This document shows positions 1 to 64,000 of a stretch of 64,000 nucleotides of DNA, in pieces. The notes under the pieces are model-generated. The model saw only the letters and a list, made by a program, of their open reading frames with translations. It did not search any database and was not told the DNA's origin. The stretch is taken from IMG/VR virus record IMGVR_UViG_3300021964_009400, one strand, 5' to 3'. Source of the stretch: a virus. Lineage: Duplodnaviria > Caudoviricetes. Every line of letters begins with the position of its first letter. Position 1 is the stretch's first letter. The position numbers and the translations under genes were made by a program.

Positions 1-1
1 A

Positions 2-3000
2 GCAGAAAAAGATTTCTTTTTAGGACAGTTTTCTAAAACAGGCAATGCAAGATTTACAGTTGAAGATGTTTTAAGAGCTGCGAAAAGACAGTTTGATGAA
101 GATGATAACATATTACAATTCCAATTATTCTTAATACCATTTAATGCACAAGGAGATGAATTAACTTCTGGTAAAGTAGAAAAGATAACAATTACTTTTG
201 ATAAAGGAGATTTAACTTTAAGAAGGGGAGATGTTATTGGTGATATTAGAAAAGCGTTTGAATATTGTTTTGATTATTCAACCTTTGATGAAAGCACATC
301 AACTCTTTTAACTCATTATTTACATCTTGGAGAAGGTGATAATAAATTAATATCAACTTATGGTATTGATACAGAAACATTTTCAGAGTACGAATTTATA
401 AACGATACAAATGAAAGAAAAAAGATAAAAGAATCTAAATCCATTGTTTTAAAACTATACGAACCACTAGATGGTGCAATCGATGTAAATGATAAGATAT
501 GGATTTCTAAAATTCAATCTATACCATTAATAGACCAGATAACAATTATAGATGATGTAACTACAAATTGTATTCCTCTAACACCAAATTTAAGTTTAGA
601 GTTAAACGATGATATTGGTTATCAAATTTATGATGAATTGGTTGCAAGTGGTTCGACATCATCAGAATCAGTAATACAAGAATTTGTATCAGGTAGTGGA
701 TTTTCATTAGATACACTTCAGTTAGAATATACATCGGGTAGTGCAATACAATGGGGTAATTTTGTAAAATATTCATCTGCAAAAGAAAGAGTTGCAAACT
801 TCTATTACAAAATCAAGTTATTAGAATCATATAGAAGTAAACACGAGTTACTAGCAACTGCAACTGGTTCTGCAGGCTCAGTTTCAAGTCAAAACGAACA
901 AAAAAGAATACTTGGAAAGATATCAGAAATTAAACAAAACTTCGATGCATTTGAAAAACATCTTTATACAGTAAGTGGTTCATTACAATATCCAAAAAGT
1001 GGAAGTGTTGTTGGTGATATTAAACTTACTAATACTGGTAGTTTATTAAATCCAACTGGCTCTGATGCAATTAATTGGTATAACGATACTTATGCAACTG
1101 CATCTTTATATGATAGAAATAATACAGAAAGATTAGTAAATAATTTGCCTATTCATATACAAGAAGATGATAAAGGACAAGAGTTTGTTTTATTCTTTGA
1201 TATGATTGGACAGCATTTTGATATTTTATATCACTATATTAATAGATTATCAAAATCTAAAAAAGCTGAAAATAAATTTAAAGATGGAATTATAAGTGAT
1301 TTAATGTATGAAATGTTAAGTTCACTTGGTTGGGATGCTGATTTAGGAATATCATCTGAAACTCTTTGGGAATATGCATTTGGTGAACATTCAGATGGTA
1401 CTCAAGTTTCTACAATGTCAGGTAAAGATAGACAACAAGAAACATGGAGAAGAATTTTAAATAACTTACCTTATCTATATAAACACAAAGGTACTAAGAG
1501 GGCAATTCATGCAGCATTATCGATATATGGAATTCCAAATTCTATGTTAACAATAATGGAATTTGGTGGACCAAAAGATAACACCACTTCAAGATTAGTT
1601 AAATATACATACGATGATACAACATCTGCATTAAATATTTCTGGTTCTCAACAACTTATTATTCCTTGGAAAGCATATACTGGTTCTTTGTATCCAAGTT
1701 CTGTTGAAGTAAGAGTTGAAACTAATACAAAACAATCTCAAACATTACTTTCAAGTAGTGGTTGGAGTTTAGATTTAAATTACATATCGGGTTCAGATGC
1801 AAAATTACAATTAAATGTATTATCTGGTTCAACTTACTATTCAGAATCAACAGACCAATTTCCTTATTTTAATCAAGATTATACACAGATAGTTGTAAAT
1901 AAAACATCTGGTTCATCTACCACATTTGAAGTATTTGCAAAAGAAGGATTCCAAGAAAGAATTAGAAATCAAGTAAGTGCATCACTTACACTTACAAATC
2001 ATAGTTGGGATACCGGTACAGAATTATTAATTGGTGGTTTGGGTGTTAGTGGTAGTTCATTTACTGGTTCAGTAGATGAAATTAGATTATGGAAAACTCC
2101 ACTATCACAATCAAGAATTGATAATCATGCATTGAATGGAGATGCAATAGATGGTAACCATTCATCTTCCTCAACTGAAGATTTATTATTAAGAGTTGAT
2201 TTTGAACATCCACGAAATTTAGATTCAACTGGTAGTAATTGGAGAAACACACTTGTTTCAGCATCTATGGTTTCGGATGGATTAAGTTCATTATCAGGTT
2301 CATTAGAAAGTGTTTCCCCAATAACAACTTATGCAAACTTTATAACTGCATCTAATTTCCCATCTGCTTCATATCCATATGGATTTACATTTTATGATAG
2401 AAAAAATACATCAAATGTACCAAGTGTTGGTTTAAGTGTTGGTGATAAAATTAGGTTTGAAACACAAACTTTAGAATCAGATTTAAATTACAGAAGTAGA
2501 GCAACTAAAAAATCATATGACCAATCACCATTAGACTCGGATAAATTAGGATTATTCTTCTCACCAGCAAAAGAATTAAATCTTGACATTGTAAAAACAA
2601 TAGGAGATTTTAGTATAGATGATTTAATCGGTGACCCAAGTGATTATTATGAAGATAGTTATTCATCATTAAATAATTTTAGAAATTACTATTTTAGTAG
2701 ATATAATGTAAACTTCTCTGAATATATTCAATTAGTAAAGTATATTGATAAATCCTTATTTAAACTTTTAGAATCTCTTGTACCTGCAAGAGCCAAAGTT
2801 ACAACTGGTTTATTGATAGAACCTCACATGCTAGAGAGAAGTAAAATTAAAAGAACAAAACCTACTGCAGAAAATAAACAATATGAAACTTCAATTGGTA
2901 TTCAAGATAATTTAGTTGTAACATCATCAAAAGATGATTACTTAGTTGAACTTGATTTAAAAGAAGAAGTGTTCTTAAGTGGTTCAAAGGATTCATATGA

Positions 3001-3715
3001 AGTTGAAATACAAAATGTAGTAAGTAGTAGTTTGGTAGGAACAAACGATACCTACGAAAGCATAATTTCAGCATCAGATAATTATGTTACTACTGGTGAT
3101 ATTACTAGAAACTCTGGTTCAGATATGGCAGGATTTGATATTACAATCGAAGCAACAATATCTCAATCAGTACAAGGTGAGTATGATTCAACTGCATATG
3201 AACAAATAGGAATGGAACCAGACTCATTAACAGTAGCTGGCTTTGGTTTATATGGTAGTGGTTCACATACAATTATTACAAAATTAGATAAAAACAATAA
3301 CTTTGTTAGAGAAAGAGCTAAAGTATTTTTAATTAAAGAATCATATACAGTTAATGTACCAAAATTATTAAATTCAGCATCTTTATATACAGAATTGGAA
3401 ACAGTAACTAAGTTTAGACATAAAGTAAATATTTTACCATTTACTGGCTCTGATGGAAATGAAACATCTGGCTCAGTTGTAGGTGGTAATATTGTAGAGG
3501 TAACTCCATTAAATGGTGCATTTCCAACACATTATATAACCACTGGTGATTTAACAACTGGTCTAGAAAATTCATTCTTTAATGGTTCAAAACAAACTGC
3601 AGCAACTACATTAGATGGTAGTTCACCAGTTCAATCATTTACTACAAACCCAAATACATTAAAAGTTTCTGATAGTGGTAGAGGTAGTGGAGAGCCAATT
3701 TTAGAGGTAGAATAG
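2..3715 (+). CDS. Large virion structural protein (baseplate/tail-associated, LamG-like domain); 5'-truncated by window edge
   Basis: Frame of ORF 638..3715 is open back to base 2 (AEKDFFLGQF...), so the 638 TTG is not the start. LamG-like motif SFTGSVDEIRLWKTPLS; baseplate-wedge-like 'LYKHKGTKRAI'; Ser/Gly-rich; followed by structural genes. Confidence 0.65.
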   Translation, partial: AEKDFFLGQFSKTGNARFTVEDVLRAAKRQFDEDDNILQFQLFLIPFNAQGDELTSGKVEKITITFDKGDLTLRRGDVIGDIRKAFEYCFDYSTFDESTSTLLTHYLHLGEGDNKLISTYGIDTETFSEYEFINDTNERKKIKESKSIVLKLYEPLDGAIDVNDKIWISKIQSIPLIDQITIIDDVTTNCIPLTPNLSLELNDDIGYQIYDELVASGSTSSESVIQEFVSGSGFSLDTLQLEYTSGSAIQWGNFVKYSSAKERVANFYYKIKLLESYRSKHELLATATGSAGSVSSQNEQKRILGKISEIKQNFDAFEKHLYTVSGSLQYPKSGSVVGDIKLTNTGSLLNPTGSDAINWYNDTYATASLYDRNNTERLVNNLPIHIQEDDKGQEFVLFFDMIGQHFDILYHYINRLSKSKKAENKFKDGIISDLMYEMLSSLGWDADLGISSETLWEYAFGEHSDGTQVSTMSGKDRQQETWRRILNNLPYLYKHKGTKRAIHAALSIYGIPNSMLTIMEFGGPKDNTTSRLVKYTYDDTTSALNISGSQQLIIPWKAYTGSLYPSSVEVRVETNTKQSQTLLSSSGWSLDLNYISGSDAKLQLNVLSGSTYYSESTDQFPYFNQDYTQIVVNKTSGSSTTFEVFAKEGFQERIRNQVSASLTLTNHSWDTGTELLIGGLGVSGSSFTGSVDEIRLWKTPLSQSRIDNHALNGDAIDGNHSSSSTEDLLLRVDFEHPRNLDSTGSNWRNTLVSASMVSDGLSSLSGSLESVSPITTYANFITASNFPSASYPYGFTFYDRKNTSNVPSVGLSVGDKIRFETQTLESDLNYRSRATKKSYDQSPLDSDKLGLFFSPAKELNLDIVKTIGDFSIDDLIGDPSDYYEDSYSSLNNFRNYYFSRYNVNFSEYIQLVKYIDKSLFKLLESLVPARAKVTTGLLIEPHMLERSKIKRTKPTAENKQYETSIGIQDNLVVTSSKDDYLVELDLKEEVFLSGSKDSYEVEIQNVVSSSLVGTNDTYESIISASDNYVTTGDITRNSGSDMAGFDITIEATISQSVQGEYDSTAYEQIGMEPDSLTVAGFGLYGSGSHTIITKLDKNNNFVRERAKVFLIKESYTVNVPKLLNSASLYTELETVTKFRHKVNILPFTGSDGNETSGSVVGGNIVEVTPLNGAFPTHYITTGDLTTGLENSFFNGSKQTAATTLDGSSPVQSFTTNPNTLKVSDSGRGSGEPILEVE

Positions 3716-3755
3716 TATTTATAGGTAATAAAAATTATTAAAAATATAAATCGTT

Positions 3756-3764
3756 ATATTTATA
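3756..3764 (+). promoter_or_regulatory. Putative late promoter motif ATATTTATA
   Basis: Exact motif 26 nt upstream of ATG 3791; recurs upstream of at least 11 structural-region genes. Confidence 0.6.
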
Positions 3765-3790
3765 TATTGTAACATAATAGGGAAAAAACT

Positions 3791-4414
3791 ATGGCATATT
3801 TAGATAATACAGAAATAACAGTAGATGCAATTCTTACTAAAAAAGGTAGAGAGAAACTTGCATCGGGTGAAGGTCTTAATATCACCAAGTTCGCTTTAGG
3901 TGATGATGAGATTGATTACACATTATACGAACCGGCACACCCAAAAGGTTCAGCATACTATGATGCAGCAATTAAAGCAATACCAATAACTGAAGCATCG
4001 CCAGATGAAACGCAAATTTTAAGATATAAATTAGTTACTCTTCCAAAGGGTACTACAAAAATTCCAAAGGTAGAATTTGGTGTACCATCTATTTCTGTAA
4101 ATCAGAATTCAGGTCAAGTTTCCCTTACACCAACTACATCACCAAGTGGAAATACACAAAGTGGATATACCGTAGTTTTATCAAATAAAAATGCAGGTAG
4201 TATTGTTGGAGCAGGTTTATCGGGTGTTGCAAGTTCAGTACCAACATTCTTAGGAGATGAAATAACTGCAACAGCAGCAATAGAGACAGGATTAACATTT
4301 ACATTTATACCTAATCCAAATATAACTGCTACAATTGCAACAACAATTACAGTATATGGTAATGAAACTGGAGGTTCAGCAACGATACCAGTAACAATAA
4401 CATATGTATCATAA
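3791..4414 (+). CDS. Virion structural protein, tail-collar-fibre-like N-terminus
   Basis: ILTKKGREKLASG..NITKFALGD resembles the N-terminus of phage tail-collar fibre proteins; Thr-rich C-terminus. Confidence 0.55.
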   Translation: MAYLDNTEITVDAILTKKGREKLASGEGLNITKFALGDDEIDYTLYEPAHPKGSAYYDAAIKAIPITEASPDETQILRYKLVTLPKGTTKIPKVEFGVPSISVNQNSGQVSLTPTTSPSGNTQSGYTVVLSNKNAGSIVGAGLSGVASSVPTFLGDEITATAAIETGLTFTFIPNPNITATIATTITVYGNETGGSATIPVTITYVS

Positions 4415-4434
4415 TTTAAAGAGGAAATAATAAA

Positions 4435-5664
4435 ATGGCACAAATACAAGGACAAGCAGGAGTAAATTTGACACAAGAGTTGGCAAATTATTTAGATGCC
4501 AGTGGTGGTAGTCTTACTTCAGAACAATTATCAACGATTATCAACCAATATCTTTCAGGTGGTGATAAACTAGGTGCAACTGGTGGTTCAATTTCAAATG
4601 GTATATATAAAAGATTTGGAGAATTTGACCAAGTAAGTGGAAAAGTACAAGTTGTAACTACTGGTCTTTGGAGTGGAGATACTGGTTCCTTAACTACATT
4701 TTTTACTTCATCTACACAAGCTTCAGCAAATAGTTCAAATTATTATGTAAATGTATATGATACTGCAGCTAATGATAATGTACAATTTGCAGTTGCATAT
4801 GGACATAAATTTGGTAGTGGTTCAGTATCACTTGCAAATGATGATACATCTACTTTAGCAACTAAAGCAACTTACGCACAATATAAATCAATTCTTTTAG
4901 ACCAAGATGATACTAAATTTGTAGTTCCTAACATTTCTGGTTCAACTCAAGAAATAGATGATATCTTTGTTATTAACTTATCAAGAGCAAGATACAAAGA
5001 GAAAATGGATGCAGGAAACTGGTCATTAACATTAAATGGAGAAAGTGGTTCATTTACATTCATTGATGATAGTGGAAAGAAATTTTCAGATACAGTTGGA
5101 AAAGCAGGTAGAGTATTTGATGTAGTAAAGGGTTCACTAAACTTAGGTTCAGAAAACGAAGCAACAATTGAATCAAAATATGCAAGTGGTTCCGATGCAC
5201 AAGGACAAGGATTTGGTAAATTTTATCCAGACCAAGGAATTATAATTCTCAACCCAAAGGCTATTCAAGATGAACTAAAAACATTTCCAAGAAATGCAGC
5301 AGGTGCAGTATCACAATCGTTATCATATGGAATTGCATCAGAAGCAAAAAATCATTTCTTATTAGAAAGTGCAATTTCAGGTGGAGGAGATTTTGAAGCA
5401 AGAAGAACAGAAAATGTTTCTACATCACACTATTTTGTAAGAGCAACGAATAGAGAATTTAACTTCTCAAATAACCCAACATTTGTAAGTGGTTCAGATA
5501 ATTCATTTGCTGAATCATCTTTTGAAAAAGACCCAAAAACATTTATTACAACTATTGGATTATATAGTGATTCAAACGAAATATTAGCAGTGGCTAAAAC
5601 ATCACAACCAATCGCTAAATCATTTGATAAAGAAGTATTAATCAAAGTAAAACTTGATTTCTAA
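4435..5664 (+). CDS. Virion structural protein (tail/baseplate)
   Basis: Ser/Gly-rich; C-terminal ITTIGLYSDSNEILAVAK..PIAK shared with the next gene; GAGG RBS; followed by terminator. Confidence 0.6.
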   Translation: MAQIQGQAGVNLTQELANYLDASGGSLTSEQLSTIINQYLSGGDKLGATGGSISNGIYKRFGEFDQVSGKVQVVTTGLWSGDTGSLTTFFTSSTQASANSSNYYVNVYDTAANDNVQFAVAYGHKFGSGSVSLANDDTSTLATKATYAQYKSILLDQDDTKFVVPNISGSTQEIDDIFVINLSRARYKEKMDAGNWSLTLNGESGSFTFIDDSGKKFSDTVGKAGRVFDVVKGSLNLGSENEATIESKYASGSDAQGQGFGKFYPDQGIIILNPKAIQDELKTFPRNAAGAVSQSLSYGIASEAKNHFLLESAISGGGDFEARRTENVSTSHYFVRATNREFNFSNNPTFVSGSDNSFAESSFEKDPKTFITTIGLYSDSNEILAVAKTSQPIAKSFDKEVLIKVKLDF

Positions 5665-5684
5665 AATTATTAAACTTTAATAAG

Positions 5685-5710
5685 AACCCCACTTCGAGTG
5701 GGGTTTTTTG
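5685..5710 (+). terminator. Rho-independent terminator
   Basis: Stem AACCCCACT-tcg-AGTGGGGTT followed by a T-run, just after stop 5664. Confidence 0.85.
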
Positions 5711-5717
5711 TTTTAAT

Positions 5718-5726
5718 ATATTTATA
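5718..5726 (+). promoter_or_regulatory. Putative late promoter motif ATATTTATA
   Basis: Immediately after the terminator, 18 nt upstream of ATG 5745. Confidence 0.6.
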
Positions 5727-5744
5727 TAGAGGAGCAATACTATC

Positions 5745-6884
5745 ATGTTAAAACCAATACCTAAATCGAGTATAAATCAAAGAACTTTTAAAGTTCACAA
5801 AAAGTTTATACAAACAGATGCAACTAATCCAATTTATATTGGTGCTTTATCTAGTGGTAGTGCATACGATTCTGGTTCAGAGGCAACTACAAATGGTGTT
5901 TCTAATCATTCTTTATATGCATCTATAAAATCTAAATATTATAGAAATGATGGTAATATATTTACCACCTATGGTAATTATGGTAATTTAGGACAAATTT
6001 CACAAGAAAGAATTATTGGTGGTCAAATTAGAGTTATTACAATTCCACAAAATAAAAAAGGATTAGGAATTAAAAAAGGTAGTGTACTTTTAACAGATAT
6101 AGATACATCAACTGTTTACAGAGATACTGGTGAAGGAAATATAGCATCTCTAACACCACGATACACCTTAACAGAACTTGATTTTAATACTGGTGTTATA
6201 ACAATTACTGATGCAGATGACCAGAATTTTACTGGTACCATAACAAGTATCGATTTTAATACAGGTAACTCAGTATTAACATTTGGAGTAGAAACCAAAG
6301 ATGTTACAATTACTCAACTTGATTTTAATACAGGTATTTTATTGACAGCTGAACCTTTAGATTTTGATGGTTTGGATATCGATGAGGCAAGATATGGAAA
6401 TATATTTTATTCAGATGGATTAATAGTTTTATCAGATGTTACAAGTTTAGTTTCATATAGTTTAGAGTATCGTTCAACTGAAACAATAACAGAACAAGAA
6501 GTTTTACTTACTGCAAAAGCAGGAGAGTTTAACTATTCTCAAAACCCATCGGCAGTTGAATCACAATTAAGTGGTTCATATGATTTTACAACTACTGCAA
6601 TACCAAATGTTTCTTCGGCAAGAACAAGAAAAATAAAAGAGTATAGTGATATAAAACGAAGAGAATTTTTCTCTGGTTCTTTTAACTCAACAATAAGTGG
6701 TAGTTGGGATGATTATTATGCATCTGCATCAGTAGATACAACTGGTTCATATTTATCAACATATATTAGTACAATTGGATTATATGATAAAAGTGGAGAT
6801 ATGGTAGCCGTTGCTAAACTACCAAAACCAATAAAGAATTTACCAGACTACGATGTAAATTTTATAGTAAGATTTGATGTATAA
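5745..6884 (+). CDS. Virion structural protein, paralogue of 4435..5664
   Basis: C-terminal ISTIGLYDKSGDMVAVAKLPKPIK..VRFDV parallels the preceding gene; internal LDFNTG repeats. Confidence 0.6.
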   Translation: MLKPIPKSSINQRTFKVHKKFIQTDATNPIYIGALSSGSAYDSGSEATTNGVSNHSLYASIKSKYYRNDGNIFTTYGNYGNLGQISQERIIGGQIRVITIPQNKKGLGIKKGSVLLTDIDTSTVYRDTGEGNIASLTPRYTLTELDFNTGVITITDADDQNFTGTITSIDFNTGNSVLTFGVETKDVTITQLDFNTGILLTAEPLDFDGLDIDEARYGNIFYSDGLIVLSDVTSLVSYSLEYRSTETITEQEVLLTAKAGEFNYSQNPSAVESQLSGSYDFTTTAIPNVSSARTRKIKEYSDIKRREFFSGSFNSTISGSWDDYYASASVDTTGSYLSTYISTIGLYDKSGDMVAVAKLPKPIKNLPDYDVNFIVRFDV

Positions 6885-6896
6885 CTAAAATTTGTT

Positions 6897-6905
6897 ATAT
6901 TTATA
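6897..6905 (+). promoter_or_regulatory. Putative late promoter motif ATATTTATA
   Basis: 19 nt upstream of ATG 6925. Confidence 0.55.
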
Positions 6906-6924
6906 TAAAAACAAAGATAATATT

Positions 6925-7143
6925 ATGGCTTATCAAATTTTAAAAGTGAATAAAGAAGTAGTAGAAGATAACCTAGAGTTAACTGATGAACAAATACAAG
7001 AGTATTTTGCATCAGAAGAATTCAATTACTTTATTTATGATAGTTACGAAGATGATACAGATATCTTTTCTGCACTTTTAGAAGAAAAAGGTGAAGCAGG
7101 TTGTGAAGATATTAGAATAATAAAACCAATAATAGAGGAGTAA
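6925..7143 (+). CDS. Small acidic hypothetical protein (72 aa)
   Basis: ATG 6925 preferred over TTG 6892, which overlaps the promoter motif; about 21 D/E versus 5 K/R. Confidence 0.6.
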   Translation: MAYQILKVNKEVVEDNLELTDEQIQEYFASEEFNYFIYDSYEDDTDIFSALLEEKGEAGCEDIRIIKPIIEE

Positions 7144-7148
7144 AAATT

Positions 7149-7352
7149 ATGGCATTACAATATAATATTTGTGATATTGATGGAAACATTATAGATGAAA
7201 ATGTTTCAATTGATATAATCAACGAAAAACTTGAAGGAGATGTAAATATATTTTGGGACGATGAAGGATTAGTTGAAAGACTAAAAGAAGGAGACGAAGA
7301 TGTTTCAGAACATTTACTTATTAAAACAATAGAAATAGACGAAGAGGAATAA
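7149..7352 (+). CDS. Small acidic hypothetical protein (67 aa)
   Basis: GGAG RBS 8 nt upstream; about 22 D/E versus 4 K/R. Confidence 0.6.
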   Translation: MALQYNICDIDGNIIDENVSIDIINEKLEGDVNIFWDDEGLVERLKEGDEDVSEHLLIKTIEIDEEE

Positions 7353-7355
7353 GAT

Positions 7356-7544
7356 ATGGCTTCACTTGAAGAATTATATAATAAATCTGAGTTTTCTAAA
7401 TTAGGAAAATCTAACAAAGATAAAACACCTTTATCAGCTGGCGATTACGAAGTTTCTGGTTTGCAAAAAAATGAAAAGCAACTTAACAAAGCCAGAGGTG
7501 GAAAGCTTAATTTAAAGAAATATTCTGATTCTGTAAAACTATAA
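7356..7544 (+). CDS. Small basic hypothetical protein (62 aa)
   Basis: Tightly packed ORF in the operon with GAGG-like RBS. Confidence 0.55.
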   Translation: MASLEELYNKSEFSKLGKSNKDKTPLSAGDYEVSGLQKNEKQLNKARGGKLNLKKYSDSVKL

Positions 7545-7554
7545 ATTCTCTAAT

Positions 7555-8136
7555 TTGAGTTTACTTATAAACCATTACTCAAAATGGGCATTCGTTCATA
7601 TACCAAAAACTGGTGGAACATCATTAACAAACATTTTATTAAAAGATAAAAATACCGAACAAGTTTCGGTGCACGATTCTTTAAGAATGTTAGATGCTGA
7701 TTCCTCTTACTATATTTTTACAATAGTAAGAAATCCATTTACTCGAATATGTAGTGCTTTTGAAGATGAGTATAGAAAAGGAAATACCAAACACGATTTT
7801 AGCTTTTATCTAAAAAATATTGACGAAACAAATGTTTGGTTGTTACCTCAAAGTTACTTTATTGAGGCGGGAAAAACAAAAAATAAAAAAGTTTCATTCA
7901 TAGGAAGATATGAAAACTATGATACTGATTGTAATCAAATTTTACAAAAATTAAAATATTCAGAAAAAATTCCGCATCTTAACCGAAATCCAATATATGA
8001 TAGACATCCAAATTTAAATCAAGAACAGTATTATAGTAAAATATATTACACAGAAGATTGGATGATAGATTGGGTAAAAGAAAGGTACGAAAATGATTTT
8101 AAAATTCTTAACTATGGCATGGAATTACCAAGGTAG
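7555..8136 (+). CDS. Carbohydrate sulfotransferase (sulfotransferase family 2-like)
   Basis: 5'-PSB motif FVHIPKTGGTSL, 3'-PB motif VRNPFTRICSAF, FIGRYEN; TTG start. Confidence 0.8.
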   Translation: MSLLINHYSKWAFVHIPKTGGTSLTNILLKDKNTEQVSVHDSLRMLDADSSYYIFTIVRNPFTRICSAFEDEYRKGNTKHDFSFYLKNIDETNVWLLPQSYFIEAGKTKNKKVSFIGRYENYDTDCNQILQKLKYSEKIPHLNRNPIYDRHPNLNQEQYYSKIYYTEDWMIDWVKERYENDFKILNYGMELPR

Positions 8137-8560
8137 AACAATAACAGAAATTTCTGATATGCCCGAGGGGACTATCGGATTTATATACAAAATAACAAAT
8201 CACCAAACAGGTCAATACTATATAGGGAAAAAATCTTTATATGCAAAAAGAACACTACCACCACTAAAAGGGTATAAAAGAAAACGAAAGGTAATCAAAG
8301 AATCCAAATGGATAGATTATCGTTCTTCAAATCCATCAGTACAATTATGGTTTCATGAACACGAGGCTGCAAAATTAGATGGTAATCGAGATAAAATAAA
8401 TGATAGTTTGGAGTTAAAAATACTTAGATTTTGTAAAACACCAAAATCATTAACTTATTATGAAGTAGAAGAATTGTTTCAAAATAAGGTTTTAGAAGAT
8501 AAATTATCGTTAAATGATAATATATTAGGCAAATTTTTTAGAAAAGATTTGGATATTTAA
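8114..8560 (+). CDS. GIY-YIG-family nuclease-like protein
   Basis: GFIYKITNHQTGQYYIGKK motif; ATG 8114 (MAWNYQG) preferred as start. Confidence 0.6.
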   Translation: MAWNYQGRTITEISDMPEGTIGFIYKITNHQTGQYYIGKKSLYAKRTLPPLKGYKRKRKVIKESKWIDYRSSNPSVQLWFHEHEAAKLDGNRDKINDSLELKILRFCKTPKSLTYYEVEELFQNKVLEDKLSLNDNILGKFFRKDLDI

Positions 8561-8579
8561 ATTATTTTTCGTATATTTG
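8548..8579 (+). promoter_or_regulatory. Bacteroidota-type housekeeping promoter (-33 TTTG / -7 TAnnTTTG)
   Basis: TTTG 8548-8551, 20-nt spacer, TATATTTG 8572-8579, 20 nt before the primase ATG. Confidence 0.7.
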
Positions 8580-8599
8580 TATAGTTTTAAGTAGTAACC

Positions 8600-9544
8600 A
8601 TGCTTTCACAACACGATAAACAACAAGTTATAACAATATTAGATGAGGTATTGGGTGTAGGTACATCCATGAAAGGAGATGAACAGGCTCACTATTGTCC
8701 TTTCTGTCATCATCATAAGAAAAAGTTACAAGTTAATTTGATAAATCAATATTGGCATTGTTGGGTTTGTGATGCAAAAGGAAGAAAGATACAGAGGTTA
8801 TTAAAACGACTTCATGTAGATTCTCGCAAATTAAAGAAAATATATGAAATCTATGGAGATGATTATGTAGTTTATTCTAAAGATACCGAAGATGAAAAGG
8901 TAGAATTGAGGTTACCTAACGAGTTTCAGTCACTTTTAAAGATACCAAAGGGTAAAGTTAACCCTTTATATAGAAAGGCATTAAAATATGCAGACGAACG
9001 AGGAATTACTAAAGAAGATATTAGAAGATATAATATCGGTTATTGTGATTCTGGTCATTATGCCAATCGTATTATTATTCCTTCTTATGATAGAGATAAC
9101 AGACTCAATTACTTCATCGCGAGGTCTGTATTTAGTGAGGAGAAATTTAAATACAAAAATCCACCAGTTTCGAAAAATGTTATCATGTTCGAAAACCAAA
9201 TAAATTGGAATGAACCAATAACATTAGTAGAAGGTGTATTTGATGCATTGACAGTTAAACGAAACGCAATACCAATACTAGGAAAATTCATACCAAAAAA
9301 ATTATCCGATGCGATACTTAAAAATGGAGTAAGTAGTATTAATATTTTATTAGATGAAGACGCACAACAAGAAGCATTAAGATATACTATGCAATTTAGT
9401 AATCAAGGCATTAGTACAAAAAACATAATTCCATCAGATAAAGATGCATCTGAAATGGGTTTTAAAGAAGTAAACGAAAAACTAAAACAAACAAAAGAGA
9501 CTGGTTTTGAAGATATCATATTACAAAAATTAAAAGGATTATGA
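8600..9544 (+). CDS. DNA primase (DnaG/T4 gp61-like)
   Basis: Zn finger CPFC...HCWVC; RIIIP; TOPRIM motifs LVEGVFDAL and LLDED. Confidence 0.9.
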   Translation: MLSQHDKQQVITILDEVLGVGTSMKGDEQAHYCPFCHHHKKKLQVNLINQYWHCWVCDAKGRKIQRLLKRLHVDSRKLKKIYEIYGDDYVVYSKDTEDEKVELRLPNEFQSLLKIPKGKVNPLYRKALKYADERGITKEDIRRYNIGYCDSGHYANRIIIPSYDRDNRLNYFIARSVFSEEKFKYKNPPVSKNVIMFENQINWNEPITLVEGVFDALTVKRNAIPILGKFIPKKLSDAILKNGVSSINILLDEDAQQEALRYTMQFSNQGISTKNIIPSDKDASEMGFKEVNEKLKQTKETGFEDIILQKLKGL

Positions 9545-10683
9545 TTCATGTAATACCACATCATATTGGAAAAGGTTCATACGCTGCATGGTATGATGTT
9601 ATAGATTTTGAAACAGAAACTCAAGAAGTTAAATTTCATAAGTTTGATAATAGTGTTTCTATTGAAGATAAATACATTTTTGAAGAACAACCACCAAACA
9701 ATGATTATTTTAAATTATTAGAATCACATATACAAGAAATAAAACCAAAACCAAATGATTGGATTGTTTGTGATTTTCAATATTTAAATTACCAAGAACA
9801 ACCTGATAATGAAATAATTAAATTAGCAGAAAAATATAAAGTTAAATTTGTTTTCATAGATGATGATAATTATCAATGTTTTATGGATACTAAATATTTT
9901 ACATTTCACTCTAATAAATTTTATTTAAAGGATTCAACAAAGGTTTTCAACTATTACAGATATAGAATACCACACACAGATTTTTATAAAAATCTTGATA
10001 CTATTCACATTCCATTTTTTGATAACATAAGAGAAAAAAAATTAAATATGTTTGTTGGTGTGGATAAAAAAGAAAGATTTGAAGTATTTAAGCATATACA
10101 TAATATAGGTTTAGATAAGGATTCATATCTTGCATATAGTGCATTTACAAGCAATTATTCAGATGATGAGTTATCTTCGGATTTATTAAAATGGAAAAAA
10201 CAATATATACCAAAAATATTAGATACACCACTTAAAAAAAGCTCTCATGGTGGAGTAAATCCAGACATACCACCATTACCATATTGTATGAATAGTTATG
10301 TTTCTTGTATATTAGAAACACAACTAATGATTGATACTGATAATATAGAAATACACTTAAGTGAAAAAAGTTGGAATCCTTTTGCATCATTTAATATACC
10401 ACTTTATCTATGTGCACATGGAACTCGTAGATATTTAAAAAGACATGGATTTTGGTTGGCATCTGATTTATTTGATACAACTGAAAAAAACTCAAGAAGA
10501 GAAATAATTGAACAATTTAAATCTAATTTAGATATTATAAATAAAATGTCTAAGGAAGAACTACGAAAATATTATACAAATAATTGGAATAAAATCCAAA
10601 ACAATTATAATAAGTTGATGAAACAAAAATTTACATTTAGTAAAAAAAATTATATTCAACCAAAATATAAAACAATTTTATGA
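9541..10683 (+). CDS. Putative glycosyltransferase (GT10-like family, paralogue 1 of 4)
   Basis: C-terminal SCILET..HLSEKSWNPF..HGF motif shared with 30994, 34574 and 38243; 4-nt overlaps with both neighbours. Confidence 0.45.
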   Translation: MIHVIPHHIGKGSYAAWYDVIDFETETQEVKFHKFDNSVSIEDKYIFEEQPPNNDYFKLLESHIQEIKPKPNDWIVCDFQYLNYQEQPDNEIIKLAEKYKVKFVFIDDDNYQCFMDTKYFTFHSNKFYLKDSTKVFNYYRYRIPHTDFYKNLDTIHIPFFDNIREKKLNMFVGVDKKERFEVFKHIHNIGLDKDSYLAYSAFTSNYSDDELSSDLLKWKKQYIPKILDTPLKKSSHGGVNPDIPPLPYCMNSYVSCILETQLMIDTDNIEIHLSEKSWNPFASFNIPLYLCAHGTRRYLKRHGFWLASDLFDTTEKNSRREIIEQFKSNLDIINKMSKEELRKYYTNNWNKIQNNYNKLMKQKFTFSKKNYIQPKYKTIL

Positions 10684-13600
10684 TTATAAATAAGGTTTAT
10701 CATTTGGCAGATTTGCATATTAGAAATCTCCAAAGACATAAAGAATATCGTTTAGTATTCAAAAAGTTTTTAAAACAAGTTAAACAAGATAAAATAGAAG
10801 ATTCGGTTATTTATATCGCTGGTGATATTGCACATGCTAAAACAGAGATGTCACCAGAGTTAATAAAAGAAATTTCATGGTTTCTAACAGAATGTTCTAA
10901 ATTAAGAGAAACTATAATAATTACAGGTAATCACGATTGTAATTTAAACAATTCACATAGATTGGATGTTTTATCACCCATCGTTGAGAATTTAAATAAT
11001 CCAAGAATACATTACTTAAAAGATACTGGTGTTTATAATATCCATAATCTTACTTTCTGTGTGTATTCTATTTTAGATGATAAAGAAAACTGGCCAAAAG
11101 GAAAAGATGTAAATGGAGAAAATACAATCTGTTTATTTCATGGACCAGTAAACAAAGCACAAACTGATATTGGATATACAGTTTCCTCTAATTCATTCCA
11201 AGTGGATATGTTTGATGGATTCGATATGGCAATGTTAGGTGATATTCACAAGAGACAAACATTTGGTAAAGGATACGAGTGGGTTGCCTACGCAGGTTCA
11301 ATGATTCAACAGAATCATGGAGAACTACTCGAAAATCATGGTTACTTATTATGGGATATTCCCACTCGAACCTTTACTGAACATCATATACACAATGATT
11401 ATGGATTCTTAACAGTTGATGTAGTAAATGGTAAGATACCTCAATGGGTGTATGATGAAGTTGGTACTAAACTTCCAAAGTATCCAAGATTAAGATTGAG
11501 ATTCACAAGAACAGAAGCTTCTGATATGAAAAGAAGAATAACTGAACTAAAAAAGTTATTCAAAGTTGCTGAAGTTACTGTAACGAGAACCGATACAATC
11601 GGACAATTAAAAACAAATCAAAAGGTAAATAAAAACATTGTTGGTGATGTTAAAAATGAAACATTTCAAAACTCACTCATTCGAGATTACTTAGAAAGAC
11701 AGTATCTATTAGAAAACGAAGAATTAGATAAGATACAAGAAATAAATTCAGAATTAAATTCACAGATAGATGATTCAGATTCAATGGGTAATATTCTGTG
11801 GACACCAAAAACTTTTGAATTCTCTAATATGTTTTCATATGGAGAAAATAATTTAGTTCGATTTGATAAAGCACAAGGTATTATGGGTATCTTTGCTCCC
11901 AACGCATCAGGTAAATCTTCTATGTGGGATGCTTTATCTTTCTGTATCTATGATAAAACTTCTCGTACAACCTCATCTAAAAACATTTTAAATAATCGTA
12001 GGGATAACTTTTATTGTAAGTTTAACTTTGAGATAGATGGAATAAATTACTTTATTGAAAGACGTGCTAAGTGGACAAGAAAGCAAACCAATCTTAAAGT
12101 AGATGTATCTTTTTGGAGAGAAACTGGTGGAGTTATAGAATCACTCAATGGAGAACAACGAAGAGAAACTAACAAGAACATTGAAAAGTATTTAGGTAAG
12201 TTTGAGGATTTTGTACTAACAACACTTTCACTACAAGGAAATAATGCTTTATTTATTGATAAATCACAATCGGAAAGAAAAGAAATTCTTTCTCAATTTA
12301 TTGGAGTAGATATCTTTGATAAATTATATCAAAAGGCAAGTGATGAAAATAGGGATAATGCAACACTTATCAGAAAATTCAAGTCTGATGATTTTACACA
12401 AAAATTAGCGGACATCGACACTGATTTAAAAGAAAACAAAAATGAATATAAATTAATAGAATTAAGTCAAAAAGCATTAAAAGAAGAAGAAGAACTTTTA
12501 AACAAAAAGATTATATCCCTAAACGAGAAAATCGTTAAGTTGAATGCTGATAGTGGAGTTTCAATCGAAGAATTAGAAAAGAGATTAGGAATCCTCGAAA
12601 ATAAAAAAGGAGATATTGAAACCTCGAAAAGTTCTATACAAGATAGGATTACTCATAGAGAAGAATTACAAATTCAATTAGAAGAAATCTTAGATAAATT
12701 TGATGAAGAAGATTTAGAAGAAGGAATTACAAAATTAAAAATATTTAAAAAAGATTTATCTAACAATGATTTAGAAATTCAAAAAATTTCTATTAAACTA
12801 GAAACATTATACGAAAGAAAAGACCATTTAGATTCTCACAAATATAATGAAGATTGTGATGTTTGTATGGAAAATTCTAAATCTATTTTAGAAACAAAAG
12901 ATGAAGTTAATACTAAAATAAAAGAAAATGAAGAAACTCTACAAGAGTTTGAAAAGCAAAAGTTAAATTTAAATATTGAAATAGATTCTTTAAAAGATTA
13001 CGAAAAAGAATGGAGTAATTTCCAAGAAGCAAAAGAAAAAGAAGATAAGATAGATAGAGAGATATCTCAACTTATTAACAAGTTATCAACAATTGAAACT
13101 GAAGAATTACGAAATTCACAACAGATTACCCAGCAAGACCAACTTATAAATGAATATTATAAGAACGAAGAACAGATTATTAAGAATAAAGAAATAAGAA
13201 ATGAAATCAAAGGAGTACGAGAAAAACTAAATCTTGTAAAAGATGAATTAAAAGATGTAAACTCAAATATTCTTAAATTAAATGGTAAAGTATCAGCATT
13301 ACAAAATCAAAAAGAAACAATCGAAGATAGAATACAAGAAGTAAAAAATTTAGAAGAACAATCTAAGTTATTTGATTTTTACTTAAATGCACTTTCAAAA
13401 GATGGTGTATCTTATGAGTTGATTGAAAAATCATTACCGATGATTGAAGGTGAGGTAAATAATATCCTTGCGCAAATTGTAGAGTTTGGAATGCAACTTG
13501 AAATGGATGGTAAGAACATTAATGCATATCTTGTGTATGGTGACCAAAGATGGAGTTTGGAAATGTGTAGTGGTATGGAAAGGTTTATTAGTGGTTTGGC

Positions 13601-13838
13601 AATCAGAGTTGCTCTAATCAACGTATGTAACCTTCCAAGACCAAATTTCCTTGTTATAGATGAAGGATTTGGTACATTGGATAGTGAGAACCTACAATCT
13701 TTATTTATGTTGTTTACATACCTTAAAACTCAGTTTGATTTCGTTATGGTGATTTCACACATTGACTCGATGAGAGATGTTGTAGATGGTCTTATAGAGA
13801 TTAAAAAAGAAAAAGGATTTTCCCAAGTTAAGTTTTAA
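10680..13838 (+). CDS. Fused SbcD-SbcC (Mre11-Rad50; T4 gp47-gp46-like) recombination nuclease
   Basis: Metallophosphoesterase motifs DLH, GD, GNHD, FHG, GDIH. Then Walker A APNASGKSS, coiled coil with CDVC zinc hook, signature CSGME and Walker B VIDEGFGTLD, all in one frame. Confidence 0.9.
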   Translation: MIINKVYHLADLHIRNLQRHKEYRLVFKKFLKQVKQDKIEDSVIYIAGDIAHAKTEMSPELIKEISWFLTECSKLRETIIITGNHDCNLNNSHRLDVLSPIVENLNNPRIHYLKDTGVYNIHNLTFCVYSILDDKENWPKGKDVNGENTICLFHGPVNKAQTDIGYTVSSNSFQVDMFDGFDMAMLGDIHKRQTFGKGYEWVAYAGSMIQQNHGELLENHGYLLWDIPTRTFTEHHIHNDYGFLTVDVVNGKIPQWVYDEVGTKLPKYPRLRLRFTRTEASDMKRRITELKKLFKVAEVTVTRTDTIGQLKTNQKVNKNIVGDVKNETFQNSLIRDYLERQYLLENEELDKIQEINSELNSQIDDSDSMGNILWTPKTFEFSNMFSYGENNLVRFDKAQGIMGIFAPNASGKSSMWDALSFCIYDKTSRTTSSKNILNNRRDNFYCKFNFEIDGINYFIERRAKWTRKQTNLKVDVSFWRETGGVIESLNGEQRRETNKNIEKYLGKFEDFVLTTLSLQGNNALFIDKSQSERKEILSQFIGVDIFDKLYQKASDENRDNATLIRKFKSDDFTQKLADIDTDLKENKNEYKLIELSQKALKEEEELLNKKIISLNEKIVKLNADSGVSIEELEKRLGILENKKGDIETSKSSIQDRITHREELQIQLEEILDKFDEEDLEEGITKLKIFKKDLSNNDLEIQKISIKLETLYERKDHLDSHKYNEDCDVCMENSKSILETKDEVNTKIKENEETLQEFEKQKLNLNIEIDSLKDYEKEWSNFQEAKEKEDKIDREISQLINKLSTIETEELRNSQQITQQDQLINEYYKNEEQIIKNKEIRNEIKGVREKLNLVKDELKDVNSNILKLNGKVSALQNQKETIEDRIQEVKNLEEQSKLFDFYLNALSKDGVSYELIEKSLPMIEGEVNNILAQIVEFGMQLEMDGKNINAYLVYGDQRWSLEMCSGMERFISGLAIRVALINVCNLPRPNFLVIDEGFGTLDSENLQSLFMLFTYLKTQFDFVMVISHIDSMRDVVDGLIEIKKEKGFSQVKF

Positions 13839-13989
13839 CCCTTAATACATTACTTGGCTTTGGTTGATTAATTCTTTGTTTAATCAATCTTTCTATCAAT
13901 CCACTTTTGGTATATCCATTCTCACAACAGTAATCGTGTAATTCCTTATATAATTCCCTTTTAACTTGTATCGTAGTATATTTTCCCAT
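13828..13989 (-). CDS. 53-aa ribbon-helix-helix-like DNA-binding protein (not in ORF track)
   Basis: Manual translation MGKYTTIQVKRELYKELHDYCCENGYTKSGLIERLIKQRINQPKPSNVLRVKT*. Beta-strand TTIQV, helix, G turn, then SGLIERLI, as in CopG/Arc folds. TATTTATA lies 29 nt upstream on the - strand. Confidence 0.65.
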   Translation of the reverse strand: MGKYTTIQVKRELYKELHDYCCENGYTKSGLIERLIKQRINQPKPSNVLRVKT

Positions 13990-14013
13990 AATCTATATAA
14001 TTCTATATAATAT

Positions 14014-14045
14014 ATATTTATAAATATTATTTGAAGATATTTATA
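14014..14045. promoter_or_regulatory. Divergent promoter region: palindromic TATTTATAAATA plus second ATATTTATA
   Basis: Palindrome 14015-14026 gives the motif on both strands; second copy 14037-14045 is 21 nt before ATG 14067. Confidence 0.6.
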
Positions 14046-14066
14046 TAAAGAAATTAGAAAATCTTT

Positions 14067-17000
14067 ATGGCAATAATAAAATCATTTGCACCATTCCAAA
14101 ATCTAACGAACTTTCAAGTGTTCGAAAATGATACTTTGTCTACCTCTGAATATTTTAGAATTACAGAATTAAGCGAAACTTTAACAGGTGGAAAAAATGG
14201 ATTTTTAATTGAAGGTTCTGAATTTTTAAAAGAAACAACAGAGGTAAAAATAGAAATACTTGATGTTGAAGGAAATCCAATATATTTTGAGCCAGGAAAG
14301 GGTGCACCTGATTATTATGAAGGAAACTCTACATTAGTTTCTGTTCATGTGTATGATGATACACCAATTGGTATTGGAAAAATTACAATTTTAGGTGAAT
14401 TAAAAAGTGTTTTAGGAGAGGAGAATGCAGTTGTTGATATACCCCAAGAATGGAAGGGTGTATATAATGTCAAATGGGAACGACAAATACAAATAAATAA
14501 AAATATTGCAAATGAAACAATTGTAAGATTTTATAAAAGACCATTAGTAACGATTTCAGAAATAGTAAAACCAGTATTTAGTAAAACAATAAATGATACA
14601 ACAGATACTGGTAGTGTAAATGGATTTCCTTTACAACCACCATTAGGTCAAAACTTATCAGAGTGGAGAGCGGGTACAAATTATTTATTACAAAGAACAT
14701 CAGGTAGTTGGGATAGTGATGTTGATGAAAATGTTATAAATATTACTATAACTAAAGATGGTAATGGAGATGTTTACAATAATGAAACTGGTTCTATATA
14801 CACGGCATCTCAATTTCCAAATCAAACTCCAGCTACACAATCAGTACTTAGTGCAACAATTATAGAAGTTCTAAATGATACAGATGTAATAATTGATATT
14901 CCATATGTTAGTTCAAGTTTAGTACAAAATATTTCTGATGAGGCATTTTCAGTATCATATCAAGATATAGAAAACGAAACAACAAGTGAAACTGCTATTA
15001 CAGGTTCTTTTGCAAAGATTGATATTACACAACTAAAAACATTTGTTGGTGATGTTGCAAGAGTAAAGATATTTAGAAAATCAAGAAACGCAGTTGGTGA
15101 TTTCCAATTTGTACAAGAAGCGAAATTAGAATCTCAAGAATTACTAAGAGATGTAACAACTACAACAGATACAGAAGTATTTTATGGAAGATTATCAACC
15201 GATAACCTTTCTACATATTGGGAAACTTCAAATAGTGACCATCCAATAACAGTTGATTCTTCTCAGCTATTTAGAGCTGCAAAAATAGATTACAATAATG
15301 ATAGTGGTAGTGTACAACAATTAATAACTTCTCAATCAATAAATGTATCAAAAGATGTTGAATATACATTAGAATTCAAAACTCTTTTAAGTGGTTCAAT
15401 AGATGATTCAAATAAATCTATAAGAGCATTTTTTAGTGCATCAAACTTTACACAAGATTTTTTAACAGTAAGTGGTTCTGCAATTTACCAATCAAGACAA
15501 GATATATCACAAAATATAATATTACAAAATTCAGGTAGTGCAAAATTAGTTTTTGAAGTTCAAGGAGATGATTGGTACATATCAAATATATCTTTAAGAA
15601 ACGCACAAGATACTTCATTCTCACCAGATGAGTTTACAATCATACAAGATATACCGAGAAAAACTGCAACTGAAACTTTTGATTTTAGATTTGAGTTTTA
15701 TGATATAAATAATAATTTTATACCAGTAGAAGTAAAAGCAACAAAAGAATTTGATGGTGGTAACGATTTTCCAACGAGTGGTAAATTATTTACTTTTGAA
15801 TCAGATAGAAACGCATTTAGATTTTCAAGTGGTTCAATAGGTAATCCACCATTTCAACAAATACAATTTAAAACATCACAACAAAACCTTACAGGCACAA
15901 CAACTTACGCATCTGCTGCATTTGATGAAGATGGTAATTATATAGACCCAAGTTCTTATGGTGGTGATTATCCTGGTGGTTTAACAAGTATTACTCCAGC
16001 AGGTTCTATAATTACAATAGCAAACTTTAGTGGTAGTGAAGATGATGTTGTAGTTGGTTCTATTATTTATACTGCTTCACTAGATGGATTAGAAGAATTT
16101 GAAACTGTATATAGATTAGAAGATGGTGATAATGCACCTCAACTTATAGTAACTTCTAATGCAAATCAATTTATATACGAACCAACAACTCTTTCACCAA
16201 AACCAAGTGGACAAAGTATAACTGTAAGAGCACAGAGAAAAAACTTAGCATCTTTAGTAACTCCTATAACTGTTAATAGTGGTAGTAATAAACCAGCGTT
16301 AACATTTGTAGATACAGTAAATGGAATAGATACTTATACTATCTCTGCAACTCAATTTTCATCTAACTCATTTGAATCTAATTCATTTGAGGAAGTAACA
16401 TATGAATTTACTGGTTCAGATATTTTTGGAAACGAACAAACAGATGAAATAACATTATCTAAGGTAATAAATTTTGATGCAGTTTCTATTGTTTTAACAA
16501 ATGAATCAACATCTTTTCCAGCAAAATCAACTGGTGAAATTTTAGGAGATTTAATACCATCAAGTGGTTCGGTACAAATGTTTATTGGTGGAAATCAAAT
16601 TGAACATGATGATGAAATTGGTGATAGAACAAAAAATACATTTAACATAACATCTTCAATTGGTGATAATGTAACTCCAACAGATACAACTCCAAATACT
16701 TCAAATTATTCTATATCAGCATTTGAAACTACAAAAGATAGTGGTTCATTAACATTAACAATTGATTATCTTGCTGGAGATGGTATTACATCACAATCAT
16801 TTCAAAAGATTGTTTCATATACAAAATCTAAAAAAGCAGTTCCAACTGTCTTAACAAAAGTATCACCATCAACACAAACGATTAATTCAAGTTCTGCCTT
16901 ATTTGAAACTCCTCAAACTATGGAGGTAATTGTTCAAGAAGGTGGTGATGAGTATTCTTATGATAGTAGTTTAACAGGTGGTGGTGATATAAACGCAAGA

Positions 17001-20000
17001 AAATTTGTAATAGATTCATTATCTGTTAATGTTGGTTCTGCCTCTTTTGATGATAATATTATTACTTTATTTACAACATCGACTGTAGATGATATTCCAG
17101 AATTTACTGATGTAACTAATGGATTAACTGGTTCTGCATTTCTTAATTATGTAAATTCTGAAGGAACTTATGTAACTGGTTCAAGAGTTAGATTTGATTT
17201 ATCAGTTTCTAAAATTGGGGTTGATGGTGTAAATGGTGCAAGTGGTTCAAATGCAAGAGCAGTATCTCTTTCATCAGATAAATACGCAATAGTATATGAT
17301 GGTGATGGTAATCTACATCCATCAAATCAAAACTTTACACTTAATGGTTCTGCACAAAACTTTAACACACCTGAATTCCAATTCTTAAGTGGTGGAGCAG
17401 TAATACACGATTTCGCAACTACTTCTGAAGTTGTAATATCATCTTCTGGTTATCCATCAGCTGGAACTTCAATTATTTATGAAGTAAGAACAAGAGAACA
17501 AGGTGGTTCTTATGAAGGTGTGTTTGATAATATAGATGTGTTTGCAGTTCAATCTGGTTCTGATGCTTTCACAGTATTTTTAACTAATGAAGCCCATGTA
17601 TTCTCTGCAACATCAGAATCGGTAGTAACAAGTGATTTATCAGATGGTGCATTTGAGGTTAGATTTTTTAGAGGAGGAGAACAATATAATAGTGGTTCAA
17701 CTGGTAAAACATATAGCGTTTCAGCAACTACATCAAATATAATATTATCAGAGTCACTTGAATCAAATAATCAAGCTAAATTTACTCCAACATCTATAAG
17801 TGGAGATAGTGGTAGTGCATCGATTACAATTACAGATAATAACACATCAAAAACATTTGATAAACAATATTCATTTACATTATCAAAAGAAGGTATTGCT
17901 GGACAAGATGGACAAGATGGTTCAGCAGGAGAAGATTTTAAAGCAGTAAAACTAACTTCTGCAAACTACATTATTTCATATAATGCAGCAGGCAGTTCAC
18001 CATCACCAAGTGGTACAATAACATTAACTGCAACTTCACAAAACTTTACAAATGCATTTTTTAAATTTACAGGCGAAGGTATAACAGATGAAACTTCTTA
18101 TACAGATGGTAGTGGAGCAAACTCCGATACATTCGATTTTTCAGTACCTTCATCATATTTTTCAACTCCAAAAGATATTAGAGTTGGTGTAGCAGAAGGA
18201 AATCAATCTGAATTAGCATTTGATACAATTACAATTACTGCAGTTCAGCCTGGTTCAGATGGACAAGATGGAGACCCTGGCGATGCTGGTGCTGATGCAT
18301 ATACTGTTATTGTTACAAATGAAGCCCATACACTTCCAACTACAAATACTGGTACCGTAACCTACACTGGTTCGGGCACTTCGATTATAGTTTATAAAGG
18401 TGCAACTGAATTAAATAGTGTAACAAGTACACCAACTAGTGGACAATTTAAAGTAACTGCAACTGCAACAAATATTACTGCAGGTTCACAAACTGTAACT
18501 GGTAATCCATCGGTATTTGCAAATGCAAGTTCAATTACTTCTACTACCGCACAAATTTCATTTGCAATTAATATTGAAAATCAAGTAACTATTACAAAAA
18601 TACAAACTTTTAGTAAATCAATACAAGGAGACGATGGAGAAGATGGAGAAGATGGACAAGATGGACAAGATGGTGGAACTGGACCTCAAGGAGATGCTGG
18701 TTTAAGAACTGCACAAGGTATGGTACATTATAATACTACTTCAGCTACTGCACCAAGTAGTCCTAATGATGGTACAACTTCATTTAATTTTAGTACTGGT
18801 GTAATGAGTGGTATGAGAAGTGGGTGGCAAATGGGTACACCTACTTATGAAGCTGGTAACTCAAATAAATATTGGTATGCAACCTTTACTTCAGTAGAAA
18901 ATTCATCTGGTGCAGGAGTTGGTACAAATTCTAATAACTCATTTGGTACAGTAACACAAGCAATTAACTTTACTGGTTTAGTTTCATTTACTGCAACAGA
19001 TACAATTGGTGATGGTACTGATAATTTATCTTTTGGTGTTGCAGGTTCAACTTTAATTAATGGTGATAACATTTCAACTGGTCGAATTATATCTACAAAT
19101 TATGTAACTGGTTCTGGCGATGGGTTTACAAATACTGGTACAGAATTTAGTTTAGATGAAGGATTACTTGCTTCTAAAAACTTTACAATAAAACCAAACG
19201 GTAGTGCTTTCTTTAAAGGAGATTTGACTGGTGCAAGTGGTACATTCTCTGGTACTGTTCAAGTTGGTGGAACTACTTTAACAACTGGTAATACATTAAA
19301 TTCTAACACAACTAAAGACGATGTAAATTTAGGTAATGTAGATAATCAATCTGCAGCAACAATACAAGCAGGGACAACTGCTGCTAATGTTGGTTTAGGT
19401 AATGTTCAAGACTTAAATGCTCAAAACCAAGCACAGACAGGATTAATAGCAGGTACTACAATTACTGGTGGTGGTATAACATTAAATGCTGGTGGTAACA
19501 TAAAAGGTGGACAAACTGCATTTAATACTGGTACTGGTTTCTTTTTAGGATATAGTAGTGGATATAAATTTTCAATCGGAGATGGTTCTACTAAGGGTAT
19601 AACTTGGGATGGAAGTACTTTAACTATTGGTGGTAATGCACAGATTGGTGTAGATTCTATTTCTACTATACAATCAAATGCAAATAGTGCCTTACAAAGT
19701 GGAGATAATATTTCAGTATTAACTAATAATTCAGGCTACCAAAATAATAGTGCTGCAAAAACTGCAGGAAGTGTTGGTGGTTGGACAATTGATTCAAATG
19801 CAATTTATAGAGGAACCGAATTAGCAGATAATACTTATGGAACTTCAACTGGTCAAATAACTTTAGGTGCAGGTTTTATAGGTGCAAAAGAATTTAAAAT
19901 CAGCGCAGCTGGTGTTGCTTCATTTAAGGGTGGAGTTGAAAATGGTGCAACATTAGGTAATTGGAGTGTAAGTGGTGGGGATTTAGTAGATTCTACTGGT

Positions 20001-21359
20001 GTAATACAGTTAGACCCGAATGATAAGGCTATTAGATTAAAAGAAACAGATGGAACTGTTAGAGTAACATTAAGTTCAGCTGATTTAGCAAATATATCAC
20101 CAACTAGAGATATTGATGCGAGTAACGCTGCACTTAATGAAGAATTAATATTTAATTCTAATTCAACTTATTCAGGTCTAAATACATCATTTAATGGTGG
20201 TTCTTCATTGAGTTATAGTCAATTGACGATAGGAACAAGTGCAAAAACTTATGGTGCTACAAATAAAGAATTAAATGAAGCAACTAGTAGTGCATATACA
20301 CATGGTGGAGGGGGGTTACCAATTATAATACCAATTGGAAGTTCTGATAGGTCATCTAATAACCACACAGGTAGAATAGAAATTAATGCACCAACTGCTT
20401 CTCCTTCTTATTATCTATACTTTGATGAAGCAGAAATGACATCAACTTTAAAATTAAAATATGAAGTTCTATTAAAAAATACAGGTGGTTCATCAGCTGG
20501 GGCATTTTCACCAACTGGTAGTGCAGTTACAATTGATGTTGCTTCAATAAATACGACAGGTGGTGATGAATTAGTAGTTAGAAAAGGAGATTTTGTAAGC
20601 ATTGGTCAACCTGCTGGAGCTAATTATCAAGCAATAAAATATTGGGAAGATTATGGGTTTGAATGGAATGATTTCACAATAGAAACCACAGTAGCAGATG
20701 CTGCAGCTGGAGATTATAAAGTAAGATTAACATGGTTTATAGATTATGAACTTTCTGTTAAAGCAACCCAAACAGTAAATCCTTTGACATATCCTGGTCC
20801 TTATATGCAAGTTGAAGTTGATGTATTTGTACAAGATTTAAGTAATACACCTGTTACATTTGGTACATTTAATCAAGAAGTTGCAGTTGGATTAAATGGA
20901 GTACAAGTTTCGGGTGTATCGGGTTCAGTTTTAATAGGAGAAGTAAATGATTCAGGTGTAATGTCAGTTTATGGTAATGCCCTTGTGACTGGTAAATTAA
21001 CTGCCAATACAACTGCTTTATCTGATGAAAGATTAAAAAGTAATATACAAGATATACCAAATCCACTTGATATAATTGATAGTATTCAACCTCGTTCATT
21101 TAAATGGAGAAACAATGTAAATCCAGATGAATTTAGAGAAAACTCTTTTGGATTTATTGCACAAGAGATGACAGGTAGTTTACCACAATTTGTTAGCGTA
21201 GAACACCAACCAATAGGATATATAGAAAATATATTAACAATAGACCAAACTCCTTTAATAGCATTAAATACTGCTGGTATAAAAGAATTGGTAACTAAAA
21301 TAAGTTCATTAGAAACTAAAATAGAACAACTAGAGGCACAGATAAGTGGTTCTGAATAG
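14067..21359 (+). CDS. Long tail fibre/spike protein with collagen-like linkers and C-terminal intramolecular chaperone (peptidase S74)
   Basis: Repeated modules starting (A/S)DA(F/Y)TV.(L/V)TNEAH; Gly-X-Y tracts; Gly/Thr-rich distal region; C-terminal SDERLKSNI...GFIAQE...coiled coil. Confidence 0.8.
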   Translation: MAIIKSFAPFQNLTNFQVFENDTLSTSEYFRITELSETLTGGKNGFLIEGSEFLKETTEVKIEILDVEGNPIYFEPGKGAPDYYEGNSTLVSVHVYDDTPIGIGKITILGELKSVLGEENAVVDIPQEWKGVYNVKWERQIQINKNIANETIVRFYKRPLVTISEIVKPVFSKTINDTTDTGSVNGFPLQPPLGQNLSEWRAGTNYLLQRTSGSWDSDVDENVINITITKDGNGDVYNNETGSIYTASQFPNQTPATQSVLSATIIEVLNDTDVIIDIPYVSSSLVQNISDEAFSVSYQDIENETTSETAITGSFAKIDITQLKTFVGDVARVKIFRKSRNAVGDFQFVQEAKLESQELLRDVTTTTDTEVFYGRLSTDNLSTYWETSNSDHPITVDSSQLFRAAKIDYNNDSGSVQQLITSQSINVSKDVEYTLEFKTLLSGSIDDSNKSIRAFFSASNFTQDFLTVSGSAIYQSRQDISQNIILQNSGSAKLVFEVQGDDWYISNISLRNAQDTSFSPDEFTIIQDIPRKTATETFDFRFEFYDINNNFIPVEVKATKEFDGGNDFPTSGKLFTFESDRNAFRFSSGSIGNPPFQQIQFKTSQQNLTGTTTYASAAFDEDGNYIDPSSYGGDYPGGLTSITPAGSIITIANFSGSEDDVVVGSIIYTASLDGLEEFETVYRLEDGDNAPQLIVTSNANQFIYEPTTLSPKPSGQSITVRAQRKNLASLVTPITVNSGSNKPALTFVDTVNGIDTYTISATQFSSNSFESNSFEEVTYEFTGSDIFGNEQTDEITLSKVINFDAVSIVLTNESTSFPAKSTGEILGDLIPSSGSVQMFIGGNQIEHDDEIGDRTKNTFNITSSIGDNVTPTDTTPNTSNYSISAFETTKDSGSLTLTIDYLAGDGITSQSFQKIVSYTKSKKAVPTVLTKVSPSTQTINSSSALFETPQTMEVIVQEGGDEYSYDSSLTGGGDINARKFVIDSLSVNVGSASFDDNIITLFTTSTVDDIPEFTDVTNGLTGSAFLNYVNSEGTYVTGSRVRFDLSVSKIGVDGVNGASGSNARAVSLSSDKYAIVYDGDGNLHPSNQNFTLNGSAQNFNTPEFQFLSGGAVIHDFATTSEVVISSSGYPSAGTSIIYEVRTREQGGSYEGVFDNIDVFAVQSGSDAFTVFLTNEAHVFSATSESVVTSDLSDGAFEVRFFRGGEQYNSGSTGKTYSVSATTSNIILSESLESNNQAKFTPTSISGDSGSASITITDNNTSKTFDKQYSFTLSKEGIAGQDGQDGSAGEDFKAVKLTSANYIISYNAAGSSPSPSGTITLTATSQNFTNAFFKFTGEGITDETSYTDGSGANSDTFDFSVPSSYFSTPKDIRVGVAEGNQSELAFDTITITAVQPGSDGQDGDPGDAGADAYTVIVTNEAHTLPTTNTGTVTYTGSGTSIIVYKGATELNSVTSTPTSGQFKVTATATNITAGSQTVTGNPSVFANASSITSTTAQISFAINIENQVTITKIQTFSKSIQGDDGEDGEDGQDGQDGGTGPQGDAGLRTAQGMVHYNTTSATAPSSPNDGTTSFNFSTGVMSGMRSGWQMGTPTYEAGNSNKYWYATFTSVENSSGAGVGTNSNNSFGTVTQAINFTGLVSFTATDTIGDGTDNLSFGVAGSTLINGDNISTGRIISTNYVTGSGDGFTNTGTEFSLDEGLLASKNFTIKPNGSAFFKGDLTGASGTFSGTVQVGGTTLTTGNTLNSNTTKDDVNLGNVDNQSAATIQAGTTAANVGLGNVQDLNAQNQAQTGLIAGTTITGGGITLNAGGNIKGGQTAFNTGTGFFLGYSSGYKFSIGDGSTKGITWDGSTLTIGGNAQIGVDSISTIQSNANSALQSGDNISVLTNNSGYQNNSAAKTAGSVGGWTIDSNAIYRGTELADNTYGTSTGQITLGAGFIGAKEFKISAAGVASFKGGVENGATLGNWSVSGGDLVDSTGVIQLDPNDKAIRLKETDGTVRVTLSSADLANISPTRDIDASNAALNEELIFNSNSTYSGLNTSFNGGSSLSYSQLTIGTSAKTYGATNKELNEATSSAYTHGGGGLPIIIPIGSSDRSSNNHTGRIEINAPTASPSYYLYFDEAEMTSTLKLKYEVLLKNTGGSSAGAFSPTGSAVTIDVASINTTGGDELVVRKGDFVSIGQPAGANYQAIKYWEDYGFEWNDFTIETTVADAAAGDYKVRLTWFIDYELSVKATQTVNPLTYPGPYMQVEVDVFVQDLSNTPVTFGTFNQEVAVGLNGVQVSGVSGSVLIGEVNDSGVMSVYGNALVTGKLTANTTALSDERLKSNIQDIPNPLDIIDSIQPRSFKWRNNVNPDEFRENSFGFIAQEMTGSLPQFVSVEHQPIGYIENILTIDQTPLIALNTAGIKELVTKISSLETKIEQLEAQISGSE
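18627..18698 (+). repeat. Collagen-like 9-nt repeat (GDDGEDGEDGQDGQDGGTGPQGDA)
   Basis: In-frame ggaXaagat repeats within the tail fibre; shorter tracts near 17900 and 18260. Confidence 0.8.
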
Positions 21360-21366
21360 GTAGAAT

Positions 21367-22398
21367 ATGAAAATAATACAAACATTAGCAACAGATACAT
21401 GGGTAAATTTAAGTGAAAGAAATATTACTAATAGATTATTATGGCATTTCATAAGTGCTACAACAATTAGAAAAACTTATGGGATAGACCAAGAGATGAT
21501 TTTAATTAGTGATACTAAAGGTAAACAAATAATAGAAGAACTTGGTTGTTTTCCTTATGATACAATTACTAATGATTTAGATAACTTTCCTTATACAAGA
21601 CCACACATACCAGTTGGATATAAATTATATTGTTTTGAATTATATCCAAATGATGATGTTGTACATATAGATAATGATGTACTTATAAAAAATCAGCTAC
21701 CAAGTTTTACAGATACCATAGTACAAAGCAATGATGGAGATTGGATTATGTATGATATTGACGAAGATTGGTTTTTTGGAAATTTAGATTTATGGACGTT
21801 CCCCCCTTCTATTGTTTCAGATGGTAGAGTTAATTTAACTAATTCATATAATCCTGGTGTATTAGGATTTAAATCAAATTCTACAATTAAAGAACAGTAT
21901 GTTTCGGATTATTATGAATATTTACAAATTAATACTAATATGTTAAATCAATTAAAAATTGATGATTTAGAAACTTATAATACTATTTCTGATAAACACA
22001 AGCAGGGAGTAAATACTATTTTAGAAGAAGGATATCTTTATCATTTATGTGAAACAAATGGGGTAAATGTAGTAGAAGTATTGGATTCAAACATTGTTCC
22101 AAGTGTACCACAATTTTTACCCAATGGAAATGCTGAGTTAGAACGAAAAAAAATACATCAAAGATATTTTAATCATTATGTAGAATTAGGATACATTCAC
22201 TTTTCTATGGCATCAAAGGGCAACAAAAGTTGGTTATACGATACGATAGGTAATCTAGATACCGATTCTAATACTACATTTATTCCTTATATTTCTGATG
22301 AAATAAAACAATTTTTAAATACAAGAGTGGGTTTACCAAAAAATCCTATAAATCAATTTGTGAATATATTAATTAAAGATATAATTGAAAAATATTAA
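21367..22398 (+). CDS. Putative nucleotide-diphospho-sugar transferase (GT-A-like)
   Basis: VVHIDNDV DxD motif; N.GVLG motif; first gene of the glycan island. Confidence 0.45.
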   Translation: MKIIQTLATDTWVNLSERNITNRLLWHFISATTIRKTYGIDQEMILISDTKGKQIIEELGCFPYDTITNDLDNFPYTRPHIPVGYKLYCFELYPNDDVVHIDNDVLIKNQLPSFTDTIVQSNDGDWIMYDIDEDWFFGNLDLWTFPPSIVSDGRVNLTNSYNPGVLGFKSNSTIKEQYVSDYYEYLQINTNMLNQLKIDDLETYNTISDKHKQGVNTILEEGYLYHLCETNGVNVVEVLDSNIVPSVPQFLPNGNAELERKKIHQRYFNHYVELGYIHFSMASKGNKSWLYDTIGNLDTDSNTTFIPYISDEIKQFLNTRVGLPKNPINQFVNILIKDIIEKY

Positions 22399-22410
22399 AA
22401 AAACAAGGTT

Positions 22411-23601
22411 ATGGCAATTCTAAAAGATAAAGAAAAAGATGATATTAAAAGTAGTATTGTCAATTATTTATTACATTGTAATAAAGAAGTTGATACTAAT
22501 ATTTTAGTAAATAAAATAAATAGTTACTTACCTTTTGAAGAAAAACTAAAAGACCCAAAATCATTTTCATCAAGTATGAATGTATTAGTTACTACTGGTG
22601 CAGGTAATACAATTCAAGGTGGGGCTGATATATGGACAAATCACTTTTTAAAATTAATCTGGCCACATTTACCAAAAAGAAAAAATTGGAGATTATTAAT
22701 CGATTCAAAAAGACCTACTAATTTTGATGAAAATTCTTTACCAGAAGGATTAGTTTTTCACTTCCATGGAGATGACCCAAACAAAACAGAAAAATGGTTA
22801 TCAGAATGTATGGGGATTCATTTTTTACATTCACATTATCATAAAAGAGACCATGTTTGGAAATGGGAAAGTAAATTTAAAACTATTTTTGTTCATGCGT
22901 ATCCAAAAGAAATGGAAGAAGTTGTTAACAAATTACCAGAATTAAAAAGATTACAATTTAATACAAAAGTTGAAAGTAAATTTTACAACGAATTTTTACA
23001 AACATTTAAAAAACGAATATGGATTGGAAATAATCCAAGTGAGGTACTAACAGATTTCCCAAATTACACATATACAATACCAAACTTTTATGAGTTTAAA
23101 CACAACTTACTTCCACCTAAAGAAATAAACAATACAATTGGATTTGCATCAAGAGCGGAATCAAGAAAGTGTTTACATTGGATACATGGTCATAACGGAT
23201 ATGTTTTAACAAACAAATATGATTTTCAAAATTTAAAAGATACCACAACATATACTTTTCCTAATATAAAGTTTTTTCAATGGGATTCTTCTATACACGA
23301 TAGTTTTATGAAAAAAGATTTTAGTATATTTCATGGAGCATACTTTAAAGAACCATTTGGATATTCTATATTTCAAGCAGTTGATTATGGTAAAATTCCA
23401 ATTATCCATACTAATTGGGCAACTGAAGTAGATTACAAATATAGAGCCTCTAATAAAAATGAATTTGATAAGATGGTTAAAAAAATAGTAGGTGATGATA
23501 ACAATACAAGATTTGAAGAATTTATAAAATTGAAAACTTATATGATGACTTTTGATAATACAAAAAATTGGACATCAAAAATATTAGAAAAATTTATTTA
23601 A
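22411..23601 (+). CDS. Glycosyltransferase, GT-B/GT4-like
   Basis: C-terminal EPFGYSIFQAVDYGKIPII (ExFG...A..G.P) and IGFASR. Confidence 0.65.
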   Translation: MAILKDKEKDDIKSSIVNYLLHCNKEVDTNILVNKINSYLPFEEKLKDPKSFSSSMNVLVTTGAGNTIQGGADIWTNHFLKLIWPHLPKRKNWRLLIDSKRPTNFDENSLPEGLVFHFHGDDPNKTEKWLSECMGIHFLHSHYHKRDHVWKWESKFKTIFVHAYPKEMEEVVNKLPELKRLQFNTKVESKFYNEFLQTFKKRIWIGNNPSEVLTDFPNYTYTIPNFYEFKHNLLPPKEINNTIGFASRAESRKCLHWIHGHNGYVLTNKYDFQNLKDTTTYTFPNIKFFQWDSSIHDSFMKKDFSIFHGAYFKEPFGYSIFQAVDYGKIPIIHTNWATEVDYKYRASNKNEFDKMVKKIVGDDNNTRFEEFIKLKTYMMTFDNTKNWTSKILEKFI

Positions 23602-23602
23602 T

Positions 23603-23611
23603 ATATTTATA
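23603..23611 (+). promoter_or_regulatory. Putative late promoter motif ATATTTATA
   Basis: 15 nt upstream of ATG 23627, inside the glycan island. Confidence 0.5.
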
Positions 23612-23626
23612 TATACAAGAGATACT

Positions 23627-24403
23627 ATGTCTATTATTAACTATATCTTAGTTAAAGAGTTTTTTACCAACAACTTCAAGATAAAAAAAGATACAAACCA
23701 AAAAGAGTTCAAAGAATTTACACCTGTAAAATACAGATGGACACATGGGGCTACTGATTTTCATCTTGGAGATGGTTTGCTCATTTATTCAGCTATTCAG
23801 TATATGAGAGCCAAGACTTGTGTCTGTTTAGGAAGTGGTGGTGGATTTATTCCAAGAATAATGTCACAAGCAAGAATGGATTTACATGACCAAGGTATAT
23901 TTGAAGGAGAAAAAAATATGGAATGGGGAGATGTAGGAACAACAATTTTAGTTGATGCATCAAATGGAGTTGGTGGTTTTACTGATTGGGTTGAAAAAGA
24001 TTCTTTTTATCGAACACATTTTCCAAGTAGAGTTATATTAGATACAACAGAAAATGCATATTATAATTTTTTTGTTAAAGAGGATATACAAATTGACTAT
24101 TTACATATTGATGCAGGACACTCATACGAAGATGTAAAAAAAGATTTTGAATTATATTCAAAAGTATTATCACCAAATGGAATTATATCTATTCACGATA
24201 CTGATGAAAGTTTTGAAAAAGAACATATCATTACTGATGATATATTAGATGATTTTCATCAAGAATATGCTAATGGACCAGCACAATTTATAAAAGAATT
24301 AAAAGAAAACAAAGAGTGGGAAGTATTTAACTTCTTTAATAATGGTATTTTAAGAGATAAGCCATCTTCTACTGGTCTAACATTTATTAGAAAAAATGCA
24401 TAA
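23627..24403 (+). CDS. Class I SAM-dependent methyltransferase (Methyltransf_24-like)
   Basis: CLGSGGG motif I; IDYLHIDAGHSYEDVKKDF...LSPNGIISIHD. Confidence 0.8.
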   Translation: MSIINYILVKEFFTNNFKIKKDTNQKEFKEFTPVKYRWTHGATDFHLGDGLLIYSAIQYMRAKTCVCLGSGGGFIPRIMSQARMDLHDQGIFEGEKNMEWGDVGTTILVDASNGVGGFTDWVEKDSFYRTHFPSRVILDTTENAYYNFFVKEDIQIDYLHIDAGHSYEDVKKDFELYSKVLSPNGIISIHDTDESFEKEHIITDDILDDFHQEYANGPAQFIKELKENKEWEVFNFFNNGILRDKPSSTGLTFIRKNA

Positions 24404-25250
24404 GATAAATTTAGTAACTGTTGTGGGACATAATATAACAATGTTACCACATATGTTAAATCATTATAAAGATATAGTAAACGAAGTATATGTAGTTGTT
24501 TACAGACAACATGAAGATGATGGTATAGTTAATGAAATAAAAAAATTAGGTATAACTCCATATAAGATTGTAACTGAACCAAAATTTAATTGGGAAAAGG
24601 TTACTGAGTTATACAACGAAGTAAAAAAAACAAAACCAAACGAATGGTGGGTGGTTTCGGACGATGATGAATTCCATGTGTATCCTAAACCTTTACAAGA
24701 AATGATAAATGATTGTGAAGAAAATGGTTGGGAGTTTATAACAGGTGGATTCATCGATAGGATAGGAGAGGATGGTACATTTCCAAAAGTTTATAATAAA
24801 ACTAATATATGGAAAAAATTTCCTTATGGTGGATTTTTTAGATATCCACTTTCTCAAGCTTGTCCAAATAAATGTTGTGTTATGAAGGGGAGAGTAAGAG
24901 TAACACACGGACAACATTATGGTATTATTAAAAATAAACATATTTGGGGAAAAGAAAATTTAAATCATCCTCTTCGATATCCACCGGGTAGAGGAGAAGG
25001 GTTTATACAAGTACACCACTTTAAGTGGGATTCGACTGTTTTAGAAAGATTAAAAGAAGTTTCTGAAACAAAAAATGATTACACTTTTTGGGAAGAATAC
25101 CAAAAAATGTATGATGCAATAAAAGATTCTGATTGGAAAATTGATATTTTAAATGAAGAATTTTTTATGGAACGATTACATAAAAATCCAAGTGAACATT
25201 GGGAATATTCAAAATGGAATCGTTTGTTAAAAAAAATTATTATTGTTTAA
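24396..25250 (+). CDS. Glycosyltransferase family 2-like
   Basis: MLPHMLNHY; WWVVSDDDEF; VTHGQH; VHHFKW pattern of GT2-like (Glyco_tranf_2_4) proteins. Confidence 0.65.
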   Translation: MHKINLVTVVGHNITMLPHMLNHYKDIVNEVYVVVYRQHEDDGIVNEIKKLGITPYKIVTEPKFNWEKVTELYNEVKKTKPNEWWVVSDDDEFHVYPKPLQEMINDCEENGWEFITGGFIDRIGEDGTFPKVYNKTNIWKKFPYGGFFRYPLSQACPNKCCVMKGRVRVTHGQHYGIIKNKHIWGKENLNHPLRYPPGRGEGFIQVHHFKWDSTVLERLKEVSETKNDYTFWEEYQKMYDAIKDSDWKIDILNEEFFMERLHKNPSEHWEYSKWNRLLKKIIIV

Positions 25251-25261
25251 TAAATTTTTAT

Positions 25262-25270
25262 ATATTTATA
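25262..25270 (+). promoter_or_regulatory. Putative late promoter motif ATATTTATA
   Basis: 30 nt upstream of ATG 25301. Confidence 0.5.
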
Positions 25271-25300
25271 TATGTATTGAAAAACATAAATTAAAAAGTT

Positions 25301-25486
25301 ATGGCAACTAAAAAAGACGAAACAGCAAAAATCTTAGAAGAAAGAAAAGTTAAAGCTCTTGAAAAGATAGGAAATTCACTTGATGCTCTTACTTTATGGT
25401 TTGAAGAAATCGATAAAGAAGAATGGGGACCAAGATTAGAATGGTATCTTTCAGAGTGGTACGAAAATAAAATTAAAAAAGACTAA
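25301..25486 (+). CDS. Small hypothetical protein (61 aa)
   Basis: ORF filling the gap between promoter motif and GT7 gene. Confidence 0.55.
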   Translation: MATKKDETAKILEERKVKALEKIGNSLDALTLWFEEIDKEEWGPRLEWYLSEWYENKIKKD

Positions 25487-25489
25487 TAT

Positions 25490-26911
25490 ATGTCTAAAAT
25501 CGGTATCATTGTTCCATACAGAAACCGAAGAACACACTTAAATCATTTTACTACTGCAATTAAAAATCATTTTCTTAATTCAAAAATAGATTATGAATTA
25601 ATTATTGTCGAGCAGGCAGATAAAAAATCGTTCAATCGAGGTTCATTACTAAATATTGGTGTATTAAAAGCAAAAGAACTCAAATGTACTTATGTTGCAC
25701 TACATGATGTTGATATGATACCTTCTGATGTTGATTATTCTGAAGTAAGTGTTCCTACCCATCTTGCAACAAATTTCATTTCACATAATGGTAAAATGAA
25801 ACGAGTTGTATTTGATGAGTACTTTGGTGGCGTTACCTTATTCCCAATAAATGATTATTTTCATGTTAATGGATATTCAAACAAATATTGGGGTTGGGGT
25901 TATGAAGATGATGACCTATTGTGGAGATGTAAAGAAAACTTTTTTGATTTTAACACAAAACAATTACCAACAAAAGCACATAGTAGTGTGGGTTTATATT
26001 TTAATGGACATACTAGTCAAGTTACAATTCCAAAATCATTCAAGTTAAAAAATTATACAATGTTTTGTTCATTTAATCCTTCAGAAATTGAATGTAATGA
26101 CGGGTATATGTTTGATGAATATAATGTGGTTGCCATACCAGGCATGGATACTGGCTTTACTTATAATTCTTATAAAAGATACAAATTTGAAACTTGGACT
26201 AGTCAAAAAGAATGTATAAGTTTAAAATCAAATATTACTCCACCAAAACAAACTACTTTATGTGCAACTATAAATTCAGATGATAATGTAGTAAAATTTT
26301 ATCATGATGGTGAACTTGTTGATGAGACAAAATACGATGGAAGGGTTCTTCATTATTTAAATGAAAAACAAATTTATCTTGGAAACTCACCATCATTAAA
26401 ACATAATCAAAGGAGACCATTTAAAGGAACGATTGATTATTTTGCATTATTTAATCATTCCTTAGAAGAAGGTCAAGTAAAAGAAATTTCAAAAAATGAA
26501 GGAATGGGATTGACTGAATCTTATGGCGATTATGTTGCACCACACACTTTGGAAATGTGTTATGATATGAAAAACTCTACATTTTCAGAACTTTATGATA
26601 CTTCACACAGAAGAGAAATTGCAGAAATAAAAGATTGTGATAGGCATCAAATAAATCAAGCAAATGAATTTATTGAAATACCAATACCTTGGAGAAGAGA
26701 ATCAACATTTGAACTATTATATCACAAGGAAAATGGATTTTATGAAAACAAATGGACTTGGACAGAAACACGAAAAAATCAACTTCATTTTTATAATAAA
26801 GTTCTAAAAGGAAAATCTGATTATAAAAGAGATGGTATAGATAATGTTAGATACGATTTATTATCCGATACAAAAATGGAGGATTATCACTTTATATCAG
26901 TAGAACTATGA
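25490..26911 (+). CDS. GT7 (beta-1,4-galactosyltransferase-like) with inserted LamG domain
   Basis: IIVPYRNR, FNRGSLLNIG, HDVDMIP, YFGGV, NGYSNKYWGWGYEDDD; LamG PFKGTIDYFALFN; resumed GT7 tail H..N..DGIDNVRY. Confidence 0.8.
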   Translation: MSKIGIIVPYRNRRTHLNHFTTAIKNHFLNSKIDYELIIVEQADKKSFNRGSLLNIGVLKAKELKCTYVALHDVDMIPSDVDYSEVSVPTHLATNFISHNGKMKRVVFDEYFGGVTLFPINDYFHVNGYSNKYWGWGYEDDDLLWRCKENFFDFNTKQLPTKAHSSVGLYFNGHTSQVTIPKSFKLKNYTMFCSFNPSEIECNDGYMFDEYNVVAIPGMDTGFTYNSYKRYKFETWTSQKECISLKSNITPPKQTTLCATINSDDNVVKFYHDGELVDETKYDGRVLHYLNEKQIYLGNSPSLKHNQRRPFKGTIDYFALFNHSLEEGQVKEISKNEGMGLTESYGDYVAPHTLEMCYDMKNSTFSELYDTSHRREIAEIKDCDRHQINQANEFIEIPIPWRRESTFELLYHKENGFYENKWTWTETRKNQLHFYNKVLKGKSDYKRDGIDNVRYDLLSDTKMEDYHFISVEL

Positions 26912-27318
26912 TGAGTATGTATAAAATAGGAGTAATTGCAGGAAACTTTGATGTTATACATCCAGGTTATATTAAAATGTTTAAAGAATGTAAATCATAT
27001 TGTGAAAACTTTATAATTCTTTTACACACCGACCCATCAATAGAAAGACCAGAAAAATTAAAACCAATTTTATCAAAAGAAGAAAGAACAGAAGTTTTAA
27101 CTTCAATAAAATGGATAGATTCAATTGCTTATTATACTTATGAAAAAGAGTTGGTAGAACTACTAAAAGGATTAGAACCAGATATCAGATTTTTGGGTGA
27201 TGATTATCGAGGTAAAACATATACAGGTTTCGAATTAGATATACCAGTTCATTATTTAAACAGAGACCATGGTTGGAGTACAACAAAATTTAAAAAACTA
27301 ATTGCTGATACGATATGA
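26908..27318 (+). CDS. Cytidylyltransferase (glycerol-3-phosphate/RfaE2-like)
   Basis: HIGH-like GNFDVIHPGY; ERTEVL; GDDY; WSTTK. Confidence 0.8.
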   Translation: MMSMYKIGVIAGNFDVIHPGYIKMFKECKSYCENFIILLHTDPSIERPEKLKPILSKEERTEVLTSIKWIDSIAYYTYEKELVELLKGLEPDIRFLGDDYRGKTYTGFELDIPVHYLNRDHGWSTTKFKKLIADTI

Positions 27319-28784
27319 AGTTAGGGGTATGTGTACCATATAGAAATAGAGAAACTCACTTAAAAGAGTTTATACCAACTGTTAGTAAATATTTAGAATC
27401 ACAAGGTATTGAGTATGGTATTTATTTTGGACATCAAGTTGATGATAAATTATTTAATAGAGGGGCCACTAAAAATGTAGCAGCAAAACATGCATTTGAA
27501 GATGGTTGTGATTATATTGTATGGCATGATATCGATATGATACCAGAAGAAGGTTGTGATTATTCTTTTCCAAAAAAACATCCCATACACATTGCAACAA
27601 ATATATCTCAAATGGATTACAAACTAAAGTATGAGGAATACTTTGGTGGTGCAGTTTTGTTTTCAAAAGAACAAGTTGAAAAAACCAATGGATATTCAAA
27701 TGATTATTGGGATTGGGGAATGGAAGATGATGATTTGTTTTGGAGATGTGTTCTTGAAGGATATGCAAATACATCTTATATGGACTATCCTACTGAAAAA
27801 CAAAGTTATTTAAATTTCAATGGACAAAATTCATTTATTAAAATAGGTAAAGATTCAAAATTAAGAAACATCACATCTCGTTCTCATACAGTTTCAGTTT
27901 TAGTTCGTGCCTATCAACAAGAAGATAAAGTAAACATTTGGTTAGTAGGTGATGAAGAAAGAAGATTTTGTGAATATCCAATAATTCGTAGACCAGGATA
28001 TGATTGGGGATTGAGTTATAATAATTCAAGAGCATATACAGCACAACTTTGGGATAATCAACGAAATCATTTATATCAATGGATAAAAAGATATGAAGGA
28101 CAATGGACATGGGTTACTTTAAGTGTTGATACTGCAAATCAAAAAATTCATTTTTATTTAAATGGTAAAGAATCAGATGCAAGACATGGTCATGGTACAC
28201 AATCTCCTTTACATTATGAGAATAGATTAAAATCATATGGATTAGATGATTGGTATATAGGAACAACTACTTCTGCACGAAAAAATGATATTAATCGTTG
28301 GTTGAAAGGAGATATTGGAAAAGTATATATTTGGAATAGAGTATTAAGTGAAGAAGAAATACAAAATGTACACAAATCAGTACCAAAAAATAATTTAGTT
28401 TTACAATATGATTTTAATTCTGATTTACAAAAAAATTCTCCATACACCGCAGTTGATTTAAGTGGAAACGAATTACATGGTAGTATTAGAAATTGTGAAT
28501 TGCATGAGGGAGAAATTAAAATTCCATACACAGTTTTACCCCACAGAATACCTGGTAGATTAAAGTGTTTACCACACAAAGATGAGGGTTTAGTAACAAA
28601 CGAAGATGGTAAACAGGTTTGGGCAAAGGGAGAAACTACTGCTAGAAACGAAAGAAGATATGTTCTTCAAATGCAACAAGGTACATGGGATTATAAATCA
28701 GATGGTATAAAACAACTAAAATATGAATTGGTTGGAATTGAAGAAATAGCACCCAATGTAAAACTAATAAATGTTAAATTTTAA
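27315..28784 (+). CDS. Second GT7 with inserted LamG domain
   Basis: VPYRNR, FNRGATKN, HDIDMIP, YFGGA, NGYSNDYWDWGMEDDD; LamG WLKGDIGKVYIWNRVLS; tail LPH...DGIKQLKY. Confidence 0.8.
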   Translation: MKLGVCVPYRNRETHLKEFIPTVSKYLESQGIEYGIYFGHQVDDKLFNRGATKNVAAKHAFEDGCDYIVWHDIDMIPEEGCDYSFPKKHPIHIATNISQMDYKLKYEEYFGGAVLFSKEQVEKTNGYSNDYWDWGMEDDDLFWRCVLEGYANTSYMDYPTEKQSYLNFNGQNSFIKIGKDSKLRNITSRSHTVSVLVRAYQQEDKVNIWLVGDEERRFCEYPIIRRPGYDWGLSYNNSRAYTAQLWDNQRNHLYQWIKRYEGQWTWVTLSVDTANQKIHFYLNGKESDARHGHGTQSPLHYENRLKSYGLDDWYIGTTTSARKNDINRWLKGDIGKVYIWNRVLSEEEIQNVHKSVPKNNLVLQYDFNSDLQKNSPYTAVDLSGNELHGSIRNCELHEGEIKIPYTVLPHRIPGRLKCLPHKDEGLVTNEDGKQVWAKGETTARNERRYVLQMQQGTWDYKSDGIKQLKYELVGIEEIAPNVKLINVKF

Positions 28785-28808
28785 TATATATTAATACAAA
28801 GATATTCA

Positions 28809-30257
28809 ATGGCAGATTTAATAGCAAAACAAGAAGAGAAAAAAAGAAAAATTAATATTGATGATGATAGTCCATTTTATGTGGATATTAGAACATCATT
28901 AAATGACCAAGGACCTGGGTTTTGTTTAGCAAAGTGGACACAAGTTACAATGCATTTACAATTAGGTCATACTCATTCTTGTCATCACCCTAAAACACAT
29001 CAAGTTCCTTTAAGAGAATTAAAAAGAAATCCAACTGCTCTTCACAATACAATGTACAAGAAAAGAAGAAGAAAAGAAATGTTGGAAGGACAAAGACCAG
29101 ATGAATGTGATTATTGTTGGAATGTAGAAGATAGTTCAAATAGATTTTCAGATAGAACTTTTAAATCTGCAGAGAACTGGTCATATCCTTATATGGATGA
29201 AATTAAATCATTGGGTTGGAGAGATGATTATAATCCAAAGTATGTTGAGGTTTCATTTTCAAATGCATGTAATTTTAAATGTTCTTATTGTGGACCAGCA
29301 TTTTCTACAAAATGGATGGAAGAAGCTGAAAAATTCGGAGCATATCCAACAACAGATGCTTTTAATGATTTAACTTATTTAAAAGACGAAGGTAAAATGC
29401 CAATGCCAGTAACCCAAGTAAATCCATATGTAGATGCATTTTGGAAATGGTGGCCGGATTTATATAAAGATTTACATACTTTTAGAATTACAGGTGGTGA
29501 ACCTTTAATGTCACAAGATACTTGGAAAGTTTTAGATTATATAATAGAACATCCAAATCCAAACAGAGAACTCAACCTTGCGATTAATTCAAATCTAGGA
29601 GTACCTGATAAATTAATTGATAAGTTTATTGATAAAGTTTCTAGAATATGTGATGAGAATAGAGTAAAAGAATTTGTAATATTTACATCAGTTGATAGTT
29701 GGGGTAAACAAGCAGAATATATTAGAAATGGTTTAGAATTTAATAGATTTTGGGACAACTGTCATAAAGTTTTGCAAAAATGTCCAAAGGTTATTTTAAC
29801 TTACATGGTTACATATAATGCATTATCAGTTCCAAACTATCATAAACTTATTAGAGGTGTTTATGACCTAAAAACTACTTATGGTTCTGATGATAGATAT
29901 TGGAATTCAGCAACCTTTTTAGATACATCTTATTTAAGACACCCAACACACCAAACAGTTCAAGTTTTAGAACCACATTGGGCGGATAAAATTTATCAAG
30001 ATGCTCAATTGGTTGATTTTTTAGGAGTTCCATTATTTGAAAAAGAATATATTGGTTATTCTGATGTAGAAATACAAAAACTTAAAAGAACATACGATTG
30101 GATGAAATCACCAATTGATGAAAAAAGATTACAAACTCAAAGAAGAAATTTTGGATATTATTTTAGAGCACATGATGAAAGACGAGGAACTGATTTCTGT
30201 GCAACCTTTCCTGAATTAGAAGAATTTTATAGAAAATGTTTAGAAATTAAGATATGA
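28809..30257 (+). CDS. Radical SAM protein with twitch/SPASM-like Cys cluster
   Basis: CNFKCSYC; ITGGEPL; N-terminal C..HSCHH..CDYC. Confidence 0.8.
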   Translation: MADLIAKQEEKKRKINIDDDSPFYVDIRTSLNDQGPGFCLAKWTQVTMHLQLGHTHSCHHPKTHQVPLRELKRNPTALHNTMYKKRRRKEMLEGQRPDECDYCWNVEDSSNRFSDRTFKSAENWSYPYMDEIKSLGWRDDYNPKYVEVSFSNACNFKCSYCGPAFSTKWMEEAEKFGAYPTTDAFNDLTYLKDEGKMPMPVTQVNPYVDAFWKWWPDLYKDLHTFRITGGEPLMSQDTWKVLDYIIEHPNPNRELNLAINSNLGVPDKLIDKFIDKVSRICDENRVKEFVIFTSVDSWGKQAEYIRNGLEFNRFWDNCHKVLQKCPKVILTYMVTYNALSVPNYHKLIRGVYDLKTTYGSDDRYWNSATFLDTSYLRHPTHQTVQVLEPHWADKIYQDAQLVDFLGVPLFEKEYIGYSDVEIQKLKRTYDWMKSPIDEKRLQTQRRNFGYYFRAHDERRGTDFCATFPELEEFYRKCLEIKI

Positions 30258-30988
30258 TAGAACTTAAAGGAGATAATGCTTTTTTTATTCCACCAAAAAA
30301 TAGATATGGATTATCTAAAAAAGAAACTTTCGATTTAACAGAAAAAGATTTTTCTATTTGTGTTAAAGTAAAAATTGATTGGGATTCAATGATACCAGGT
30401 ACTCCAACACATGAGGGTGGTATTGTTGCAAAAAATGGTAGACATTGTGGATTGAGTGCACTAAAATTAAATGAAAATCAATGTTATATAAAAGCACAAT
30501 TTTGGACATGGGTAAGTAGAGAAGTTGGTGTTGAATTTCATGATACATGGATTGATATTAAAGAAAAAAAAGATTGGATGTCAATCGCAATGATTCACGA
30601 AAAAAATAAAAAAATAATCACTTGTTATGTTGACGGTGAAGTATCAAAAATATCATATACAGGTGAAATTATAGATTACAGAGATTCTTGGATTTGGGTT
30701 GGTTGTAATAACTCACTTGATAGTTGTGCACCGGAACATAGAGGATTTATGAAAGGTAGTATTAAACATATATCAATTTTTGAATCTGCGTTATCACTAG
30801 AATCCATTGAAGAAACTTTTAAAATACAAAATACAGATGATGTAGATTTTGAAAAAAACCCTTGTGGTATTTATTCTTTTAATCCAGAATGGCAAACTCC
30901 ATATAAAATTATGGATATTACTCACAATGGTAATTCAATGATTTTATTTGATAAAAAATGGATGGCAGAAGAAACAAAATTAATGTAG
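30254..30988 (+). CDS. Stand-alone LamG/concanavalin-A-like lectin-domain protein
   Basis: FSICVKVK...WMSIAM..CYVDG..IWVG..FMKGSIKHISIFESAL. Confidence 0.65.
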   Translation: MIELKGDNAFFIPPKNRYGLSKKETFDLTEKDFSICVKVKIDWDSMIPGTPTHEGGIVAKNGRHCGLSALKLNENQCYIKAQFWTWVSREVGVEFHDTWIDIKEKKDWMSIAMIHEKNKKIITCYVDGEVSKISYTGEIIDYRDSWIWVGCNNSLDSCAPEHRGFMKGSIKHISIFESALSLESIEETFKIQNTDDVDFEKNPCGIYSFNPEWQTPYKIMDITHNGNSMILFDKKWMAEETKLM

Positions 30989-30993
30989 TTTAA

Positions 30994-32418
30994 ATGAAAA
31001 AACATATTCACTTTGTATATGATTTTAAATTTCCAAATGGGTATCTACAATTTGGATATGATAAAAGTACCATAAGAAATAACTTTTTTCATCAACTTGA
31101 AAGTGATTTAATAGAATCTATTATTTTACCAAATCCACATAATCCATCTGTTCTAACAGAACAAAGTGGTATGTTTGCTGATGAATATATTAGTACAAAT
31201 GTAAATTGGAATAAATTAGGAGTTAATCAAATTCAAGATGTACTCGATAGAAAACATTATAATAATACACAAAATTATTTTATAATTTGTTTAGAGGCAA
31301 CAAATAATTCATCGTTCTTTGAATATTATTCAAATCCAAATATTAATTTTGATAATTTATTTTCTCCAAAACTTTTAGATTTTTTTAAAAAAAGACAAGA
31401 ATTTAAATTGGTATTACTTGATAATAGAGAAGGAAGTTACTATCATGACCCGGCATTGTTTACAAAAATAAGTAAATGGTTGGATAAGAATAATATAGTA
31501 GGTAAAAATAAAGTTATTGTTTCTACTTGTAATGAAAAAATAAATGATATACCTATAAAGGATAACAGAATCAAAACTTACAATAATGATTATTATTTAT
31601 ATTATTCAGGTAAATTTATAGTAGAATGTGAAGAACGAAATAATCTAATTACAGAAGATGGTAAAGATTATCAGTATTCATTACAAGATAAAATAAAATT
31701 TAATAAAAGAGAAAAGTATTTTTTAAATTATAATAGAAACTCTGGTAGATTTCATAGACCATTTTTAATAAATAAATTATATAATAAAAATATTTTAGAT
31801 AAAGGTATAGTATCATTACTCAAAACTAATGAATTTGATAGTATCATTAATGATATAAAAAATAATTTAAAAGATTATAATCCAGATTTTGGTTTAGATT
31901 TACAAAATGAAGATTATAAAACGATATATTTAAATCACAAAAATTGGTATCCATTGGTAATTGATAATGAGAATGAAGAAGAAGTGGCATGGTACCATAA
32001 TTTTTTAAGTAGAAAAGATGAATACGAAAAAACATATTTTTCAATAGTTTCTGAGACAAATGCAGAAGATATATATTTATTTATAACAGAAAAAACTTTA
32101 AAACCAATAATGAATTTGCATCCATTTTTAATAAATGGTAATCCATATACATTAAGACACTTAAAAAGTTTAGGGTTTCAAACATTTGAAAAATGGTGGG
32201 ATGAGAGTTATGATACTGAAACTAATTTTAAAAAAAGAATTTTATTATTAGTAGAACAAATAAATATTCTCTGTAATAAAACACATGAAGAATGGATAAA
32301 AATGTTAGAAGAAATGCAACCAATTTTGCATTATAATAAAAATCTTCTAAAACAAAAATATACAAGTAAAAAATTTGAAGATAATTTCTTAAAACAATTT
32401 CAAATTGAGTTATTATAA
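30994..32418 (+). CDS. Putative glycosyltransferase (GT10-like, paralogue 2)
   Basis: FLNYNR..HR; YFSIVSET..FITEKTLKPIMNLHPF..LGFQTF..WDESYD. Confidence 0.5.
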   Translation: MKKHIHFVYDFKFPNGYLQFGYDKSTIRNNFFHQLESDLIESIILPNPHNPSVLTEQSGMFADEYISTNVNWNKLGVNQIQDVLDRKHYNNTQNYFIICLEATNNSSFFEYYSNPNINFDNLFSPKLLDFFKKRQEFKLVLLDNREGSYYHDPALFTKISKWLDKNNIVGKNKVIVSTCNEKINDIPIKDNRIKTYNNDYYLYYSGKFIVECEERNNLITEDGKDYQYSLQDKIKFNKREKYFLNYNRNSGRFHRPFLINKLYNKNILDKGIVSLLKTNEFDSIINDIKNNLKDYNPDFGLDLQNEDYKTIYLNHKNWYPLVIDNENEEEVAWYHNFLSRKDEYEKTYFSIVSETNAEDIYLFITEKTLKPIMNLHPFLINGNPYTLRHLKSLGFQTFEKWWDESYDTETNFKKRILLLVEQINILCNKTHEEWIKMLEEMQPILHYNKNLLKQKYTSKKFEDNFLKQFQIELL

Positions 32419-32427
32419 AAAAAAGTT

Positions 32428-33393
32428 ATGAAAATATTAATTACAGGTGGTTCTGGTTATTTAGGTTCAGTTATTACAGAAAAATTACTAAACAAAAACT
32501 ATAAAGTTACTGTTTTGGATAATTTGATGTATAATCAAACCTCATCAATTATTTTTGCACACAATCCTAATTTTGATTTTATATATGGGGATGTTAGAGA
32601 TAAATCACTACTTAAATCTTTAGTAAATGATTTCGATGTAATTATTCCTCTAGCAGCAATAGTAGGATTTCCAGCTTGTGATAAAGATAAAGATTTAGCA
32701 ACTGCAATTAATTATGAACACGTCCGCTACATTTGTGAGTTAGTAAAAGATTCTGATATACGAATAGTTTACCCAAATACAAATAGTGGATATGGGATAG
32801 GAGAGAATGGAGAGTGTACTGAAGAAAGCCCACTTAATCCAATATCACATTATGGGGTAACAAAAGTCAAAGCAGAGAGTGAGGTTTTGAGTATTGGTGG
32901 AATATCTGTAAGATTAGCAACAGTATTTGGCTCTTCCCCAAGAATGAGAATGGATTTATTGGTAAACGAATTTGTTTACAAGGCATTAACAGATAAATAC
33001 ATTACAATCTTTGAAAAGAATTTTGTAAGAAATTACATACACATTAGAGATGTTGCAAATGTATTTTTGTTTATGATTGAAAATTATGAAACTCATAGTG
33101 GGGAGGTTTTCAATGTAGGTTTATCAGATGCTAATTTATCTAAACAACAATTAGTAGAAAAAATACAAGAATATGTACCAGATTTTGCAATCACATATTC
33201 TGATTATTATGAGGATCCTGATAAAAGAGATTATATAGTTTCTAATGATAAAATTGAATCAACAGGTTGGAAGCCTGAATTTTCATTAGATACTGGTATT
33301 GAAGAATTAATTAAAACATATACCATTCTTATACAAGATTTAAGTTCAAAGTATAGAAATGGGTTTCCATTAGGTTATGGCAAAAGGACATAG
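32428..33393 (+). CDS. NAD-dependent sugar epimerase/dehydratase (extended SDR)
   Basis: ITGGSGYLG; YGVTK (YxxxK); RLATVFG; HIRD. Confidence 0.9.
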   Translation: MKILITGGSGYLGSVITEKLLNKNYKVTVLDNLMYNQTSSIIFAHNPNFDFIYGDVRDKSLLKSLVNDFDVIIPLAAIVGFPACDKDKDLATAINYEHVRYICELVKDSDIRIVYPNTNSGYGIGENGECTEESPLNPISHYGVTKVKAESEVLSIGGISVRLATVFGSSPRMRMDLLVNEFVYKALTDKYITIFEKNFVRNYIHIRDVANVFLFMIENYETHSGEVFNVGLSDANLSKQQLVEKIQEYVPDFAITYSDYYEDPDKRDYIVSNDKIESTGWKPEFSLDTGIEELIKTYTILIQDLSSKYRNGFPLGYGKRT

Positions 33394-33961
33394 TATATTT
33401 TATAAACAAAGAGACTGGGATGATTTTCATTTCTATCATGGTTCTAAGTTAAATGAAGTAAAGGTTATACAACCCTCGGTTTATTATGAACAAAGAGGTT
33501 CTATATCTACAACTTATCATACAGATTATTACGATAGAATCTTGCCTGCTGAGGAAAGGACTAAGGGATTAAAATTTAAACATGATAGATTTTCTAAATC
33601 TAAACAAAATGTACTCAGAGGATTACACTATGATGATAAAACATGGAAGTTAGTAAGTTGTTTACATGGTAAAATTTATTTAGTAGTTTTAGATTTAAGA
33701 CAAAAACAAGATAACTATGGAAAATGGGAATCTTTTATTCTTTCACCAGAAACAACAACACAGGTATTAATACCACCAATGTTTGCTAATGGACATTATG
33801 TATATGAAGATGATTCAATTTTTTATTATAAAATGGCATATCATGGTGAATACAATGATGAAAATAAACAACAAACAATTAAATGGGATAGTAAAAAGTT
33901 TAACATAGAATGGCCTTGTACAAATCCTATAATTTCAAAAAGAGATGCAAATGGAAATTAA
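33377..33961 (+). CDS. rmlC: dTDP-4-dehydrorhamnose 3,5-epimerase-like
   Basis: RG, SKSKQNVLRGLHY, KLVSCLHGKIYLVVLDLR, IPPMFANGH. Confidence 0.85.
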   Translation: MAKGHSIFYKQRDWDDFHFYHGSKLNEVKVIQPSVYYEQRGSISTTYHTDYYDRILPAEERTKGLKFKHDRFSKSKQNVLRGLHYDDKTWKLVSCLHGKIYLVVLDLRQKQDNYGKWESFILSPETTTQVLIPPMFANGHYVYEDDSIFYYKMAYHGEYNDENKQQTIKWDSKKFNIEWPCTNPIISKRDANGN

Positions 33962-34589
33962 AAATTTAGATTATCACGAAAATCGATGGGTTGATGGAAA
34001 CTATTCAAAAGAAGAATTAATTGCTTTTGAAGATGATATTATAACACATTGGGAAGGTGGAGATATTAGAGGACCAATTCATTTATCTAATGGAAACGAA
34101 AAACAACTTATAGAAATATTTAAAAAAATTGGAATAAGTGATTGGGTATTTTCAACTTGGAGGTCACATTATCATGCTTTATTACATGGAGTAGACCCAA
34201 AGTATTTAAAACAAAAGATTTTAGAAGGTAAATCAATAACTATTATAGATAAATCATCTAATTTTTATTCTTCGGCAATAGTAACTGGTATTTTACCAAT
34301 TGCATTGGGAGTTGCAAAAGGTTTAAAAGAAAAAGGAAGTGATGAAAAGGTTTGGTGTTTCATTGGTGATATGACTTTTGAAACTGGTATCTTTTACGAG
34401 GTACACAAATATGCAAGAAACTTTGATTTACCAATTTATTTTGTAGTGGAGGATAACGAAGTATCAACAAACACACCTACTGGTGCAACTTGGAATAATA
34501 TTCAGAGAGAAATACCAGAAGATGTAATATATTACAAATATAAATCAAAATATCCCCATTATGGGACAGGAAAATGGGTAGTATTTTAA
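33945..34589 (+). CDS. Short ThDP-dependent dehydrogenase E1 alpha-like subunit
   Basis: GPIHLSNGNE, STWRSHYHAL, GDMT..GIFYE..N..VVEDN (GDx..N ThDP motif variant); 212-214 aa. Confidence 0.8.
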   Translation: MQMEIKNLDYHENRWVDGNYSKEELIAFEDDIITHWEGGDIRGPIHLSNGNEKQLIEIFKKIGISDWVFSTWRSHYHALLHGVDPKYLKQKILEGKSITIIDKSSNFYSSAIVTGILPIALGVAKGLKEKGSDEKVWCFIGDMTFETGIFYEVHKYARNFDLPIYFVVEDNEVSTNTPTGATWNNIQREIPEDVIYYKYKSKYPHYGTGKWVVF

Positions 34590-35761
34590 ATTTTGTTTCT
34601 TTATTTGGAGAGGACGATAGACCAGATTGGGTTATAAGAGGTCCTCTAACTGATTATCTTGAAAATAATTACAAACATACAATTGGAATTGATTTCGATA
34701 ATAGTTTAAACAATATTATTGTATTAGAAACAGTAGAACATTTTAAAGGTTGTTTCCAAAATCTTCGAACCAAGTTTTCAGGCACATCATTAGTTGAAAT
34801 ATTAAAAAACAATGATATAAAAATAATATTTGGGTCAATTGCAGACCCTTCCAGTCGTATTGATAAAAACAAATTAATGAATCAAATCGAACTATTAAAT
34901 TTAACAGATAAAGTTTACTATTTAGATAGTGTTATAAATCATCAAGAAGATAAAAATACTTTTTGTTATCATCATTTTTTAGAAGAACCTGGTATTCATT
35001 ATGAAAACTTTGGAAACTATAATTTTTTTGAAGAAATTAATGATTTAGGTTATAAAAGTAAAGATATAGATGAAACTGAAATAGATACATTTAGAGAAAA
35101 AAAGTTTTTATCATTTAACAGAACCGTAGATAAAGATAATCGATTAAGTTTATATCACACTTATTTAGAAAACGATTTTTCAGATTCATATTTTAGTTTC
35201 TTAAATATGTCAAGTGATTATAATGATGATATGGACGGTTGTAATTTTTTTACAAGTACACCAAAATTGAGTTATAGTAGTTATAAAGATAAATTGCCAA
35301 TTGAACTTGATACAAAAGATATTGATGTAAATTTGTGTAATTTTAAAACAAGTAATACATTTAAAAAAAAATTATTTTTAAATTCTTGTATTAACATCGT
35401 AACAGAAACATCATTTAGCACTAATAGTATTTTTATATCAGAAAAAATTATAAAACCAATTTTATGTTTTCAACCCTTTTTAGTTTTAGGACCACAGTAC
35501 TATCTTAAAGAATTAAAAAAATTGGGTTACAAAACTTTCTCTGAATTTTGGGATGAAAGTTATGATGAAATAAAGAGTGGTGCACAAAGATATTTTGCAA
35601 TAGAAAAAATAATATTAGAATTAAATAATAAAACAATTGAAGAAATAAATGAACTTTATCAGAAAACTAAAAATATATGTATATATAATAGGAAAGTATT
35701 TGATAATTTTAGACAAAATTCAATTCCACAAATAATAAAACAAATAGAAAATGAAGGATAA
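34574..35761 (+). CDS. Putative glycosyltransferase (GT10-like, paralogue 3)
   Basis: FLSFNR; INIVTET..FISEKIIKPILCFQPF..LGYKTFSEFWDESYD. Confidence 0.5.
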   Translation: MGSILNFVSLFGEDDRPDWVIRGPLTDYLENNYKHTIGIDFDNSLNNIIVLETVEHFKGCFQNLRTKFSGTSLVEILKNNDIKIIFGSIADPSSRIDKNKLMNQIELLNLTDKVYYLDSVINHQEDKNTFCYHHFLEEPGIHYENFGNYNFFEEINDLGYKSKDIDETEIDTFREKKFLSFNRTVDKDNRLSLYHTYLENDFSDSYFSFLNMSSDYNDDMDGCNFFTSTPKLSYSSYKDKLPIELDTKDIDVNLCNFKTSNTFKKKLFLNSCINIVTETSFSTNSIFISEKIIKPILCFQPFLVLGPQYYLKELKKLGYKTFSEFWDESYDEIKSGAQRYFAIEKIILELNNKTIEEINELYQKTKNICIYNRKVFDNFRQNSIPQIIKQIENEG

Positions 35762-36716
35762 AAAGGTTTTGATAACAGGTGCCAATGGATTGGTTGGTAA
35801 CTATATGGTTCAAAAATGTATCGATAAAGGTGCATTTGTTACTGCGGTTGATATTAAACAACCAGACAATCAAATTCAAAAATATAAAGATGAAAACTAT
35901 CAATTCATCAAGGCAGATTTAAGAGAGTTCTCTTCTTGTAAAAGAGTTGTAGAAGGTCAAGATATCATATTTCATATTGCAGGTGTTAAAGGTTCTCCTA
36001 AGAGGGCTATGGAACAACCCGCTGATTACTTTGTACCGATGTTACAATTCAATACTAATATGATGGAGGCGGCTCGATTGGAAGATGTTGAATGGTATGT
36101 TTACACATCAACAGTTGGAGTTTATCAACCAGCTGAAGTATTTTACGAAGATGATGTATGGAAAACCTTCCCATCAGAAAAAGATAAGTATGCTGGATGG
36201 GCAAAGAGATTAGGTGAATTACAAGCTGAAGTTTATTCTGTATCATTCGATTGGAACAAAGCATCAGTTGTAAGACCAGCAAACATTTATGGTAGACACG
36301 ATAACTTCGGACCAGAATCAACAGTAATCGCATCACTTATCAAAAGATTATTTGGTGAAAAAGAACATCCACTAATTTGTTGGGGAGATGGTTCACCAAT
36401 TAGAGATTTTATTTACGCTGGTGATGTTGCTGATGGAATCATAAAAGCATATGAACAAAAATTAACACAACCAATCAACTTAGGTAGTGGTACTGGTGTT
36501 ACCATTAGAGAACTTGCTGAAACTCTTGTAGATATCTACGAAGAAATGTATGGAGTTAAAGTTGGTATCGAATGGGATAGTACAAAACCAAATGGAGATG
36601 CAAAAAGATTAATGAGCACAGAAAGAGCTGAATCTTTCGGAGTTATTCAACAGGTATCTCTTAGAGAAGGATTAAAAGAAACAATAGATTATTATTTAAA
36701 CGAATTTACAAAATGA
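35751..36716 (+). CDS. NAD-dependent epimerase/reductase (GDP-fucose-synthase-like)
   Basis: ITGANGLVG; YAGWAK; RPANIYG; WGDGSPIRDFIY. Confidence 0.85.
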   Translation: MKDKKVLITGANGLVGNYMVQKCIDKGAFVTAVDIKQPDNQIQKYKDENYQFIKADLREFSSCKRVVEGQDIIFHIAGVKGSPKRAMEQPADYFVPMLQFNTNMMEAARLEDVEWYVYTSTVGVYQPAEVFYEDDVWKTFPSEKDKYAGWAKRLGELQAEVYSVSFDWNKASVVRPANIYGRHDNFGPESTVIASLIKRLFGEKEHPLICWGDGSPIRDFIYAGDVADGIIKAYEQKLTQPINLGSGTGVTIRELAETLVDIYEEMYGVKVGIEWDSTKPNGDAKRLMSTERAESFGVIQQVSLREGLKETIDYYLNEFTK

Positions 36717-37705
36717 AAAAAACAGACAAAATTTTAGTTACAGGCGCAAGTGGATTTATAGGTTCACGATTAATTAAGATGTTATACGAATTAGGTTACA
36801 CTAACTTAAGAGCAACATCTTGGAGTAGAGATTTAAGAAACGATTTCGAAGGATGTGAAAATATAGAACATATCAAAGGTAATTTACAAGATGCAGATTT
36901 TTGTGAGATTGTATCAAAAGATTGTAATGTTGTAATTCATGCAGCTGCTAATACATCTAATGCATTAGATACACGATTTAATCCTTTACTTCATGTTACA
37001 CCAAATGTAGAGATGAATGTAAACCTTATGGAACAATCATGGAAACATAAAGTAAGAAAATTTATTTTTATATCTTCGAATACAACTTATCCTGATAAAG
37101 GAGATGTTCCTTGTACTGAAGATATGGAAGTACAAACATCTGATATCGTACCAGTTTACAAAGCAGTAGGTTGGATGAAAAGATATTGTGAAACTCTTTG
37201 TGATTTCTTTTCAAACCAAATTCATGACCCAATGCAATGTGTAATCATCAGACCTTCAAATGCATTCGGACCAAACGATAAGTATGATTTTGAAAAATGT
37301 CATGTAACTCCAGCTAATATCAGAAAAGTTGCAGATAACTTAAACCCAATACCAGTTTGGGGTGATGGTACTGAAGTAAGAGATGTTATTCATGTTGATG
37401 ATATGGTAAGTGGATTTATAACAGTTGCTGAAAAAGTTGATACATACGATATTTACAATGTATCTTATGGTGAAGGATATACTGTTATGGAAGTGCTTGA
37501 TAAAATTAAAGAAATCGAAGGAAACACAAACCCAGTCGAATTCGTAAACAACAAGGCACCAATGATACCAGTTAGATTATTAGATAATACAAAATTAAAA
37601 GCACTTGGTTGGAAACCTAAATATGATTTAGAAAGTGGTTTAAGAGATGCACTTTCTTGGTATAAAGAAAACAAAGACCAATTTAATCCTAATTCAAAAC
37701 CATAA
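36713..37705 (+). CDS. NAD-dependent epimerase/reductase (GDP-fucose-synthase-like)
   Basis: VTGASGFIG; VGWMK; RPSNAFGP; WGDGTEVRD. Confidence 0.85.
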   Translation: MKKTDKILVTGASGFIGSRLIKMLYELGYTNLRATSWSRDLRNDFEGCENIEHIKGNLQDADFCEIVSKDCNVVIHAAANTSNALDTRFNPLLHVTPNVEMNVNLMEQSWKHKVRKFIFISSNTTYPDKGDVPCTEDMEVQTSDIVPVYKAVGWMKRYCETLCDFFSNQIHDPMQCVIIRPSNAFGPNDKYDFEKCHVTPANIRKVADNLNPIPVWGDGTEVRDVIHVDDMVSGFITVAEKVDTYDIYNVSYGEGYTVMEVLDKIKEIEGNTNPVEFVNNKAPMIPVRLLDNTKLKALGWKPKYDLESGLRDALSWYKENKDQFNPNSKP

Positions 37706-38253
37706 TGGCAGAACCAAAGTTTACACCTTATTTAGATGCATTAACAGAGGCAATGAAACTTTGTATGGAAGATGATAAAACAATATTCATCGGACAACAG
37801 ATAGTTTATTATGGAAACCCAATGAGTAAAACTATTGAGGGATTGCCAAAAGAAAGAATGATAGAAACACCAGTAATGGAAGAAACCCAAATGGGAATGT
37901 CATTGGGTTTAGCAATGAGTGGATATAGTGTAGTAAGTTTTTATCCAAGATGGGATTTTGTAATTTGTGCAGGAAATCAACTCATAAATCATCTAGATAA
38001 AATTAATGTAATGTCTGATGGTGCATGGAATCCTAATATAATTATTAGAGTTGGTAAAGGTTCTGATACTCCATTAGACCCTGGTCATCAACATAAGGCA
38101 GATTATACAGAAGAATTTAAAACAATTTTAAAACATATAAATGTGATAAAACTTGATTCTCATGAAAAAATACTTCCTGCTTATAAAGATGCACTAAAAA
38201 AAGGTGGTATATGGTTGATGGTTGAATATCCTCAATTATATTATGAAAATTAA
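37705..38253 (+). CDS. Short ThDP-dependent E1 beta/transketolase pyrimidine-binding subunit
   Basis: IETPVMEETQMGMSLGLA; GNQLINHL; GHQH; 182 aa, lacks the C-terminal domain. Confidence 0.8.
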   Translation: MAEPKFTPYLDALTEAMKLCMEDDKTIFIGQQIVYYGNPMSKTIEGLPKERMIETPVMEETQMGMSLGLAMSGYSVVSFYPRWDFVICAGNQLINHLDKINVMSDGAWNPNIIIRVGKGSDTPLDPGHQHKADYTEEFKTILKHINVIKLDSHEKILPAYKDALKKGGIWLMVEYPQLYYEN

Positions 38254-39697
38254 TAGAGTATTTGATGTTATAGGTCCTAGAGGACCAGTTCCCAATGGAT
38301 TAAATTGGAATTATACCGATACTTTTTGGGATTATAATTTTTACATTTATCATAAACTTATAGATGCGTTTAATAAAAAATATACACAACTATCAGTTTA
38401 CGATTGTAATTTAAATCTACCAGGTGATAGTACAAAAACCTATCATATTAGTGATTTACATTTTGATGAATCAAAAAAATTAATCACAAATAATAATGAA
38501 AAATATTTCTATACCATACATCCATTTGGAAATGTTCATTTATCTACTGGTTTAGATATATCATATCATCAAGGAAAGCATAGTTTTGATTTTATATCAA
38601 AGAAAGCAAAAATATATTCAGAAGCAACAAACTTTTGGTTTATATATGATTATAGTAGTGAGGGAGATATTAATGAGTATATATTTGAATCACTACATGA
38701 ATCATGTAAGCGTACTAATATAAATCCTTCAAAAATTATTGTTATTACTGGTGCAGAAAATACATCTGATATTTATAAAAGTTTTTTAGAAAAAAATCCA
38801 CAAGATAATTTATTTTATACTGCATTTTATCCTTGGTCTCTTCTTGGAAAAGCGAAAGATACACAATCTATTTTGTTCGAAAGAAAAAGAATAAATTTTA
38901 ATGGTTTTAATAATGAAAATTCATTGATGTTAGATGATGAGTTTGATAAATTAACTCAAAGAGAATCTTATGCACTTTGTTTAAATAGAAGATTGGCACC
39001 ACATAGAATAATTTTAATTAGTTGGTTATTTGAAAACAATTTATTTGATAAAACAAAAACTTCTTATGATATAGAACTTTTACATAGAGATGATGCAGGA
39101 TTGGATTTAGTATCTGGTAGTGGTCACGATGGAGAAAGTTACTTATTAAATCAAGATACCAAGAATCAGATAATGAGTGGTTACAGAAAAATGATACAAA
39201 AAGAAAAAAATATAATTGATTTCAAAGATATTAAAAATGTGTGGGGATTTGCATTTGAAAAATCAGAAAATTACAAATCTACATATTTTTCAATTGTAAC
39301 AGAAACTTTGTTTTATGAGTATGGAAATTATTTATCTGAAAAAACATGGAAACCAATTGCACATTTGCATCCATTTGTATTAATTAGTAGACCAGGTATG
39401 TTGAAGTTTTTACATAGTTTAGGATTTAAAACATTTTCTGAATTTTGGGATGAAAGTTATGATACTATTGAATCAAATCCTAAAAGAATGGAAAAAATAC
39501 TTAAAGTATTAACAGATTTATTATCTAAAAGTAAAGATGAATGGGATGAGTTAAATAAAAAATTAAAACCAATACTTATTTATAATAGAAACTTACTTTT
39601 ATCGTTTCAAGAAAAAAAAGTAGGTAATGCTTATAAAAATAAATTATTTAATTTAATTGAAAATGAACCCAATCAAGAAAATTATTACTTACTTTAA
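38243..39697 (+). CDS. Putative glycosyltransferase (GT10-like, paralogue 4)
   Basis: LCLNRR..HR; YFSIVTET..YLSEKTWKPIAHLHPF..LGFKTFSEFWDESYD; ATG 38243 preferred over TTG 38222. Confidence 0.5.
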   Translation: MKINRVFDVIGPRGPVPNGLNWNYTDTFWDYNFYIYHKLIDAFNKKYTQLSVYDCNLNLPGDSTKTYHISDLHFDESKKLITNNNEKYFYTIHPFGNVHLSTGLDISYHQGKHSFDFISKKAKIYSEATNFWFIYDYSSEGDINEYIFESLHESCKRTNINPSKIIVITGAENTSDIYKSFLEKNPQDNLFYTAFYPWSLLGKAKDTQSILFERKRINFNGFNNENSLMLDDEFDKLTQRESYALCLNRRLAPHRIILISWLFENNLFDKTKTSYDIELLHRDDAGLDLVSGSGHDGESYLLNQDTKNQIMSGYRKMIQKEKNIIDFKDIKNVWGFAFEKSENYKSTYFSIVTETLFYEYGNYLSEKTWKPIAHLHPFVLISRPGMLKFLHSLGFKTFSEFWDESYDTIESNPKRMEKILKVLTDLLSKSKDEWDELNKKLKPILIYNRNLLLSFQEKKVGNAYKNKLFNLIENEPNQENYYLL

Positions 39698-39779
39698 AAA
39701 TAAAAAAAGAGAAAAACTTTATAAAAAAAAGTTAGAAGAACTTCGTAAAAGAGACCCATTCATTTACAAAAACCACTAA
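39663..39779 (+). CDS. 38-aa basic peptide (not in ORF track)
   Basis: MNPIKKIITYFKNKKREKLYKKKLEELRKRDPFIYKNH*; fills an otherwise empty gap and overlaps the upstream gene by 35 nt. Confidence 0.45.
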   Translation: MNPIKKIITYFKNKKREKLYKKKLEELRKRDPFIYKNH

Positions 39780-39793
39780 TTCTTTTTTCTTCC

Positions 39794-39802
39794 ATATTTA
39801 TA
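39794..39802 (+). promoter_or_regulatory. Putative late promoter motif ATATTTATA
   Basis: 22 nt upstream of the polyprotein ATG 39825. Confidence 0.6.
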
Positions 39803-39824
39803 TACTGATAAGGTATATTGGAAT

Positions 39825-42800
39825 ATGAACAAACTTTCACAATTTCTCGTAGAGAGTATATTGGAGGACAAAAGTCCTATTAAGAAGGTGGTAGTAATTT
39901 ATGGTGGTAGATTTCAACCATTCCATAAAGGACACTACGGCACATACCAACACCTTGTCAAAAAATTCGGTAAAAATAATGTTTTTATCAGTACTTCCAA
40001 CAAAGTAGAAAAACCAAAATCACCTTTTAACTTTAAAGAGAAGGTGAAAATCATGACTACGATGTTCAATATACCTAAATCAAAAATAGTACAGGTAAAA
40101 AACAATTATGCTCCAACCGAAATCCTCAAAAAATACGATAAAAACACAACCGCCTTCATAGCCGTTGTTGGTGAAAAAGATTCCAATAGATTCCTTGGTG
40201 GAAAATATTTCAAACCATGGAAAGGGCATGCTGAAGTTGGTTATGAGGATGGTGGTTATGTTTATGCTGCTCCATCAAGTGGTGGTGGTATTAGTGGAAC
40301 TGAAACTCGAAATGGTTTATCAGTTGGTTCTGATGACCAGAAGAAGTCTTTCTTTAAATCTCGTGCATATGGAAAGTTCAATGCAACGATTTTTAATATG
40401 ATTACTGATAAACTTAATGAAGGGGTAATCGAGATTTCTAAAGAAAGGATAGAAGAATGGCTCATCAACGAGAGTTCGGTGATGAGTTCAGGTCAAGTGG
40501 ATGATGGGCCAAACTTCTTTATTCCAAACTACGATATATTTCAACGAGTATCTGCTAAAAGAGCAGCAAAGATTGGATATGAGGTTGTAAATATGATTAC
40601 TTCTAAAGAAATCGAAGATTACTATGACCATCCAAATTATCCTGATGGACCAGTAAAAGCAGTTACTTATTTCCCTGCTGGTGTTTTGGGTGCAAAAACC
40701 GCAACCAACCAAGTTGATATCTACTCATCTAAAGCATATTCGAATTGGTACAAACATATTACTCGTAAGGCATCAATGGTAGGTTATGAGTTGGTTAAAT
40801 CACTTGCAAGTAAAGAAGATTTAAAACAAGATAAGGAACAATCAGTAGATGATGCAAAAGGAGATAAGGTTTCTCAGAAAGAATACGAAGCATCTTTAAA
40901 TGAGGCAATCAATCTACCAGTAGAAGTTGGTGATACTATCTTAATGGGTAGATTTAAAAACAAAAAGGTTAAAGTAAAAACTATTGGTAAAGATGAACAT
41001 GGAATGCCAACTATCAATGGAAAAAAGGTTGTAACTTTCCGACTAATGAAAGAAGGTTTCGTAACCGAGCTCGCGGGAACTGAAGTAAAATGTGAAAAAT
41101 GTAATCATTCTTGGGATATAGAAGAAGATGATACAGAAAAGTACCTTTGCCACTCCTGTGGTTGGGATTCACAACAACAAGAATATGATTATGCGGCATT
41201 TGATTCTTGGCAAGAAAAAATGGGTATATCTGAAGATGTGGATATAGATGAAAGAAGTAAGGGTAGATTAAGACCAGCAGATTTATTGAGAAGAAAAGCA
41301 GCGATGGCTGGTAAACGAGCTCAAATTGCAAGAAGAAGAAAAAGAACAATGATGAGGAGAAAACCTCTTTCCAAGCTTAAAAAGATTGCATACAAAAAAG
41401 CATACCTACAAGTTTATGATGAGTTTATGCAGGATTTATTTCCTGGTATTGCTAAAAAAGATTTATCAATTCAACAAGCAAAGATAGTTCATAAGAATGT
41501 ATTAAGAAAAAAGAAAAGAGTTCTTAAAAGAGCAAGATTTAGATTCTTACCAGCATTAAGAGATAAAGAAGCAGAAAAGTTTGGTGGTAAAAATAATACA
41601 AACGAATTAATGATTGGATATGCAGGACCTGAAGATATGAAAAGGTTTGCAAAGAGAAATAAAGAATATAGAAAAGATGCTGAATCAAGTAAAGAGTATC
41701 AATACGAACCAATCAAAGAACAATCAGATAAAAAAACACAATGTATCAATAACTTTGTAGAATATGCTTGTAAAAGATTAAAACTTGATGGTAATCCGAA
41801 GATTTCATTAATGAGTGGTACAGAATATTCAGATACTCACAAAAGTTTAGGTGGTTTCAATCCACAAACAAAAGAAATCTATGTTGCAACTGAAAATAGA
41901 TTAACTGCTGATATTTGTAGAACTATTGCACATGAATTAGTTCATAGAAAACAAGATGAGATGGGATTATTAAAAGACCCAATCAAAGATGGAGCAGATG
42001 GTTCACCGATTGAAAACCAAGCTCATGCAGTAGCAGGTATTATTATGAGAGAATATGGTAGAATTGATGATACAATCTACCAAGAAGAAATTAACTCTTT
42101 TTATTACGATGATTTAGCAAAGTATGTTTACAAAAAAAGAGGAGTGATAAATAAATTGTTCAAAAACTTATCTGATGAGAAAAAGGCTGAGTATTTAGAA
42201 AAACTTTACATCAAATTATTCCAAGGACCAACTTCAAGAATGGTTCACAGAGATATCAAAGGTAAAGGTGGTGATTTATTGAAGATGTTAAGAAAAGATA
42301 GAAGATTAAAAGAAGGTAATGAACTTAAAAAATTAGAAATTACCGATTTTAAATCCCTCTTTAAGAAAATGCCAAGTGATTTACAAAAGAGAGTTTACAA
42401 TTTAAAGAACTTTGGACAGAGAGCAGATAAACATCCAGAGGGTAATGTACTTAAACACACAATCACAGTTGTAAATCGTTCAATCAAAGAAGATGATATT
42501 GATATTGCAATCGCAGCAATGTTCCACGATATAGGAAAAGATGAAACTGCTGGTATTCATCCAAAGAAAGGACACATTACACACTTTGGACATGAGAAAG
42601 TATCAGCATCTTTAGTAAAGAAGTATAAAAAGTTTATAGAATCAGTTGGTGGTAATCCAGCAAATGTATTTTACATTGTTAAAAACCATATGAGATATAA
42701 ACAACTATCTGTAATGACACCTAAAAAAGTAAATAAACTAAAATCATTCAGAGCATTCGATAAATTAGGTAAATTCTCTAAACACGATAGAGCAGGGTTA

Positions 42801-45182
42801 GATGAAAACAAAGCAACAAGAACAAAGTTCAATTTAACCATACCTTCTGATATTAAAAAACTTCAAAAGGCATTTAAAAAAGATAAAAAACAACTTTATG
42901 TAGTTGGTGGAGCAGTAAGAGATGCACTTGTTGGTAAGAAACCAAAAGATTTTGATTTAACAACAGATGCAACACCAGAAGAAATGATTAAGATTGCTAA
43001 AAAAGGTAATTTTAAACATTCTACAAATAATATAAACACAAATCTTGATTTAGGAAGTATAGCAATCAATGGACATGAAGTAACTACCTTCAGACAAGAT
43101 GTTGGTAAAGGTAGGAGACCAGATAAAGTAGTTTATTGTGATATTTCAACAGATTCGAAAAGAAGAGATTTAACTTGTAACTCTTTATACTACGATATTG
43201 AGAAAAAAGAGATTATTGATTTCCATGGTGGTGTAGAAGATATGAAAAAGGGAGTTATCAGAACAGTTGGTAAACCAGCGGAAAGATTTGATGAGGACCC
43301 ATTAAGAAAATTAAGAGCAGTAAGATTCGAAACTCGAATGAATGCTAAATTGGATAAAGAAACTTTAGATGCACTTAAAAAAGATAACAACATATCACAA
43401 CTTACAGGTGATAGAATAATGAGAGAGTTTAGAAGTGCAATTAAACAATCAAAAAATACTAAAGTTTATTTAGAAAGATGTGATGAAATTGGATTTACTA
43501 AACAAATCCTACCAGGTCTTAAAGTAAGTAAACCATATCCACACGATAATAACTATCTTACATTTATTGCATTTATCCTAAGAGATAATGACCCAAATAA
43601 TGTAGGAAAAGTATTAAATAAAATTGAGTATAGTAATGATGATAGAGATGATATCAAATTTTTAATATCACTAAAGAATTTTACACCTGATAAAATTATA
43701 CAATTTAAAAAACTACATAATAATGTAAAAAAACTCAAAGATAAAGATATAGTAGAGTTTGGTAAACGAATTGGTAAAAAACTTGATAAGTTTGTAAAAT
43801 TTAAACTATCAGTAAGTGGTAACGATGCACCAAAAGATTTAAAAGGACCTGAAATTGGATTGTGGTTAAAAAATCAAGAAAAGGAAAAGTTTATGAAAGA
43901 AATTGATGATTTAGTAAACGATATTGATAAAAAGATAGTTGAGATGTTTTTTCCAACTACTGAAATACCAAAACCAATAAACGAAGGTGGTGCGTATGGA
44001 CATATGTCTCACCCATTTGATACTGATATCAATTTAACCTTTGGACAACTTAAAGATATCGTAAATCGTGCACTCGAAGGTACACTTGAGTTCACAAGAG
44101 AGAAAACAGATGGTCAAGCACTAGCTATTTCATGGAGAGATGGTAGGTTAGTAGCAGCGAGGAACAAAGGACACCTAAAGAACAGAGGTGAGAACGCTTT
44201 AGATATCAAAGGTGTATCAGATAAGTTCCAAGGTAGGGGTGGGTTAAGTGATGCATATAATTATGCAATGAAAGACCTCTCAAATGCAATCAAATCACTT
44301 AACGATAAACAAAGAGATAAGATTTTTAAACAAGGTGCGTGTTTTATGAACCTTGAAGTGATATATCCAACATCAGTTAATGTGATTCCTTATGGACAGG
44401 CGCTACTTGTGTTTCATGGTACTATGGAATATGATATGGAAGGTAAAGCAATAGGTGAAAATGGAGAAGCAGCAAGAATATTGGCAGGTATGATTAAACA
44501 AGTCAATAAAGATGTACAAGATAATTACACAATTCAAGGACCTCCTGTTGTAAAATTACCAAAATCTCAAGACCTTTCTAAGAAAAGAAGTAAATACTCA
44601 TCAAAAATCTCAAAATTACAAAAAGAATTTGGATTAAAGGATACTGATGGTGTTGCAAACTATCACCAAGGGTGGTGGGAACAATGGGTTGATAAAAATT
44701 CACCATCAACACTTGATAACAAAACCAAAATGGGGTTAGTTAAGAGATGGGCATTCATGGATAAGAGTTTTAGATTAGATAATAAGAATATTTCTGATTC
44801 TAAAACACTTGAATGGGCTAAAAAGACAGATAAAGAGGACCAAAAGAAAATTTCCAAACAAAATTTAATGAAGTTTGAAGAGATTTTTCTTGGTCTTGGA
44901 GCAGAAGTATTGGAATTCACCTCATCAGCACTAACAGTTAATGCAGATTCTGCAGTTCGTGATATAAAGAAACGAATTGATAAAACAATTAAAGATGTTA
45001 AAAAATCAGGTGACCCAAAAAAGATAGAAAAACTTAAATTAGAACTTGAAAGATTAAATTCTATTGGTGGTTCTAAAAAAATTGTACCAAATGAAGGTAT
45101 AGTTTTCTTATATAAAGGAAATACTTTTAAACTTACAGGTACATTTGCATCAGTAAACCAAATACTTGGTATTTTCTTCTAA
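39825..45182 (+). CDS. 1785-aa multidomain polyprotein: NMNAT/HIGH nucleotidyltransferase, Zn ribbon, basic segment, zincin, HD, CCA-adding/poly(A) polymerase, ATP-dependent ligase-like
   Basis: GRFQPFHKGH and ISGTETR; CEKC..CHSC; AHELVH; HPEG..HT..FHDIGK..HFGHE..HM; GGAVRD..DFD..RRD..EDPLR; EKTDG..EGIV..K. Confidence 0.8.
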   Translation: MNKLSQFLVESILEDKSPIKKVVVIYGGRFQPFHKGHYGTYQHLVKKFGKNNVFISTSNKVEKPKSPFNFKEKVKIMTTMFNIPKSKIVQVKNNYAPTEILKKYDKNTTAFIAVVGEKDSNRFLGGKYFKPWKGHAEVGYEDGGYVYAAPSSGGGISGTETRNGLSVGSDDQKKSFFKSRAYGKFNATIFNMITDKLNEGVIEISKERIEEWLINESSVMSSGQVDDGPNFFIPNYDIFQRVSAKRAAKIGYEVVNMITSKEIEDYYDHPNYPDGPVKAVTYFPAGVLGAKTATNQVDIYSSKAYSNWYKHITRKASMVGYELVKSLASKEDLKQDKEQSVDDAKGDKVSQKEYEASLNEAINLPVEVGDTILMGRFKNKKVKVKTIGKDEHGMPTINGKKVVTFRLMKEGFVTELAGTEVKCEKCNHSWDIEEDDTEKYLCHSCGWDSQQQEYDYAAFDSWQEKMGISEDVDIDERSKGRLRPADLLRRKAAMAGKRAQIARRRKRTMMRRKPLSKLKKIAYKKAYLQVYDEFMQDLFPGIAKKDLSIQQAKIVHKNVLRKKKRVLKRARFRFLPALRDKEAEKFGGKNNTNELMIGYAGPEDMKRFAKRNKEYRKDAESSKEYQYEPIKEQSDKKTQCINNFVEYACKRLKLDGNPKISLMSGTEYSDTHKSLGGFNPQTKEIYVATENRLTADICRTIAHELVHRKQDEMGLLKDPIKDGADGSPIENQAHAVAGIIMREYGRIDDTIYQEEINSFYYDDLAKYVYKKRGVINKLFKNLSDEKKAEYLEKLYIKLFQGPTSRMVHRDIKGKGGDLLKMLRKDRRLKEGNELKKLEITDFKSLFKKMPSDLQKRVYNLKNFGQRADKHPEGNVLKHTITVVNRSIKEDDIDIAIAAMFHDIGKDETAGIHPKKGHITHFGHEKVSASLVKKYKKFIESVGGNPANVFYIVKNHMRYKQLSVMTPKKVNKLKSFRAFDKLGKFSKHDRAGLDENKATRTKFNLTIPSDIKKLQKAFKKDKKQLYVVGGAVRDALVGKKPKDFDLTTDATPEEMIKIAKKGNFKHSTNNINTNLDLGSIAINGHEVTTFRQDVGKGRRPDKVVYCDISTDSKRRDLTCNSLYYDIEKKEIIDFHGGVEDMKKGVIRTVGKPAERFDEDPLRKLRAVRFETRMNAKLDKETLDALKKDNNISQLTGDRIMREFRSAIKQSKNTKVYLERCDEIGFTKQILPGLKVSKPYPHDNNYLTFIAFILRDNDPNNVGKVLNKIEYSNDDRDDIKFLISLKNFTPDKIIQFKKLHNNVKKLKDKDIVEFGKRIGKKLDKFVKFKLSVSGNDAPKDLKGPEIGLWLKNQEKEKFMKEIDDLVNDIDKKIVEMFFPTTEIPKPINEGGAYGHMSHPFDTDINLTFGQLKDIVNRALEGTLEFTREKTDGQALAISWRDGRLVAARNKGHLKNRGENALDIKGVSDKFQGRGGLSDAYNYAMKDLSNAIKSLNDKQRDKIFKQGACFMNLEVIYPTSVNVIPYGQALLVFHGTMEYDMEGKAIGENGEAARILAGMIKQVNKDVQDNYTIQGPPVVKLPKSQDLSKKRSKYSSKISKLQKEFGLKDTDGVANYHQGWWEQWVDKNSPSTLDNKTKMGLVKRWAFMDKSFRLDNKNISDSKTLEWAKKTDKEDQKKISKQNLMKFEEIFLGLGAEVLEFTSSALTVNADSAVRDIKKRIDKTIKDVKKSGDPKKIEKLKLELERLNSIGGSKKIVPNEGIVFLYKGNTFKLTGTFASVNQILGIFF

Positions 45183-45206
45183 AAAATTCGTTTTCTTTAA
45201 TTTGAT

Positions 45207-45215
45207 ATATTTATA
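45207..45215 (+). promoter_or_regulatory. Putative late promoter motif ATATTTATA
   Basis: 26 nt upstream of ATG 45242. Confidence 0.55.
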
Positions 45216-45241
45216 TATAAATCATAACCTAATATGTAACA

Positions 45242-45901
45242 ATGGGTAAAGAATTTAAAAAGAAATATATGCACCCAACTCGTAGAAAGTTGGTTGATAT
45301 GATTAAAACTGGTGAGTATCAATCAAATACTACTATTGGTTATGAATCTACAAAAGAAAATCGTAAAATAGGTGATATTTGGGAAGATGAGCATCACAAA
45401 TATGAAAAAAAGGAAGGATTTATTTTAAAAACTTCTAAAAACCACGAACAGTACCAAGAAATTAGAAAATATTTAGAAAAAAAAGCACAATGCAAAAATT
45501 CTGAATGTAAAACCATCAAAATAACTAAAAAAGATAAATCTTTTATAGAAAGAGGAGGGTTTTGTATGGATTGTACTATCGATAGAGAACATCAGTTGAG
45601 AGTAGCAGGTGTTTTTGAAGATTATTCTAATTACAAGTTGTGGACAAAGATGATTTTCTTTGGTAAAAATAAAATTGAACAATATAAACAATCAATTGAT
45701 GATTTACGAGAAGAATATCAGATGCATAATGACCAAGGTGAAGTTACTGAAACTTGGAAGTTACCAAAACCAATTGATGAGATAAAAGCTGAAATAAATG
45801 AACTCATTGAATATGGTGAAATTGAACTCAAAGAGTTAGAAGAGAAAAGGCAAGTTGCTTTTGATAAAATAAAGGAAAAAAATTATGAACATTTTATTTA
45901 A
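45242..45901 (+). CDS. Hypothetical protein with Cys cluster
   Basis: CKNSEC..FCMDC; helical C-terminus; upstream of terminase. Confidence 0.6.
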   Translation: MGKEFKKKYMHPTRRKLVDMIKTGEYQSNTTIGYESTKENRKIGDIWEDEHHKYEKKEGFILKTSKNHEQYQEIRKYLEKKAQCKNSECKTIKITKKDKSFIERGGFCMDCTIDREHQLRVAGVFEDYSNYKLWTKMIFFGKNKIEQYKQSIDDLREEYQMHNDQGEVTETWKLPKPIDEIKAEINELIEYGEIELKELEEKRQVAFDKIKEKNYEHFI

Positions 45902-46574
45902 TTTAGTTTTTAAAAGATGGAAAGAGATTCTTATCCTTCTTTTAATTGGTGTTATATTCTTAATGAGAGGATGTGGGCCTGATTTAAGCGATAAAGAAAT
46001 CATCAATGTAGATGGTGAGGATTTTGAATTACTTAAAAAAGAAATAGATACAGTTTTTGTAGAAAAAGAAGTTAAAGTAACGAAGTATGTACCAAAGTAC
46101 ATTACAAAAGAAGTAATTAAGGAAGTTGAAATACCAGTAGATGTAGATTCACTTGCAATCATTAAAGATTACTTCTCAAAAGTAACAGTTAAAGATACAT
46201 TAAATCTTGCATACGATTTTCCAGAGGTAGTTACTGATTCATTAGGTAACAAACCAAGTGGAGATTTAGGATTTGGTATTCTTACTGATGTTATTTCACA
46301 AAACAGAATCGAATCAAGAGAAATTGATTGGTTCTTTAAAATACCAACTGTTTACAATACTACAATTGTAAAAGAGTTACCTAAAAATGAATTCTACTAT
46401 GGATTAGGACTTGGTGTTGACCAAGTAAATGGTTTTGGTAGTTTTAGTGTTAATGGATTGTTAAAAACCAAGAAAATGAATATCTATGGATTAAATGTAG
46501 GTATGTCAAATCAACTCGGTGAATACAAACCATTCGTTGGAACATCATTATATTGGAAAATAGGTAAAAAATAA
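45885..46574 (+). CDS. Membrane-anchored protein (possible lysis accessory/spanin-like)
   Basis: Hydrophobic ILILLLIGVIFLM then RGC (possible lipobox); C-terminal amphipathic beta-strand pattern ending LYWKIGKK. Confidence 0.4.
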   Translation: MNILFNLVFKRWKEILILLLIGVIFLMRGCGPDLSDKEIINVDGEDFELLKKEIDTVFVEKEVKVTKYVPKYITKEVIKEVEIPVDVDSLAIIKDYFSKVTVKDTLNLAYDFPEVVTDSLGNKPSGDLGFGILTDVISQNRIESREIDWFFKIPTVYNTTIVKELPKNEFYYGLGLGVDQVNGFGSFSVNGLLKTKKMNIYGLNVGMSNQLGEYKPFVGTSLYWKIGKK

Positions 46575-48167
46575 ATGGCTAAAGCTTCTTTAAAGGATAT
46601 AATTAAACTTGAGTATCAGAAATGTGCTGGAGACCCAATCTACTTTATGAAAAAGTATTGTATGATTCAACATCCTGTGCGTGGTAAGATTCCTTTTCAC
46701 TTATATCAATTTCAAGAAAGAACTTTAGAAGAATTTACAGAACATCGTTATAACATTATCCTTAAATCTCGACAAACAGGTATCTCAACCTTAACTGCGG
46801 GATTTTCTCTTTGGAAAATGTTATTCAATCAAGATTTTAATGTATTAGTAATTGCAACTAAACAAGAAGTTGCTAAGAACCTTGTAACGAAGGTTCGTGT
46901 GATGAATCAATACTTACCATCGTGGTTAAAACAAACAACAGTAGAGGATAACAAGTTATCTCTGAGATACTCGAATGGTTCTCAGATAAAAGCAACATCA
47001 GCTGCTGGAGATGCTGGTCGTTCTGAAGCACTATCCTTATTAGTATTTGATGAGGCAGCATTCATTGATAAGATTGAAGATATATGGGTATCGGCACAAT
47101 CTACCTTATCTACTGGTGGTAACGCAATTATCCTTTCAACACCAAATGGTGTAGGAAACTTCTTTCACAAAACTTGGGTAGGTGCTGAAGAAGAAACAAA
47201 TACATTCAATACAATTAGATTACATTGGTCAGTACATCCAGAAAGAGACCAAAGTTGGAGAGATGAACAAGAGGTACTATTAGGACCAAAGGGAGCAGCA
47301 CAAGAATGTGATTGTGATTTTGTTTCTTCTGGTGATACTGTAATAGACCCACAACTCTTACAATTCTATAAAGAATCATTTGTACAAGAACCAATGGAGA
47401 AAACAGGTTTCGATGGAAACTTGTGGAAATGGGAATATCCAAACTATAATAAATCTTATATGGTAGTTGCCGATGTTGCTCGTGGAGATTCAACCGATTA
47501 TTCAGCATGTCATGTAATTGATATTGAAAATGCATCACAAGTAGCAGAATATAAAGGTAAATTAGATACAAAAGATTTTGGAAACTTTTTAGTTTCACTT
47601 TCAACTGATTATAATAATGCATTGTTAGTAGTTGAGAACGCAAACATTGGTTGGGCAGTAATACAACAAGTAATTGATAGAGGATATGGAAATCTTTTTT
47701 ATATGAGTAAGGATTTAAAGTATGTAGATGTAGAAAATCAATTAACAAACAAATACAGAGCACAAGATAGAGGATTAGTTGCAGGATTTAGTACAACATC
47801 TAAAACTCGACCTTTGATTATATCAAAGTTGGAACAATACATAAGAGAAAAATCTGTAACCATTCGTTCATCAAGAACCATAGATGAATTATTTACATTT
47901 ATATGGAGTGGGAATCGAGCAGAAGCAATGAGAGGATATAATGATGATTTAACAATGTCATTATCTATTGGATTGTGGGTTAGAGATACCGCATTGAGAT
48001 TAAGACAAGAAGGAATTGATTTAACAAAACAAGCATTGGGTGGTATTGGAGCACACCAATTAGATATTGCAGGTATGGGATTCGGTGGAAACACTCAGTT
48101 AGAAGAAAACCCATGGAAACAACGAGTAGGGGATAGAGATGAGGATTTAACTTGGTTAATTAAATAA
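46575..48167 (+). CDS. terL: Terminase large subunit (T4 gp17-like)
   Basis: KSRQTGIST Walker A; LLVFDEAAF Walker B; ILSTPNG; YMVVADVARG and NDDL nuclease motifs. Confidence 0.95.
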   Translation: MAKASLKDIIKLEYQKCAGDPIYFMKKYCMIQHPVRGKIPFHLYQFQERTLEEFTEHRYNIILKSRQTGISTLTAGFSLWKMLFNQDFNVLVIATKQEVAKNLVTKVRVMNQYLPSWLKQTTVEDNKLSLRYSNGSQIKATSAAGDAGRSEALSLLVFDEAAFIDKIEDIWVSAQSTLSTGGNAIILSTPNGVGNFFHKTWVGAEEETNTFNTIRLHWSVHPERDQSWRDEQEVLLGPKGAAQECDCDFVSSGDTVIDPQLLQFYKESFVQEPMEKTGFDGNLWKWEYPNYNKSYMVVADVARGDSTDYSACHVIDIENASQVAEYKGKLDTKDFGNFLVSLSTDYNNALLVVENANIGWAVIQQVIDRGYGNLFYMSKDLKYVDVENQLTNKYRAQDRGLVAGFSTTSKTRPLIISKLEQYIREKSVTIRSSRTIDELFTFIWSGNRAEAMRGYNDDLTMSLSIGLWVRDTALRLRQEGIDLTKQALGGIGAHQLDIAGMGFGGNTQLEENPWKQRVGDRDEDLTWLIK

Positions 48168-48171
48168 ATCT

Positions 48172-48180
48172 ATATTTATA
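48172..48180 (+). promoter_or_regulatory. Putative late promoter motif ATATTTATA
   Basis: 18 nt upstream of ATG 48199; followed by AAGGAG RBS. Confidence 0.6.
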
Positions 48181-48198
48181 GTATAAGGAGAAAATATT

Positions 48199-48579
48199 AT
48201 GATTTCAATGAAAAAATTACTTAATGAAAACGAATCTTATTGTAACGAATACTTTGTAGAAAACTATCATGATATAAAAGAATTTTGTGAATTCATGAAA
48301 TCGTATAAATCTGATATCAACGAGGCAGAATATCAAGGAAGAAAAGTAAAACTTGGTAAACCAATGCAGGGTGATGTTAAAAAGTTTAAAGTATATGTTA
48401 AAAATCCCCAAGGTAATGTAGTAAAAGTAAACTTTGGTCATAAAGGAAAAGGTGGAGAGAAAACAATGTCAATCAAAAAGAATAATCCTGAAAGGAGAAA
48501 ATCTTTTAGAGCAAGACATAACTGTGATAACCCAGGTCCAAGACACAAAGCAAGATACTGGTCTTGTAGAAAATGGTAA
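48199..48579 (+). CDS. Putative head-internal protein (acidic leader, basic C-terminal domain)
   Basis: N-terminus MISMKKLLNE; DINE junction; basic domain KFKVYVKNP..RRKSFRARHNC..RYWSC. Confidence 0.55.
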   Translation: MISMKKLLNENESYCNEYFVENYHDIKEFCEFMKSYKSDINEAEYQGRKVKLGKPMQGDVKKFKVYVKNPQGNVVKVNFGHKGKGGEKTMSIKKNNPERRKSFRARHNCDNPGPRHKARYWSCRKW

Positions 48580-48619
48580 AAACAAAACAATAAAGGTTAT
48601 AATTTAAATTAGAAATAAA

Positions 48620-50356
48620 ATGGCAGATACTTCATTTTTTGGTAGATTAACAAAACTATTCAGAGCCCAAGCGGTGGTTACCATCGATAAAAAGGGTAGA
48701 AGAAAAGTAGTTGATACTGATGAAAGACAACAAACGAATTTATCATCTTTAAGAGATAGATATACAAAGATTCAGAAATCTTTCTTTGAACAAGCAGGTG
48801 GTGCACAATCAATGGCATACCAACAAGTTCGTAGAGAAGTTTTTCGTGATTACGATGCAATGGATAACGACCCGATATTAGCATCAGCATTAGATATATA
48901 CGCAGATGAATCAACACTAAAAAACGAATTTGGTGATACTCTAGGAATCGTATCAGATAATGAAAAGATTCAAGAAATATTAAGAAACTTATTTTATGAT
49001 ATCCTTAATGTTGAATTCAACTTATGGCCATGGGTAAGAAATATGTGTAAGTATGGAGATTTCTTCTTAGGTTTAGAAATAGCTGAAGGTAAAGGTATTG
49101 TGAATATTACACCTCACTCTGTTTACAATACAGAAAGATTAGAAAGAACAGACCCAACAAATCCAAATTCAGTAAAGTTTAAAATTACTGAGGACCCGAA
49201 TGGTAAAGAAGAATACGAAAACTTTGAAATTGCTCACTTCAGATTGTTAGCAGATACAAACTGGTTACCTTATGGTAAATCTATGATTGAGAATGGTAGA
49301 AGATTGTGGAAACAATTATCTCTAATGGAAGATGCTATGTTAATCCATAGAATCATGAGAGCACCAGAAAAAAGAGTATTCAAAGTGGATATAGGAAATA
49401 TCCCTCCAACAGAGGTTGATAACTATATGCAGAGAATCATCAATAAAATGAAGAAAGTTCCTTTCGTTGATAGAAATACTGGTGATTACAACTTAAAGTA
49501 CAATATGCAAAATCTAACTGAAGATTTTTACTTACCAGTTAGAGGTGGTGATAGTGGTACAAACATTGAAAACCTTGCAGGTTTAGAATATGCAACTATC
49601 GAAGATATTGATTATTTAAAGAACAAATTATTTGCAGCTCTTAAAATTCCAAAAGCATATTTAGGATACGAAGAACAAGTAAATGGTAAAGCAACACTTG
49701 CAGCAGAAGATGTTAGATTTGCAAGAACAATCGAAAGAATTCAAAGAACAGTAATTTCAGAATTAACTAAAATTGCAATTGTACATTTATACTCACAAGG
49801 TATTACAGATTCAGAAATGACAAACTTTGAATTACAATTAGTAAATCCATCATTTATTTACGAACAAGAAAAAATAAACCTTTGGTCAGAAAAAGTTAGA
49901 TTGGCACAAGATGTGATTGGATTGAATATGTTATCTAAAGATTGGGTATATTCCAATATATTTAAAGTTTCTGATAATGAAAAGGATGATGAACAAACTA
50001 AAATTATTGAAGATATCAAAGATAGATATAGATATAGAATGATTGAAGATGAGGGTAATGACCCTGCATTAGAAGATGAAGAACCAGATGATATCGAAGA
50101 ATCTTTAGAAAAATTAAAAGCAGAAATTAAAGATAAAGGTGGTAGACCAAGAGAAGGAAATACATATGGTAAAGATAAGCATCCTTATGGTAGAGACCCA
50201 CTTGGTGATAAAGAAAGAAAATCTGCAAGAAAAAATACAACTTCCGAAGAAAAAGCAATACAATATGTAAGTGGAATTGCTGCAAAAAGAAAGTATTTAC
50301 ATGAAATGAAAGATATGTTAGATGAGGAAAATATCCTCAAAGATACAGAAAATTAA
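48620..50356 (+). CDS. Portal protein (T4 gp20-like)
   Basis: LMEDAMLIHRIMRAPEKRVFKVDIGNIP; EDFYLPVRGG; LFAALKIP. Confidence 0.95.
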   Translation: MADTSFFGRLTKLFRAQAVVTIDKKGRRKVVDTDERQQTNLSSLRDRYTKIQKSFFEQAGGAQSMAYQQVRREVFRDYDAMDNDPILASALDIYADESTLKNEFGDTLGIVSDNEKIQEILRNLFYDILNVEFNLWPWVRNMCKYGDFFLGLEIAEGKGIVNITPHSVYNTERLERTDPTNPNSVKFKITEDPNGKEEYENFEIAHFRLLADTNWLPYGKSMIENGRRLWKQLSLMEDAMLIHRIMRAPEKRVFKVDIGNIPPTEVDNYMQRIINKMKKVPFVDRNTGDYNLKYNMQNLTEDFYLPVRGGDSGTNIENLAGLEYATIEDIDYLKNKLFAALKIPKAYLGYEEQVNGKATLAAEDVRFARTIERIQRTVISELTKIAIVHLYSQGITDSEMTNFELQLVNPSFIYEQEKINLWSEKVRLAQDVIGLNMLSKDWVYSNIFKVSDNEKDDEQTKIIEDIKDRYRYRMIEDEGNDPALEDEEPDDIEESLEKLKAEIKDKGGRPREGNTYGKDKHPYGRDPLGDKERKSARKNTTSEEKAIQYVSGIAAKRKYLHEMKDMLDEENILKDTEN

Positions 50357-50374
50357 TTAAACTTATATAATTTT

Positions 50375-50383
50375 ATATTTATA
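50375..50383 (+). promoter_or_regulatory. Putative late promoter motif ATATTTATA
   Basis: 40 nt upstream of ATG 50424. Confidence 0.5.
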
Positions 50384-50423
50384 ATAGGGAAAATTTACTA
50401 TATCATAATAGGAAAAAATAACG

Positions 50424-51296
50424 ATGAGAAAAATAAAACATTCAAAATTTAAAAATACTGGTTTTCTTTTTGAACTCCTTACAAGGCAAGTTACCCTTGA
50501 AATAATCAATGGTAGTGAAGAAAAAGCTAAAGGAATTATTAAAGAATTCTATGGTAAAGGTACTGAAATGTCCAAAGAATTGAGATTATTCAACCTTTTA
50601 ATAAATGAAAAATATAATACAGAATCAAAAGCTGAAAAGTTTATTGATGCTATTTTAGAAGCCCATACAAAAATAGATTATAAAAAAATTCAACGAGAAA
50701 AATATAATCTTGTAAAAGCTATCAAGGAAAACTTCGAAATTAACAATTTCTTATCTTCCCCGGTAACAAACTACAAAATTTTAGCTTCAATCCATAAGTT
50801 GTTTGAAGGTAAAAAGAATGATATCCTTGATATTAAAGATGTATTTAATTCAAAACTAACTCTTGTAGAGCATATCTCATCAAATTCCCCATCTACATTA
50901 AAAGAAAAAGAAGATAAGTTAGTAGAAGAATACAGAAAACAAGAGAAAGATTTAAGATTATTGACATACAAAATTCTTGTTGAAACTTTTAACAAAAAAT
51001 ATACAACTCTAGATGAATCACAAAAAGGTTTATTAAGAGAATATATTAATAATGTTAATAACACTTCAAAGTTCAACGAGTATTTCGAATCAGAATTAAT
51101 CAAAACTATTACTGAATTACATACAATGTATAAAGGTATGAAGGATAAGATTACAAAAATCAAGTTGAAAGAAACTATTAATGTTTTAAAAAAGCAAAAA
51201 ATTGGTAAAAAGATTACCGATGAACAAGTTTCAGCTTTGATGATGTCTTATGAATTGATTAAGGAGATAAAAAATGTCAATGGAAAAAAATCTTAA
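50424..51296 (+). CDS. Hypothetical head-module protein (helical)
   Basis: 290-aa ORF directly after the portal; no recognised motif. Confidence 0.6.
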   Translation: MRKIKHSKFKNTGFLFELLTRQVTLEIINGSEEKAKGIIKEFYGKGTEMSKELRLFNLLINEKYNTESKAEKFIDAILEAHTKIDYKKIQREKYNLVKAIKENFEINNFLSSPVTNYKILASIHKLFEGKKNDILDIKDVFNSKLTLVEHISSNSPSTLKEKEDKLVEEYRKQEKDLRLLTYKILVETFNKKYTTLDESQKGLLREYINNVNNTSKFNEYFESELIKTITELHTMYKGMKDKITKIKLKETINVLKKQKIGKKITDEQVSALMMSYELIKEIKNVNGKKS

Positions 51297-52206
51297 AGAA
51301 ATCTTAGATGAAATTCTTGATGAAGTTCAAAAAGAATTAGATGAAGCCACTACAACAGGTAATGTAGATGGTTATCAAACTCCTTACGCATTCTCCAAAG
51401 GAAACAAACACAAAAAAAGAAAAAAGAAAATAGCAACACAACTTGGTTATTCAGTTGTGGGTGGTGATATTGATAATATCAATGAAGCAGCAATAACTTA
51501 TGGTATTGAATATAAATCATCTAAAAAAGATAGAAAATTCAAAAAAGCATCTTTAACAAAAACAACACACAATCCTAATATAGATAAAATGATGATAAAG
51601 GCTATTTCTAAAGATGCCAAATCATTAGCAAAACAAGATGGGTGGGTTGATTATAGAATAACCAAAGATGGTGTACCTGTAAAAGAATCAGTAAACGAGG
51701 GAAAATTCAAACCATCACAAGTTCGTTCAGCAATCTCAAGAGTTAAAAAACAACTAATGAGAAAGTGGAAACAAAAAGGTGGATATGAAAACTTTGGACA
51801 AAAAGAACTTTCTCAAATGAAAGATAAGTTTGATTACAATCCATATGGTTCATCAGATGAAAGACAGATTTCAAAGATGTTAGATGGGTTTGATAATTGG
51901 GCTATGAACTATGATGGTAATATGAGAGAAGATATTAACGAAGCTAAAGTAAAGAGACCAGTAAATCGTTGGTTAGAATTAAAAAACGATGAATCAATGC
52001 ATCCTCATAAGAAGATGGCAATGGGTCTAAAAGAATTAAAGTATCAATTAAGAGAAGTTGAGAAGTTTTTCAATTGGTATAATAAAATCAAAACGATTAA
52101 TGAGTTGGATTCTGATAAGTATTGGAAAAGAACAAATAAACATATTTATACTATAAAAGAGAGATTAATCAAAATAGCAAAAACAATACAGGAGATTGAA
52201 AAATGA
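51274..52206 (+). CDS. Putative modular head-internal protein
   Basis: AAGGAG 7 nt upstream; NLKEILDEILDE leader; segments delimited by LDE, INE, ESVNE and DINE. Confidence 0.6.
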   Translation: MSMEKNLKEILDEILDEVQKELDEATTTGNVDGYQTPYAFSKGNKHKKRKKKIATQLGYSVVGGDIDNINEAAITYGIEYKSSKKDRKFKKASLTKTTHNPNIDKMMIKAISKDAKSLAKQDGWVDYRITKDGVPVKESVNEGKFKPSQVRSAISRVKKQLMRKWKQKGGYENFGQKELSQMKDKFDYNPYGSSDERQISKMLDGFDNWAMNYDGNMREDINEAKVKRPVNRWLELKNDESMHPHKKMAMGLKELKYQLREVEKFFNWYNKIKTINELDSDKYWKRTNKHIYTIKERLIKIAKTIQEIEK

Positions 52207-52529
52207 AAATAACAAGAGAACAATTAAAAAATATAGTCAGAGAAACTTTATTAGAAGAATCTGAATACCAAAAGTTCTTTAAAAAGGCATTAGAAAAGGC
52301 TGGTAAATCATTACCTTCAATGTCCGATGAAGAAAAGAAAGCATTCTTTAACAAAATCCAAAAAACTTGGAAAGGTAGAGGAAAGAAAAATGAAAGATTT
52401 GGCAGAGGTGCAGTAGGACCTACTTTTGGTGGACAAGAAATAGATGAAAAATTAAATTCATCTGAAATTGGTAAAGGTGATAATAAGAAACCATCTAAAG
52501 ATGCTTCTGATTCATCTAATATAAAGTAA
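52203..52529 (+). CDS. Putative prohead core/internal protein
   Basis: MKITREQLKNIVRETLLEE leader; GGAG RBS. Confidence 0.55.
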   Translation: MKITREQLKNIVRETLLEESEYQKFFKKALEKAGKSLPSMSDEEKKAFFNKIQKTWKGRGKKNERFGRGAVGPTFGGQEIDEKLNSSEIGKGDNKKPSKDASDSSNIK

Positions 52530-52533
52530 AAAA

Positions 52534-52710
52534 ATGACCAAAAGAGAATTGTATGATATCATCAATGAAGAAATCGTTAATGTTAAAAAAGGAACTATTA
52601 ACGAAGAACTCACCGAATCTGATAAGGATATAATCCGAAAAATTATCAGACAAGAAGTATCGGCAATCTTTTTTGATTTATTTAAGAAAAGAAAAACTTG
52701 GGGAGCATAA
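52534..52710 (+). CDS. 58-aa putative prohead core protein (not in ORF track)
   Basis: MTKRELYDIINEEIVNVKKGTINEELTESDKDIIRKIIRQEVSAIFFDLFKKRKTWGA*; TAATG-coupled to the protease. Confidence 0.6.
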   Translation: MTKRELYDIINEEIVNVKKGTINEELTESDKDIIRKIIRQEVSAIFFDLFKKRKTWGA

Positions 52711-53303
52711 TGAACAATTTATTAATAGAAACAAGATTATTCGAAGGAAGGGTAAACGAAGATGATAGTGGAAGAACTATCGTTAAGGGTATTCTACAAA
52801 GAGCTGGTGCAGAAAATCAGAATGGTAGAATATATCCTAAACCTATCCTTATGAGAGAGGCAAAGAAATACGAAACACTTATTAAAGAAAGAAGAGCATT
52901 AGGTGAATTAGACCATCCTGATTCTTCTGTAATCAACTTAAAGAATGTATCTCACAATGTAAGAGAAATTCATTGGGATGGTGATGATTTAGTAGGAACA
53001 GTTGAGATTTTACCAACTCCAAGTGGTAACATCTTAAAAGAACTTCTACAAGCAGGTATTCTATTAGGTATATCATCAAGAGGTATGGGTTCAGTAGAAC
53101 CTTTATCAGGTGGTAAAGTTCAAGTAGGTGAAGATTTTGAATTGATTGGTTGGGATTTTGTTTCTAACCCATCTACTCATGGAGCATTTATGGTTCCTAT
53201 GAACGAATCTGTGAACAAACAACTTCAATCACAAACAGCAGTTTGTAATGAATGGTGTAAGGCACAAGATATGATGAGAGAAATTATAACAGAATTAAAT
53301 TAA
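52710..53303 (+). CDS. Prohead core protease (T4 gp21-like)
   Basis: AENQNGRIYP, ALGELDHP, LGISSRGMGS, WDFVSNPST; start ATG 52710, not TTG 52698. Confidence 0.95.
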   Translation: MNNLLIETRLFEGRVNEDDSGRTIVKGILQRAGAENQNGRIYPKPILMREAKKYETLIKERRALGELDHPDSSVINLKNVSHNVREIHWDGDDLVGTVEILPTPSGNILKELLQAGILLGISSRGMGSVEPLSGGKVQVGEDFELIGWDFVSNPSTHGAFMVPMNESVNKQLQSQTAVCNEWCKAQDMMREIITELN

Positions 53304-53307
53304 GGTT

Positions 53308-53493
53308 ATGGGATTTAATGTACAGGACTTTATGTCCAAAAATAAGTTTAAACTTGGAACAGTTGAAAGAGAAGTTGGTTCTAAAACTGCAAAGAGTTAT
53401 AACGATATAAGAAAAACTAATTATGAAGTTAAGTTAACCGAAGATGGTAAACTTGATTTATACACACATAAAAAGGAGAAAAAAGAATTATGA
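53308..53493 (+). CDS. Small hypothetical protein (61 aa)
   Basis: Tightly packed ORF after the protease. Confidence 0.55.
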   Translation: MGFNVQDFMSKNKFKLGTVEREVGSKTAKSYNDIRKTNYEVKLTEDGKLDLYTHKKEKKEL

Positions 53494-54974
53494 TTAAATT
53501 GGGTGGACTTATCGATTTAAAACCTTTACAAGAAGAAAAGGCTTTTACTGCTACAAGTAAAGAAACTGGTAATGTTTCTGTATTTAAAACAAAAGCAGCT
53601 AGAGATGCTGCAATCAAAGCAGGTACTCATGAAAAAAGAAAAACCGATAAAGATACCGCAGTTGATGTTCCTGGTGGAGAAGATAAACCTAAAGTAAACA
53701 TCTTTAAAAGAGATAGTGATAGAGATTCAAAGGAACGCCTAAAGAAAATGAAGGCACAACAAAAATCTGCTGAACCTAAAAAAGAAAGACCTGATGAAGC
53801 TCCAAAGAGACCAGTAGATATGGATGATGAGGAACATGGAGTAGAAGATTTCAGAGAATTTGGTAATTTGTATTCTGATGATATGACACCTGAACAAAAA
53901 GATGAATATGATAGTCTTACTAGTGATTTAGAAATGGCAGATGCTGATTTAATAGATGCACGAGATTTATCTGACCAAGATTTTGAAGAGGCGGCATCTG
54001 AATATAATGAAATCGAATCTAAACTTTACGATTTAATCGATAGTATTTACGAACCTAAATCAGAACCTAAAAATGATAAAGAAGAACCTAAAGCAGAACC
54101 ATCTAAACCTAAATTAGAATCAGACCCTCAGGCTGAAAAAGTTGCTGATAAGATTTCCAAAAAATATGGCATCACTCCTCAAAAAATGGGTGAAGAAGAT
54201 TATAAGGTTGCAATCGGTAGAGCTGTTTATTCGGCATTAACTAACTCTAACTTCCATACTGAAGCAAGAGAGTTAATTGCAGTATTAGAAGATAAACCAG
54301 AACTTGCAAAAAGACCGGAGTATCCTTCAATATCAGATGATGATTACGATACGAAAATGGATGCAATCAGAAAAAAATATGCTTCTACATATAGTGAAAG
54401 AGATGATTATTCATCGGCATTGGGTAGAGAAACTTCAGATGCAGCTGAATGGGATGGAGTTAAATCAGTAGGAACTCTAACTAAACAACTACGAGATAAT
54501 GGTATGAGTGATTTTGCTGATAAAATCGAATCTATCTTTGATAAAAAAGAATATATGAAGAAAGAAGGTAGAATTAGTATTTCAAATCTTGTTAAAGAAA
54601 ATATAATCAACGAAGGAACTCGTTCACAAGTTGGTATCATTGATAGAAGTGGTAAGATTGCATCAGCATATGTTCACTACGATGGTTATCCATCAAATAT
54701 GAAACCAGGTCTTAAAAAACATATGAAGAATGAAAAAGATGTTCTTCAACTTATTAAAAAAGGTGGTGCAAGAGGAATCTATGATGATAAAGATATTGAA
54801 TACTACCAGAAGGGTGGAAAACCAATTAAAGGTAATTCAAAAGATTTTGGTAAATATGTAGATACTGCCGATAGAAATGGTAGTGCTGAATATGTTTACC
54901 TTTACAATATGAAAGATAAGAAGTGGTATTATGCTGATGTATATGGTGATAAAAAATTAAAAAAATTATTTTAA
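53490..54974 (+). CDS. Putative modular head-internal protein
   Basis: Leader MIKLGGLIDLKPLQE; FTAT..RDAAIKAGTHE module; acidic middle; after IINE a GTRSQVG..YVHYDGYP..YVYLY domain. Confidence 0.6.
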   Translation: MIKLGGLIDLKPLQEEKAFTATSKETGNVSVFKTKAARDAAIKAGTHEKRKTDKDTAVDVPGGEDKPKVNIFKRDSDRDSKERLKKMKAQQKSAEPKKERPDEAPKRPVDMDDEEHGVEDFREFGNLYSDDMTPEQKDEYDSLTSDLEMADADLIDARDLSDQDFEEAASEYNEIESKLYDLIDSIYEPKSEPKNDKEEPKAEPSKPKLESDPQAEKVADKISKKYGITPQKMGEEDYKVAIGRAVYSALTNSNFHTEARELIAVLEDKPELAKRPEYPSISDDDYDTKMDAIRKKYASTYSERDDYSSALGRETSDAAEWDGVKSVGTLTKQLRDNGMSDFADKIESIFDKKEYMKKEGRISISNLVKENIINEGTRSQVGIIDRSGKIASAYVHYDGYPSNMKPGLKKHMKNEKDVLQLIKKGGARGIYDDKDIEYYQKGGKPIKGNSKDFGKYVDTADRNGSAEYVYLYNMKDKKWYYADVYGDKKLKKLF

Positions 54975-54975
54975 G

Positions 54976-55185
54976 ATGAAACTAAAAGATTTATTACCAG
55001 AAGGATTTGTAGTAATGTACAAAGTGAGAAAAGACCTTAAGAATGTAAACATAGGTCCAGCTCAAGCATGGTATAAAGATAAATCTGATGCAGAAAAATT
55101 TTTAAAATCGGTTGAGAAAGATGGTGGTAAAGGAATGATTGTAAAGGATAAAGCACCAAAATCAAAAATCGATAGAGGAATATAA
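54976..55185 (+). CDS. Putative head-internal protein (69 aa)
   Basis: Leader MKLKDLLPE. Confidence 0.6.
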   Translation: MKLKDLLPEGFVVMYKVRKDLKNVNIGPAQAWYKDKSDAEKFLKSVEKDGGKGMIVKDKAPKSKIDRGI

Positions 55186-55476
55186 AAGGAGAGAACAATG
55201 AAACTAAAAGATATACTTAACGAAAGCAAAAATAATATTAGTGAGGCAAAAAAAGTTGACCCAAGAATAGCTGGTGATATTTTTGCAAGATATCTTATAG
55301 GAGATAGAACTGATGCAATAAGACAATTAGATAAATTAAAAAAAATTGCAAGTTTTGGAGTAATGGAGACGCCAGGAACAAAAGAATATAACCAACAATT
55401 CGCAGAACTCTCAGATAAAATTACAAAAGTAATTAGAGGAGTAATGTAATATTAAAGGAGAGAACAATGAAACTAA
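55185..55476 (+). repeat. 23-nt direct repeat covering RBS and first codons of adjacent genes
   Basis: AAAGGAGAGAACAATGAAACTAA at 55185-55207 and 55454-55476. Confidence 0.85.
55198..55449 (+). CDS. Putative head-internal protein (83 aa)
   Basis: Leader MKLKDILNE..NISE; AAGGAG RBS. Confidence 0.6.
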   Translation: MKLKDILNESKNNISEAKKVDPRIAGDIFARYLIGDRTDAIRQLDKLKKIASFGVMETPGTKEYNQQFAELSDKITKVIRGVM

Positions 55477-56225
55477 CCCAACTATTAAAAGAAAATGAAG
55501 AAAGACCTCTATCTAATGAGGTTAAAAGACATTTTCTTGAAATTGTTTCAACTTACAACAAGTATCAAGAATCAATGGATAGAAAATCAGATATTACTCA
55601 AGTAGCAGAAACCCTTGGTGGTATTACTGAAGCTGCTAGAACACTTGCAATCAAAGAAGCTGGTGATTGGTTCGATAAACATACTGTAAAGAGAAACATG
55701 AGTGAATTGGATAAGTTGGGTAAACAATTCGATAAAGTTGCTCTTGAGGCTCGTGCACTTGACCAAAGAATGGCAGGATTATACGAGGATATGGGACACA
55801 TCCTATCAAGATACTACAAGTTCGGTGAGATTACTGAAGATGAAATGAAAAACAGATTAGGTATCAACGAATCTAAAAAAGATTGTGGATGTGGATGTGG
55901 TGGAACAACAGTAGGTGGATGCAACGAATCAGTAAACAAAGAAACAATTACAGAACAATCTGTTGTAGTTCACAATAGAACACAAAATGGAAACATAGTT
56001 ACAGTATTAAAAGAATCTGATTTAAACGAAGAAGAAATGAAACTTTATGAGTTTGGTAAAAAAGTAACTCGGTTAATGGAAAAAAGTTGCCCAAATGACC
56101 CTGGTAAATGGGCAGCATCTAAAGCAGCAGCAAAAAAGAAGTTTGATGTATATCCTTCTGCATACGCTAATGGATGGGCTGCAAAAAACTACAAGGGTAA
56201 AGGTGGAACTTGGAAAAACTGTTAA
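55467..56225 (+). CDS. Putative modular head-internal protein
   Basis: Leader MKLTQLLKE; INE then CGCGCGG; ESVN; LME then basic module YPSAYANGW..YKGKGGTW. Confidence 0.6.
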   Translation: MKLTQLLKENEERPLSNEVKRHFLEIVSTYNKYQESMDRKSDITQVAETLGGITEAARTLAIKEAGDWFDKHTVKRNMSELDKLGKQFDKVALEARALDQRMAGLYEDMGHILSRYYKFGEITEDEMKNRLGINESKKDCGCGCGGTTVGGCNESVNKETITEQSVVVHNRTQNGNIVTVLKESDLNEEEMKLYEFGKKVTRLMEKSCPNDPGKWAASKAAAKKKFDVYPSAYANGWAAKNYKGKGGTWKNC

Positions 56226-56234
56226 GGAGAAATT

Positions 56235-57482
56235 ATGGAATTCGTATCTTATATAGAAACAAGAAAAGGTAAAAAATTACTTAAGGTATTTAAATCTAAA
56301 AGAGCAGTAGATATGTTCTTAAAGAAAAATACCGATAAAATTTTATCAAAGAGCGGTATTGAATCAGTTGGTTCAATGTCTAAAAGAGATTGGGATTCTA
56401 AAGAAGCCAAATACGCAGTAAACGAAGTTGGTAAGGGTAGTAATTGGGCAGAAAAATATGTAAATGATACTAATTTATATAAAAAATTAAATTGGTATAT
56501 GAAGATGGGCAAAGGTGTTGAGAAAAAAATCAAAGGTAAAGAATTTGTAATAATGTCCGATGGCAGTGCTCTTATATGGAATGCCAAAACATCTGATTGG
56601 GAATTGTATAAACCAAAAAGAATAGATAAAAAAACAGGTAAACCAATTTATGAATCAGTAAACGAAGGTAAAAAAAGATACTACCAACAAGATAGAGTTG
56701 GTTCAGCAAAATACACAATCTCTTACCACGATGGTAAAAAGAAACATAAAGATGGTAGTGATTTCTTTGATATCCAAACTTTCAGAAACAAAAAAGATTT
56801 AGCAAAATTTGTAAACACTTTACACAAAGGTGGATATGTTTATGGATTTAATGAATCAGTAAACGAAACAAAATATAAAGTAGGTGATACTCTTGCAGAA
56901 GGATTAATAAATCCAAAATCAGGACACGAATACTTTCAACTTACTAAAAACACACCTGTAAAATATATTGCAGGACATTCTGGTTTAGGACTTACAACTC
57001 CTGGAGTTTTATTGAAAAACATACCTGGATTTATTGATGGTAAAAAGGGTGCGTATTTAATTGATTATCATGGTGCACTTTTTTATGTAGATTTAAAAAA
57101 GAAAGTTGCCGTTAGATTAGGATATGATTTAAGTAAACAACCTAAATTAAGGTATAAAACTAATTTTATCAGAGTTCCTCAGGCACCAGAATTTTCAGAT
57201 TGGAAAAGATATTTAAAAGAATCAGAAGATGGTGTACCACAAGGATACAATCCAATGGTAGAATCTAAAACGAAAGAAAGTAAAGTAATTCAAAAAATAC
57301 ACACATACACAAAAACTGAAAAAAAGTTTTATGACGAACTTGCAAAACATGAAGTAAGAATCGGACAAAACGATTATGCTAAATTTATTATTAACGCATT
57401 AAGAGGATTTGGTATCAATCCAAGAGAATTCAAAAGAATACCTGATGCCGAAGAAAAACTCTATCAAATAGTATCAAAATAA
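56235..57482 (+). CDS. Putative polyprotein of small modules
   Basis: Five or six segments separated by AVNE, ESVNE, FNESVNE, LKESE and VES; AAGGAG RBS. Confidence 0.6.
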   Translation: MEFVSYIETRKGKKLLKVFKSKRAVDMFLKKNTDKILSKSGIESVGSMSKRDWDSKEAKYAVNEVGKGSNWAEKYVNDTNLYKKLNWYMKMGKGVEKKIKGKEFVIMSDGSALIWNAKTSDWELYKPKRIDKKTGKPIYESVNEGKKRYYQQDRVGSAKYTISYHDGKKKHKDGSDFFDIQTFRNKKDLAKFVNTLHKGGYVYGFNESVNETKYKVGDTLAEGLINPKSGHEYFQLTKNTPVKYIAGHSGLGLTTPGVLLKNIPGFIDGKKGAYLIDYHGALFYVDLKKKVAVRLGYDLSKQPKLRYKTNFIRVPQAPEFSDWKRYLKESEDGVPQGYNPMVESKTKESKVIQKIHTYTKTEKKFYDELAKHEVRIGQNDYAKFIINALRGFGINPREFKRIPDAEEKLYQIVSK

Positions 57483-57493
57483 AGGAAAAAATT

Positions 57494-58885
57494 ATGAGAC
57501 TCAGAGACTTATTACCAGAACAAGAAACATTCACTGCTACTAACAAAAAGAGTGGAGAAACTGCGGTATTCAAATCTAAAGATTCAAGAGATGCAGCAAT
57601 TAAAGCAGGAACTCACGAACCTATTGAAAAGGGAGGTGATGAAAAATCTGATAAACAGAAATCACCTGGTAAAGTAAGTGGGAAAGATATGTTTAAACAT
57701 GCTTCTGATATCAAAAAAGATAAAGAAGAAACTCCAAAAGATAATCAAAAAGATTGGGATGGGAAAACACTTCCAAAAACTCCAGCTTTTAGTGGAGAAG
57801 AAAAGGTCAATTATTTGAATGATATAACTACTAGCATGGATATGTACAAAAGTGGTAAAGTGAATAGTAGTTGGGAAGCAAGAGATAAATATTTTGATGA
57901 ATTGTATAATAATACTATTTGGTCGTTGGAGGAGTTCATATATCAAACAGGATATAAACAAGGTGATTTTGACATAGATTCACTTCAAAAAAAAGTTGAT
58001 GAATTATATAAAGATGTAATGCGTGGTGCAGAACATACTGATGAAACAATGGGTAGAAAAATCTCACCTTCTCAGAACCAAGAAATTCAAAATGAAATAG
58101 GTAGAATAGCTAAAGAAATTTCTCAAAAAATTGACAACCCAACAGAACATACTCGAAAAGAGTGGGATAGAAGTATGCCAAAAAACTCTGATATGTTTGG
58201 TGGGGATGATAATCAAATAGATTTAGACCAAAAAGAGTTCAACTCAGGAAAAATTTGGTATCGTCAATCTGCTGAAGATATTAATAAAGAAGAAGGTTAT
58301 GATGGTTATATAGGAACTACTCAGAGGGTATATAATCAAATGAGAGATTGGCTTCGTTCCAATGCAAAACTCCATAGAGAAGAAGTATCCGATATGTTGC
58401 AAGGCCTTAGAAACAAAAGTTTGAAAATGCAAAAAGACGCAAAAAGATTTGATAAACTTTCAACCTTTCATAAGAGAGAAGTTGAAGATGAAATAGGTCA
58501 TTTAGCTAATTTAATTGGAAAAAAGTACAAACAACCAAAACCAAAACCTGAACCAAAACCTGAACCAAAATCAGAACCAAAATCAGAGCCAAAATCAGAA
58601 CCAAGGCCTGAACCAAGACCACAACCAAGGACTGAACCATCACCAGAAGAAAAGGCTAAAAAAGAATTAAGTGGTGCAACTGCTTTAGGATTTAGTGATA
58701 TAGAAAAATTAGGTTCTAAAGCTGCTAGTGATATTGATATGGCAGTTAGAAGAGACCCTAATTATACTCGTGGTAGTAGACCTGGTGATGATGATAGATT
58801 AAGAGCTAAAAAAGCAAAAGAATTAGGATATATAGATGAAGTTAAATCAATGAAACTAATAGATTTATTACCTAATGTAAAATAA
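57494..58885 (+). CDS. Putative modular head-internal protein
   Basis: Leader MRLRDLLPE; FTAT..RDAAIKAGTHE module; PEPK repeats; C-terminal IDE-VKSMKLIDLLP. Confidence 0.6.
   Translation: MRLRDLLPEQETFTATNKKSGETAVFKSKDSRDAAIKAGTHEPIEKGGDEKSDKQKSPGKVSGKDMFKHASDIKKDKEETPKDNQKDWDGKTLPKTPAFSGEEKVNYLNDITTSMDMYKSGKVNSSWEARDKYFDELYNNTIWSLEEFIYQTGYKQGDFDIDSLQKKVDELYKDVMRGAEHTDETMGRKISPSQNQEIQNEIGRIAKEISQKIDNPTEHTRKEWDRSMPKNSDMFGGDDNQIDLDQKEFNSGKIWYRQSAEDINKEEGYDGYIGTTQRVYNQMRDWLRSNAKLHREEVSDMLQGLRNKSLKMQKDAKRFDKLSTFHKREVEDEIGHLANLIGKKYKQPKPKPEPKPEPKSEPKSEPKSEPRPEPRPQPRTEPSPEEKAKKELSGATALGFSDIEKLGSKAASDIDMAVRRDPNYTRGSRPGDDDRLRAKKAKELGYIDEVKSMKLIDLLPNVK
58535..58639 (+). repeat. 12-nt tandem coding repeat (PEPK/SEPK/PEPR)
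   Basis: ccaaaacctgaa / ccaaaatcagaa units in frame. Confidence 0.85.
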
Positions 58886-59253
58886 TGCAACTCCAAGAAC
58901 TATGTAAGGAAATTATAGAAGAAAACAGATGTATCCATTGTGGAAACATTGTTAACGAAGATTTGCGTAATTGGTTCAAATCAAAGTGGGTTAACATTGG
59001 TAAGAAAGATAAAAGTGGAAAACACCCACCATGTGGAACAAGTGGTGATAAGAGTGGATATGCTAAATGTGTTCCAGCTTCAAAAGCTAAATCTATGAGT
59101 AAAAAAGAAAAAGAATCTGCAACTCGTAGAAAGAGGACAGCACAAAACAAGGCAAATCGTGGTGGTAAGGCATCGAGAGGTCAAGGAAAGAAACCTATAA
59201 ATGTTTCTACCCATACTGGTGGAAAAAAGAGTGGGACCGGAAAAGGTTCATAA
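58885..59253 (+). CDS. Putative head-internal basic protein
   Basis: Leader MQLQELCKEIIEE; CIHC; VNE then DLRNWFKSKWVNIG..CG..KCVP basic domain. Confidence 0.55.
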   Translation: MQLQELCKEIIEENRCIHCGNIVNEDLRNWFKSKWVNIGKKDKSGKHPPCGTSGDKSGYAKCVPASKAKSMSKKEKESATRRKRTAQNKANRGGKASRGQGKKPINVSTHTGGKKSGTGKGS

Positions 59254-59256
59254 TAT

Positions 59257-59265
59257 ATACTTATA
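59257..59265 (+). promoter_or_regulatory. Variant late promoter motif ATACTTATA
   Basis: One mismatch to the motif, 29 nt upstream of the bS21 ATG. Confidence 0.4.
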
Positions 59266-59294
59266 TAAAACAAGTTACACTTAAATAAAAGAGA

Positions 59295-59618
59295 ATGAGT
59301 AAACACCCAAAATTAGTATCTGTACAAGTTAAGCACAAAGATATTAATAAAGCACTAAAAATTTTAAAAAGAAGAATCAACGATTCAGGTCATCTACAAG
59401 AGTTAAGAGATAGAAAGTATTTTGAAAAACCATCTGTTGTTAAAAGAAAAGCAAATCAACAAGCTAGAAGAGAACAAGAAAGAGAAACTATTTTAGAAAA
59501 AATAGAAAATGGTAATACAACAGTCAGATTAAAAACTCGTAAAAAAAGAAAAATAAAATCAAAAAATAATGATTCTAAAAAGAAAGAAGATAAAAATTCT
59601 TCAAAATTAATTTCATAA
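59295..59618 (+). CDS. rpsU: Phage-encoded ribosomal protein bS21 with basic C-terminal extension
   Basis: INKALKILKRR...G.LQELRDRKYFEKPSVVKR..Q.ARR is the bS21 pattern; 107 aa. Confidence 0.85.
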   Translation: MSKHPKLVSVQVKHKDINKALKILKRRINDSGHLQELRDRKYFEKPSVVKRKANQQARREQERETILEKIENGNTTVRLKTRKKRKIKSKNNDSKKKEDKNSSKLIS

Positions 59619-59644
59619 AAAACATTGTTTTAAATATATATTCT

Positions 59645-59791
59645 ATATTTATTAGTAATAATCCACAGGTGTGGATTCATTTTATGGTTTATGAATACCC
59701 ACGAGTTCTTATGTGAGGTGACCAAACCTAAAATTAATTCTTATTGAAAATCCCTTAATATTTTCACGATAACAAACGAAAGGTTTAAAAA
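59645..59791 (+). promoter_or_regulatory. Variant late promoter (ATATTTATT) and ~140-nt structured 5' leader of the scaffold-capsid operon
   Basis: Longest non-coding gap in the head module; hairpins AATCCAC-aggt-GTGGATT (59660-59677) and TGAAAAT-8-ATTTTCA (59745-59766). Confidence 0.45.
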
Positions 59792-61018
59792 ATGGCAAAT
59801 TCAAATTTATTGAAAGAAGCTATTGCTGATGCTAAAGCTGTTAGAGAAACTGCTATTGCTAATGCTAAAATCGCTCTTGAAGAAGCTTTCACTCCAAGAC
59901 TACAATCTATCCTTTCTCAAAAACTTCAACAAGAAATTGAAGGAGAAGATGAGGAAGAAGAATCAGTAGAAGAGGGAACTTATAACGCTGACGGTGAGGA
60001 AGAAATTACTGCTGAAGGTGAAGATAAGGAAGACGAGGAAGTTAATGAAGAGTACGATAAAGATGATGCTCCTGATGCAGGTGCTTCTGATATCGGTGAT
60101 GGAGACAACAAGCAACCAGCAGATGATGCTAATAGTTCATCAGATGTAGCTCAAGGAAACCCTGATACGGATGTTGAATCTAGTGAAGTAGGTTCTGAGG
60201 ATGAAAATTCTGAGAAAGCTGCTGAAATTAGTGAAAACGAAGAATCAGAAGAAGAAGATTCAGTAGAAGAAAACTACATGGAAGATTCTCACGAAGAAGA
60301 ATCAGACGAAGAAGAACTTGATTTGGAATCAATCATTAAGGAACTAGAGGCTGAACTTTCTGGAGAAGAAGGTGCAGACCACGAAGAAGAACTTGATGCT
60401 GAGGAAAAAGAAGAAGTTGAAGATATCGCTGATGACGCTGTCGGTTCTCATGAAGATGAGAAACACGATGAAGTGGAAGAAGAAATGTATTCTGAAGAAG
60501 AATCTGAAGAAGAAGATTTAGATGATGAAATTGATTTAGAAGAAATCCTAAGAGAAATGGGATATGGTTCTGATGAAGTTTCTGAAGGTGAAGATTCTGA
60601 AGAAGAAAAAGAAGAGGTTGAAGAAAACAACGAATTAGAAGAAACTAAAGCAGAACTAAGTGATGCAATTTCTACTATTAAAGAGTTGAAGTCTACAATC
60701 AATGAAGTAAATCTATTAAACGCTAAATTACTTTACACTAACAAATTGTTCAGAGCTTATGAACTAAACAACGACCAAAAACACAAAGTTGTTGAAACAT
60801 TAGACAGAACTAAAAATGTTAGAGAAGTAAAATTAGTATTCTCAACATTAGCTGAGAGTTTTAAAATAGGTGGAACTTCAAAAAAACAAAAACAAGCTAA
60901 AATCAACGAATCATTCGCATCTAAACCAGTTGCAAGTACTGCTCCTAAAAAGGAAGTAATTACTGAATCAACTAACACGATGGCTGATAGATTTAAGAAA
61001 TTAGCAAATATTAACTAA
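59792..61018 (+). CDS. Prohead core scaffolding protein (T4 gp22-like)
   Basis: Extremely acidic centre, coiled-coil ends; position directly upstream of the major capsid gene. Confidence 0.8.
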   Translation: MANSNLLKEAIADAKAVRETAIANAKIALEEAFTPRLQSILSQKLQQEIEGEDEEEESVEEGTYNADGEEEITAEGEDKEDEEVNEEYDKDDAPDAGASDIGDGDNKQPADDANSSSDVAQGNPDTDVESSEVGSEDENSEKAAEISENEESEEEDSVEENYMEDSHEEESDEEELDLESIIKELEAELSGEEGADHEEELDAEEKEEVEDIADDAVGSHEDEKHDEVEEEMYSEEESEEEDLDDEIDLEEILREMGYGSDEVSEGEDSEEEKEEVEENNELEETKAELSDAISTIKELKSTINEVNLLNAKLLYTNKLFRAYELNNDQKHKVVETLDRTKNVREVKLVFSTLAESFKIGGTSKKQKQAKINESFASKPVASTAPKKEVITESTNTMADRFKKLANIN

Positions 61019-61048
61019 TTATTAACAAAATTTTAAGGAGAGATAAAA

Positions 61049-62659
61049 ATGGCAAATTTTGATTTATCTAAACTTATGGAAGGAAAGAACCCACAACAAG
61101 TTATGCTTGCTGAGACAAGAGAACTTAAGTCAAAGTGGGATAGAACTGGACTTCTAGAAGGTTTAAACGAGAGAGAGCAATCTCAAATTTCTGTACTTCT
61201 TGAGAACCAAGCAAAACAATTACTTGATGAGGCAACTCAAACAGGTACTTCAGCTGGTTCAGAAGAATGGAGTGGTGTTGCTCTTCCTTTGGTAAGAAGG
61301 ATTTTTGGTGAAATAGCATCAAAAGAATTCGTTAGCGTTCAGCCAATGAACTTACCATCTGGTCTAATATTCTATTTAGACTTTAAATATGGAACTGCTC
61401 AACCAGGAAATCCTGGATTTAGCGGAAAATCACTTTTCGGTGGAACAGGTTCGGACTTAGGTTCAACTGACTCTGCAGTAAATGGTCTTTATGGAGAAGG
61501 AAGATTCGGATATTCAGTAAATGATGTATCTGATTCAGTTGCTTCAGGAGACATAACACTAGCATCAGCTTCATGGGCAGATGTACAATATGATGCATCA
61601 TTATCATCATCAGTTGCTGATGGTTCATTAGCAAAATTTACTTTCGCTCATAACGAACTAGTAAGACCTGATTTAGATGCAGTAAGAAGTTTTTACATTT
61701 CTTCATCAGATTTCGCTACTGCTGATGCATTTTACCCAGCACATTCAAAAGTATCTGGTGCTAACATTATAGTATTCGCTAAAACAAGTGGATTACCACT
61801 TGCTGATAGCTTAACTGTAAAGCATTCACAACAACCAGTTGCTGAAAACAGAGGTGACTTTGAAGATGGAAACGCTGGTGGTGTTTCTTCAGTAGGTGAA
61901 GATTTAGGTATTCCAGAAGTAGACCTAGAGTTAAAGTCTGAAGCAATCGTTGCTAAGACTAGAAAACTAAAGGCTGTATGGACACCTGAATTGGCTCAAG
62001 ACCTTAATGCTTACCACTCAATCGATGCTGAAGCTGAATTAACTTCTATGTTATCTGAGTACATCTCATTAGAGATTGACCTAGAAATCTTAGATATGTT
62101 AAAATCAAACGCTTTAACATCTGAATACTGGTCAGTAACTTTAGGTGAAGAGTATGATTCAAACAATACATCATGGGTAGCTGGAAGTAATTCTGCTGCT
62201 TACACTAAAAACTCTTGGTTCCAAACACTTGGTGCTAAGATTAATAAAGTAAGTAACAAGATTCACCAGTTAACTTTAAGAGGTGGAGCAAACTTTATTG
62301 TTGCTTCTCCAGATGTTTGTACGATTTTAGAATCAATCCCAGGATTTACAGTTTCTGCTGATAAAGATGCTTCATCTTTCGCAGCTGGTGTAACTACTGT
62401 TGGTTCTTTATCTAACAGATATACTGTGTACAAAAACCCTTATATGACTTCTAACGAAATCTTATTAGGATTTAAAGGTTCAAACTTCCTAGAAACAGGA
62501 GCAGTTTATGCACCTTATGTACCATTAATCATGACACCTCTTGTATATGACCCAACTAACTTTACACCAAGAAGAGGTGTAATGACTAGATACGCTAAGA
62601 AAATGGTAAGACCAGAATTCTATGGTAAAATCTATGTTAAAGATTTAGCTAACCTATAA
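61049..62659 (+). CDS. Major capsid protein (T4 gp23-like)
   Basis: PLVRRIFG..VSVQPMNLPSGLIFYL; KTRKLKAVWTPELAQDLNAYHSIDAEAEL; YAPYVPL; F.PRRGVMTRY. Confidence 0.97.
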   Translation: MANFDLSKLMEGKNPQQVMLAETRELKSKWDRTGLLEGLNEREQSQISVLLENQAKQLLDEATQTGTSAGSEEWSGVALPLVRRIFGEIASKEFVSVQPMNLPSGLIFYLDFKYGTAQPGNPGFSGKSLFGGTGSDLGSTDSAVNGLYGEGRFGYSVNDVSDSVASGDITLASASWADVQYDASLSSSVADGSLAKFTFAHNELVRPDLDAVRSFYISSSDFATADAFYPAHSKVSGANIIVFAKTSGLPLADSLTVKHSQQPVAENRGDFEDGNAGGVSSVGEDLGIPEVDLELKSEAIVAKTRKLKAVWTPELAQDLNAYHSIDAEAELTSMLSEYISLEIDLEILDMLKSNALTSEYWSVTLGEEYDSNNTSWVAGSNSAAYTKNSWFQTLGAKINKVSNKIHQLTLRGGANFIVASPDVCTILESIPGFTVSADKDASSFAAGVTTVGSLSNRYTVYKNPYMTSNEILLGFKGSNFLETGAVYAPYVPLIMTPLVYDPTNFTPRRGVMTRYAKKMVRPEFYGKIYVKDLANL

Positions 62660-62709
62660 TCGGTTAATTAAATTTTAGTAGTAAGTGATTACAAAGTAAT
62701 GATAAAATT

Positions 62710-62742
62710 AAGAGGGATTCCGAAAGGTTTCCCTCTTTTTTT
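62710..62742 (+). terminator. Rho-independent terminator after capsid gene
   Basis: AAGAGGGATTCC-gaaa-GGTTTCCCTCTT (internal mismatch) followed by a T-run. Confidence 0.8.
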
Positions 62743-62772
62743 GTGTTTTATAGTTTCGTTTTTAATTAATTT

Positions 62773-62781
62773 ATATTTATA
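62773..62781 (+). promoter_or_regulatory. Putative late promoter motif ATATTTATA
   Basis: After the terminator, 33 nt upstream of ATG 62815. Confidence 0.6.
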
Positions 62782-62814
62782 AGAGTATAATTGATTAATT
62801 AAGGAGAAAAATAT

Positions 62815-63966
62815 ATGTCTCAAGCAAGGATTTGGACAGGTTCAGCAGACTTTACCTCAGGCTCATCAACCCCATTCGGTACATATGATACAGATTCCTC
62901 TTTTCAAACAGATGCACCAAAAGTTGCATCATGGTGTGCGAAAAGATTAGGATATCCAATTATTGATATAGAATTACAAGGTGAAAACTTCTTCGCAGTG
63001 TTTGAAGAAGCAGTGAGTGAATACTCATCTCAAGTAAACCAGTTTAATATAAGAAATAACCTCGGTTCTTTAGAAGGACAAGCAACAGGTTCAAACTATA
63101 CTGGTCAATCAGTATTAGGTTCAGAACTTAATAATATAACAACAATTGCAGAAACCTATGGTAATTTTGCAAATGTTGGTGGTAGAACTGATATAAAGAA
63201 AGATTATATTACAGTTAATACTGATTCTCAAGAATACGATTTACAAACCCTATTTGCAGATGTTTCTGAAAGTGGAGAAAGAATTGATGTAACTAAAGTA
63301 TTTTACGAATCATCTCCAGCTATTCAAAGATTCTTTGACCCTTATTCTGTAAGTGGACAAGGAACACTTAACTTAGTTGATGAATTTGGATTTGGTTCAT
63401 TCTCACCAGCTGCACAATTTATTTTGATGCCAATCTATGAGGATATGTTAAGAATTCAACAAATTGAATTTAATGACCAAATCAGAAAATCAGCACATAC
63501 ATTTAATATAGTAAACAACAAAATACAAATATTTCCAAAACCAACAACAGAATACAAACTTTGGTTTGAATATCAAGTTGTAAAAGATAGAAGAGAAAAT
63601 TCTACTATCATAACTCCTAATGTAGTATCAGATTACTCAAATGTAGGATATAACTTTGCAGAATATCAAAAAATCAACGATGTTGGTAAACAATGGATTA
63701 GAAAATATACACTCGCTTTGGCAAAAGAAATGTTGGGTGCAATTAGAGAAAAGTATAATACAGTACCAATTCCTGGTTCAGAAGTTTCTTTAGATGGTGC
63801 AGCATTAAGAGCTGAAGCACAAACAGAAAAAGATGCTCTCATAGAACAACTAAGAGAAAATCTTAACGAAGTAAGTAAAAAAACAAGAATGGAGAATGAA
63901 GCAGCTATGGTTGAACAACAACAACAAGTAATGACTCGAGTTCCATTAAACATTTATGTAGGATAA
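62815..63966 (+). CDS. Neck/head-completion protein (T4 gp13-like)
   Basis: RLGYPIIDIEL N-terminus; WIRKYTLALAKEMLG.IREKY..PG..LDG motif; position after MCP. Confidence 0.7.
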   Translation: MSQARIWTGSADFTSGSSTPFGTYDTDSSFQTDAPKVASWCAKRLGYPIIDIELQGENFFAVFEEAVSEYSSQVNQFNIRNNLGSLEGQATGSNYTGQSVLGSELNNITTIAETYGNFANVGGRTDIKKDYITVNTDSQEYDLQTLFADVSESGERIDVTKVFYESSPAIQRFFDPYSVSGQGTLNLVDEFGFGSFSPAAQFILMPIYEDMLRIQQIEFNDQIRKSAHTFNIVNNKIQIFPKPTTEYKLWFEYQVVKDRRENSTIITPNVVSDYSNVGYNFAEYQKINDVGKQWIRKYTLALAKEMLGAIREKYNTVPIPGSEVSLDGAALRAEAQTEKDALIEQLRENLNEVSKKTRMENEAAMVEQQQQVMTRVPLNIYVG

Positions 63967-63970
63967 TATT

Positions 63971-64000
63971 ATGCCAAAGTTCTTCAATGCAAAAGATTTA
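63971..64000 (+). CDS. Start of next gene (MPKFFNAKDL...), truncated by window end
   Basis: ATG 4 nt after the previous stop; open to the window edge. Confidence 0.4.
   Translation, partial: MPKFFNAKDL

What the first reader, a model, noticed from the sequence alone, without database searches (positions are those of the whole stretch)
2..21359. S/T-G-S tripeptide strongly enriched only in outer virion proteins: candidate glycosylation sequon
Seen by hand count: about 15 SGS plus many TGS/SAS in the 1025-aa tracked part of ORF1, 5 SGS each in 4435 and 5745, and dozens of SGS/TGS in the tail fibre. These include MTGSLP inside the S74 chaperone and ISGSE at its terminus. More occur in the neck protein and the capsid insertion region. 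I found no SGS in SbcCD (1052 aa) or the 1785-aa polyprotein. Rough chance expectation for ORF1 is 1-2. Known: Ser-Gly is the eukaryotic proteoglycan attachment site, extended by a GT7 enzyme and sulfated by family-2 sulfotransferases, and both enzyme classes are encoded here. Inference: the phage densely O-glycosylates its own virion surface at this motif.
Basis: partly seen in the sequence, partly recalled or inferred. Interest (0 to 1): 0.82.

Follow-up and report, generated by a model that had tools for sequence, protein, structure and literature searches.

The report
Ser-Gly-Ser tag on phage tails

Summary
SGS occurs 41 times against 5.7 expected, and TGS 19 against 5.0, in four tail proteins: ORF1, p4435, p5745 and the 2430-aa fibre. 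The other ~15,900 aa of the window hold only 2 SGS.

The motif is directional: [S/T]-G-S is enriched, but SGT, NGS and DGS are not. It is selected at protein level, with 21 different 9-mers, both Ser codon families, and occurrences in frame only. It sits in loops and hairpin turns with hydrophobic flanks.

It is a property of the whole Far-T4 clade:
- 80 IMG/VR loci hold 1903 against 384 expected.
- 151 diverse p4435 homologues hold 685 against 105.
- Three outgroups (T4 and two jumbo phages) do not show it.

The glycosylation reading is plausible but unproven. The proteoglycan analogy fails: acidic flanks are depleted, and GT7-LamG is missing from relatives with equal enrichment. What does co-occur in 6 of 6 complete relatives is a clade-core GT4 resembling chlorovirus B736L. 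That link amounts to one phylogenetic contrast, and the gene is not in the 84 kb held for this genome.

This scan has already reported the same motif on other DNA of this clade (e1-5319143, e1-5338316, e1-5328142).

Verdict: a real, unpublished signal. A sequon is the best explanation (about 0.5); a purely structural turn motif is the main rival.

The parts
2..3715 (+). ORF1: C-terminal 1237 aa of a 1738-aa distal baseplate protein. It sits in the gp7 position, downstream of the gp25-like and gp6-like wedge genes, and contains a LamG-like domain. It carries 22 [ST]GS (15 SGS).
   Evidence: 22 against 2.5 expected; maximum of 5000 shuffles 11. (Laminin_G_3, below the Pfam cut-off). (upstream wedge genes). 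Homologues in Mel-JY01, immuto and LR756508.
3791..4414 (+). 207-aa Thr-rich conserved tail protein with no [ST]GS. It serves as an internal contrast.
   Evidence: 0 motifs. (conserved in all three relatives).
4435..5664 (+). p4435: 409-aa baseplate-periphery protein of a very large family. It has 6 [ST]GS at residues 83, 128, 168, 204, 251 and 352.
   Evidence: More than 4357 homologues and 1850 clusters at 50% identity. AF2 model pLDDT 88 with all motifs in loops, hairpin turns or strand edges. No clear PDB fold match.
5745..6884 (+). p5745: 379-aa paralogue of p4435, sharing its C-terminal ~110-aa domain. It has 6 [ST]GS. TGS 333-335 is invariant or nearly so in 28 homologues.
   Evidence: AF2 model pLDDT 77, with four motifs in a low-confidence segment and two in a loop or short turn.
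7555..8136 (+). Sulfotransferase (Sulfotransfer_2) inside the baseplate cluster, conserved in close relatives. It is a possible glycan-tailoring enzyme.
   Evidence: E 2e-15. (same gene in 82%-identical relatives).
14067..21359 (+). 2430-aa tail fibre with a C-terminal S74 intramolecular chaperone. It has 26 [ST]GS (16 SGS), 21 of them in the first 1250 aa.
21367..22398 (+). DUF6734 protein starting 8 nt after the fibre stop. Its predicted fold resembles GT8 / nucleotide-sugar transferases (GT-A).
   Evidence: PF20508. (structure neighbours carry Glyco_transf_8, TM 0.54-0.56). This is a lead only.
22411..39697 (+). The rest of the sugar island:
- Methyltransf_24 (23627-24403).
- GT2-like (24396-25250).
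- Two GT7N/C + LamG fusions (25490-26911, 27315-28784).
- Small cytidylyl/adenylyl-transferase (26908-27318).
- Twitch radical SAM (28809-30257).
- LamG protein (30254-30988).
- Three NDP-sugar epimerase/dehydratases and an RmlC-like epimerase (32428-37705).
- Split ThDP E1-like pair (33945-34589, 37705-38253).
- Four ORFs of unknown function.
   Evidence: Copies of the promoter-like ATATTTATA box lie at 14038 (fibre), 23604 and 25263.
62815..63966 (+). Neck / head-tail adaptor (gp13-like) with 3 [ST]GS, two of them in the first 17 residues. The enrichment is marginal.
   Evidence: 3 against 0.29, p 3e-3.
61049..62659 (+). Major capsid protein. It is not enriched and is a negative part of the pattern.

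Best explanation
[S/T]-G-S is a selected, protein-level tag. It sits at strand-loop-strand junctions of the exposed distal baseplate proteins and fibres of a Far-T4 phage. Its extended form is hydrophobic-hydrophobic-[S/T]-G-S-hydrophobic, with no Pro after it.

The most likely function is as the acceptor site of a cytoplasmic, phage-encoded O-glycosylation system. In this model:
- A soluble glycosyltransferase recognises the hydroxyl-bearing turn on the virion protein.
- It puts a first sugar on one of the two Ser/Thr. The third-position Ser is the most conserved residue.
- Lineage-specific sugar islands then build and decorate the glycan.

In this phage the relevant island is the 18-kb block directly behind the fibre gene, and probably co-transcribed with it. 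It holds a GT8-like DUF6734 protein, a GT2-like protein, two GT7-LamG fusions, a nucleotidyltransferase, a radical SAM enzyme, NDP-sugar enzymes and a ThDP enzyme. A sulfotransferase lies in the baseplate cluster.

The best candidate for the enzyme that reads the motif is the clade-core GT4 related to chlorovirus B736L, not GT7.

Shown here: the enrichment, its residue specificity, its conservation, its clade distribution and its loop location. Inferred: that any sugar is attached, which enzyme does it, and which residue is modified.
For: 1. Strength and specificity of the enrichment.
- SGS is 41 against 5.65 expected and TGS 19 against 5.0.
- In the xGS spectrum, S (41) and T (19) dominate over A, D, G and N (4-6 each). 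In SGx, S (41) dominates over all others (6 or fewer).
- In 151 diverse p4435 homologues, [ST]GS is 685 against 105. The better turn formers [ND]GS are 67 against 72, and SGT is 69 against 46.

2. Protein-level selection.
- The motifs use 21 distinct 9-mers and both AGT and TCN Ser codons.
- There are no motifs in the other two sense frames of these genes and 2 in the three antisense frames.
- The AGT-GGT codon preference matches genome-wide Ser-Gly and Gly-Ser codon-pair bias.

3. The signal acts across unrelated proteins.
- The excess is in several proteins with no detected similarity to one another: ORF1, the p4435/p5745 pair, fibres, and in immuto also the sheath. The rest of each proteome is at expectation.
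- Among homologues, 97 alignment columns carry the motif somewhere, alongside conserved sites.
- Motif Ser residues are more conserved than other Ser residues (0.61 against 0.43).

4. Clade-wide, but not generic to tails.
- 80 IMG/VR loci hold 1903 against 384 expected.
- Mel-JY01, immuto and RM378 are enriched.
- T4 baseplate and fibre proteins hold 7 against about 8.
- LR756511 holds 6 against 4.1, and Stenotrophomonas phage CM1 holds 10 against 6.2.

5. Location. In the AF2 models the motifs lie in loops, hairpin turns, strand edges or low-confidence segments. Flanks are hydrophobic at -2, -1 and +1, and Pro at +1 falls to 0.14x.

6. Enzymes.
- A large sugar island starts 8 nt after the fibre gene. 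It shares the promoter-like box that precedes structural genes.
- A ~470-aa GT4 is present in 6 of 6 complete clade genomes: immuto, Mel-JY01, RM378, LR756508, G001 and G002.
- In 50,697 phage records, that GT4 occurs in exactly the 7 records that also hold a p4435 homologue.
- Its nearest solved relative is chlorovirus glycosyltransferase B736L (E 7e-14).

7. immuto DNA carries fdPreQ1 and no glycosylated nucleoside was reported (PMC10516641). Its GT island is therefore unlikely to serve DNA modification.

8. There is precedent for phage-encoded virion glycosylation in mycobacteriophages (Freeman 2023, cited in PMC12582341).
Against: - No chemical evidence of any modification exists for any member of the clade.
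- The co-occurrence of the GT4 with the motif is a single phylogenetic contrast. Both are clade synapomorphies, so it is not independent evidence.
- The GT4 was not found in the 84 kb held for this genome, which CheckV rates 41% complete.
- Gly is the best-conserved position, and a loop or turn location with hydrophobic flanks is also what a purely structural hairpin motif would show.
- Non-virion proteins show no avoidance of the motif.
- LR756508 has the GT4 but only a weak excess.
- The sugar islands could instead remodel host surface glycans.
Confidence: 0.5

Rival explanations
1. A purely structural motif. S-G-S would be this lineage's preferred tight turn or beta-arc in its tail-protein folds, kept for folding or subunit packing, with no modification.
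For: - Gly is the most conserved position (93-100% at conserved sites).
- All modelled motifs are in turns, loops or strand edges.
- Hydrophobic residues flank the motif, as at strand ends.
- Several sites are conserved across deep divergence (p4435 residues 128, 232 and 352).
- The link to a GT is phylogenetically confounded.
Against: - Asn and Asp, which form turns better, are not enriched at position 1 ([ND]GS 67 against 72). At position 3, Asn and Asp are rare in the window's four proteins (SGD 5 and SGN absent from the listed spectrum, against SGS 41).
- The excess appears in several proteins and folds with no detected similarity to one another. It is absent from T4 and two other outgroup baseplate and fibre sets.
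- At variable sites the whole tripeptide switches as a unit (SGS to KDS or SAA). The backbone therefore does not need Gly there.
- Motif serines are more conserved than other serines.
Confidence: 0.28
2. Ser-Gly would be used as in eukaryotic proteoglycans, with the chain extended by the GT7 enzymes and sulfated by the family-2 sulfotransferase.
For: - Two GT7N/C-LamG proteins and a Sulfotransfer_2 protein are encoded here.
- The closest large relative, G003, keeps both GT7 copies.
Against: - Acidic residues are depleted, not enriched, around the motif.
- The motif needs Ser after Gly and Ser/Thr before it.
- No GT14, GT31 or GT43 domain was found in the window.
- GT7-LamG is absent from the complete 274-kb G001, from Mel-JY01, from immuto and from LR756508. 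All but LR756508, where the excess is weak, show the motif excess.
Confidence: 0.07
3. The motif marks some other function. It could be a different modification (phosphate, glycerol-phosphate, direct sulfation, acylation or a cross-link) or a ligand- or ion-binding turn used in host recognition.
For: - The same specificity for hydroxyl residues applies.
- A sulfotransferase lies inside the baseplate cluster.
- A small cytidylyl/adenylyl-transferase resembles glycerol-3-phosphate cytidylyltransferase and the RfaE domain II.
- A carbamoyltransferase lies upstream.
Against: - No kinase or transferase specific to such a modification was identified as clade-core.
- The enzymes that co-occur are sugar enzymes.
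Confidence: 0.12
4. An artefact of Ser/Gly-rich composition, of internal repeats, or of a DNA-level signal.
For: - The proteins are rich in Ser (11-12.5%) and Gly (7-10%).
- GGT and AGT codons dominate within the motif.
Against: - Shuffles that keep composition never reach the observed counts.
- Sequence contexts differ from site to site.
- Flanks are not enriched in Ser/Thr.
- The codon preference equals the genome-wide codon-pair bias.
- The commonest 9-mers occur only in frame in these genes and never on the other strand.
Confidence: 0.02

Closest known systems
Virion glycosylation of mycobacteriophages by phage-encoded glycosyltransferases (Freeman et al. 2023, Cell Host Microbe; seen only as a citation in PMC12582341, details from my own knowledge)
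   Same: Phage-encoded GTs act in the cytoplasm on the phage's own structural proteins, and the GT sets vary between phages.
   Different: In mycobacteriophages the capsid and tail-tube subunits are the targets and no short sequon is defined. Here the capsid is not enriched, the targets are distal baseplate and fibre proteins, a strict tripeptide is involved, and no chemistry has been done.
Bacterial autotransporter heptosyltransferases Aah/TibC acting on AIDA-I/TibA (PMC3835316, citing Charbonneau 2012)
   Same: This is cytoplasmic O-glycosylation of beta-rich surface proteins at many sites. [quoted passage not shown]
   Different: The autotransporter substrates have no sequence consensus. 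The enzyme family is different, and no heptosyltransferase domain was found in the window. The sugar here is unknown.
Autonomous glycosylation of chloroviruses and giant viruses, including GT-B protein B736L of chlorovirus NY-2A (PDB 3OY2; PMC9614988)
   Same: Virus-encoded sugar-nucleotide pathways and soluble GTs decorate virion proteins. B736L is the nearest solved relative of the clade-core phage GT4 (E 7e-14 over about 320 residues).
   Different: The chlorovirus glycans that have been characterised are N-linked at atypical Asn sites on the capsid protein. The acceptor of B736L is unknown. The hosts are eukaryotic algae.
Eukaryotic proteoglycan linkage region (Ser-Gly, xylosyltransferase GT14, B4GALT7 GT7, sulfotransferases; from my own knowledge)
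   Same: It involves a Ser next to Gly, a GT7-family domain and a family-2 sulfotransferase.
   Different: Acidic flanks are depleted here. A second Ser is required. No GT14, GT31 or GT43 domain is present. GT7 does not co-occur with the motif across relatives.
General O-glycosylation of Bacteroidota at D-(S/T)-(A/I/L/V/M/T) (from my own knowledge)
   Same: It uses a three-residue O-glycosylation sequon, and some hosts of the clade are Bacteroidota (Flavobacterium, Rhodothermus).
   Different: The motif is different. That system is periplasmic and lipid-linked, so it cannot reach cytoplasmically assembled virions. The clade also infects a cyanobacterium (Mel-JY01).

Membership tests
Eukaryotic-type proteoglycan (GAG) linkage system | The acceptor is Ser-Gly flanked by acidic residues. 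| tested here: not met
   In 1585 unique contexts, D/E occur at 0.43-0.94x background at positions -6 to +6. Ser is required after Gly.
Eukaryotic-type proteoglycan (GAG) linkage system | An initiating xylosyltransferase (GT14) and linker enzymes GT31 and GT43 are present. | tested here: not met
   40 of the 47 window ORFs were scanned against Pfam and none hit these families. The other seven, all head-module ORFs at 56235-63966, were scanned against PHROGs only. Only 41% of the genome is held.
Eukaryotic-type proteoglycan (GAG) linkage system | A GT7 galactosyltransferase and a carbohydrate sulfotransferase are present. | tested here: met
   Glyco_transf_7N and 7C hit two proteins (E 1e-15 to 1e-19). 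Sulfotransfer_2 hits one protein (E 2e-15).
Eukaryotic-type proteoglycan (GAG) linkage system | The enzyme co-occurs with the acceptor motif across relatives. | tested here: not met
   GT7-LamG is absent from G001 (100% complete), Mel-JY01, immuto and LR756508. All but LR756508, where the excess is weak, show the motif excess.
Phage virion glycosylation by phage-encoded GTs (mycobacteriophage type) | The phage encodes glycosyltransferases and sugar-nucleotide enzymes. | tested here: met
   An 18-kb island lies at 21367-39697. Islands also exist in Mel-JY01, immuto and RM378.
Phage virion glycosylation by phage-encoded GTs (mycobacteriophage type) | Glycans are covalently attached to virion proteins. 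| not testable with these tools
   This needs mass spectrometry or glycan staining of virions.
Phage virion glycosylation by phage-encoded GTs (mycobacteriophage type) | The targets are capsid and tail-tube subunits. | tested here: not met
   The capsid protein holds 0 SGS and 1 TGS. The enrichment is in distal baseplate proteins and fibres.
Strand-loop-strand O-glycosylation (Aah/TibC type) | The acceptor Ser/Thr lies at the start of a short loop between two strands. | tested here: inconclusive
   Hydrophobic residues are enriched at -2, -1 and +1. In p4435, four of six motifs sit in strand-to-strand hairpins or at strand edges and two in longer loops. No coordinates were available to measure exposure.
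Strand-loop-strand O-glycosylation (Aah/TibC type) | An Aah/TibC-family heptosyltransferase is present. | tested here: not met
   No such domain was found in the 40 window ORFs scanned against Pfam.
Giant-virus-type autonomous glycosylation with a B736L-like GT-B | A B736L-like GT4 is encoded by the virus. | tested here: inconclusive
   It is present in 6 of 6 complete clade genomes and in G005. The similarity to 3OY2 is E 7e-14. It was not found in the 84 kb held for this genome. An unchecked scan note reports GT4 genes elsewhere in the same genome (e1-5362769).
Far-T4 phages (Roux et al. 2015, PMC4360716) | The capsid, portal and terminase proteins cluster with RM378 rather than with T4 or the cyanophages. 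| tested here: met
   The capsid protein is 39% identical to RM378 and 51-57% identical to immuto, Mel-JY01 and LR756508, against 27% to T4-like Aeromonas phages. T4-type portal, terminase and prohead-protease domains are present.

The most novel reading that the evidence does not exclude
Far-T4 phages, an abundant aquatic clade, would use a sequence-defined O-glycosylation sequon, [S/T]-G-S in a strand-loop-strand context. A clade-core B736L-like GT4 would write it, and rapidly exchanged sugar islands would elaborate it. In this phage those include GT8-like and GT7-LamG enzymes, a branched-sugar pathway and a sulfotransferase. Each lineage would then wear a different glycan coat on its baseplate periphery and fibres. 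This would be the first defined O-glycosylation sequon of any phage, and would also assign a function to the B736L family.
Probability: 0.42. Interest if true: 0.82.

Novelty: new variant of a known kind. Interest (0 to 1): 0.68.

Why it matters
If the motif is a sequon, glycosylated sites on thousands of uncultured phage tail proteins become predictable from sequence alone. That would explain why Far-T4 phages carry large and variable sugar islands. It would suggest a function for the chlorovirus B736L family. It would also point to a glycan layer on the host-recognition apparatus, which could affect adsorption, stability, aggregation in seawater or shielding from host proteases and receptor mimics. 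Three cultured members (immuto, Mel-JY01, RM378) make the question directly testable. If the motif is only structural, it is still a strong, unexplained sequence rule for a large family of tail proteins.

Tried and rejected
- DNA-level signal: rejected. The motifs use 21 different 9-mers and occur in frame only, and the codon preference equals genome-wide codon-pair bias.
- Low-complexity or compositional artefact: rejected by shuffles and by flanks that are not rich in Ser/Thr.
- A generic property of phage fibres: rejected by T4, LR756511 and Stenotrophomonas phage CM1.
- GT7-LamG as the motif-reading enzyme: rejected by its distribution.
- Proteoglycan-type acidic flanks: not found.
- A GT from this window's island shared with relatives: none at E<1e-5 apart from generic epimerase similarity.
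- Fold of p4435: Foldseek against the PDB found nothing at E<=1e-3. The best VIA-align match was Z 5.0 over 67 residues of a phi812 baseplate chain. The fold therefore remains unassigned.
Presence of the clade-core GT4 in this phage could not be checked.
- A natural dissociation of the GT4 from the motif: in 50,697 phage records the GT4 and the p4435 family occur in exactly the same 7 records, so no independent contrast was found.
- Literature: no paper in the library links SGS to phage glycosylation. The Far-T4 paper does not mention glycosylation. Freeman 2023 could not be opened.
- Complex prediction was not used, because an enzyme-substrate encounter is unlikely to be scored.
Full report
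WHAT THE WINDOW IS

All genes run on the + strand of a 30% GC phage contig. The held record is 84 kb, which CheckV rates 41% complete.

The head genes are T4-like: portal, large terminase, prohead protease and major capsid protein. The capsid protein is 51-57% identical to those of an uncultured 484-kb phage (LR756508), Microcystis phage Mel-JY01 and Flavobacterium phage immuto. It is 39% identical to Rhodothermus phage RM378 and only 27% identical to T4-like phages. This places the phage in the "Far-T4" clade of Roux et al. 2015 (PMC4360716).

Upstream of the window lie gp25-like and gp6-like wedge genes. The finding's proteins follow in this order:
- ORF1, 1738 aa in full
- a 207-aa protein
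- p4435
- p5745
- small ORFs
- a sulfotransferase
- a GIY-YIG endonuclease
- primase
- SbcCD
- a 2430-aa fibre with an S74 chaperone

Gene order is the same in Mel-JY01 and immuto.

SGS counts are 15, 5, 5 and 16 in ORF1, p4435, p5745 and the fibre, against 1.3, 0.6, 0.4 and 3.3 expected from each protein's own composition. Only 2 SGS occur in the other ~15,900 aa.

Composition-preserving shuffles never reach the observed counts, except in p4435, where the maximum of 5000 shuffles equals the observed 5 SGS. Pooled, SGS (41 against 5.65) is the most over-represented recurrent tripeptide, and TGS follows (19 against 5.0).

The motif is directional and chemically specific:
- Before G-S the residue is S (41) or T (19), and rarely A, D, G or N (4-6 each).
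- After S-G the residue is S (41), and rarely anything else (6 or fewer).
- SGT and TGT are at expectation.

The capsid protein is not enriched and the neck protein only marginally so.

THE SIGNAL IS AT PROTEIN LEVEL

The 60 motifs use 21 different 9-mers and both Ser codon families. They are absent from the other two sense frames of these genes, and the three antisense frames hold only 2. The commonest 9-mers occur nowhere else in the window on either strand.

Within the motif there is a preference for AGT-GGT. It is explained by a genome-wide codon-pair bias: Ser-Gly pairs use AGT, and Gly-Ser pairs use GGT, in unrelated genes too.

IT IS A CLADE-WIDE RULE, NOT A PROPERTY OF TAILS IN GENERAL

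The same excess is found in these sets:
- The ORF1, p4435, p5745 and fibre homologues of Mel-JY01 and immuto. In immuto the tail sheath is also enriched. The rest of each proteome is at expectation.
- RM378 shows a weaker excess in one structural cluster.
- The p4435 family has more than 4357 homologues and 1850 clusters at 50% identity.
- In 151 diverse p4435 representatives, [ST]GS is 685 against 105. [ND]GS is 67 against 72, and SGT is 69 against 46.
- Eighty IMG/VR loci of the clade give 1903 against 384.

Three outgroups show no excess:
- T4 baseplate and fibre proteins: 7 against about 8.
- The baseplate region of LR756511: 6 against 4.1.
- The baseplate region of Stenotrophomonas phage CM1: 10 against 6.2.

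ANATOMY OF THE MOTIF

In 1585 unique contexts, hydrophobic residues are enriched at -2, -1 and +1 (1.4-1.55x). Pro at +1 falls to 0.14x. Acidic and basic residues are both depleted.

Some sites are conserved across the whole family: p4435 residues 128, 232 and 352, and TGS 333-335 of p5745. Many other sites turn over, and 97 alignment columns carry a motif somewhere. At variable sites the tripeptide is exchanged as a unit, for example SGS against KDS or SAA.

Motif serines are more conserved than other serines (0.61 against 0.43), and the third-position Ser is the most conserved.

In the AF2 model of p4435 (pLDDT 88), all six motifs are in loops, hairpin turns or strand edges. In the p5745 model (pLDDT 77), two motifs are in a loop or short turn. 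The other four lie in or at the edge of a low-confidence segment, where the model cannot place them.

The fold of p4435 has no clear solved relative. p4435 and p5745 share a C-terminal domain.

THE ENZYMES

Eight nucleotides after the fibre stop begins an 18-kb island. It contains:
- a DUF6734 protein whose predicted fold resembles GT8
- a methyltransferase
- a GT2-like protein
- two GT7N/C-LamG fusions
- a small nucleotidyltransferase
- a twitch radical SAM enzyme
- a LamG protein
- three NDP-sugar epimerase/dehydratases
- an RmlC-like epimerase
- a split ThDP E1-like pair

A promoter-like ATATTTATA box lies 23-75 nt upstream of many structural genes. It also precedes the fibre gene and two island genes. 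This suggests co-expression of the island with structural genes, which is an inference.

It is found here and in G003, and a GT7 domain alone occurs in G002. It is absent from the complete 274-kb G001, from Mel-JY01, from immuto and from LR756508 (the positive control worked). All of these except LR756508, where the excess is weak, show the motif excess.

None of this window's island genes is shared with Mel-JY01 or immuto beyond generic epimerase similarity.

The relatives do share a core of their own:
- A ~470-aa GT4 is found in immuto, Mel-JY01 and RM378.
- A second GT4 is found in immuto and Mel-JY01.
- A GT2 is found in immuto and Mel-JY01, with a weak match in RM378.

The first GT4 is present in 6 of 6 complete clade genomes and in G005. 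Among 50,697 phage records it occurs in exactly the 7 records that also hold a p4435 homologue. Its nearest solved relative is chlorovirus NY-2A B736L. B736L is a GDP-mannose-binding GT-B whose acceptor is unknown (PMC9614988).

In immuto the DNA modification is fdPreQ1, and no glycosylated nucleoside was reported (PMC10516641). The GT core is therefore unlikely to act on DNA.

INTERPRETATION

The residue specificity, the spread over proteins with no detected similarity to one another, the mixture of conserved sites with rapid turnover, and the restriction to exposed tail parts are what a trans-acting recognition signal would produce. O-glycosylation is the most economical such signal, given the sugar genes.

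The context resembles the strand-loop-strand acceptor of the autotransporter heptosyltransferases (PMC3835316). Virion glycosylation by phage GTs has precedent in mycobacteriophages.

The case is not closed:
- No chemistry exists.
- The GT4-motif link is one phylogenetic contrast.
- The GT4 was not seen in the part of this genome that I hold.
- A lineage-specific structural turn motif explains the conserved Gly, the loop positions and the hydrophobic flanks equally well.

PRIOR WORK IN THIS SCAN

The same motif was reported and followed up on other genomes of this clade (e1-5319143, e1-5338316, e1-5328142). Unchecked notes describe further SGS-rich fibres and GT4-containing islands elsewhere in this same genome. 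I treated these as leads. The GT co-occurrence and the strand-loop-strand analogy were tested independently here.

No paper in the searchable library describes the motif.

Noticed in passing
window 21367-22398: A DUF6734 protein starts 8 nt after the fibre stop. The ESM Atlas structure neighbours of its own model include Glyco_transf_8 / Nucleotid_trans families (TM 0.54-0.56), so this DUF is probably a GT-A glycosyltransferase. It is common in phages and Bacteroidota.
   Followed up: partly
window 33945-34589 and 37705-38253: A split thiamine-diphosphate E1/transketolase-like pair brackets an ORF of unknown function and two NDP-sugar epimerase/dehydratases, with an RmlC-like epimerase just upstream. 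This looks like a pathway for a branched-chain or two-carbon-extended deoxysugar.
   Followed up: no
window 28809-30257: A twitch-domain radical SAM protein (NF033640, E 4e-106) lies in the middle of the sugar island. Its substrate is unknown.
   Followed up: no
L196 (G000) 4611-6326, upstream of the window: A 571-aa Nol/NodU-like O-carbamoyltransferase (phrog_1601, E 2e-123). It is another possible glycan-tailoring enzyme.
   Followed up: no
whole window: There is a strong codon-pair bias. Ser before Gly is AGT in about two thirds of cases, although AGT is only 21-27% of Ser codons. Gly before Ser is GGT in about 84% of cases, against 56-64% overall.
   Followed up: yes
window 3757, 5719, 14038, 23604, 25263, 39795, 45208, 48173, 50376, 62774: A TATTTATA box, usually ATATTTATA, lies in the short non-coding gaps upstream of start codons. 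It is 23-48 nt upstream in nine of these ten cases and 227 nt upstream at 25263. It precedes structural genes, the polyprotein and two sugar-island genes. It is probably the late promoter of this clade.
   Followed up: partly
window 4435-5664 and 5745-6884: The two baseplate proteins are paralogues through a shared C-terminal ~110-aa domain (32% identity, E 1e-9). Mel-JY01 has four places matching p4435, so the module is reused.
   Followed up: partly
window 59295-59618: A ribosomal protein S21 homologue lies in the head module. It is also annotated in Mel-JY01.
   Followed up: no
window 10680-13838: SbcD-like (Metallophos) and SbcC-like (AAA_23, Walker B) parts are fused in one 1052-aa ORF. 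The fusion is conserved in Mel-JY01 and LR756508.
   Followed up: no
window 39825-45182: A 1785-aa multi-domain ORF holds cytidylyltransferase-like, HD and poly(A)-polymerase-head (CCA-type) domains. Its N-terminal part matches a separate gene in Mel-JY01.
   Followed up: no
L005 33441-34932 (Mel-JY01 83441-84932): The clade-core GT4 of Mel-JY01 is annotated as two ORFs in different frames. This is either a frameshift or sequencing error, or a genuinely split gene.
   Followed up: no

What the first reader, a model, noticed from the sequence alone, without database searches (positions are those of the whole stretch)
39825..45182. Candidate virion-packaged, protease-processed anti-defence polyprotein (NAD+ restoration plus tRNA repair)
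Seen: one 1785-aa ORF under the late motif, starting with a capsid-targeting-like leader (MNKLSQFLVE). It strings together NMNAT-like, Zn-ribbon, Arg/Lys-rich, HExxH zincin, HD, CCA-adding and ligase-like domains. Domain borders coincide with hydrophobic-x-Glu sites: LNE 40413, INE 40464, LNE 40896, IDE 41244, IKE 41712, LKE 42306 (before HD), LDE 42798 (before CCA), MKE 43893 and INE 43977 (before the ligase-like domain). Known: T4 gp21 cleaves head proteins after [ILV]-x-E; T4 repairs PrrC-cut tRNA with Pnk and Rnl1; phages carry NAD+ reconstitution enzymes against NAD-depleting defences. Inference: the gp21 homologue at 52710 cuts this protein inside the prohead into separate enzymes injected with the DNA, as a pre-loaded counter-defence kit.
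Basis: partly seen in the sequence, partly recalled or inferred. Interest (0 to 1): 0.92.

Follow-up and report, generated by a model that had tools for sequence, protein, structure and literature searches.

The report
Phage modular cargo polyprotein, RNA-repair enzymes
A distant T4-like phage encodes a 1785-residue string of enzymes (NMNAT-like, zincin, HD, CCA-adding, RNA-ligase-like). It begins with a T4-style capsid-targeting leader, and every module border carries a prohead-protease-type hydrophobic-x-Glu site, so it is probably packed into the head, cut into pieces and injected, although no experiment shows this yet.

Summary
ORF 39825-45182 (1785 aa) is real, and all nine listed hydrophobic-x-Glu sites are at the stated coordinates. 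The domain calls hold: cytidylyltransferase/NMNAT-like, Zn ribbon, basic helical module, HExxH zincin, CCA-type HD, class II CCA-adding enzyme, and an RNA-ligase-like C-terminus.

The count of h-x-E sites is only what composition predicts (30 against 29.7). Their placement is not chance. In 387 relatives with more than 40 architectures, modules are added, lost, permuted or split into separate genes exactly at these sites. P3 and Glu are conserved and x varies.

The 10-residue leader matches the T4 capsid-targeting sequence in register. In this window the strict leader pattern occurs only on this ORF and five head-module ORFs. The phage encodes a gp21-family (S77) protease, and its capsid protein keeps L-x-E|A at the T4 gp23 cleavage position.

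- Packaging and processing are well supported by comparison but untested.
- An RNA-repair theme is supported; relatives add P-loop kinase and 2H phosphoesterase modules.
- This protein has no 5'-kinase.
- NAD+ restoration is unsupported.

Closest known kinds are polyvalent proteins and T4 CTS-targeted internal proteins. I rate it a new variant of a known kind. Other readers of this scan flagged the same stretch.

The parts
39794..39802 (+). Promoter-like motif ATATTTATA, 31 nt upstream of the start codon.
   Evidence: 16 copies in the window against 4.8 expected, 14 on the + strand. Copies also precede 3791, 5745, 14067, 23627, 45242, 48199, 50424 and 62815.
39825..39854 (+). N-terminal leader, residues 1-10 (MNKLSQFLVE), a capsid-targeting-sequence analogue ending in L-V-E.
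   Evidence: It matches the T4 CTS MKTYQEFIAE in register: hydrophobic at 4, F at 7, I/L at 8, E at 10. It is conserved in 106 of 172 N-terminally complete relatives. It also heads proteins whose first module differs.
39867..40421 (+). NT module, residues 15-199: HxGH nucleotidyltransferase (NMNAT/NaMNAT/PPAT-like), ending at LNE 197-199.
   Evidence: Pfam CTP_transf_like. Invariant H34, H37, S157, T159, R162. AF2 pLDDT 84-94. Foldseek top hits are NaMN/NMN adenylyltransferases and PPAT, E about 2e-5. NCBIfam NMNAT models match far below their cut-offs.
40422..40472 (+). Linker, residues 200-216, with four h-x-E sites (VIE, IEE, INE and the preceding LNE).
   Evidence: pLDDT below 50. Sites 197 and 214 are conserved in 0.78 and 0.77 of relatives.
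40473..40904 (+). X module, residues 217-360: conserved sequence of unknown fold, ending at LNE 358-360.
   Evidence: Present in 158 relatives. AF2 gives no confident fold and the atlas has no hit. LNE 358 is conserved in 0.92 of relatives with variable x.
40905..41252 (+). Small beta module (361-415) and CxxC...CxxC Zn ribbon (416-476). Junction sites are VTE 413, ISE 468 and IDE 474.
   Evidence: Beta strands 371-432 at pLDDT 50-70. Weak Zn-ribbon/HypA hits. Sites 413 and 468 are conserved in 0.91 and 0.93 of relatives.
41253..41720 (+). Basic (Arg/Lys-rich) helical module, residues 477-632, ending at IKE 630-632.
   Evidence: Helices at pLDDT 70-94. The module end EYQYxx[IV]xE is followed directly by seven different modules in relatives.
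41721..42095 (+). Minimal zincin-like metallopeptidase module, residues 633-757.
   Evidence: Invariant HExxH, Q78 and G106 and a nearly invariant downstream Glu in 19 sequences. Sub-threshold hits to DUF6782, Peptidase_M78, M76 and Tox-MPTase3. Present in only 27 of 385 relatives searched.
42096..42314 (+). Small module of unknown function, residues 758-830, ending at LKE 828-830.
   Evidence: In relatives it occurs on its own directly after the basic module.
42315..42806 (+). HD phosphohydrolase module, residues 831-994, of the type found in CCA-adding/repair enzymes, ending at LDE 992-994.
   Evidence: Pfam HD, E 2e-8. NCBIfam CCA-enzyme HD regions, E 5e-9 and 1.5e-7. LDE is conserved in 0.95 of relatives with variable x.
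42807..43985 (+). Class II tRNA nucleotidyltransferase (CCA-adding type) module, residues 995-1387, with a tail ending at INE 1385-1387.
   Evidence: Pfam PolyA_pol, E 5e-28. PHROG tRNA nucleotidyltransferase, E 6e-53. PDB CCA/poly(A) enzymes, E 4e-29. NCBIfam.
43986..45182 (+). RNA-ligase-like (DUF6267-type) module, residues 1388-1785, beginning GGAYGHM.
   Evidence: Invariant KxDG, R, E, EG and K motifs. AF2 pLDDT 91.5. The top 47 Foldseek hits are RNA or DNA ligases. VIA-align Z 8.9-8.2 to Naegleria Rnl, T4 Rnl1, REL1 and Trl1. 1760 clusters at 50% identity, with the module almost always C-terminal in the 150 best hits listed. [LIV]xE precedes GG in 224 of 225.
52698..53303 (+). Prohead protease of the T4 gp21 family, the proposed processing enzyme (ATG at 52710 gives MNNLLIE...).
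   Evidence: Pfam Peptidase_S77, E 3e-26. PHROG head maturation protease, E 7e-49. 28% identity to T4 gp21, E 5e-23.
54976..59253 (+). Head-module ORFs with the same type of leader (54976, 55198, 55467, 57494, 58885): candidate co-packaged internal proteins.
   Evidence: The strict leader pattern occurs only in these five ORFs and the polyprotein among 50 ORFs. The N-terminal domain of 57494 is an internal module of polyprotein relative P0242.
61049..62659 (+). Major capsid protein with a predicted maturation site L-D-E61|A62.
   Evidence: PHROG major head protein, E 2e-70. A BLASTP segment aligns L59-D-E61-A62 with T4 gp23 L63-T-E65-A66.

Best explanation
The ORF encodes a late-expressed modular cargo protein, a polyvalent protein, of a distant T4-like myovirus.

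Proposed mechanism:
1. Its 10-residue N-terminal leader works like the T4 capsid-targeting sequence and brings the protein into the prohead core.
2. The gp21-family (S77) prohead protease then cuts after Glu in [LIVM]-x-E motifs in the flexible linkers.
3. This releases about ten separate polypeptides: an NMNAT-like nucleotidyltransferase, module X, a small beta module, a Zn ribbon, a basic helical protein, a minimal zincin, a small unknown module, an HD phosphoesterase, a CCA-adding enzyme and an RNA-ligase-like enzyme whose new N-terminus is GGAYGHM.
4. The pieces stay in the head and enter the next host with the DNA.

The enzymatic theme is repair of damaged RNA, most likely tRNA. The HD module would heal 3' ends, the CCA enzyme would rebuild acceptor ends and the ligase would seal breaks. 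The middle cassettes vary between phages as a counter-defence payload.

Shown here by computation: the ORF, the domain identities, module shuffling exactly at h-x-E junctions, the leader, the protease family, the promoter motif and the synteny. Inferred: packaging, cleavage, ejection and the biological role.
For: (1) Modules are independent units bounded by h-x-E.
- There are more than 40 architectures among about 240 relatives, with a constant NT-X-bZn-basic head and ligase tail, variable middle cassettes and permuted order.
- The basic module ends with [IV]xE and seven different modules follow directly.
- [LIV]xE precedes the ligase in 224 of 225 relatives, with at least ten different residues at x and often in tandem.
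- Every module start is preceded by h-x-E: 132/136, 99/103, 45/45, 82/82 and 18/18.
- Junction sites keep P3 and Glu in 0.76-0.95 of relatives while x varies. Most internal sites do not.

(2) Gene splits occur at the same places.
- In locus L007 the protein is three genes. The ligase gene starts M-GGAYGH and the CCA gene has its own MNSRLLAE leader.
- 51 of 55 stand-alone ligases carry a short leader ending h-x-E right before GG.

(3) The leader matches the T4 CTS.
- It matches MKTYQEFIAE (PMC8442874) at positions 4, 7, 8 and 10, which experiments show to be needed for targeting and processing (PMC9026906).
- It precedes different first modules.
- In this window the strict pattern is limited to this ORF and five head-module ORFs out of 50.

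(4) Protease.
- It is Peptidase_S77, 28% identical to gp21.
- The capsid protein has LDE61|A aligned to the T4 gp23 cleavage site.
- An S77 protease lies 7-9 kb downstream in all four contexts examined.

(5) Junction sites lie in stretches with pLDDT below 50, while internal sites lie in confident folds.

(6) Cargo exchange with head-module genes.
- The N-domain of head gene 57494 is an internal module of relative P0242.
- DUF5661 and DUF3008 are polyprotein modules in some phages and separate genes next to the protease in L004.

(7) A late-type motif is shared with structural genes.

(8) RNA-repair repertoire in relatives: Zeta/AAA_33 kinases, 2H phosphoesterase, HD and CCA.
Against: - There is no experimental evidence. 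Only one cultured relative exists in the phage collection, Microcystis phage Mel-JY01, and I found no paper on it.
- In some clades the residue before GG is Met, Cys or Ala instead of Glu, although an S77 protease is present. That site is therefore not always a Glu site, and the preceding Leu-Leu may be partly structural.
- In L007 the ligase gene has no leader, so the ligase can apparently work without N-terminal targeting.
- The h-x-E count equals the compositional expectation.
- This protein and the 84-kb record (41% complete) have no 5'-kinase, so a classical heal-and-seal pathway is incomplete here.
- Module X was not modelled confidently, so low pLDDT around 200-360 is weak evidence of flexibility.
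- The sequences are related, so counts over relatives are not independent events.
Confidence: 0.58

Rival explanations
1. It is an unprocessed, cytoplasmic multi-enzyme protein for RNA and nucleotide metabolism. It is made late and acts in the producer cell. The h-x-E sites and the N-terminal helix are only features of linkers and of the first domain.
For: - Phage RNA ligases, CCA enzymes and end-healing enzymes are normally cytoplasmic (PMC7824862).
- The h-x-E count is as expected from composition.
- The ligase gene of L007 has no leader.
- AF2 models the leader as a helix beside the NT domain at pLDDT about 60.
Against: - It does not explain why P3 and Glu are kept while x varies at every junction.
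- It does not explain why stand-alone ligases and a split-off CCA gene carry 7-16-residue leaders ending h-x-E.
- It does not explain why the leader heads proteins with different first modules.
- It does not explain why the strict leader pattern is otherwise confined to head-module ORFs.
Confidence: 0.15
2. It is targeted to the prohead and cut by the protease, but the pieces serve head assembly or DNA condensation, or are expelled like scaffold fragments. They are not an injected counter-defence kit.
For: - T4 core proteins gp22, gp67 and gp68 are cut and mostly leave the head (PMC7411985).
- The basic module resembles basic internal proteins in composition.
- The constant NT-X-bZn-basic head could be a structural core component.
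Against: - The catalytic motifs of the NT, HD, CCA, zincin and ligase modules are invariant or intact, which argues for enzymes that work after release.
- The middle cassettes vary in the way conflict payloads do.
- The density of h-x-E is low (1.7 per 100 residues) compared with the scaffold-like ORF 59792 (5.1).
Confidence: 0.17
3. The protein is processed, but by its own zincin module or by a host protease rather than by the prohead protease, as proposed for some polyvalent proteins.
For: - Zincin-like peptidase domains are a hallmark of polyvalent proteins, and autoprocessing was proposed for P1 DdrB (PMC5512222).
- This protein has an intact HExxH plus Glu module.
Against: - The zincin occurs in only 27 of 385 relatives searched, while the junction motif is present in all architectures.
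- The motif is the gp21-type [LI]-x-E, which is also kept at the capsid protein's maturation site.
Confidence: 0.05

Closest known systems
Polyvalent proteins of phages and conjugative elements (Iyer, Burroughs, Anand, de Souza, Aravind 2017, PMC5512222)
   Same: - Many effector domains sit in one chain.
- It is encoded next to the terminase, portal and head genes.
- It includes a zincin-like peptidase module, and relatives carry ParB-like modules.
- Architectures vary widely.
- Delivery with the DNA is predicted.
   Different: - Here the junctions carry a gp21-type h-x-E motif and the chain starts with a T4-type targeting leader. This points to processing by the prohead protease rather than by the embedded peptidase.
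- The constant anchor is a C-terminal RNA-ligase-like module.
- In the passages of that paper I read, ATP-grasp RNA ligases come up only as not being associated with the 2H domains of polyvalent proteins.
T4 internal proteins IPI-III and Alt, with capsid-targeting sequences cut by gp21 (PMC9026906, PMC8442874, PMC7411985)
   Same: - A 10-residue leader with hydrophobic residues at 4, 7 and 8 and Glu at 10.
- A gp21-family protease is encoded.
- Cargo is variable between related phages.
- Some cargo is enzymatic (Alt).
   Different: - T4 cargo proteins are single proteins cut once or twice at their ends.
- Here one chain would be cut at about ten internal junctions into separate enzymes.
- None of this is shown experimentally.
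Head proteins of giant phages (phiKZ, 201phi2-1, SPN3US) processed by gp21-like proteases
   Same: Many head and ejection proteins are cut after Glu in short motifs by a diverged gp21 homologue. Multiple sites give redundancy.
   Different: - In the papers I read, those cuts are described as removing propeptides. Release of a string of enzymes from one chain is not described there.
- The motif differs: from my own knowledge, S/A/G-x-E in phiKZ-like phages.
- The phage lineage is different.
T4 tRNA repair (Pnkp plus Rnl1) and RNA-repair systems of jumbo phages (PMC7824862)
   Same: An RNA-ligase fold with the KxDG motif set, end-healing phosphoesterase and CCA-adding enzyme. Relatives add P-loop kinases and a 2H phosphoesterase.
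   Different: - Those enzymes are separate cytoplasmic proteins.
- Here they are fused, leader-tagged and placed beside head genes.
- This protein has no kinase.
- The ligase has a roughly 190-residue helical insertion between motifs IIIa and IV and matches no ligase Pfam model.

Membership tests
Polyvalent proteins (Iyer et al. 2017) | Many (2-15) unrelated effector domains in one polypeptide of a phage or conjugative element. | tested here: met
   At least ten modules, five of them with enzyme signatures.
Polyvalent proteins (Iyer et al. 2017) | Gene lies among virion and packaging genes. | tested here: met
   Two small genes upstream of the large terminase, in the same position in Mel-JY01, L004 and L007.
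Polyvalent proteins (Iyer et al. 2017) | Packaged in the capsid and delivered with the DNA. | not testable with these tools
   Needs virion proteomics. No cultured relative with such data was found.
T4-type CTS-targeted substrates of the gp21 protease | N-terminal leader of about 10 residues with determinants at positions 4 and 7 (targeting) and 8 and 10 (processing, Glu at 10). | tested here: met
   MNKLSQFLVE against MKTYQEFIAE: L4/Y4, F7/F7, L8/I8, E10/E10. Conserved in the family.
T4-type CTS-targeted substrates of the gp21 protease | The phage encodes a Peptidase_S77 prohead protease with [LI]-x-E specificity. | tested here: inconclusive
   Family membership is met. Specificity is only inferred, from LDE61|A in the capsid protein aligned with the T4 gp23 site.
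T4-type CTS-targeted substrates of the gp21 protease | Cleavage after the motif Glu, and presence of the product in mature heads. | not testable with these tools
   The protease-substrate complex job gave no answer. Mass spectrometry is needed.
ATP-dependent RNA ligases (covalent nucleotidyltransferase superfamily) | Adenylyltransferase fold. | tested here: met
   AF2 pLDDT 91.5. The top 47 Foldseek hits are all RNA or DNA ligases, though at weak E of about 8e-3. Z 8.9-8.2 over 185-208 residues to Rnl5, Rnl1, REL1 and Trl1.
ATP-dependent RNA ligases (covalent nucleotidyltransferase superfamily) | Motif I KxDG with the catalytic Lys, plus motifs III, IV and V. | tested here: met
   Invariant K52, D54, G55, R71, E136, E382, G383 and K394 in 41 sequences down to 38% identity. 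Assigning these columns to the named motifs is my own reading.
ATP-dependent RNA ligases (covalent nucleotidyltransferase superfamily) | Match to a curated ligase sequence model. | tested here: not met
   No Pfam, NCBIfam or PDB sequence hit for this protein. One of 41 relatives hits PF09414 at E 0.0085. The atlas points to DUF6267.
Class II CCA-adding tRNA nucleotidyltransferase | PolyA_pol head domain with the neck motif (EDxxR). | tested here: met
   PF01743, E 5e-28, over the full profile. FDEDPLR is at 1155-1161. NCBIfam CCA and PcnB models match at E 1e-44 to 1e-46 but below equivalog cut-offs. CCA-adding and A-adding or poly(A) activity cannot be told apart here.
NMN adenylyltransferase (NadM/archaeal type) | HxGH and ISxTxxR motifs on a Rossmann-like nucleotidyltransferase fold. 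| tested here: met
   GRFQPFHKGH and ISGTETR are present, with their key residues (G28-P32, H34, H37; S157, T159, R162) invariant. The fold matches NaMNAT, NMNAT and PPAT equally.
NMN adenylyltransferase (NadM/archaeal type) | Score above the curated NMNAT family cut-offs, as a proxy for substrate specificity. | tested here: not met
   The best NMNAT models score 25-27 bits against cut-offs of 127-397, and cover residues 23-90 only.
Zincin-like metallopeptidase | HExxH with a third metal ligand, on a zincin fold. | tested here: inconclusive
   Invariant HExxH and a nearly invariant downstream Glu. Only sub-threshold Pfam hits. No structure was predicted for this module.

The most novel reading that the evidence does not exclude
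A large, mostly uncultured group of T4-like phages uses the prohead protease as a polyprotein-processing enzyme. In this reading, a leader-tagged string of enzymes is loaded into the prohead and cut at [LI]-x-E junctions, and the pieces are injected as a pre-made RNA-repair and anti-defence kit. Cassettes can be swapped freely because each one carries its own cleavage site. The string is anchored by a new family of RNA ligases (DUF6267-type) with 1760 sequence clusters.
Probability: 0.45. Interest if true: 0.88.

Novelty: new variant of a known kind. Interest (0 to 1): 0.78.

Why it matters
If true, RNA repair would be added to the short list of activities that phages carry ready-made in the virion. 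Known examples are the T4 Alt ADP-ribosyltransferase, the N4 virion RNA polymerase and anti-restriction proteins. RNA repair would then be available before any phage gene is expressed.

It would also show that a capsid maturation protease can work as a polyprotein-processing enzyme for cargo. That mechanism is familiar from RNA viruses but has not been described for tailed-phage cargo.

The family is large and almost wholly unannotated. Its variable cassettes (DUF5661, ROS/MucR, P-loop kinases, 2H, cupin, GNAT, ParB-like and several unknown modules) would form a catalogue of candidate counter-defence proteins with built-in domain boundaries.

The leader plus h-x-E rule could also be used to predict packaged proteins in uncultured T4-like phages. 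The idea is directly testable with one cultured relative (Mel-JY01) or by co-expression.

Tried and rejected
- Protease with a junction peptide (residues 1362-1401) in complex prediction: no verdict, score 0.00. This is evidence neither for nor against binding.
- An alignment of single-module slices to residues 1-1000 for folding (A2) came out misaligned and was dropped. A co-linear alignment (A3) was used instead.
- AF2 did not give a confident fold for module X (217-360), and the atlas search found nothing for it.
- Sequence and profile searches of the PDB with the ligase profile and the zincin profile gave only noise.
- Literature searches for DUF6267 and for Mel-JY01 found nothing.
- Searches of the 84-kb record for Nampt (PF04095) and AAA_33 kinase found nothing. 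The record is only 41% complete, so absence is weak evidence. There are no tRNA genes in the window.
- Over-representation of h-x-E in the ORF was rejected: 30 observed against 29.7 expected.
- Self-processing by the zincin was rejected as the general mechanism, because it is present in only 27 of 385 relatives searched.
- That [LI]xE before GG is an obligatory part of the ligase fold was rejected. Two ligase genes start at M-GG, and the stretch is unmodelled in AF2.
Full report
OBSERVATION.
The window is part of an 84-kb viral record that CheckV rates 41% complete. It has about 30% G+C, and almost all genes are on the + strand. ORF 39825-45182 is open for 1785 codons from an ATG. Relatives 75-93% identical and of the same length occur on other contigs, so it is not an assembly artefact.

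Phage and genomic context.
- The phage is a distant T4-like myovirus. Its capsid protein is 54-57% identical to those of Microcystis phage Mel-JY01 and an uncultured 484-kb phage, and 27% identical to Aeromonas T4-like phages.
- Downstream lie the large terminase, portal, a Peptidase_S77 protease, several small ORFs, bS21, a scaffold-like ORF and the capsid protein.
- The protease is 28% identical to T4 gp21.
- The motif ATATTTATA sits 31 nt before the ATG. It occurs 16 times in the window against 4.8 expected, mostly in front of structural genes.

DOMAINS.
- NT, residues 15-199. Pfam cytidylyltransferase-like, with HxGH and SxTxxR invariant and a confident fold. The nearest structures are NaMN/NMN adenylyltransferases and PPAT. 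NMNAT family models match far below their cut-offs. It is NMNAT-like, but its substrate is unknown.
- X, residues 217-360. The sequence is conserved but no fold was obtained.
- Residues 361-476. A small beta module and a CxxC...CxxC Zn ribbon.
- Residues 477-632. An Arg/Lys-rich helical module.
- Residues 633-757. A minimal zincin with invariant HExxH and a nearly invariant downstream Glu. It has only sub-threshold peptidase hits.
- Residues 758-830. A small module that occurs on its own in relatives.
- Residues 831-994. An HD domain whose best matches are the HD regions of CCA addition/repair enzymes.
- Residues 995-1387. A class II tRNA nucleotidyltransferase.
- Residues 1388-1785. No Pfam match, but invariant KxDG, R, E, EG and K columns in 41 sequences down to 38% identity. 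The AF2 model has pLDDT 91.5. Its top 47 Foldseek hits are all RNA or DNA ligases, at weak E-values. VIA-align gives Z 8.9-8.2 over 185-208 residues to Naegleria Rnl, T4 Rnl1, REL1 and Trl1. A roughly 190-residue helical insertion separates motif IIIa from motif IV. The atlas links the module to DUF6267.

IS THE SITE PATTERN MORE THAN CHANCE?
The count is not: 30 [LIVMF]xE sites against 29.7 expected from composition. The placement is. A search of 1.84 billion representatives found 1760 clusters holding the ligase module. In the 150 best hits listed it is almost always at the C-terminus of proteins of 400-1900 residues.

Among about 240 closer relatives there are more than 40 architectures. 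They share a constant NT-X-bZn-basic head and a ligase tail. The middle holds variable cassettes, including zincin, HD, CCA and several unknown modules, in changing order.

The breakpoints fall exactly after the Glu:
- The basic module ends EYQYxx[IV]xE, and seven different modules follow directly.
- The ligase is preceded by [LIV]xE in 224 of 225 cases. At least ten different residues occur at x, and the motif is often tandem.
- Each module start is preceded by a site within 14-16 residues: 132/136, 99/103, 45/45, 82/82 and 18/18. A random window of that size would hold one about 20% of the time; this is my estimate from the site density.
- In relatives under 85% identity, junction sites keep P3 and Glu in 0.76-0.95 of cases while x varies. 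Most internal sites are kept in fewer than 0.65, or have a fixed x as in the FDEDPLR motif of CCA enzymes.
- Site 1357 is weak (0.36). Site 468 is better than 474.

The sequences are related, so these counts are not independent events. The variety of upstream partners is the stronger argument. In the AF2 models the junction sites lie in stretches with pLDDT below 50, and internal sites lie in confident folds. For 200-360 this is weak evidence, because the whole region was poorly modelled.

LEADER.
Residues 1-10 read MNKLSQFLVE. The T4 capsid-targeting sequence is MKTYQEFIAE (PMC8442874). Experiments place its targeting determinants at positions 4 and 7 and its processing determinants at 8 and 10 (PMC9026906). 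The two leaders agree in register at all four positions.

The leader is conserved in the family. It also heads proteins whose first module is the beta module, module X or the ligase, so it is an independent unit. Of 55 stand-alone ligases, 51 have a short leader, mostly 15 residues, ending h-x-E just before GG. In this window a strict leader pattern is found in this ORF and five head-module ORFs (54976, 55198, 55467, 57494, 58885). None of the other 44 ORFs has it.

PROTEASE SPECIFICITY.
BLASTP aligns L59-D-E61-A62 of the capsid protein with L63-T-E65-A66 of T4 gp23. From my own knowledge, E65|A66 is the gp21 maturation cut. Mel-JY01 has I-S-E|A at the same place. An S77 protease lies 7-9 kb downstream of the gene in all four contexts examined.

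GENE FISSION AND CARGO EXCHANGE.
- In locus L007 the protein is split into three genes. The first is leader-NT-X-cupin. The second holds CCA plus 2H and has its own MNSRLLAE leader. The third is a ligase that starts M-GGAYGH. The predicted post-cleavage N-terminus is therefore a natural protein N-terminus elsewhere.
- In Mel-JY01 the gene at the same position is leader-NT-ligase.
- The N-terminal domain of head-module gene 57494 is an internal module of relative P0242, at 37% identity and E 3.5e-13.
- DUF5661 and DUF3008 are polyprotein modules in some phages and separate genes beside the protease in L004.

FUNCTION.
Across 56 diverse relatives the variable part holds DUF5661 (10), Zeta-toxin/AAA_33 P-loop kinases (6 and 5), CCA enzymes (4), extra cytidylyltransferase domains (4), ROS/MucR (4), HD (2) and a 2H phosphoesterase (1). 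Kinase, phosphoesterase, CCA enzyme and ligase together are the parts list of RNA heal-and-seal repair (PMC7824862).

This protein itself has no kinase or Walker motif. It could restore CCA ends, remove 2',3'-cyclic or 3'-phosphates and seal 5'-phosphate breaks. It could not on its own repair PrrC-type cuts.

NAD+ restoration rests only on a generic NMNAT-like fold, and no Nampt was found in the incomplete record. I rate that part at about 0.15.

WEAK POINTS.
- Nothing is experimental.
- In some clades the residue before GG is Met, Cys or Ala, although an S77 protease is present. The pre-ligase site is therefore not universally a Glu site.
- The L007 ligase lacks a leader.
- The complex prediction gave no answer.

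COMPARISON AND VERDICT.
The closest known kinds are the polyvalent proteins of Iyer et al. 2017 and the T4 CTS-targeted internal proteins and Alt.

What is new:
- Targeting by a T4-type leader combined with about ten internal protease-type junctions in one chain.
- An RNA-repair payload.
- A new ligase family as the constant anchor.

I rate it a new variant of a known kind. My confidence is about 0.58 that the protein is packaged and cut by the prohead protease, and about 0.5 that its role is RNA or tRNA repair on entry. Other first-stage readers of this scan flagged the same stretch and the leader family. I checked the leader claims and the ligase claim myself.

Noticed in passing
window 48199-59253: About ten head-module ORFs begin with short leaders ending in hydrophobic-x-Glu (for example MKLTQLLKE, MRLRDLLPE, MKLKDLLPE, MKLKDILNE, MQLQELCKE). 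They look like a set of capsid-targeted internal proteins. Most have no Pfam match.
   Followed up: partly
window 53490-54974 and 57494-58885: These are two paralogous head-module proteins. They share an N-terminal domain (FTATxKxxGExxVFKxK...) right after their leaders. The same domain is an internal module of polyprotein relative P0242 (residues 413-532).
   Followed up: partly
L007:2321-7597: A related phage has the polyprotein split into three adjacent genes: NT-X-cupin, then CCA-2H with its own leader, then a ligase starting M-GGAYGH. The position upstream of terminase, portal and S77 protease is the same.
   Followed up: yes
L004:4273-7227: Relative P0319 carries a motif that looks ParB-like to me (DGHHRW) before the NT domain, and a ROS/MucR zinc finger. 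Its pre-ligase junction is LLLC|GG instead of LxE|GG, although an S77 protease is encoded 7 kb downstream. The motif LLE|GGAY also recurs at an internal junction.
   Followed up: partly
window 59295-59618: A ribosomal protein bS21 homologue lies on the same strand as the head genes, between the leader-bearing ORFs and the scaffold-like ORF. In the published freshwater bS21 phages it is on the opposite strand (PMC9723584).
   Followed up: no
window 59792-61018: A scaffold-like acidic ORF has 21 hydrophobic-x-Glu sites in 408 residues (5.1 per 100). That fits a core protein that the protease degrades to small peptides.
   Followed up: no
window 21367-39697: A long run of ORFs lies between a 2430-residue ORF (14067-21359) and the polyprotein. 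Two of them begin with Gly-rich N-termini that look SDR/epimerase-like to me.
   Followed up: no
window, 16 sites (for example 3756, 5718, 14037, 23603, 39794, 45207, 48172, 50375, 62773): ATATTTATA is over-represented three-fold, strand-biased, and sits 20-50 nt before gene starts. It is a candidate late promoter element of this phage group.
   Followed up: partly
L008:13637-14641 (T4): In T4, the RNA ligase 2 gene (rnlB) lies directly beside head gene 24. This is a loose parallel to a ligase gene placed next to head genes.
   Followed up: no

Follow-up and report, generated by a model that had tools for sequence, protein, structure and literature searches.

In an uncultured marine T4-like phage, about 12 head-region genes share a short N-terminal leader, which, by analogy with T4 and with a probability of roughly 70%, we take to be a T4-type capsid-targeting propeptide. 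The sequence analyzed here (the window) is a 64,000-nt stretch of this phage (IMGVR_UViG_3300021964_009400), and all features described below lie on its plus strand. The original prediction had read the leaders as an analogue of the T4 capsid-targeting sequence (CTS), which agrees with the nearby S77/gp21-family protease, the L/I-x-E end of the leaders, their T4 IPIII register and the diversity of the cargo throughout the lineage. The most likely reading is that a distant and abundant lineage uses the mechanism already known from T4, and not a new kind of system.

Leader inventory, enrichment and conservation

The leader is an amphipathic N-terminal segment of 7–15 residues with the consensus M-(I)-K/R-L-x-D/N/E/Q-L/I-L/I-x-E. 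Numbered backwards from its end, P1 is Glu, P3 is L/I/V/M in all leaders, P4 is Leu or Ile in 90% and P7 is Leu in 85% of the leader sequences, so that P7 and P4 are hydrophobic like Tyr4 and Phe7 of T4. All ten N-termini quoted in the original prediction were found at their gene starts, as were the similar leaders on the polyprotein, protease and scaffold.

The polyprotein, a 1785-aa multi-enzyme protein (39825–45182), starts with MNKLSQFLVE (39825–39854; Glu at position 10) and contains cytidylyltransferase-like, HD and poly(A)-polymerase/CCA-type domains according to Pfam, together with a C-terminal part that was judged by eye to be KxDG ligase-like. A 126-aa basic protein (48199–48579) with the leader MISMKKLLNE (48199–48228) is encoded in the terminase/portal interval, followed by a 310-aa modular protein (51274–52206; leader MSMEKNLKEILDE, 51274–51312), a 108-aa basic protein (52203–52529; 14-residue leader MKITREQLKNIVRE, 52203–52244) and a 58-aa protein (52534–52710; leader MTKRELYDIINE, 52534–52569). 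Beyond the protease lie the genes for a 494-aa acidic modular protein (53490–54974) with a long leader variant (MIKLGGLIDLKPLQE, 53490–53534), two basic cargo candidates of 69 aa (54976–55185; MKLKDLLPE, 54976–55002) and 83 aa (55198–55449; MKLKDILNE, 55198–55224), a 252-aa protein (55467–56225; MKLTQLLKE, 55467–55493), a 415-aa basic modular protein without an N-terminal leader (56235–57482), a 463-aa protein with a PEPK-type repeat (57494–58885; MRLRDLLPE, 57494–57520) and a 122-aa very basic, Cys-rich protein (58885–59253; MQLQELCKE, 58885–58911). An acidic scaffold-like protein (59792–61018; pI 4.1) that starts with MANSNLLKE is a weak member, and it is followed by a gp23-like major capsid protein (61049–62659).

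The sequences behind the leaders had been described as unrelated to one another. This holds for most of them, the exceptions being one paralogous pair, 53490 and 57494, which share a domain of ~35 residues (FTAT...RDAAIKAGTHE) right behind the leader (27/42 identical, E = 1e-11), and weak modules that 51274 and 56235 have in common. The cargo is mostly basic (pI 9.5–10.1), and searches of Pfam, PHROGs and the ESM Atlas with the cargo proteins returned matches only to families of unknown function.

We quantified the distribution of the leaders with a strict rule, the heptad h-x-x-h-h-x-E (hydrophobic P7, P4 and P3 plus Glu at P1) within the first 16 residues, and a loose rule, [LIVM]xE within the same residues. 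In the window, the strict rule matched 11/22 head-region genes and 3/54 genes elsewhere (Fisher p = 2.7e-5), and the loose rule 13/18 head genes and 6/31 others. The strict heptad has an internal background of 0.0017 per position. The pattern was defined post hoc on the window and then tested on independent genomes; in a complete, independent 276-kb relative, 8/21 head genes matched the strict rule compared with 15/326 others (p = 1.2e-5). Background matches to the pattern occur in 4–6% of other genes. A degenerate DNA pattern of the leader gave matches in this relative that were confined to the polyprotein-plus-head stretch, with zero control matches. Positions outside the pattern are also skewed, with K/R at P8 in 54% and D/N/E/Q at P5 in 87%. 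On these enrichment statistics we rejected a chance origin of the leaders. A secretion signal was likewise rejected, as the leaders have no hydrophobic core and an acidic end.

Conservation was assessed in 80 related loci (contigs). The leader is kept, with its Glu at position 10, in 75/77 polyprotein orthologues, in 60/64, 70/77, 74/75 and 71/74 orthologues of 48199, 51274, 52203 and 52534, in 33/33 and 22/22 of 55467 and 58885, and in 80/80 of a further tagged gene. It was absent from the terminase (0/60), portal (0/78), 50424 (0/80) and capsid-protein (0/18) genes of these loci. Genes between protease and scaffold differ as cassettes among close relatives: 54976 was found in only 8/80 loci, 55198 had no homologue among the 80, and 12 further cargo families without a homologue in the window begin M(I)KLxDILNE. 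A search with the protease alone yielded >500 related contigs, and no named phage matched the region in Megablast.

The prohead protease and the T4 register

The presumed processing enzyme of the leaders, as judged from its sequence, is a prohead protease of the gp21/S77 family (52710–53303; PF03420, 3e-26; T4 gp21 structure 5JBL, 3e-16). Of two candidate starts, ATG 52710 with a GGGGAG ribosome-binding site is more probable than TTG 52698, and the leader then reads MNNLLIE (52710–52730). In the alignment with T4 gp21, His69, Ser122/123 and Asp149 are invariant and constitute the His/Ser/Asp triad. Two further features compare with those of the self-processing T4 gp21 (here and below, ↓ marks a known or predicted cut): MNNLLIE↓T resembles MNEPQLLIE↓T, and the C-terminal MNE↓SVNK (53202–53219) aligns with ITE↓S. 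Similarly, the predicted maturation cut of the capsid protein, LLDE↓A after residue 61, contains an invariant Glu-Ala pair that aligns with the FLTE↓A cut site of T4 gp23. A complex prediction for the protease and the 54976 protein scored 0.00 in a run without controls, and counts neither for nor against an interaction.

T4 gp21 cleaves after L/I-x-E, and mutagenesis of T4 IPIII assigned residues 4 and 7 to targeting and residues 8 and 10 to processing (PMC9026906). P7, P4, P3 and P1 of the leaders coincide with these four residues, and the hydrophobic-x-Glu end is that of IPII and IPIII and of the related IPI, Alt and gp24 propeptides. The T4 form cited in the original prediction, MKTYQEFIAE, is indeed encoded twice in T4, and differs from the consensus MKLxDLLxE found here. 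The N-termini of T4 gp24 (MAKINELLRE) and gp21 (MNEPQLLIE) are in the same register as the leaders, and that of gp22 reads MLKEQLIAE. The proposal that the system has its own address code was therefore not borne out, since the register is identical to that of IPII/III, gp24 and gp21. Nor is the system much larger than that of T4, as had been suggested: the ~11–13 members here compare with ~10 gp21 substrates already in T4.

The three hallmarks of a T4-type CTS found here are an S77 protease with its triad, encoded within the head module, a short leader ending in L/I-x-Glu, and the occurrence of this one leader on unrelated, mostly basic cargo that is polymorphic among close relatives. Internal proteins of T-even phages also vary as expected of host-interaction proteins (Repoila et al. 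1994, as cited in PMC3012670). Unlike T4, where ipII, ipIII and alt lie outside the head module, most tagged genes here are inside it, in the protease–scaffold interval, and the ~11–13 tagged genes per genome contrast with 5–6 short leaders in T4. We also considered the inner-body or ejection proteins of phiKZ, 201phi2-1 and SPN3US, in which a T4-related prohead protease likewise cuts many head proteins after Glu and the propeptides are thought to direct proteins into the prohead. However, those proteases require a small P3 residue (S/A/G-x-E) and most of the propeptides exceed 100 residues, whereas P3 is L/I/V/M and the leaders have at most 15 residues here, and we rejected assignment to this class.

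By analogy with T4, the hydrophobic P7 and P4 residues would bind a tagged protein to the scaffolding core during prohead assembly. The gp21-family serine protease would then read the hydrophobic P3 together with Glu and cleave behind P1, releasing the mature protein within the shell, and the mostly basic fragments would remain with the DNA, as T4 internal proteins do, so that they may be retained in the virion and delivered to the host.

Injected phage proteins are hard to detect by homology, and the T4 examples include anti-restriction factors. Should the tag function like that of T4, a sequence rule (an N-terminal h-x-x-h-h-x-E leader and ES(V/I)NE linkers adjoining an S77 protease) would list the capsid-packed, possibly injected proteins of very common uncultured marine phages; our literature search on far-T4 and marine phages returned no virion proteomes and no description of these leaders. 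While no new mechanism is revealed, conservation of the T4 targeting register extends to as little as ~27% capsid-protein identity, in support of the view, expressed in work on T4, that T4-like phages use the CTS as a general route for loading varied proteins.

Internal linkers and modular cargo

In a further difference from T4, many of the tagged proteins consist of multiple modules joined by a stereotyped ES(V/I)NE-(A/G) linker, and insertion or exchange of modules takes place at this linker. The motif [LIV]NE[AG] occurs 9 times in tagged proteins compared with 0.35 expected (26-fold enriched), and once elsewhere compared with 2.55 expected. Among relatives, site density per 1000 aa is 2.5–7.5 in the families of 51274, 52203, 53490, 56235 and 48199, 0.57 in that of 55467 and 0 in that of 58885; it is also 0 in the portal, terminase and 50424 proteins. 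Protein length and site number rise together in the families of 51274 (134–887 aa; r = 0.62) and 56235 (262–680 aa; r = 0.78). The linkers, which string together the modules of the longer tagged proteins, fit the specificity of the protease and are probably further cut sites.

Individual sites in 51274 are INE↓A, which occurs twice (after residue 71 and after residue 223), and ESVNE↓G (51685–51699); 56235 has two ESVNE linkers (56652–56666 and 56853–56867). Predicted sites match PHROG domain starts at residues 376, ~40 and 26. In 53490, IINE↓G (54603–54614) precedes the phrog_1987 domain, which in relatives stands directly behind a short leader, MIKLTELLKE(D/G)(V/I)INE↓G. The 48199 protein has a candidate site, INE↓A, after residue 42, with its phrog_7595 domain beginning near residue 40, and the 58885 protein (weak DUF5872 match; phrog_23735) has a candidate VNE↓D after residue 25. 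In 55467, a hypervariable Cys-Gly/NESVN linker (55923–55940) marks the place where relatives hold inserted modules, and the family alignment shows modules that are inserted at xNE sites and flanked by them. The linker is partly conserved at the DNA level, with 4/5 ESVNE copies encoded by the identical 14 nt GAATCAGTAAACGA.

It is possible, if speculative, that the head cargo consists of cleavable polyproteins in which the linker serves as both cut site and module-recombination joint, with the 1785-aa enzyme among the cargo delivered with the DNA. Internal [LIVM]NE[AG] sites of the polyprotein are only partly conserved and are absent from 43/72 orthologues, and we therefore leave packaging of this enzyme as speculation; relatives in which it is split into separately tagged genes were not found, and its module content varies instead.

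Some observations speak against the T4-type reading. Linkers occur without a leader in 56235, and the P1 Glu is replaced in distant relatives, by Asn or Asp in the protease and by Gln or Asn in the scaffold (the cultured Flavobacterium phage immuto and Microcystis phage Mel-JY01).

Alternative explanations

A rather unlikely alternative is that the tagged proteins are prohead-core assembly proteins like gp67, gp68 and gp22, which would be targeted, cut, degraded to small peptides and expelled, leaving no array of injected effectors as envisaged in the original prediction. The succession of genes, from portal through small tagged proteins, protease and scaffold to capsid protein, and the several internal h-x-E sites resemble the T4 core, and so many cut-type sites would yield small fragments. 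Genes 51274, 52203 and 52534 are kept in all relatives and lie in the portal–protease interval, the position of T4 genes 67 and 68, and their products may therefore be assembly proteins that are degraded; 52203 is also weakly similar to the scaffold (E = 9e-6), and 53490 is acidic and scaffold-like in charge. However, most tagged proteins are basic, like the DNA-associated internal proteins of T4, and not acidic like gp67 and gp68, to which no sequence similarity was detected. Their lengths vary greatly among relatives, the protease–scaffold genes vary as cassettes, as expected for host-interaction proteins, and folded PHROG-family domains come after the predicted cuts.

Two readings dispense with cleavage or with the peptide altogether. 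That the leader is an uncleaved amphipathic helix with another role, such as oligomerization or docking to membrane or portal, or that it arises as a side effect of selection on the translation start, appears improbable: start context cannot account for the invariant Leu/Ile at P7, P4 and P3 with Glu at P1 or for restriction to the head module, the h-N-E motif recurs at internal domain junctions, and the register is that of experimentally cleaved T4 leaders. These points outweigh the frequent Lys at position 2 (AAA), which is common at bacterial starts, and the P1 substitutions tolerated on the distant proteases and scaffolds. An AlphaFold2 model of 55467 (29 sequences) draws the leader segment as a short helix, but its confidence (mean pLDDT 49) is too low to establish the leader structure or to serve for a fold search. 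Still less credible are DNA-level duplication or recombination relics without peptide function, even though 55198 and 55467 have 13 nt upstream and their first 10 nt in common, the ESVNE copies share their 14 nt, and a leader-like fossil, MKLIDLLPNVK, sits at the extreme C-terminus of 57494. Synonymous codons differ among most leaders, which places conservation at the protein level; orthologues change at P2, P5, P6 and P8 yet retain P7, P4, P3 and P1, and the motif persists in phages with only 51–57% capsid-protein identity and differing GC content.

Genomic setting of the head module

The window covers 64 kb of an 84-kb record (~30% G+C) from an uncultured phage, with every gene on the + strand, and a T4-type head module occupies its right-hand third. 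This module comprises the large terminase (46575-48167, +), a gp20-type portal (48620-50356, +; PF07230, 3e-69), a gp21-type S77 protease (52710-53303, +; PF03420, 3e-26), for which ATG 52710 is the most likely start, an acidic scaffold-like protein (59792-61018, +) and a gp23-type capsid protein (61049-62659, +). By capsid-protein identity, the nearest named phages were an uncultured 484-kb phage (57%), Microcystis phage Mel-JY01 (54%), Flavobacterium phage immuto (51%) and Rhodothermus phage RM378 (39%), with T4-like Aeromonas phages at ~27%, a comparison that assigns the window to the 'far-T4' group. IMG/VR contains 516 relatives of the protease alone, many of them 85–100% identical, and the lineage is therefore common.

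Between the leader-carrying cargo genes and the scaffold, the module also holds a ribosomal protein S21 homologue (59295-59618, +; PF01165, 2e-13), annotated as rpsU at the equivalent place in Mel-JY01 and kept by all relatives examined. Immediately after the portal lies a 290-aa basic protein (50424-51296, +) that lacks a leader, cut-type sites and any family match. Its length and sequence are preserved throughout the relatives and likewise in immuto and Mel-JY01 (start MxIKHSKYKNTG).

The N-terminal leader and its T4 counterpart

The original prediction held that about 11 head-region genes share a short N-terminal leader of the MKLxDLLxE type, an analogue of the T4 capsid targeting sequence (CTS), and each N-terminus that it quoted was recovered at the coordinate given. 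Most of these tagged starts are preceded by ribosome-binding sites. We defined the leader by four positions counted back from its terminal Glu: P7, P4 and P3 had to be hydrophobic, and the Glu itself, P1, had to fall inside the first 16 residues. This rule matched 11 of the 22 genes in 39825-61100 versus 3 of the 54 genes elsewhere in the 84-kb record (Fisher p = 2.7e-5), while the same heptad occurred within proteins at 0.0017 per position. Because the rule was formulated after the data had been seen, it was applied to independent sequence, a complete 276-kb relative (CheckV 100%), where it matched 8/21 polyprotein-plus-head genes versus 15/326 others (p = 1.2e-5). A degenerate leader DNA pattern matched this relative solely at 98-116 kb, with 0 matches for a reversed control. 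Positions outside the rule were also biased, with Lys/Arg at P8 in 54% and Asp/Asn/Glu/Gln at P5 in 87%.

Across 80 related loci (L003-L082), the leader was retained by most orthologues of genes 48199 (60/64), 51274 (70/77), 52203 (74/75) and 52534 (71/74), named by their start coordinates, by 75/77 orthologues of the polyprotein, and by all those of the protease (80/80), 55467 (33/33) and 58885 (22/22). It was never seen in these loci on the terminase, portal, 50424, 53308, S21 or capsid proteins. The Glu at P1 and the hydrophobic character of P3, P4 and P7 were stable across orthologues and the remaining positions drifted; 12 ORFs without a homologue in the window likewise begin M(I)KLxDILNE.

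These conserved positions are those of the T4 sequence MKTYQEFIAE, which is encoded twice in T4 and in which Tyr4, Phe7, Ile8 and Glu10 correspond to P7, P4, P3 and P1. The same register occurs in T4 gp24 (MAKINELLRE) and in T4 gp21 (MNEPQLLIE), the prohead protease, and in the window protease, as in T4 gp21, a Thr comes directly after the leader, here MNNLLIE. The window protease aligned with the T4 gp21 structure 5JBL (3e-16), with His, Ser and Asp invariant. In the capsid protein, a Glu-Ala pair that never varies (LLDE|A, with residue 61 as its Glu) aligned with FLTE|A of T4 gp23, the known gp23 cut at Glu65/Ala66. Experiments in T4 established that gp21 cleaves after L/I-x-Glu, and that the first ten residues of the internal protein IPIII are enough for packaging, with positions 4 and 7 serving targeting and 8 and 10 processing (reviewed in PMC9026906); the internal proteins of T-even phages share a conserved CTS and differ widely in what follows it (reviewed in PMC3012670).

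Internal linkers, cargo and proposed processing

Besides the leader, the tagged proteins have in common the motif ES(V/I)NE with a Gly or Ala directly after it. [LIV]NE[AG] occurred 9 times in their 4285 residues versus 0.35 expected from shuffles; the remaining proteins, 22,731 residues in all, had a single occurrence versus 2.55 expected. In relatives, its density per 1000 residues was 2.5–7.5 in the 51274, 52203, 53490, 56235 and 48199 families, low (0.57) in the 55467 family, and 0 in 58885 and in the portal, terminase and 50424 proteins. Linker-bearing families vary several-fold in length, with site count growing with length (r = 0.57–0.78), and in the 55467-family alignment additional modules are inserted precisely at linker sites, with sites on both flanks. 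PHROG domain starts match predicted cuts at residue 376 of 53490, ~40 of 48199 and 26 of 58885, and the phrog_1987 domain follows INE|G in the window and stands directly behind the leader in relatives. An identical 14 nt, GAATCAGTAAACGA, encodes ESVN at 4 of the 5 window copies (51685, 55926, 56652, 56853), which could also favor module exchange. P2 Asn of cut-type sites is almost always AAC despite the AT-rich genome. Just before the NESVN linker of 55467-56225, a Cys-Gly run (CGCGCGG...GGC, 55880-55925) is length-variable and conserved in most relatives.

Most tagged proteins are basic (pI 9.5–10.1), as are T4 internal proteins; 53490 is acidic. Family searches matched only DUF5872-like and unannotated PHROG families, and 53490 and 57494 are paralogous directly downstream of the leader. 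A low-complexity spacer of Pro-Glu-Pro-Lys/Ser-type repeats (KPEPKPEPKSEPKSEP...) lies at 58515-58640 within 57494-58885, and 53490 has a shorter EPKSEPK stretch. The polyprotein (39825-45182, +; 1785 aa; leader MNKLSQFLVE) combines cytidylyltransferase-like and HD domains and a poly(A)-polymerase/CCA-type head domain with a C-terminal part bearing a KxDG ligase-like motif; its orthologues range from ~1000 to 2100 aa through module gain and loss, and show little conservation of the cut-type sites inside the protein.

We favor, with a probability of about 0.7, a reading in which the leader would attach each protein to the scaffolding core, the S77 protease would cleave after Glu and at the linkers, and basic fragments would remain with the DNA; we infer this targeting, cleavage and delivery from sequence features. 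The main rival accepts the processing and regards the products as degraded assembly proteins, which we judge unlikely overall. Genes 51274, 52203 and 52534, at the position held by T4 genes 67 and 68, may encode core proteins rather than delivered cargo. An uncleaved helix would fit the data poorly and appears improbable. Least plausible is a purely DNA-level relic, likewise a poor fit, since synonymous codons vary among leaders and selection thus acts on the peptide.

For docking and cleavage, the leader mechanism is most likely that of T4, whose spread was foreseen by T4 researchers (PMC9026906). Our literature search returned no paper on far-T4 or marine phages that describes these leaders; the linker-joined modular cargo may be the part that proves a real variant.

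Cassette variation and remote leaders

Gene order is constant among relatives, and protease-to-scaffold content varies even among close ones. Leaders of the same style are carried by immuto (e.g., MKKSQLRQIIKE and MRLLELLRE), Mel-JY01 and the 484-kb phage (40% G+C; e.g., MNIKKSKLRKIIRE and MKLKGILKE). The 276-kb relative has a second set of leader-like starts at 230-236 kb (loci L180), distant from its head module (MKLSEFKEAVKNVLRE, MTEKEVQKIINE and MIKLTSILNE, with degenerate MITLKSILED and MIKLKDMIS), one of whose genes is homologous to a cassette that other relatives carry within the head module; the T4 ip and alt genes are likewise remote from the head module. The 57494 protein ends (58849-58885, +) in the leader-like fossil MKLIDLLPNVK, its last 11 residues, in frame just ahead of the next tagged gene. 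This fossil, which just one relative shares, may have been left behind when a cassette was lost or when leaders recombined with each other.
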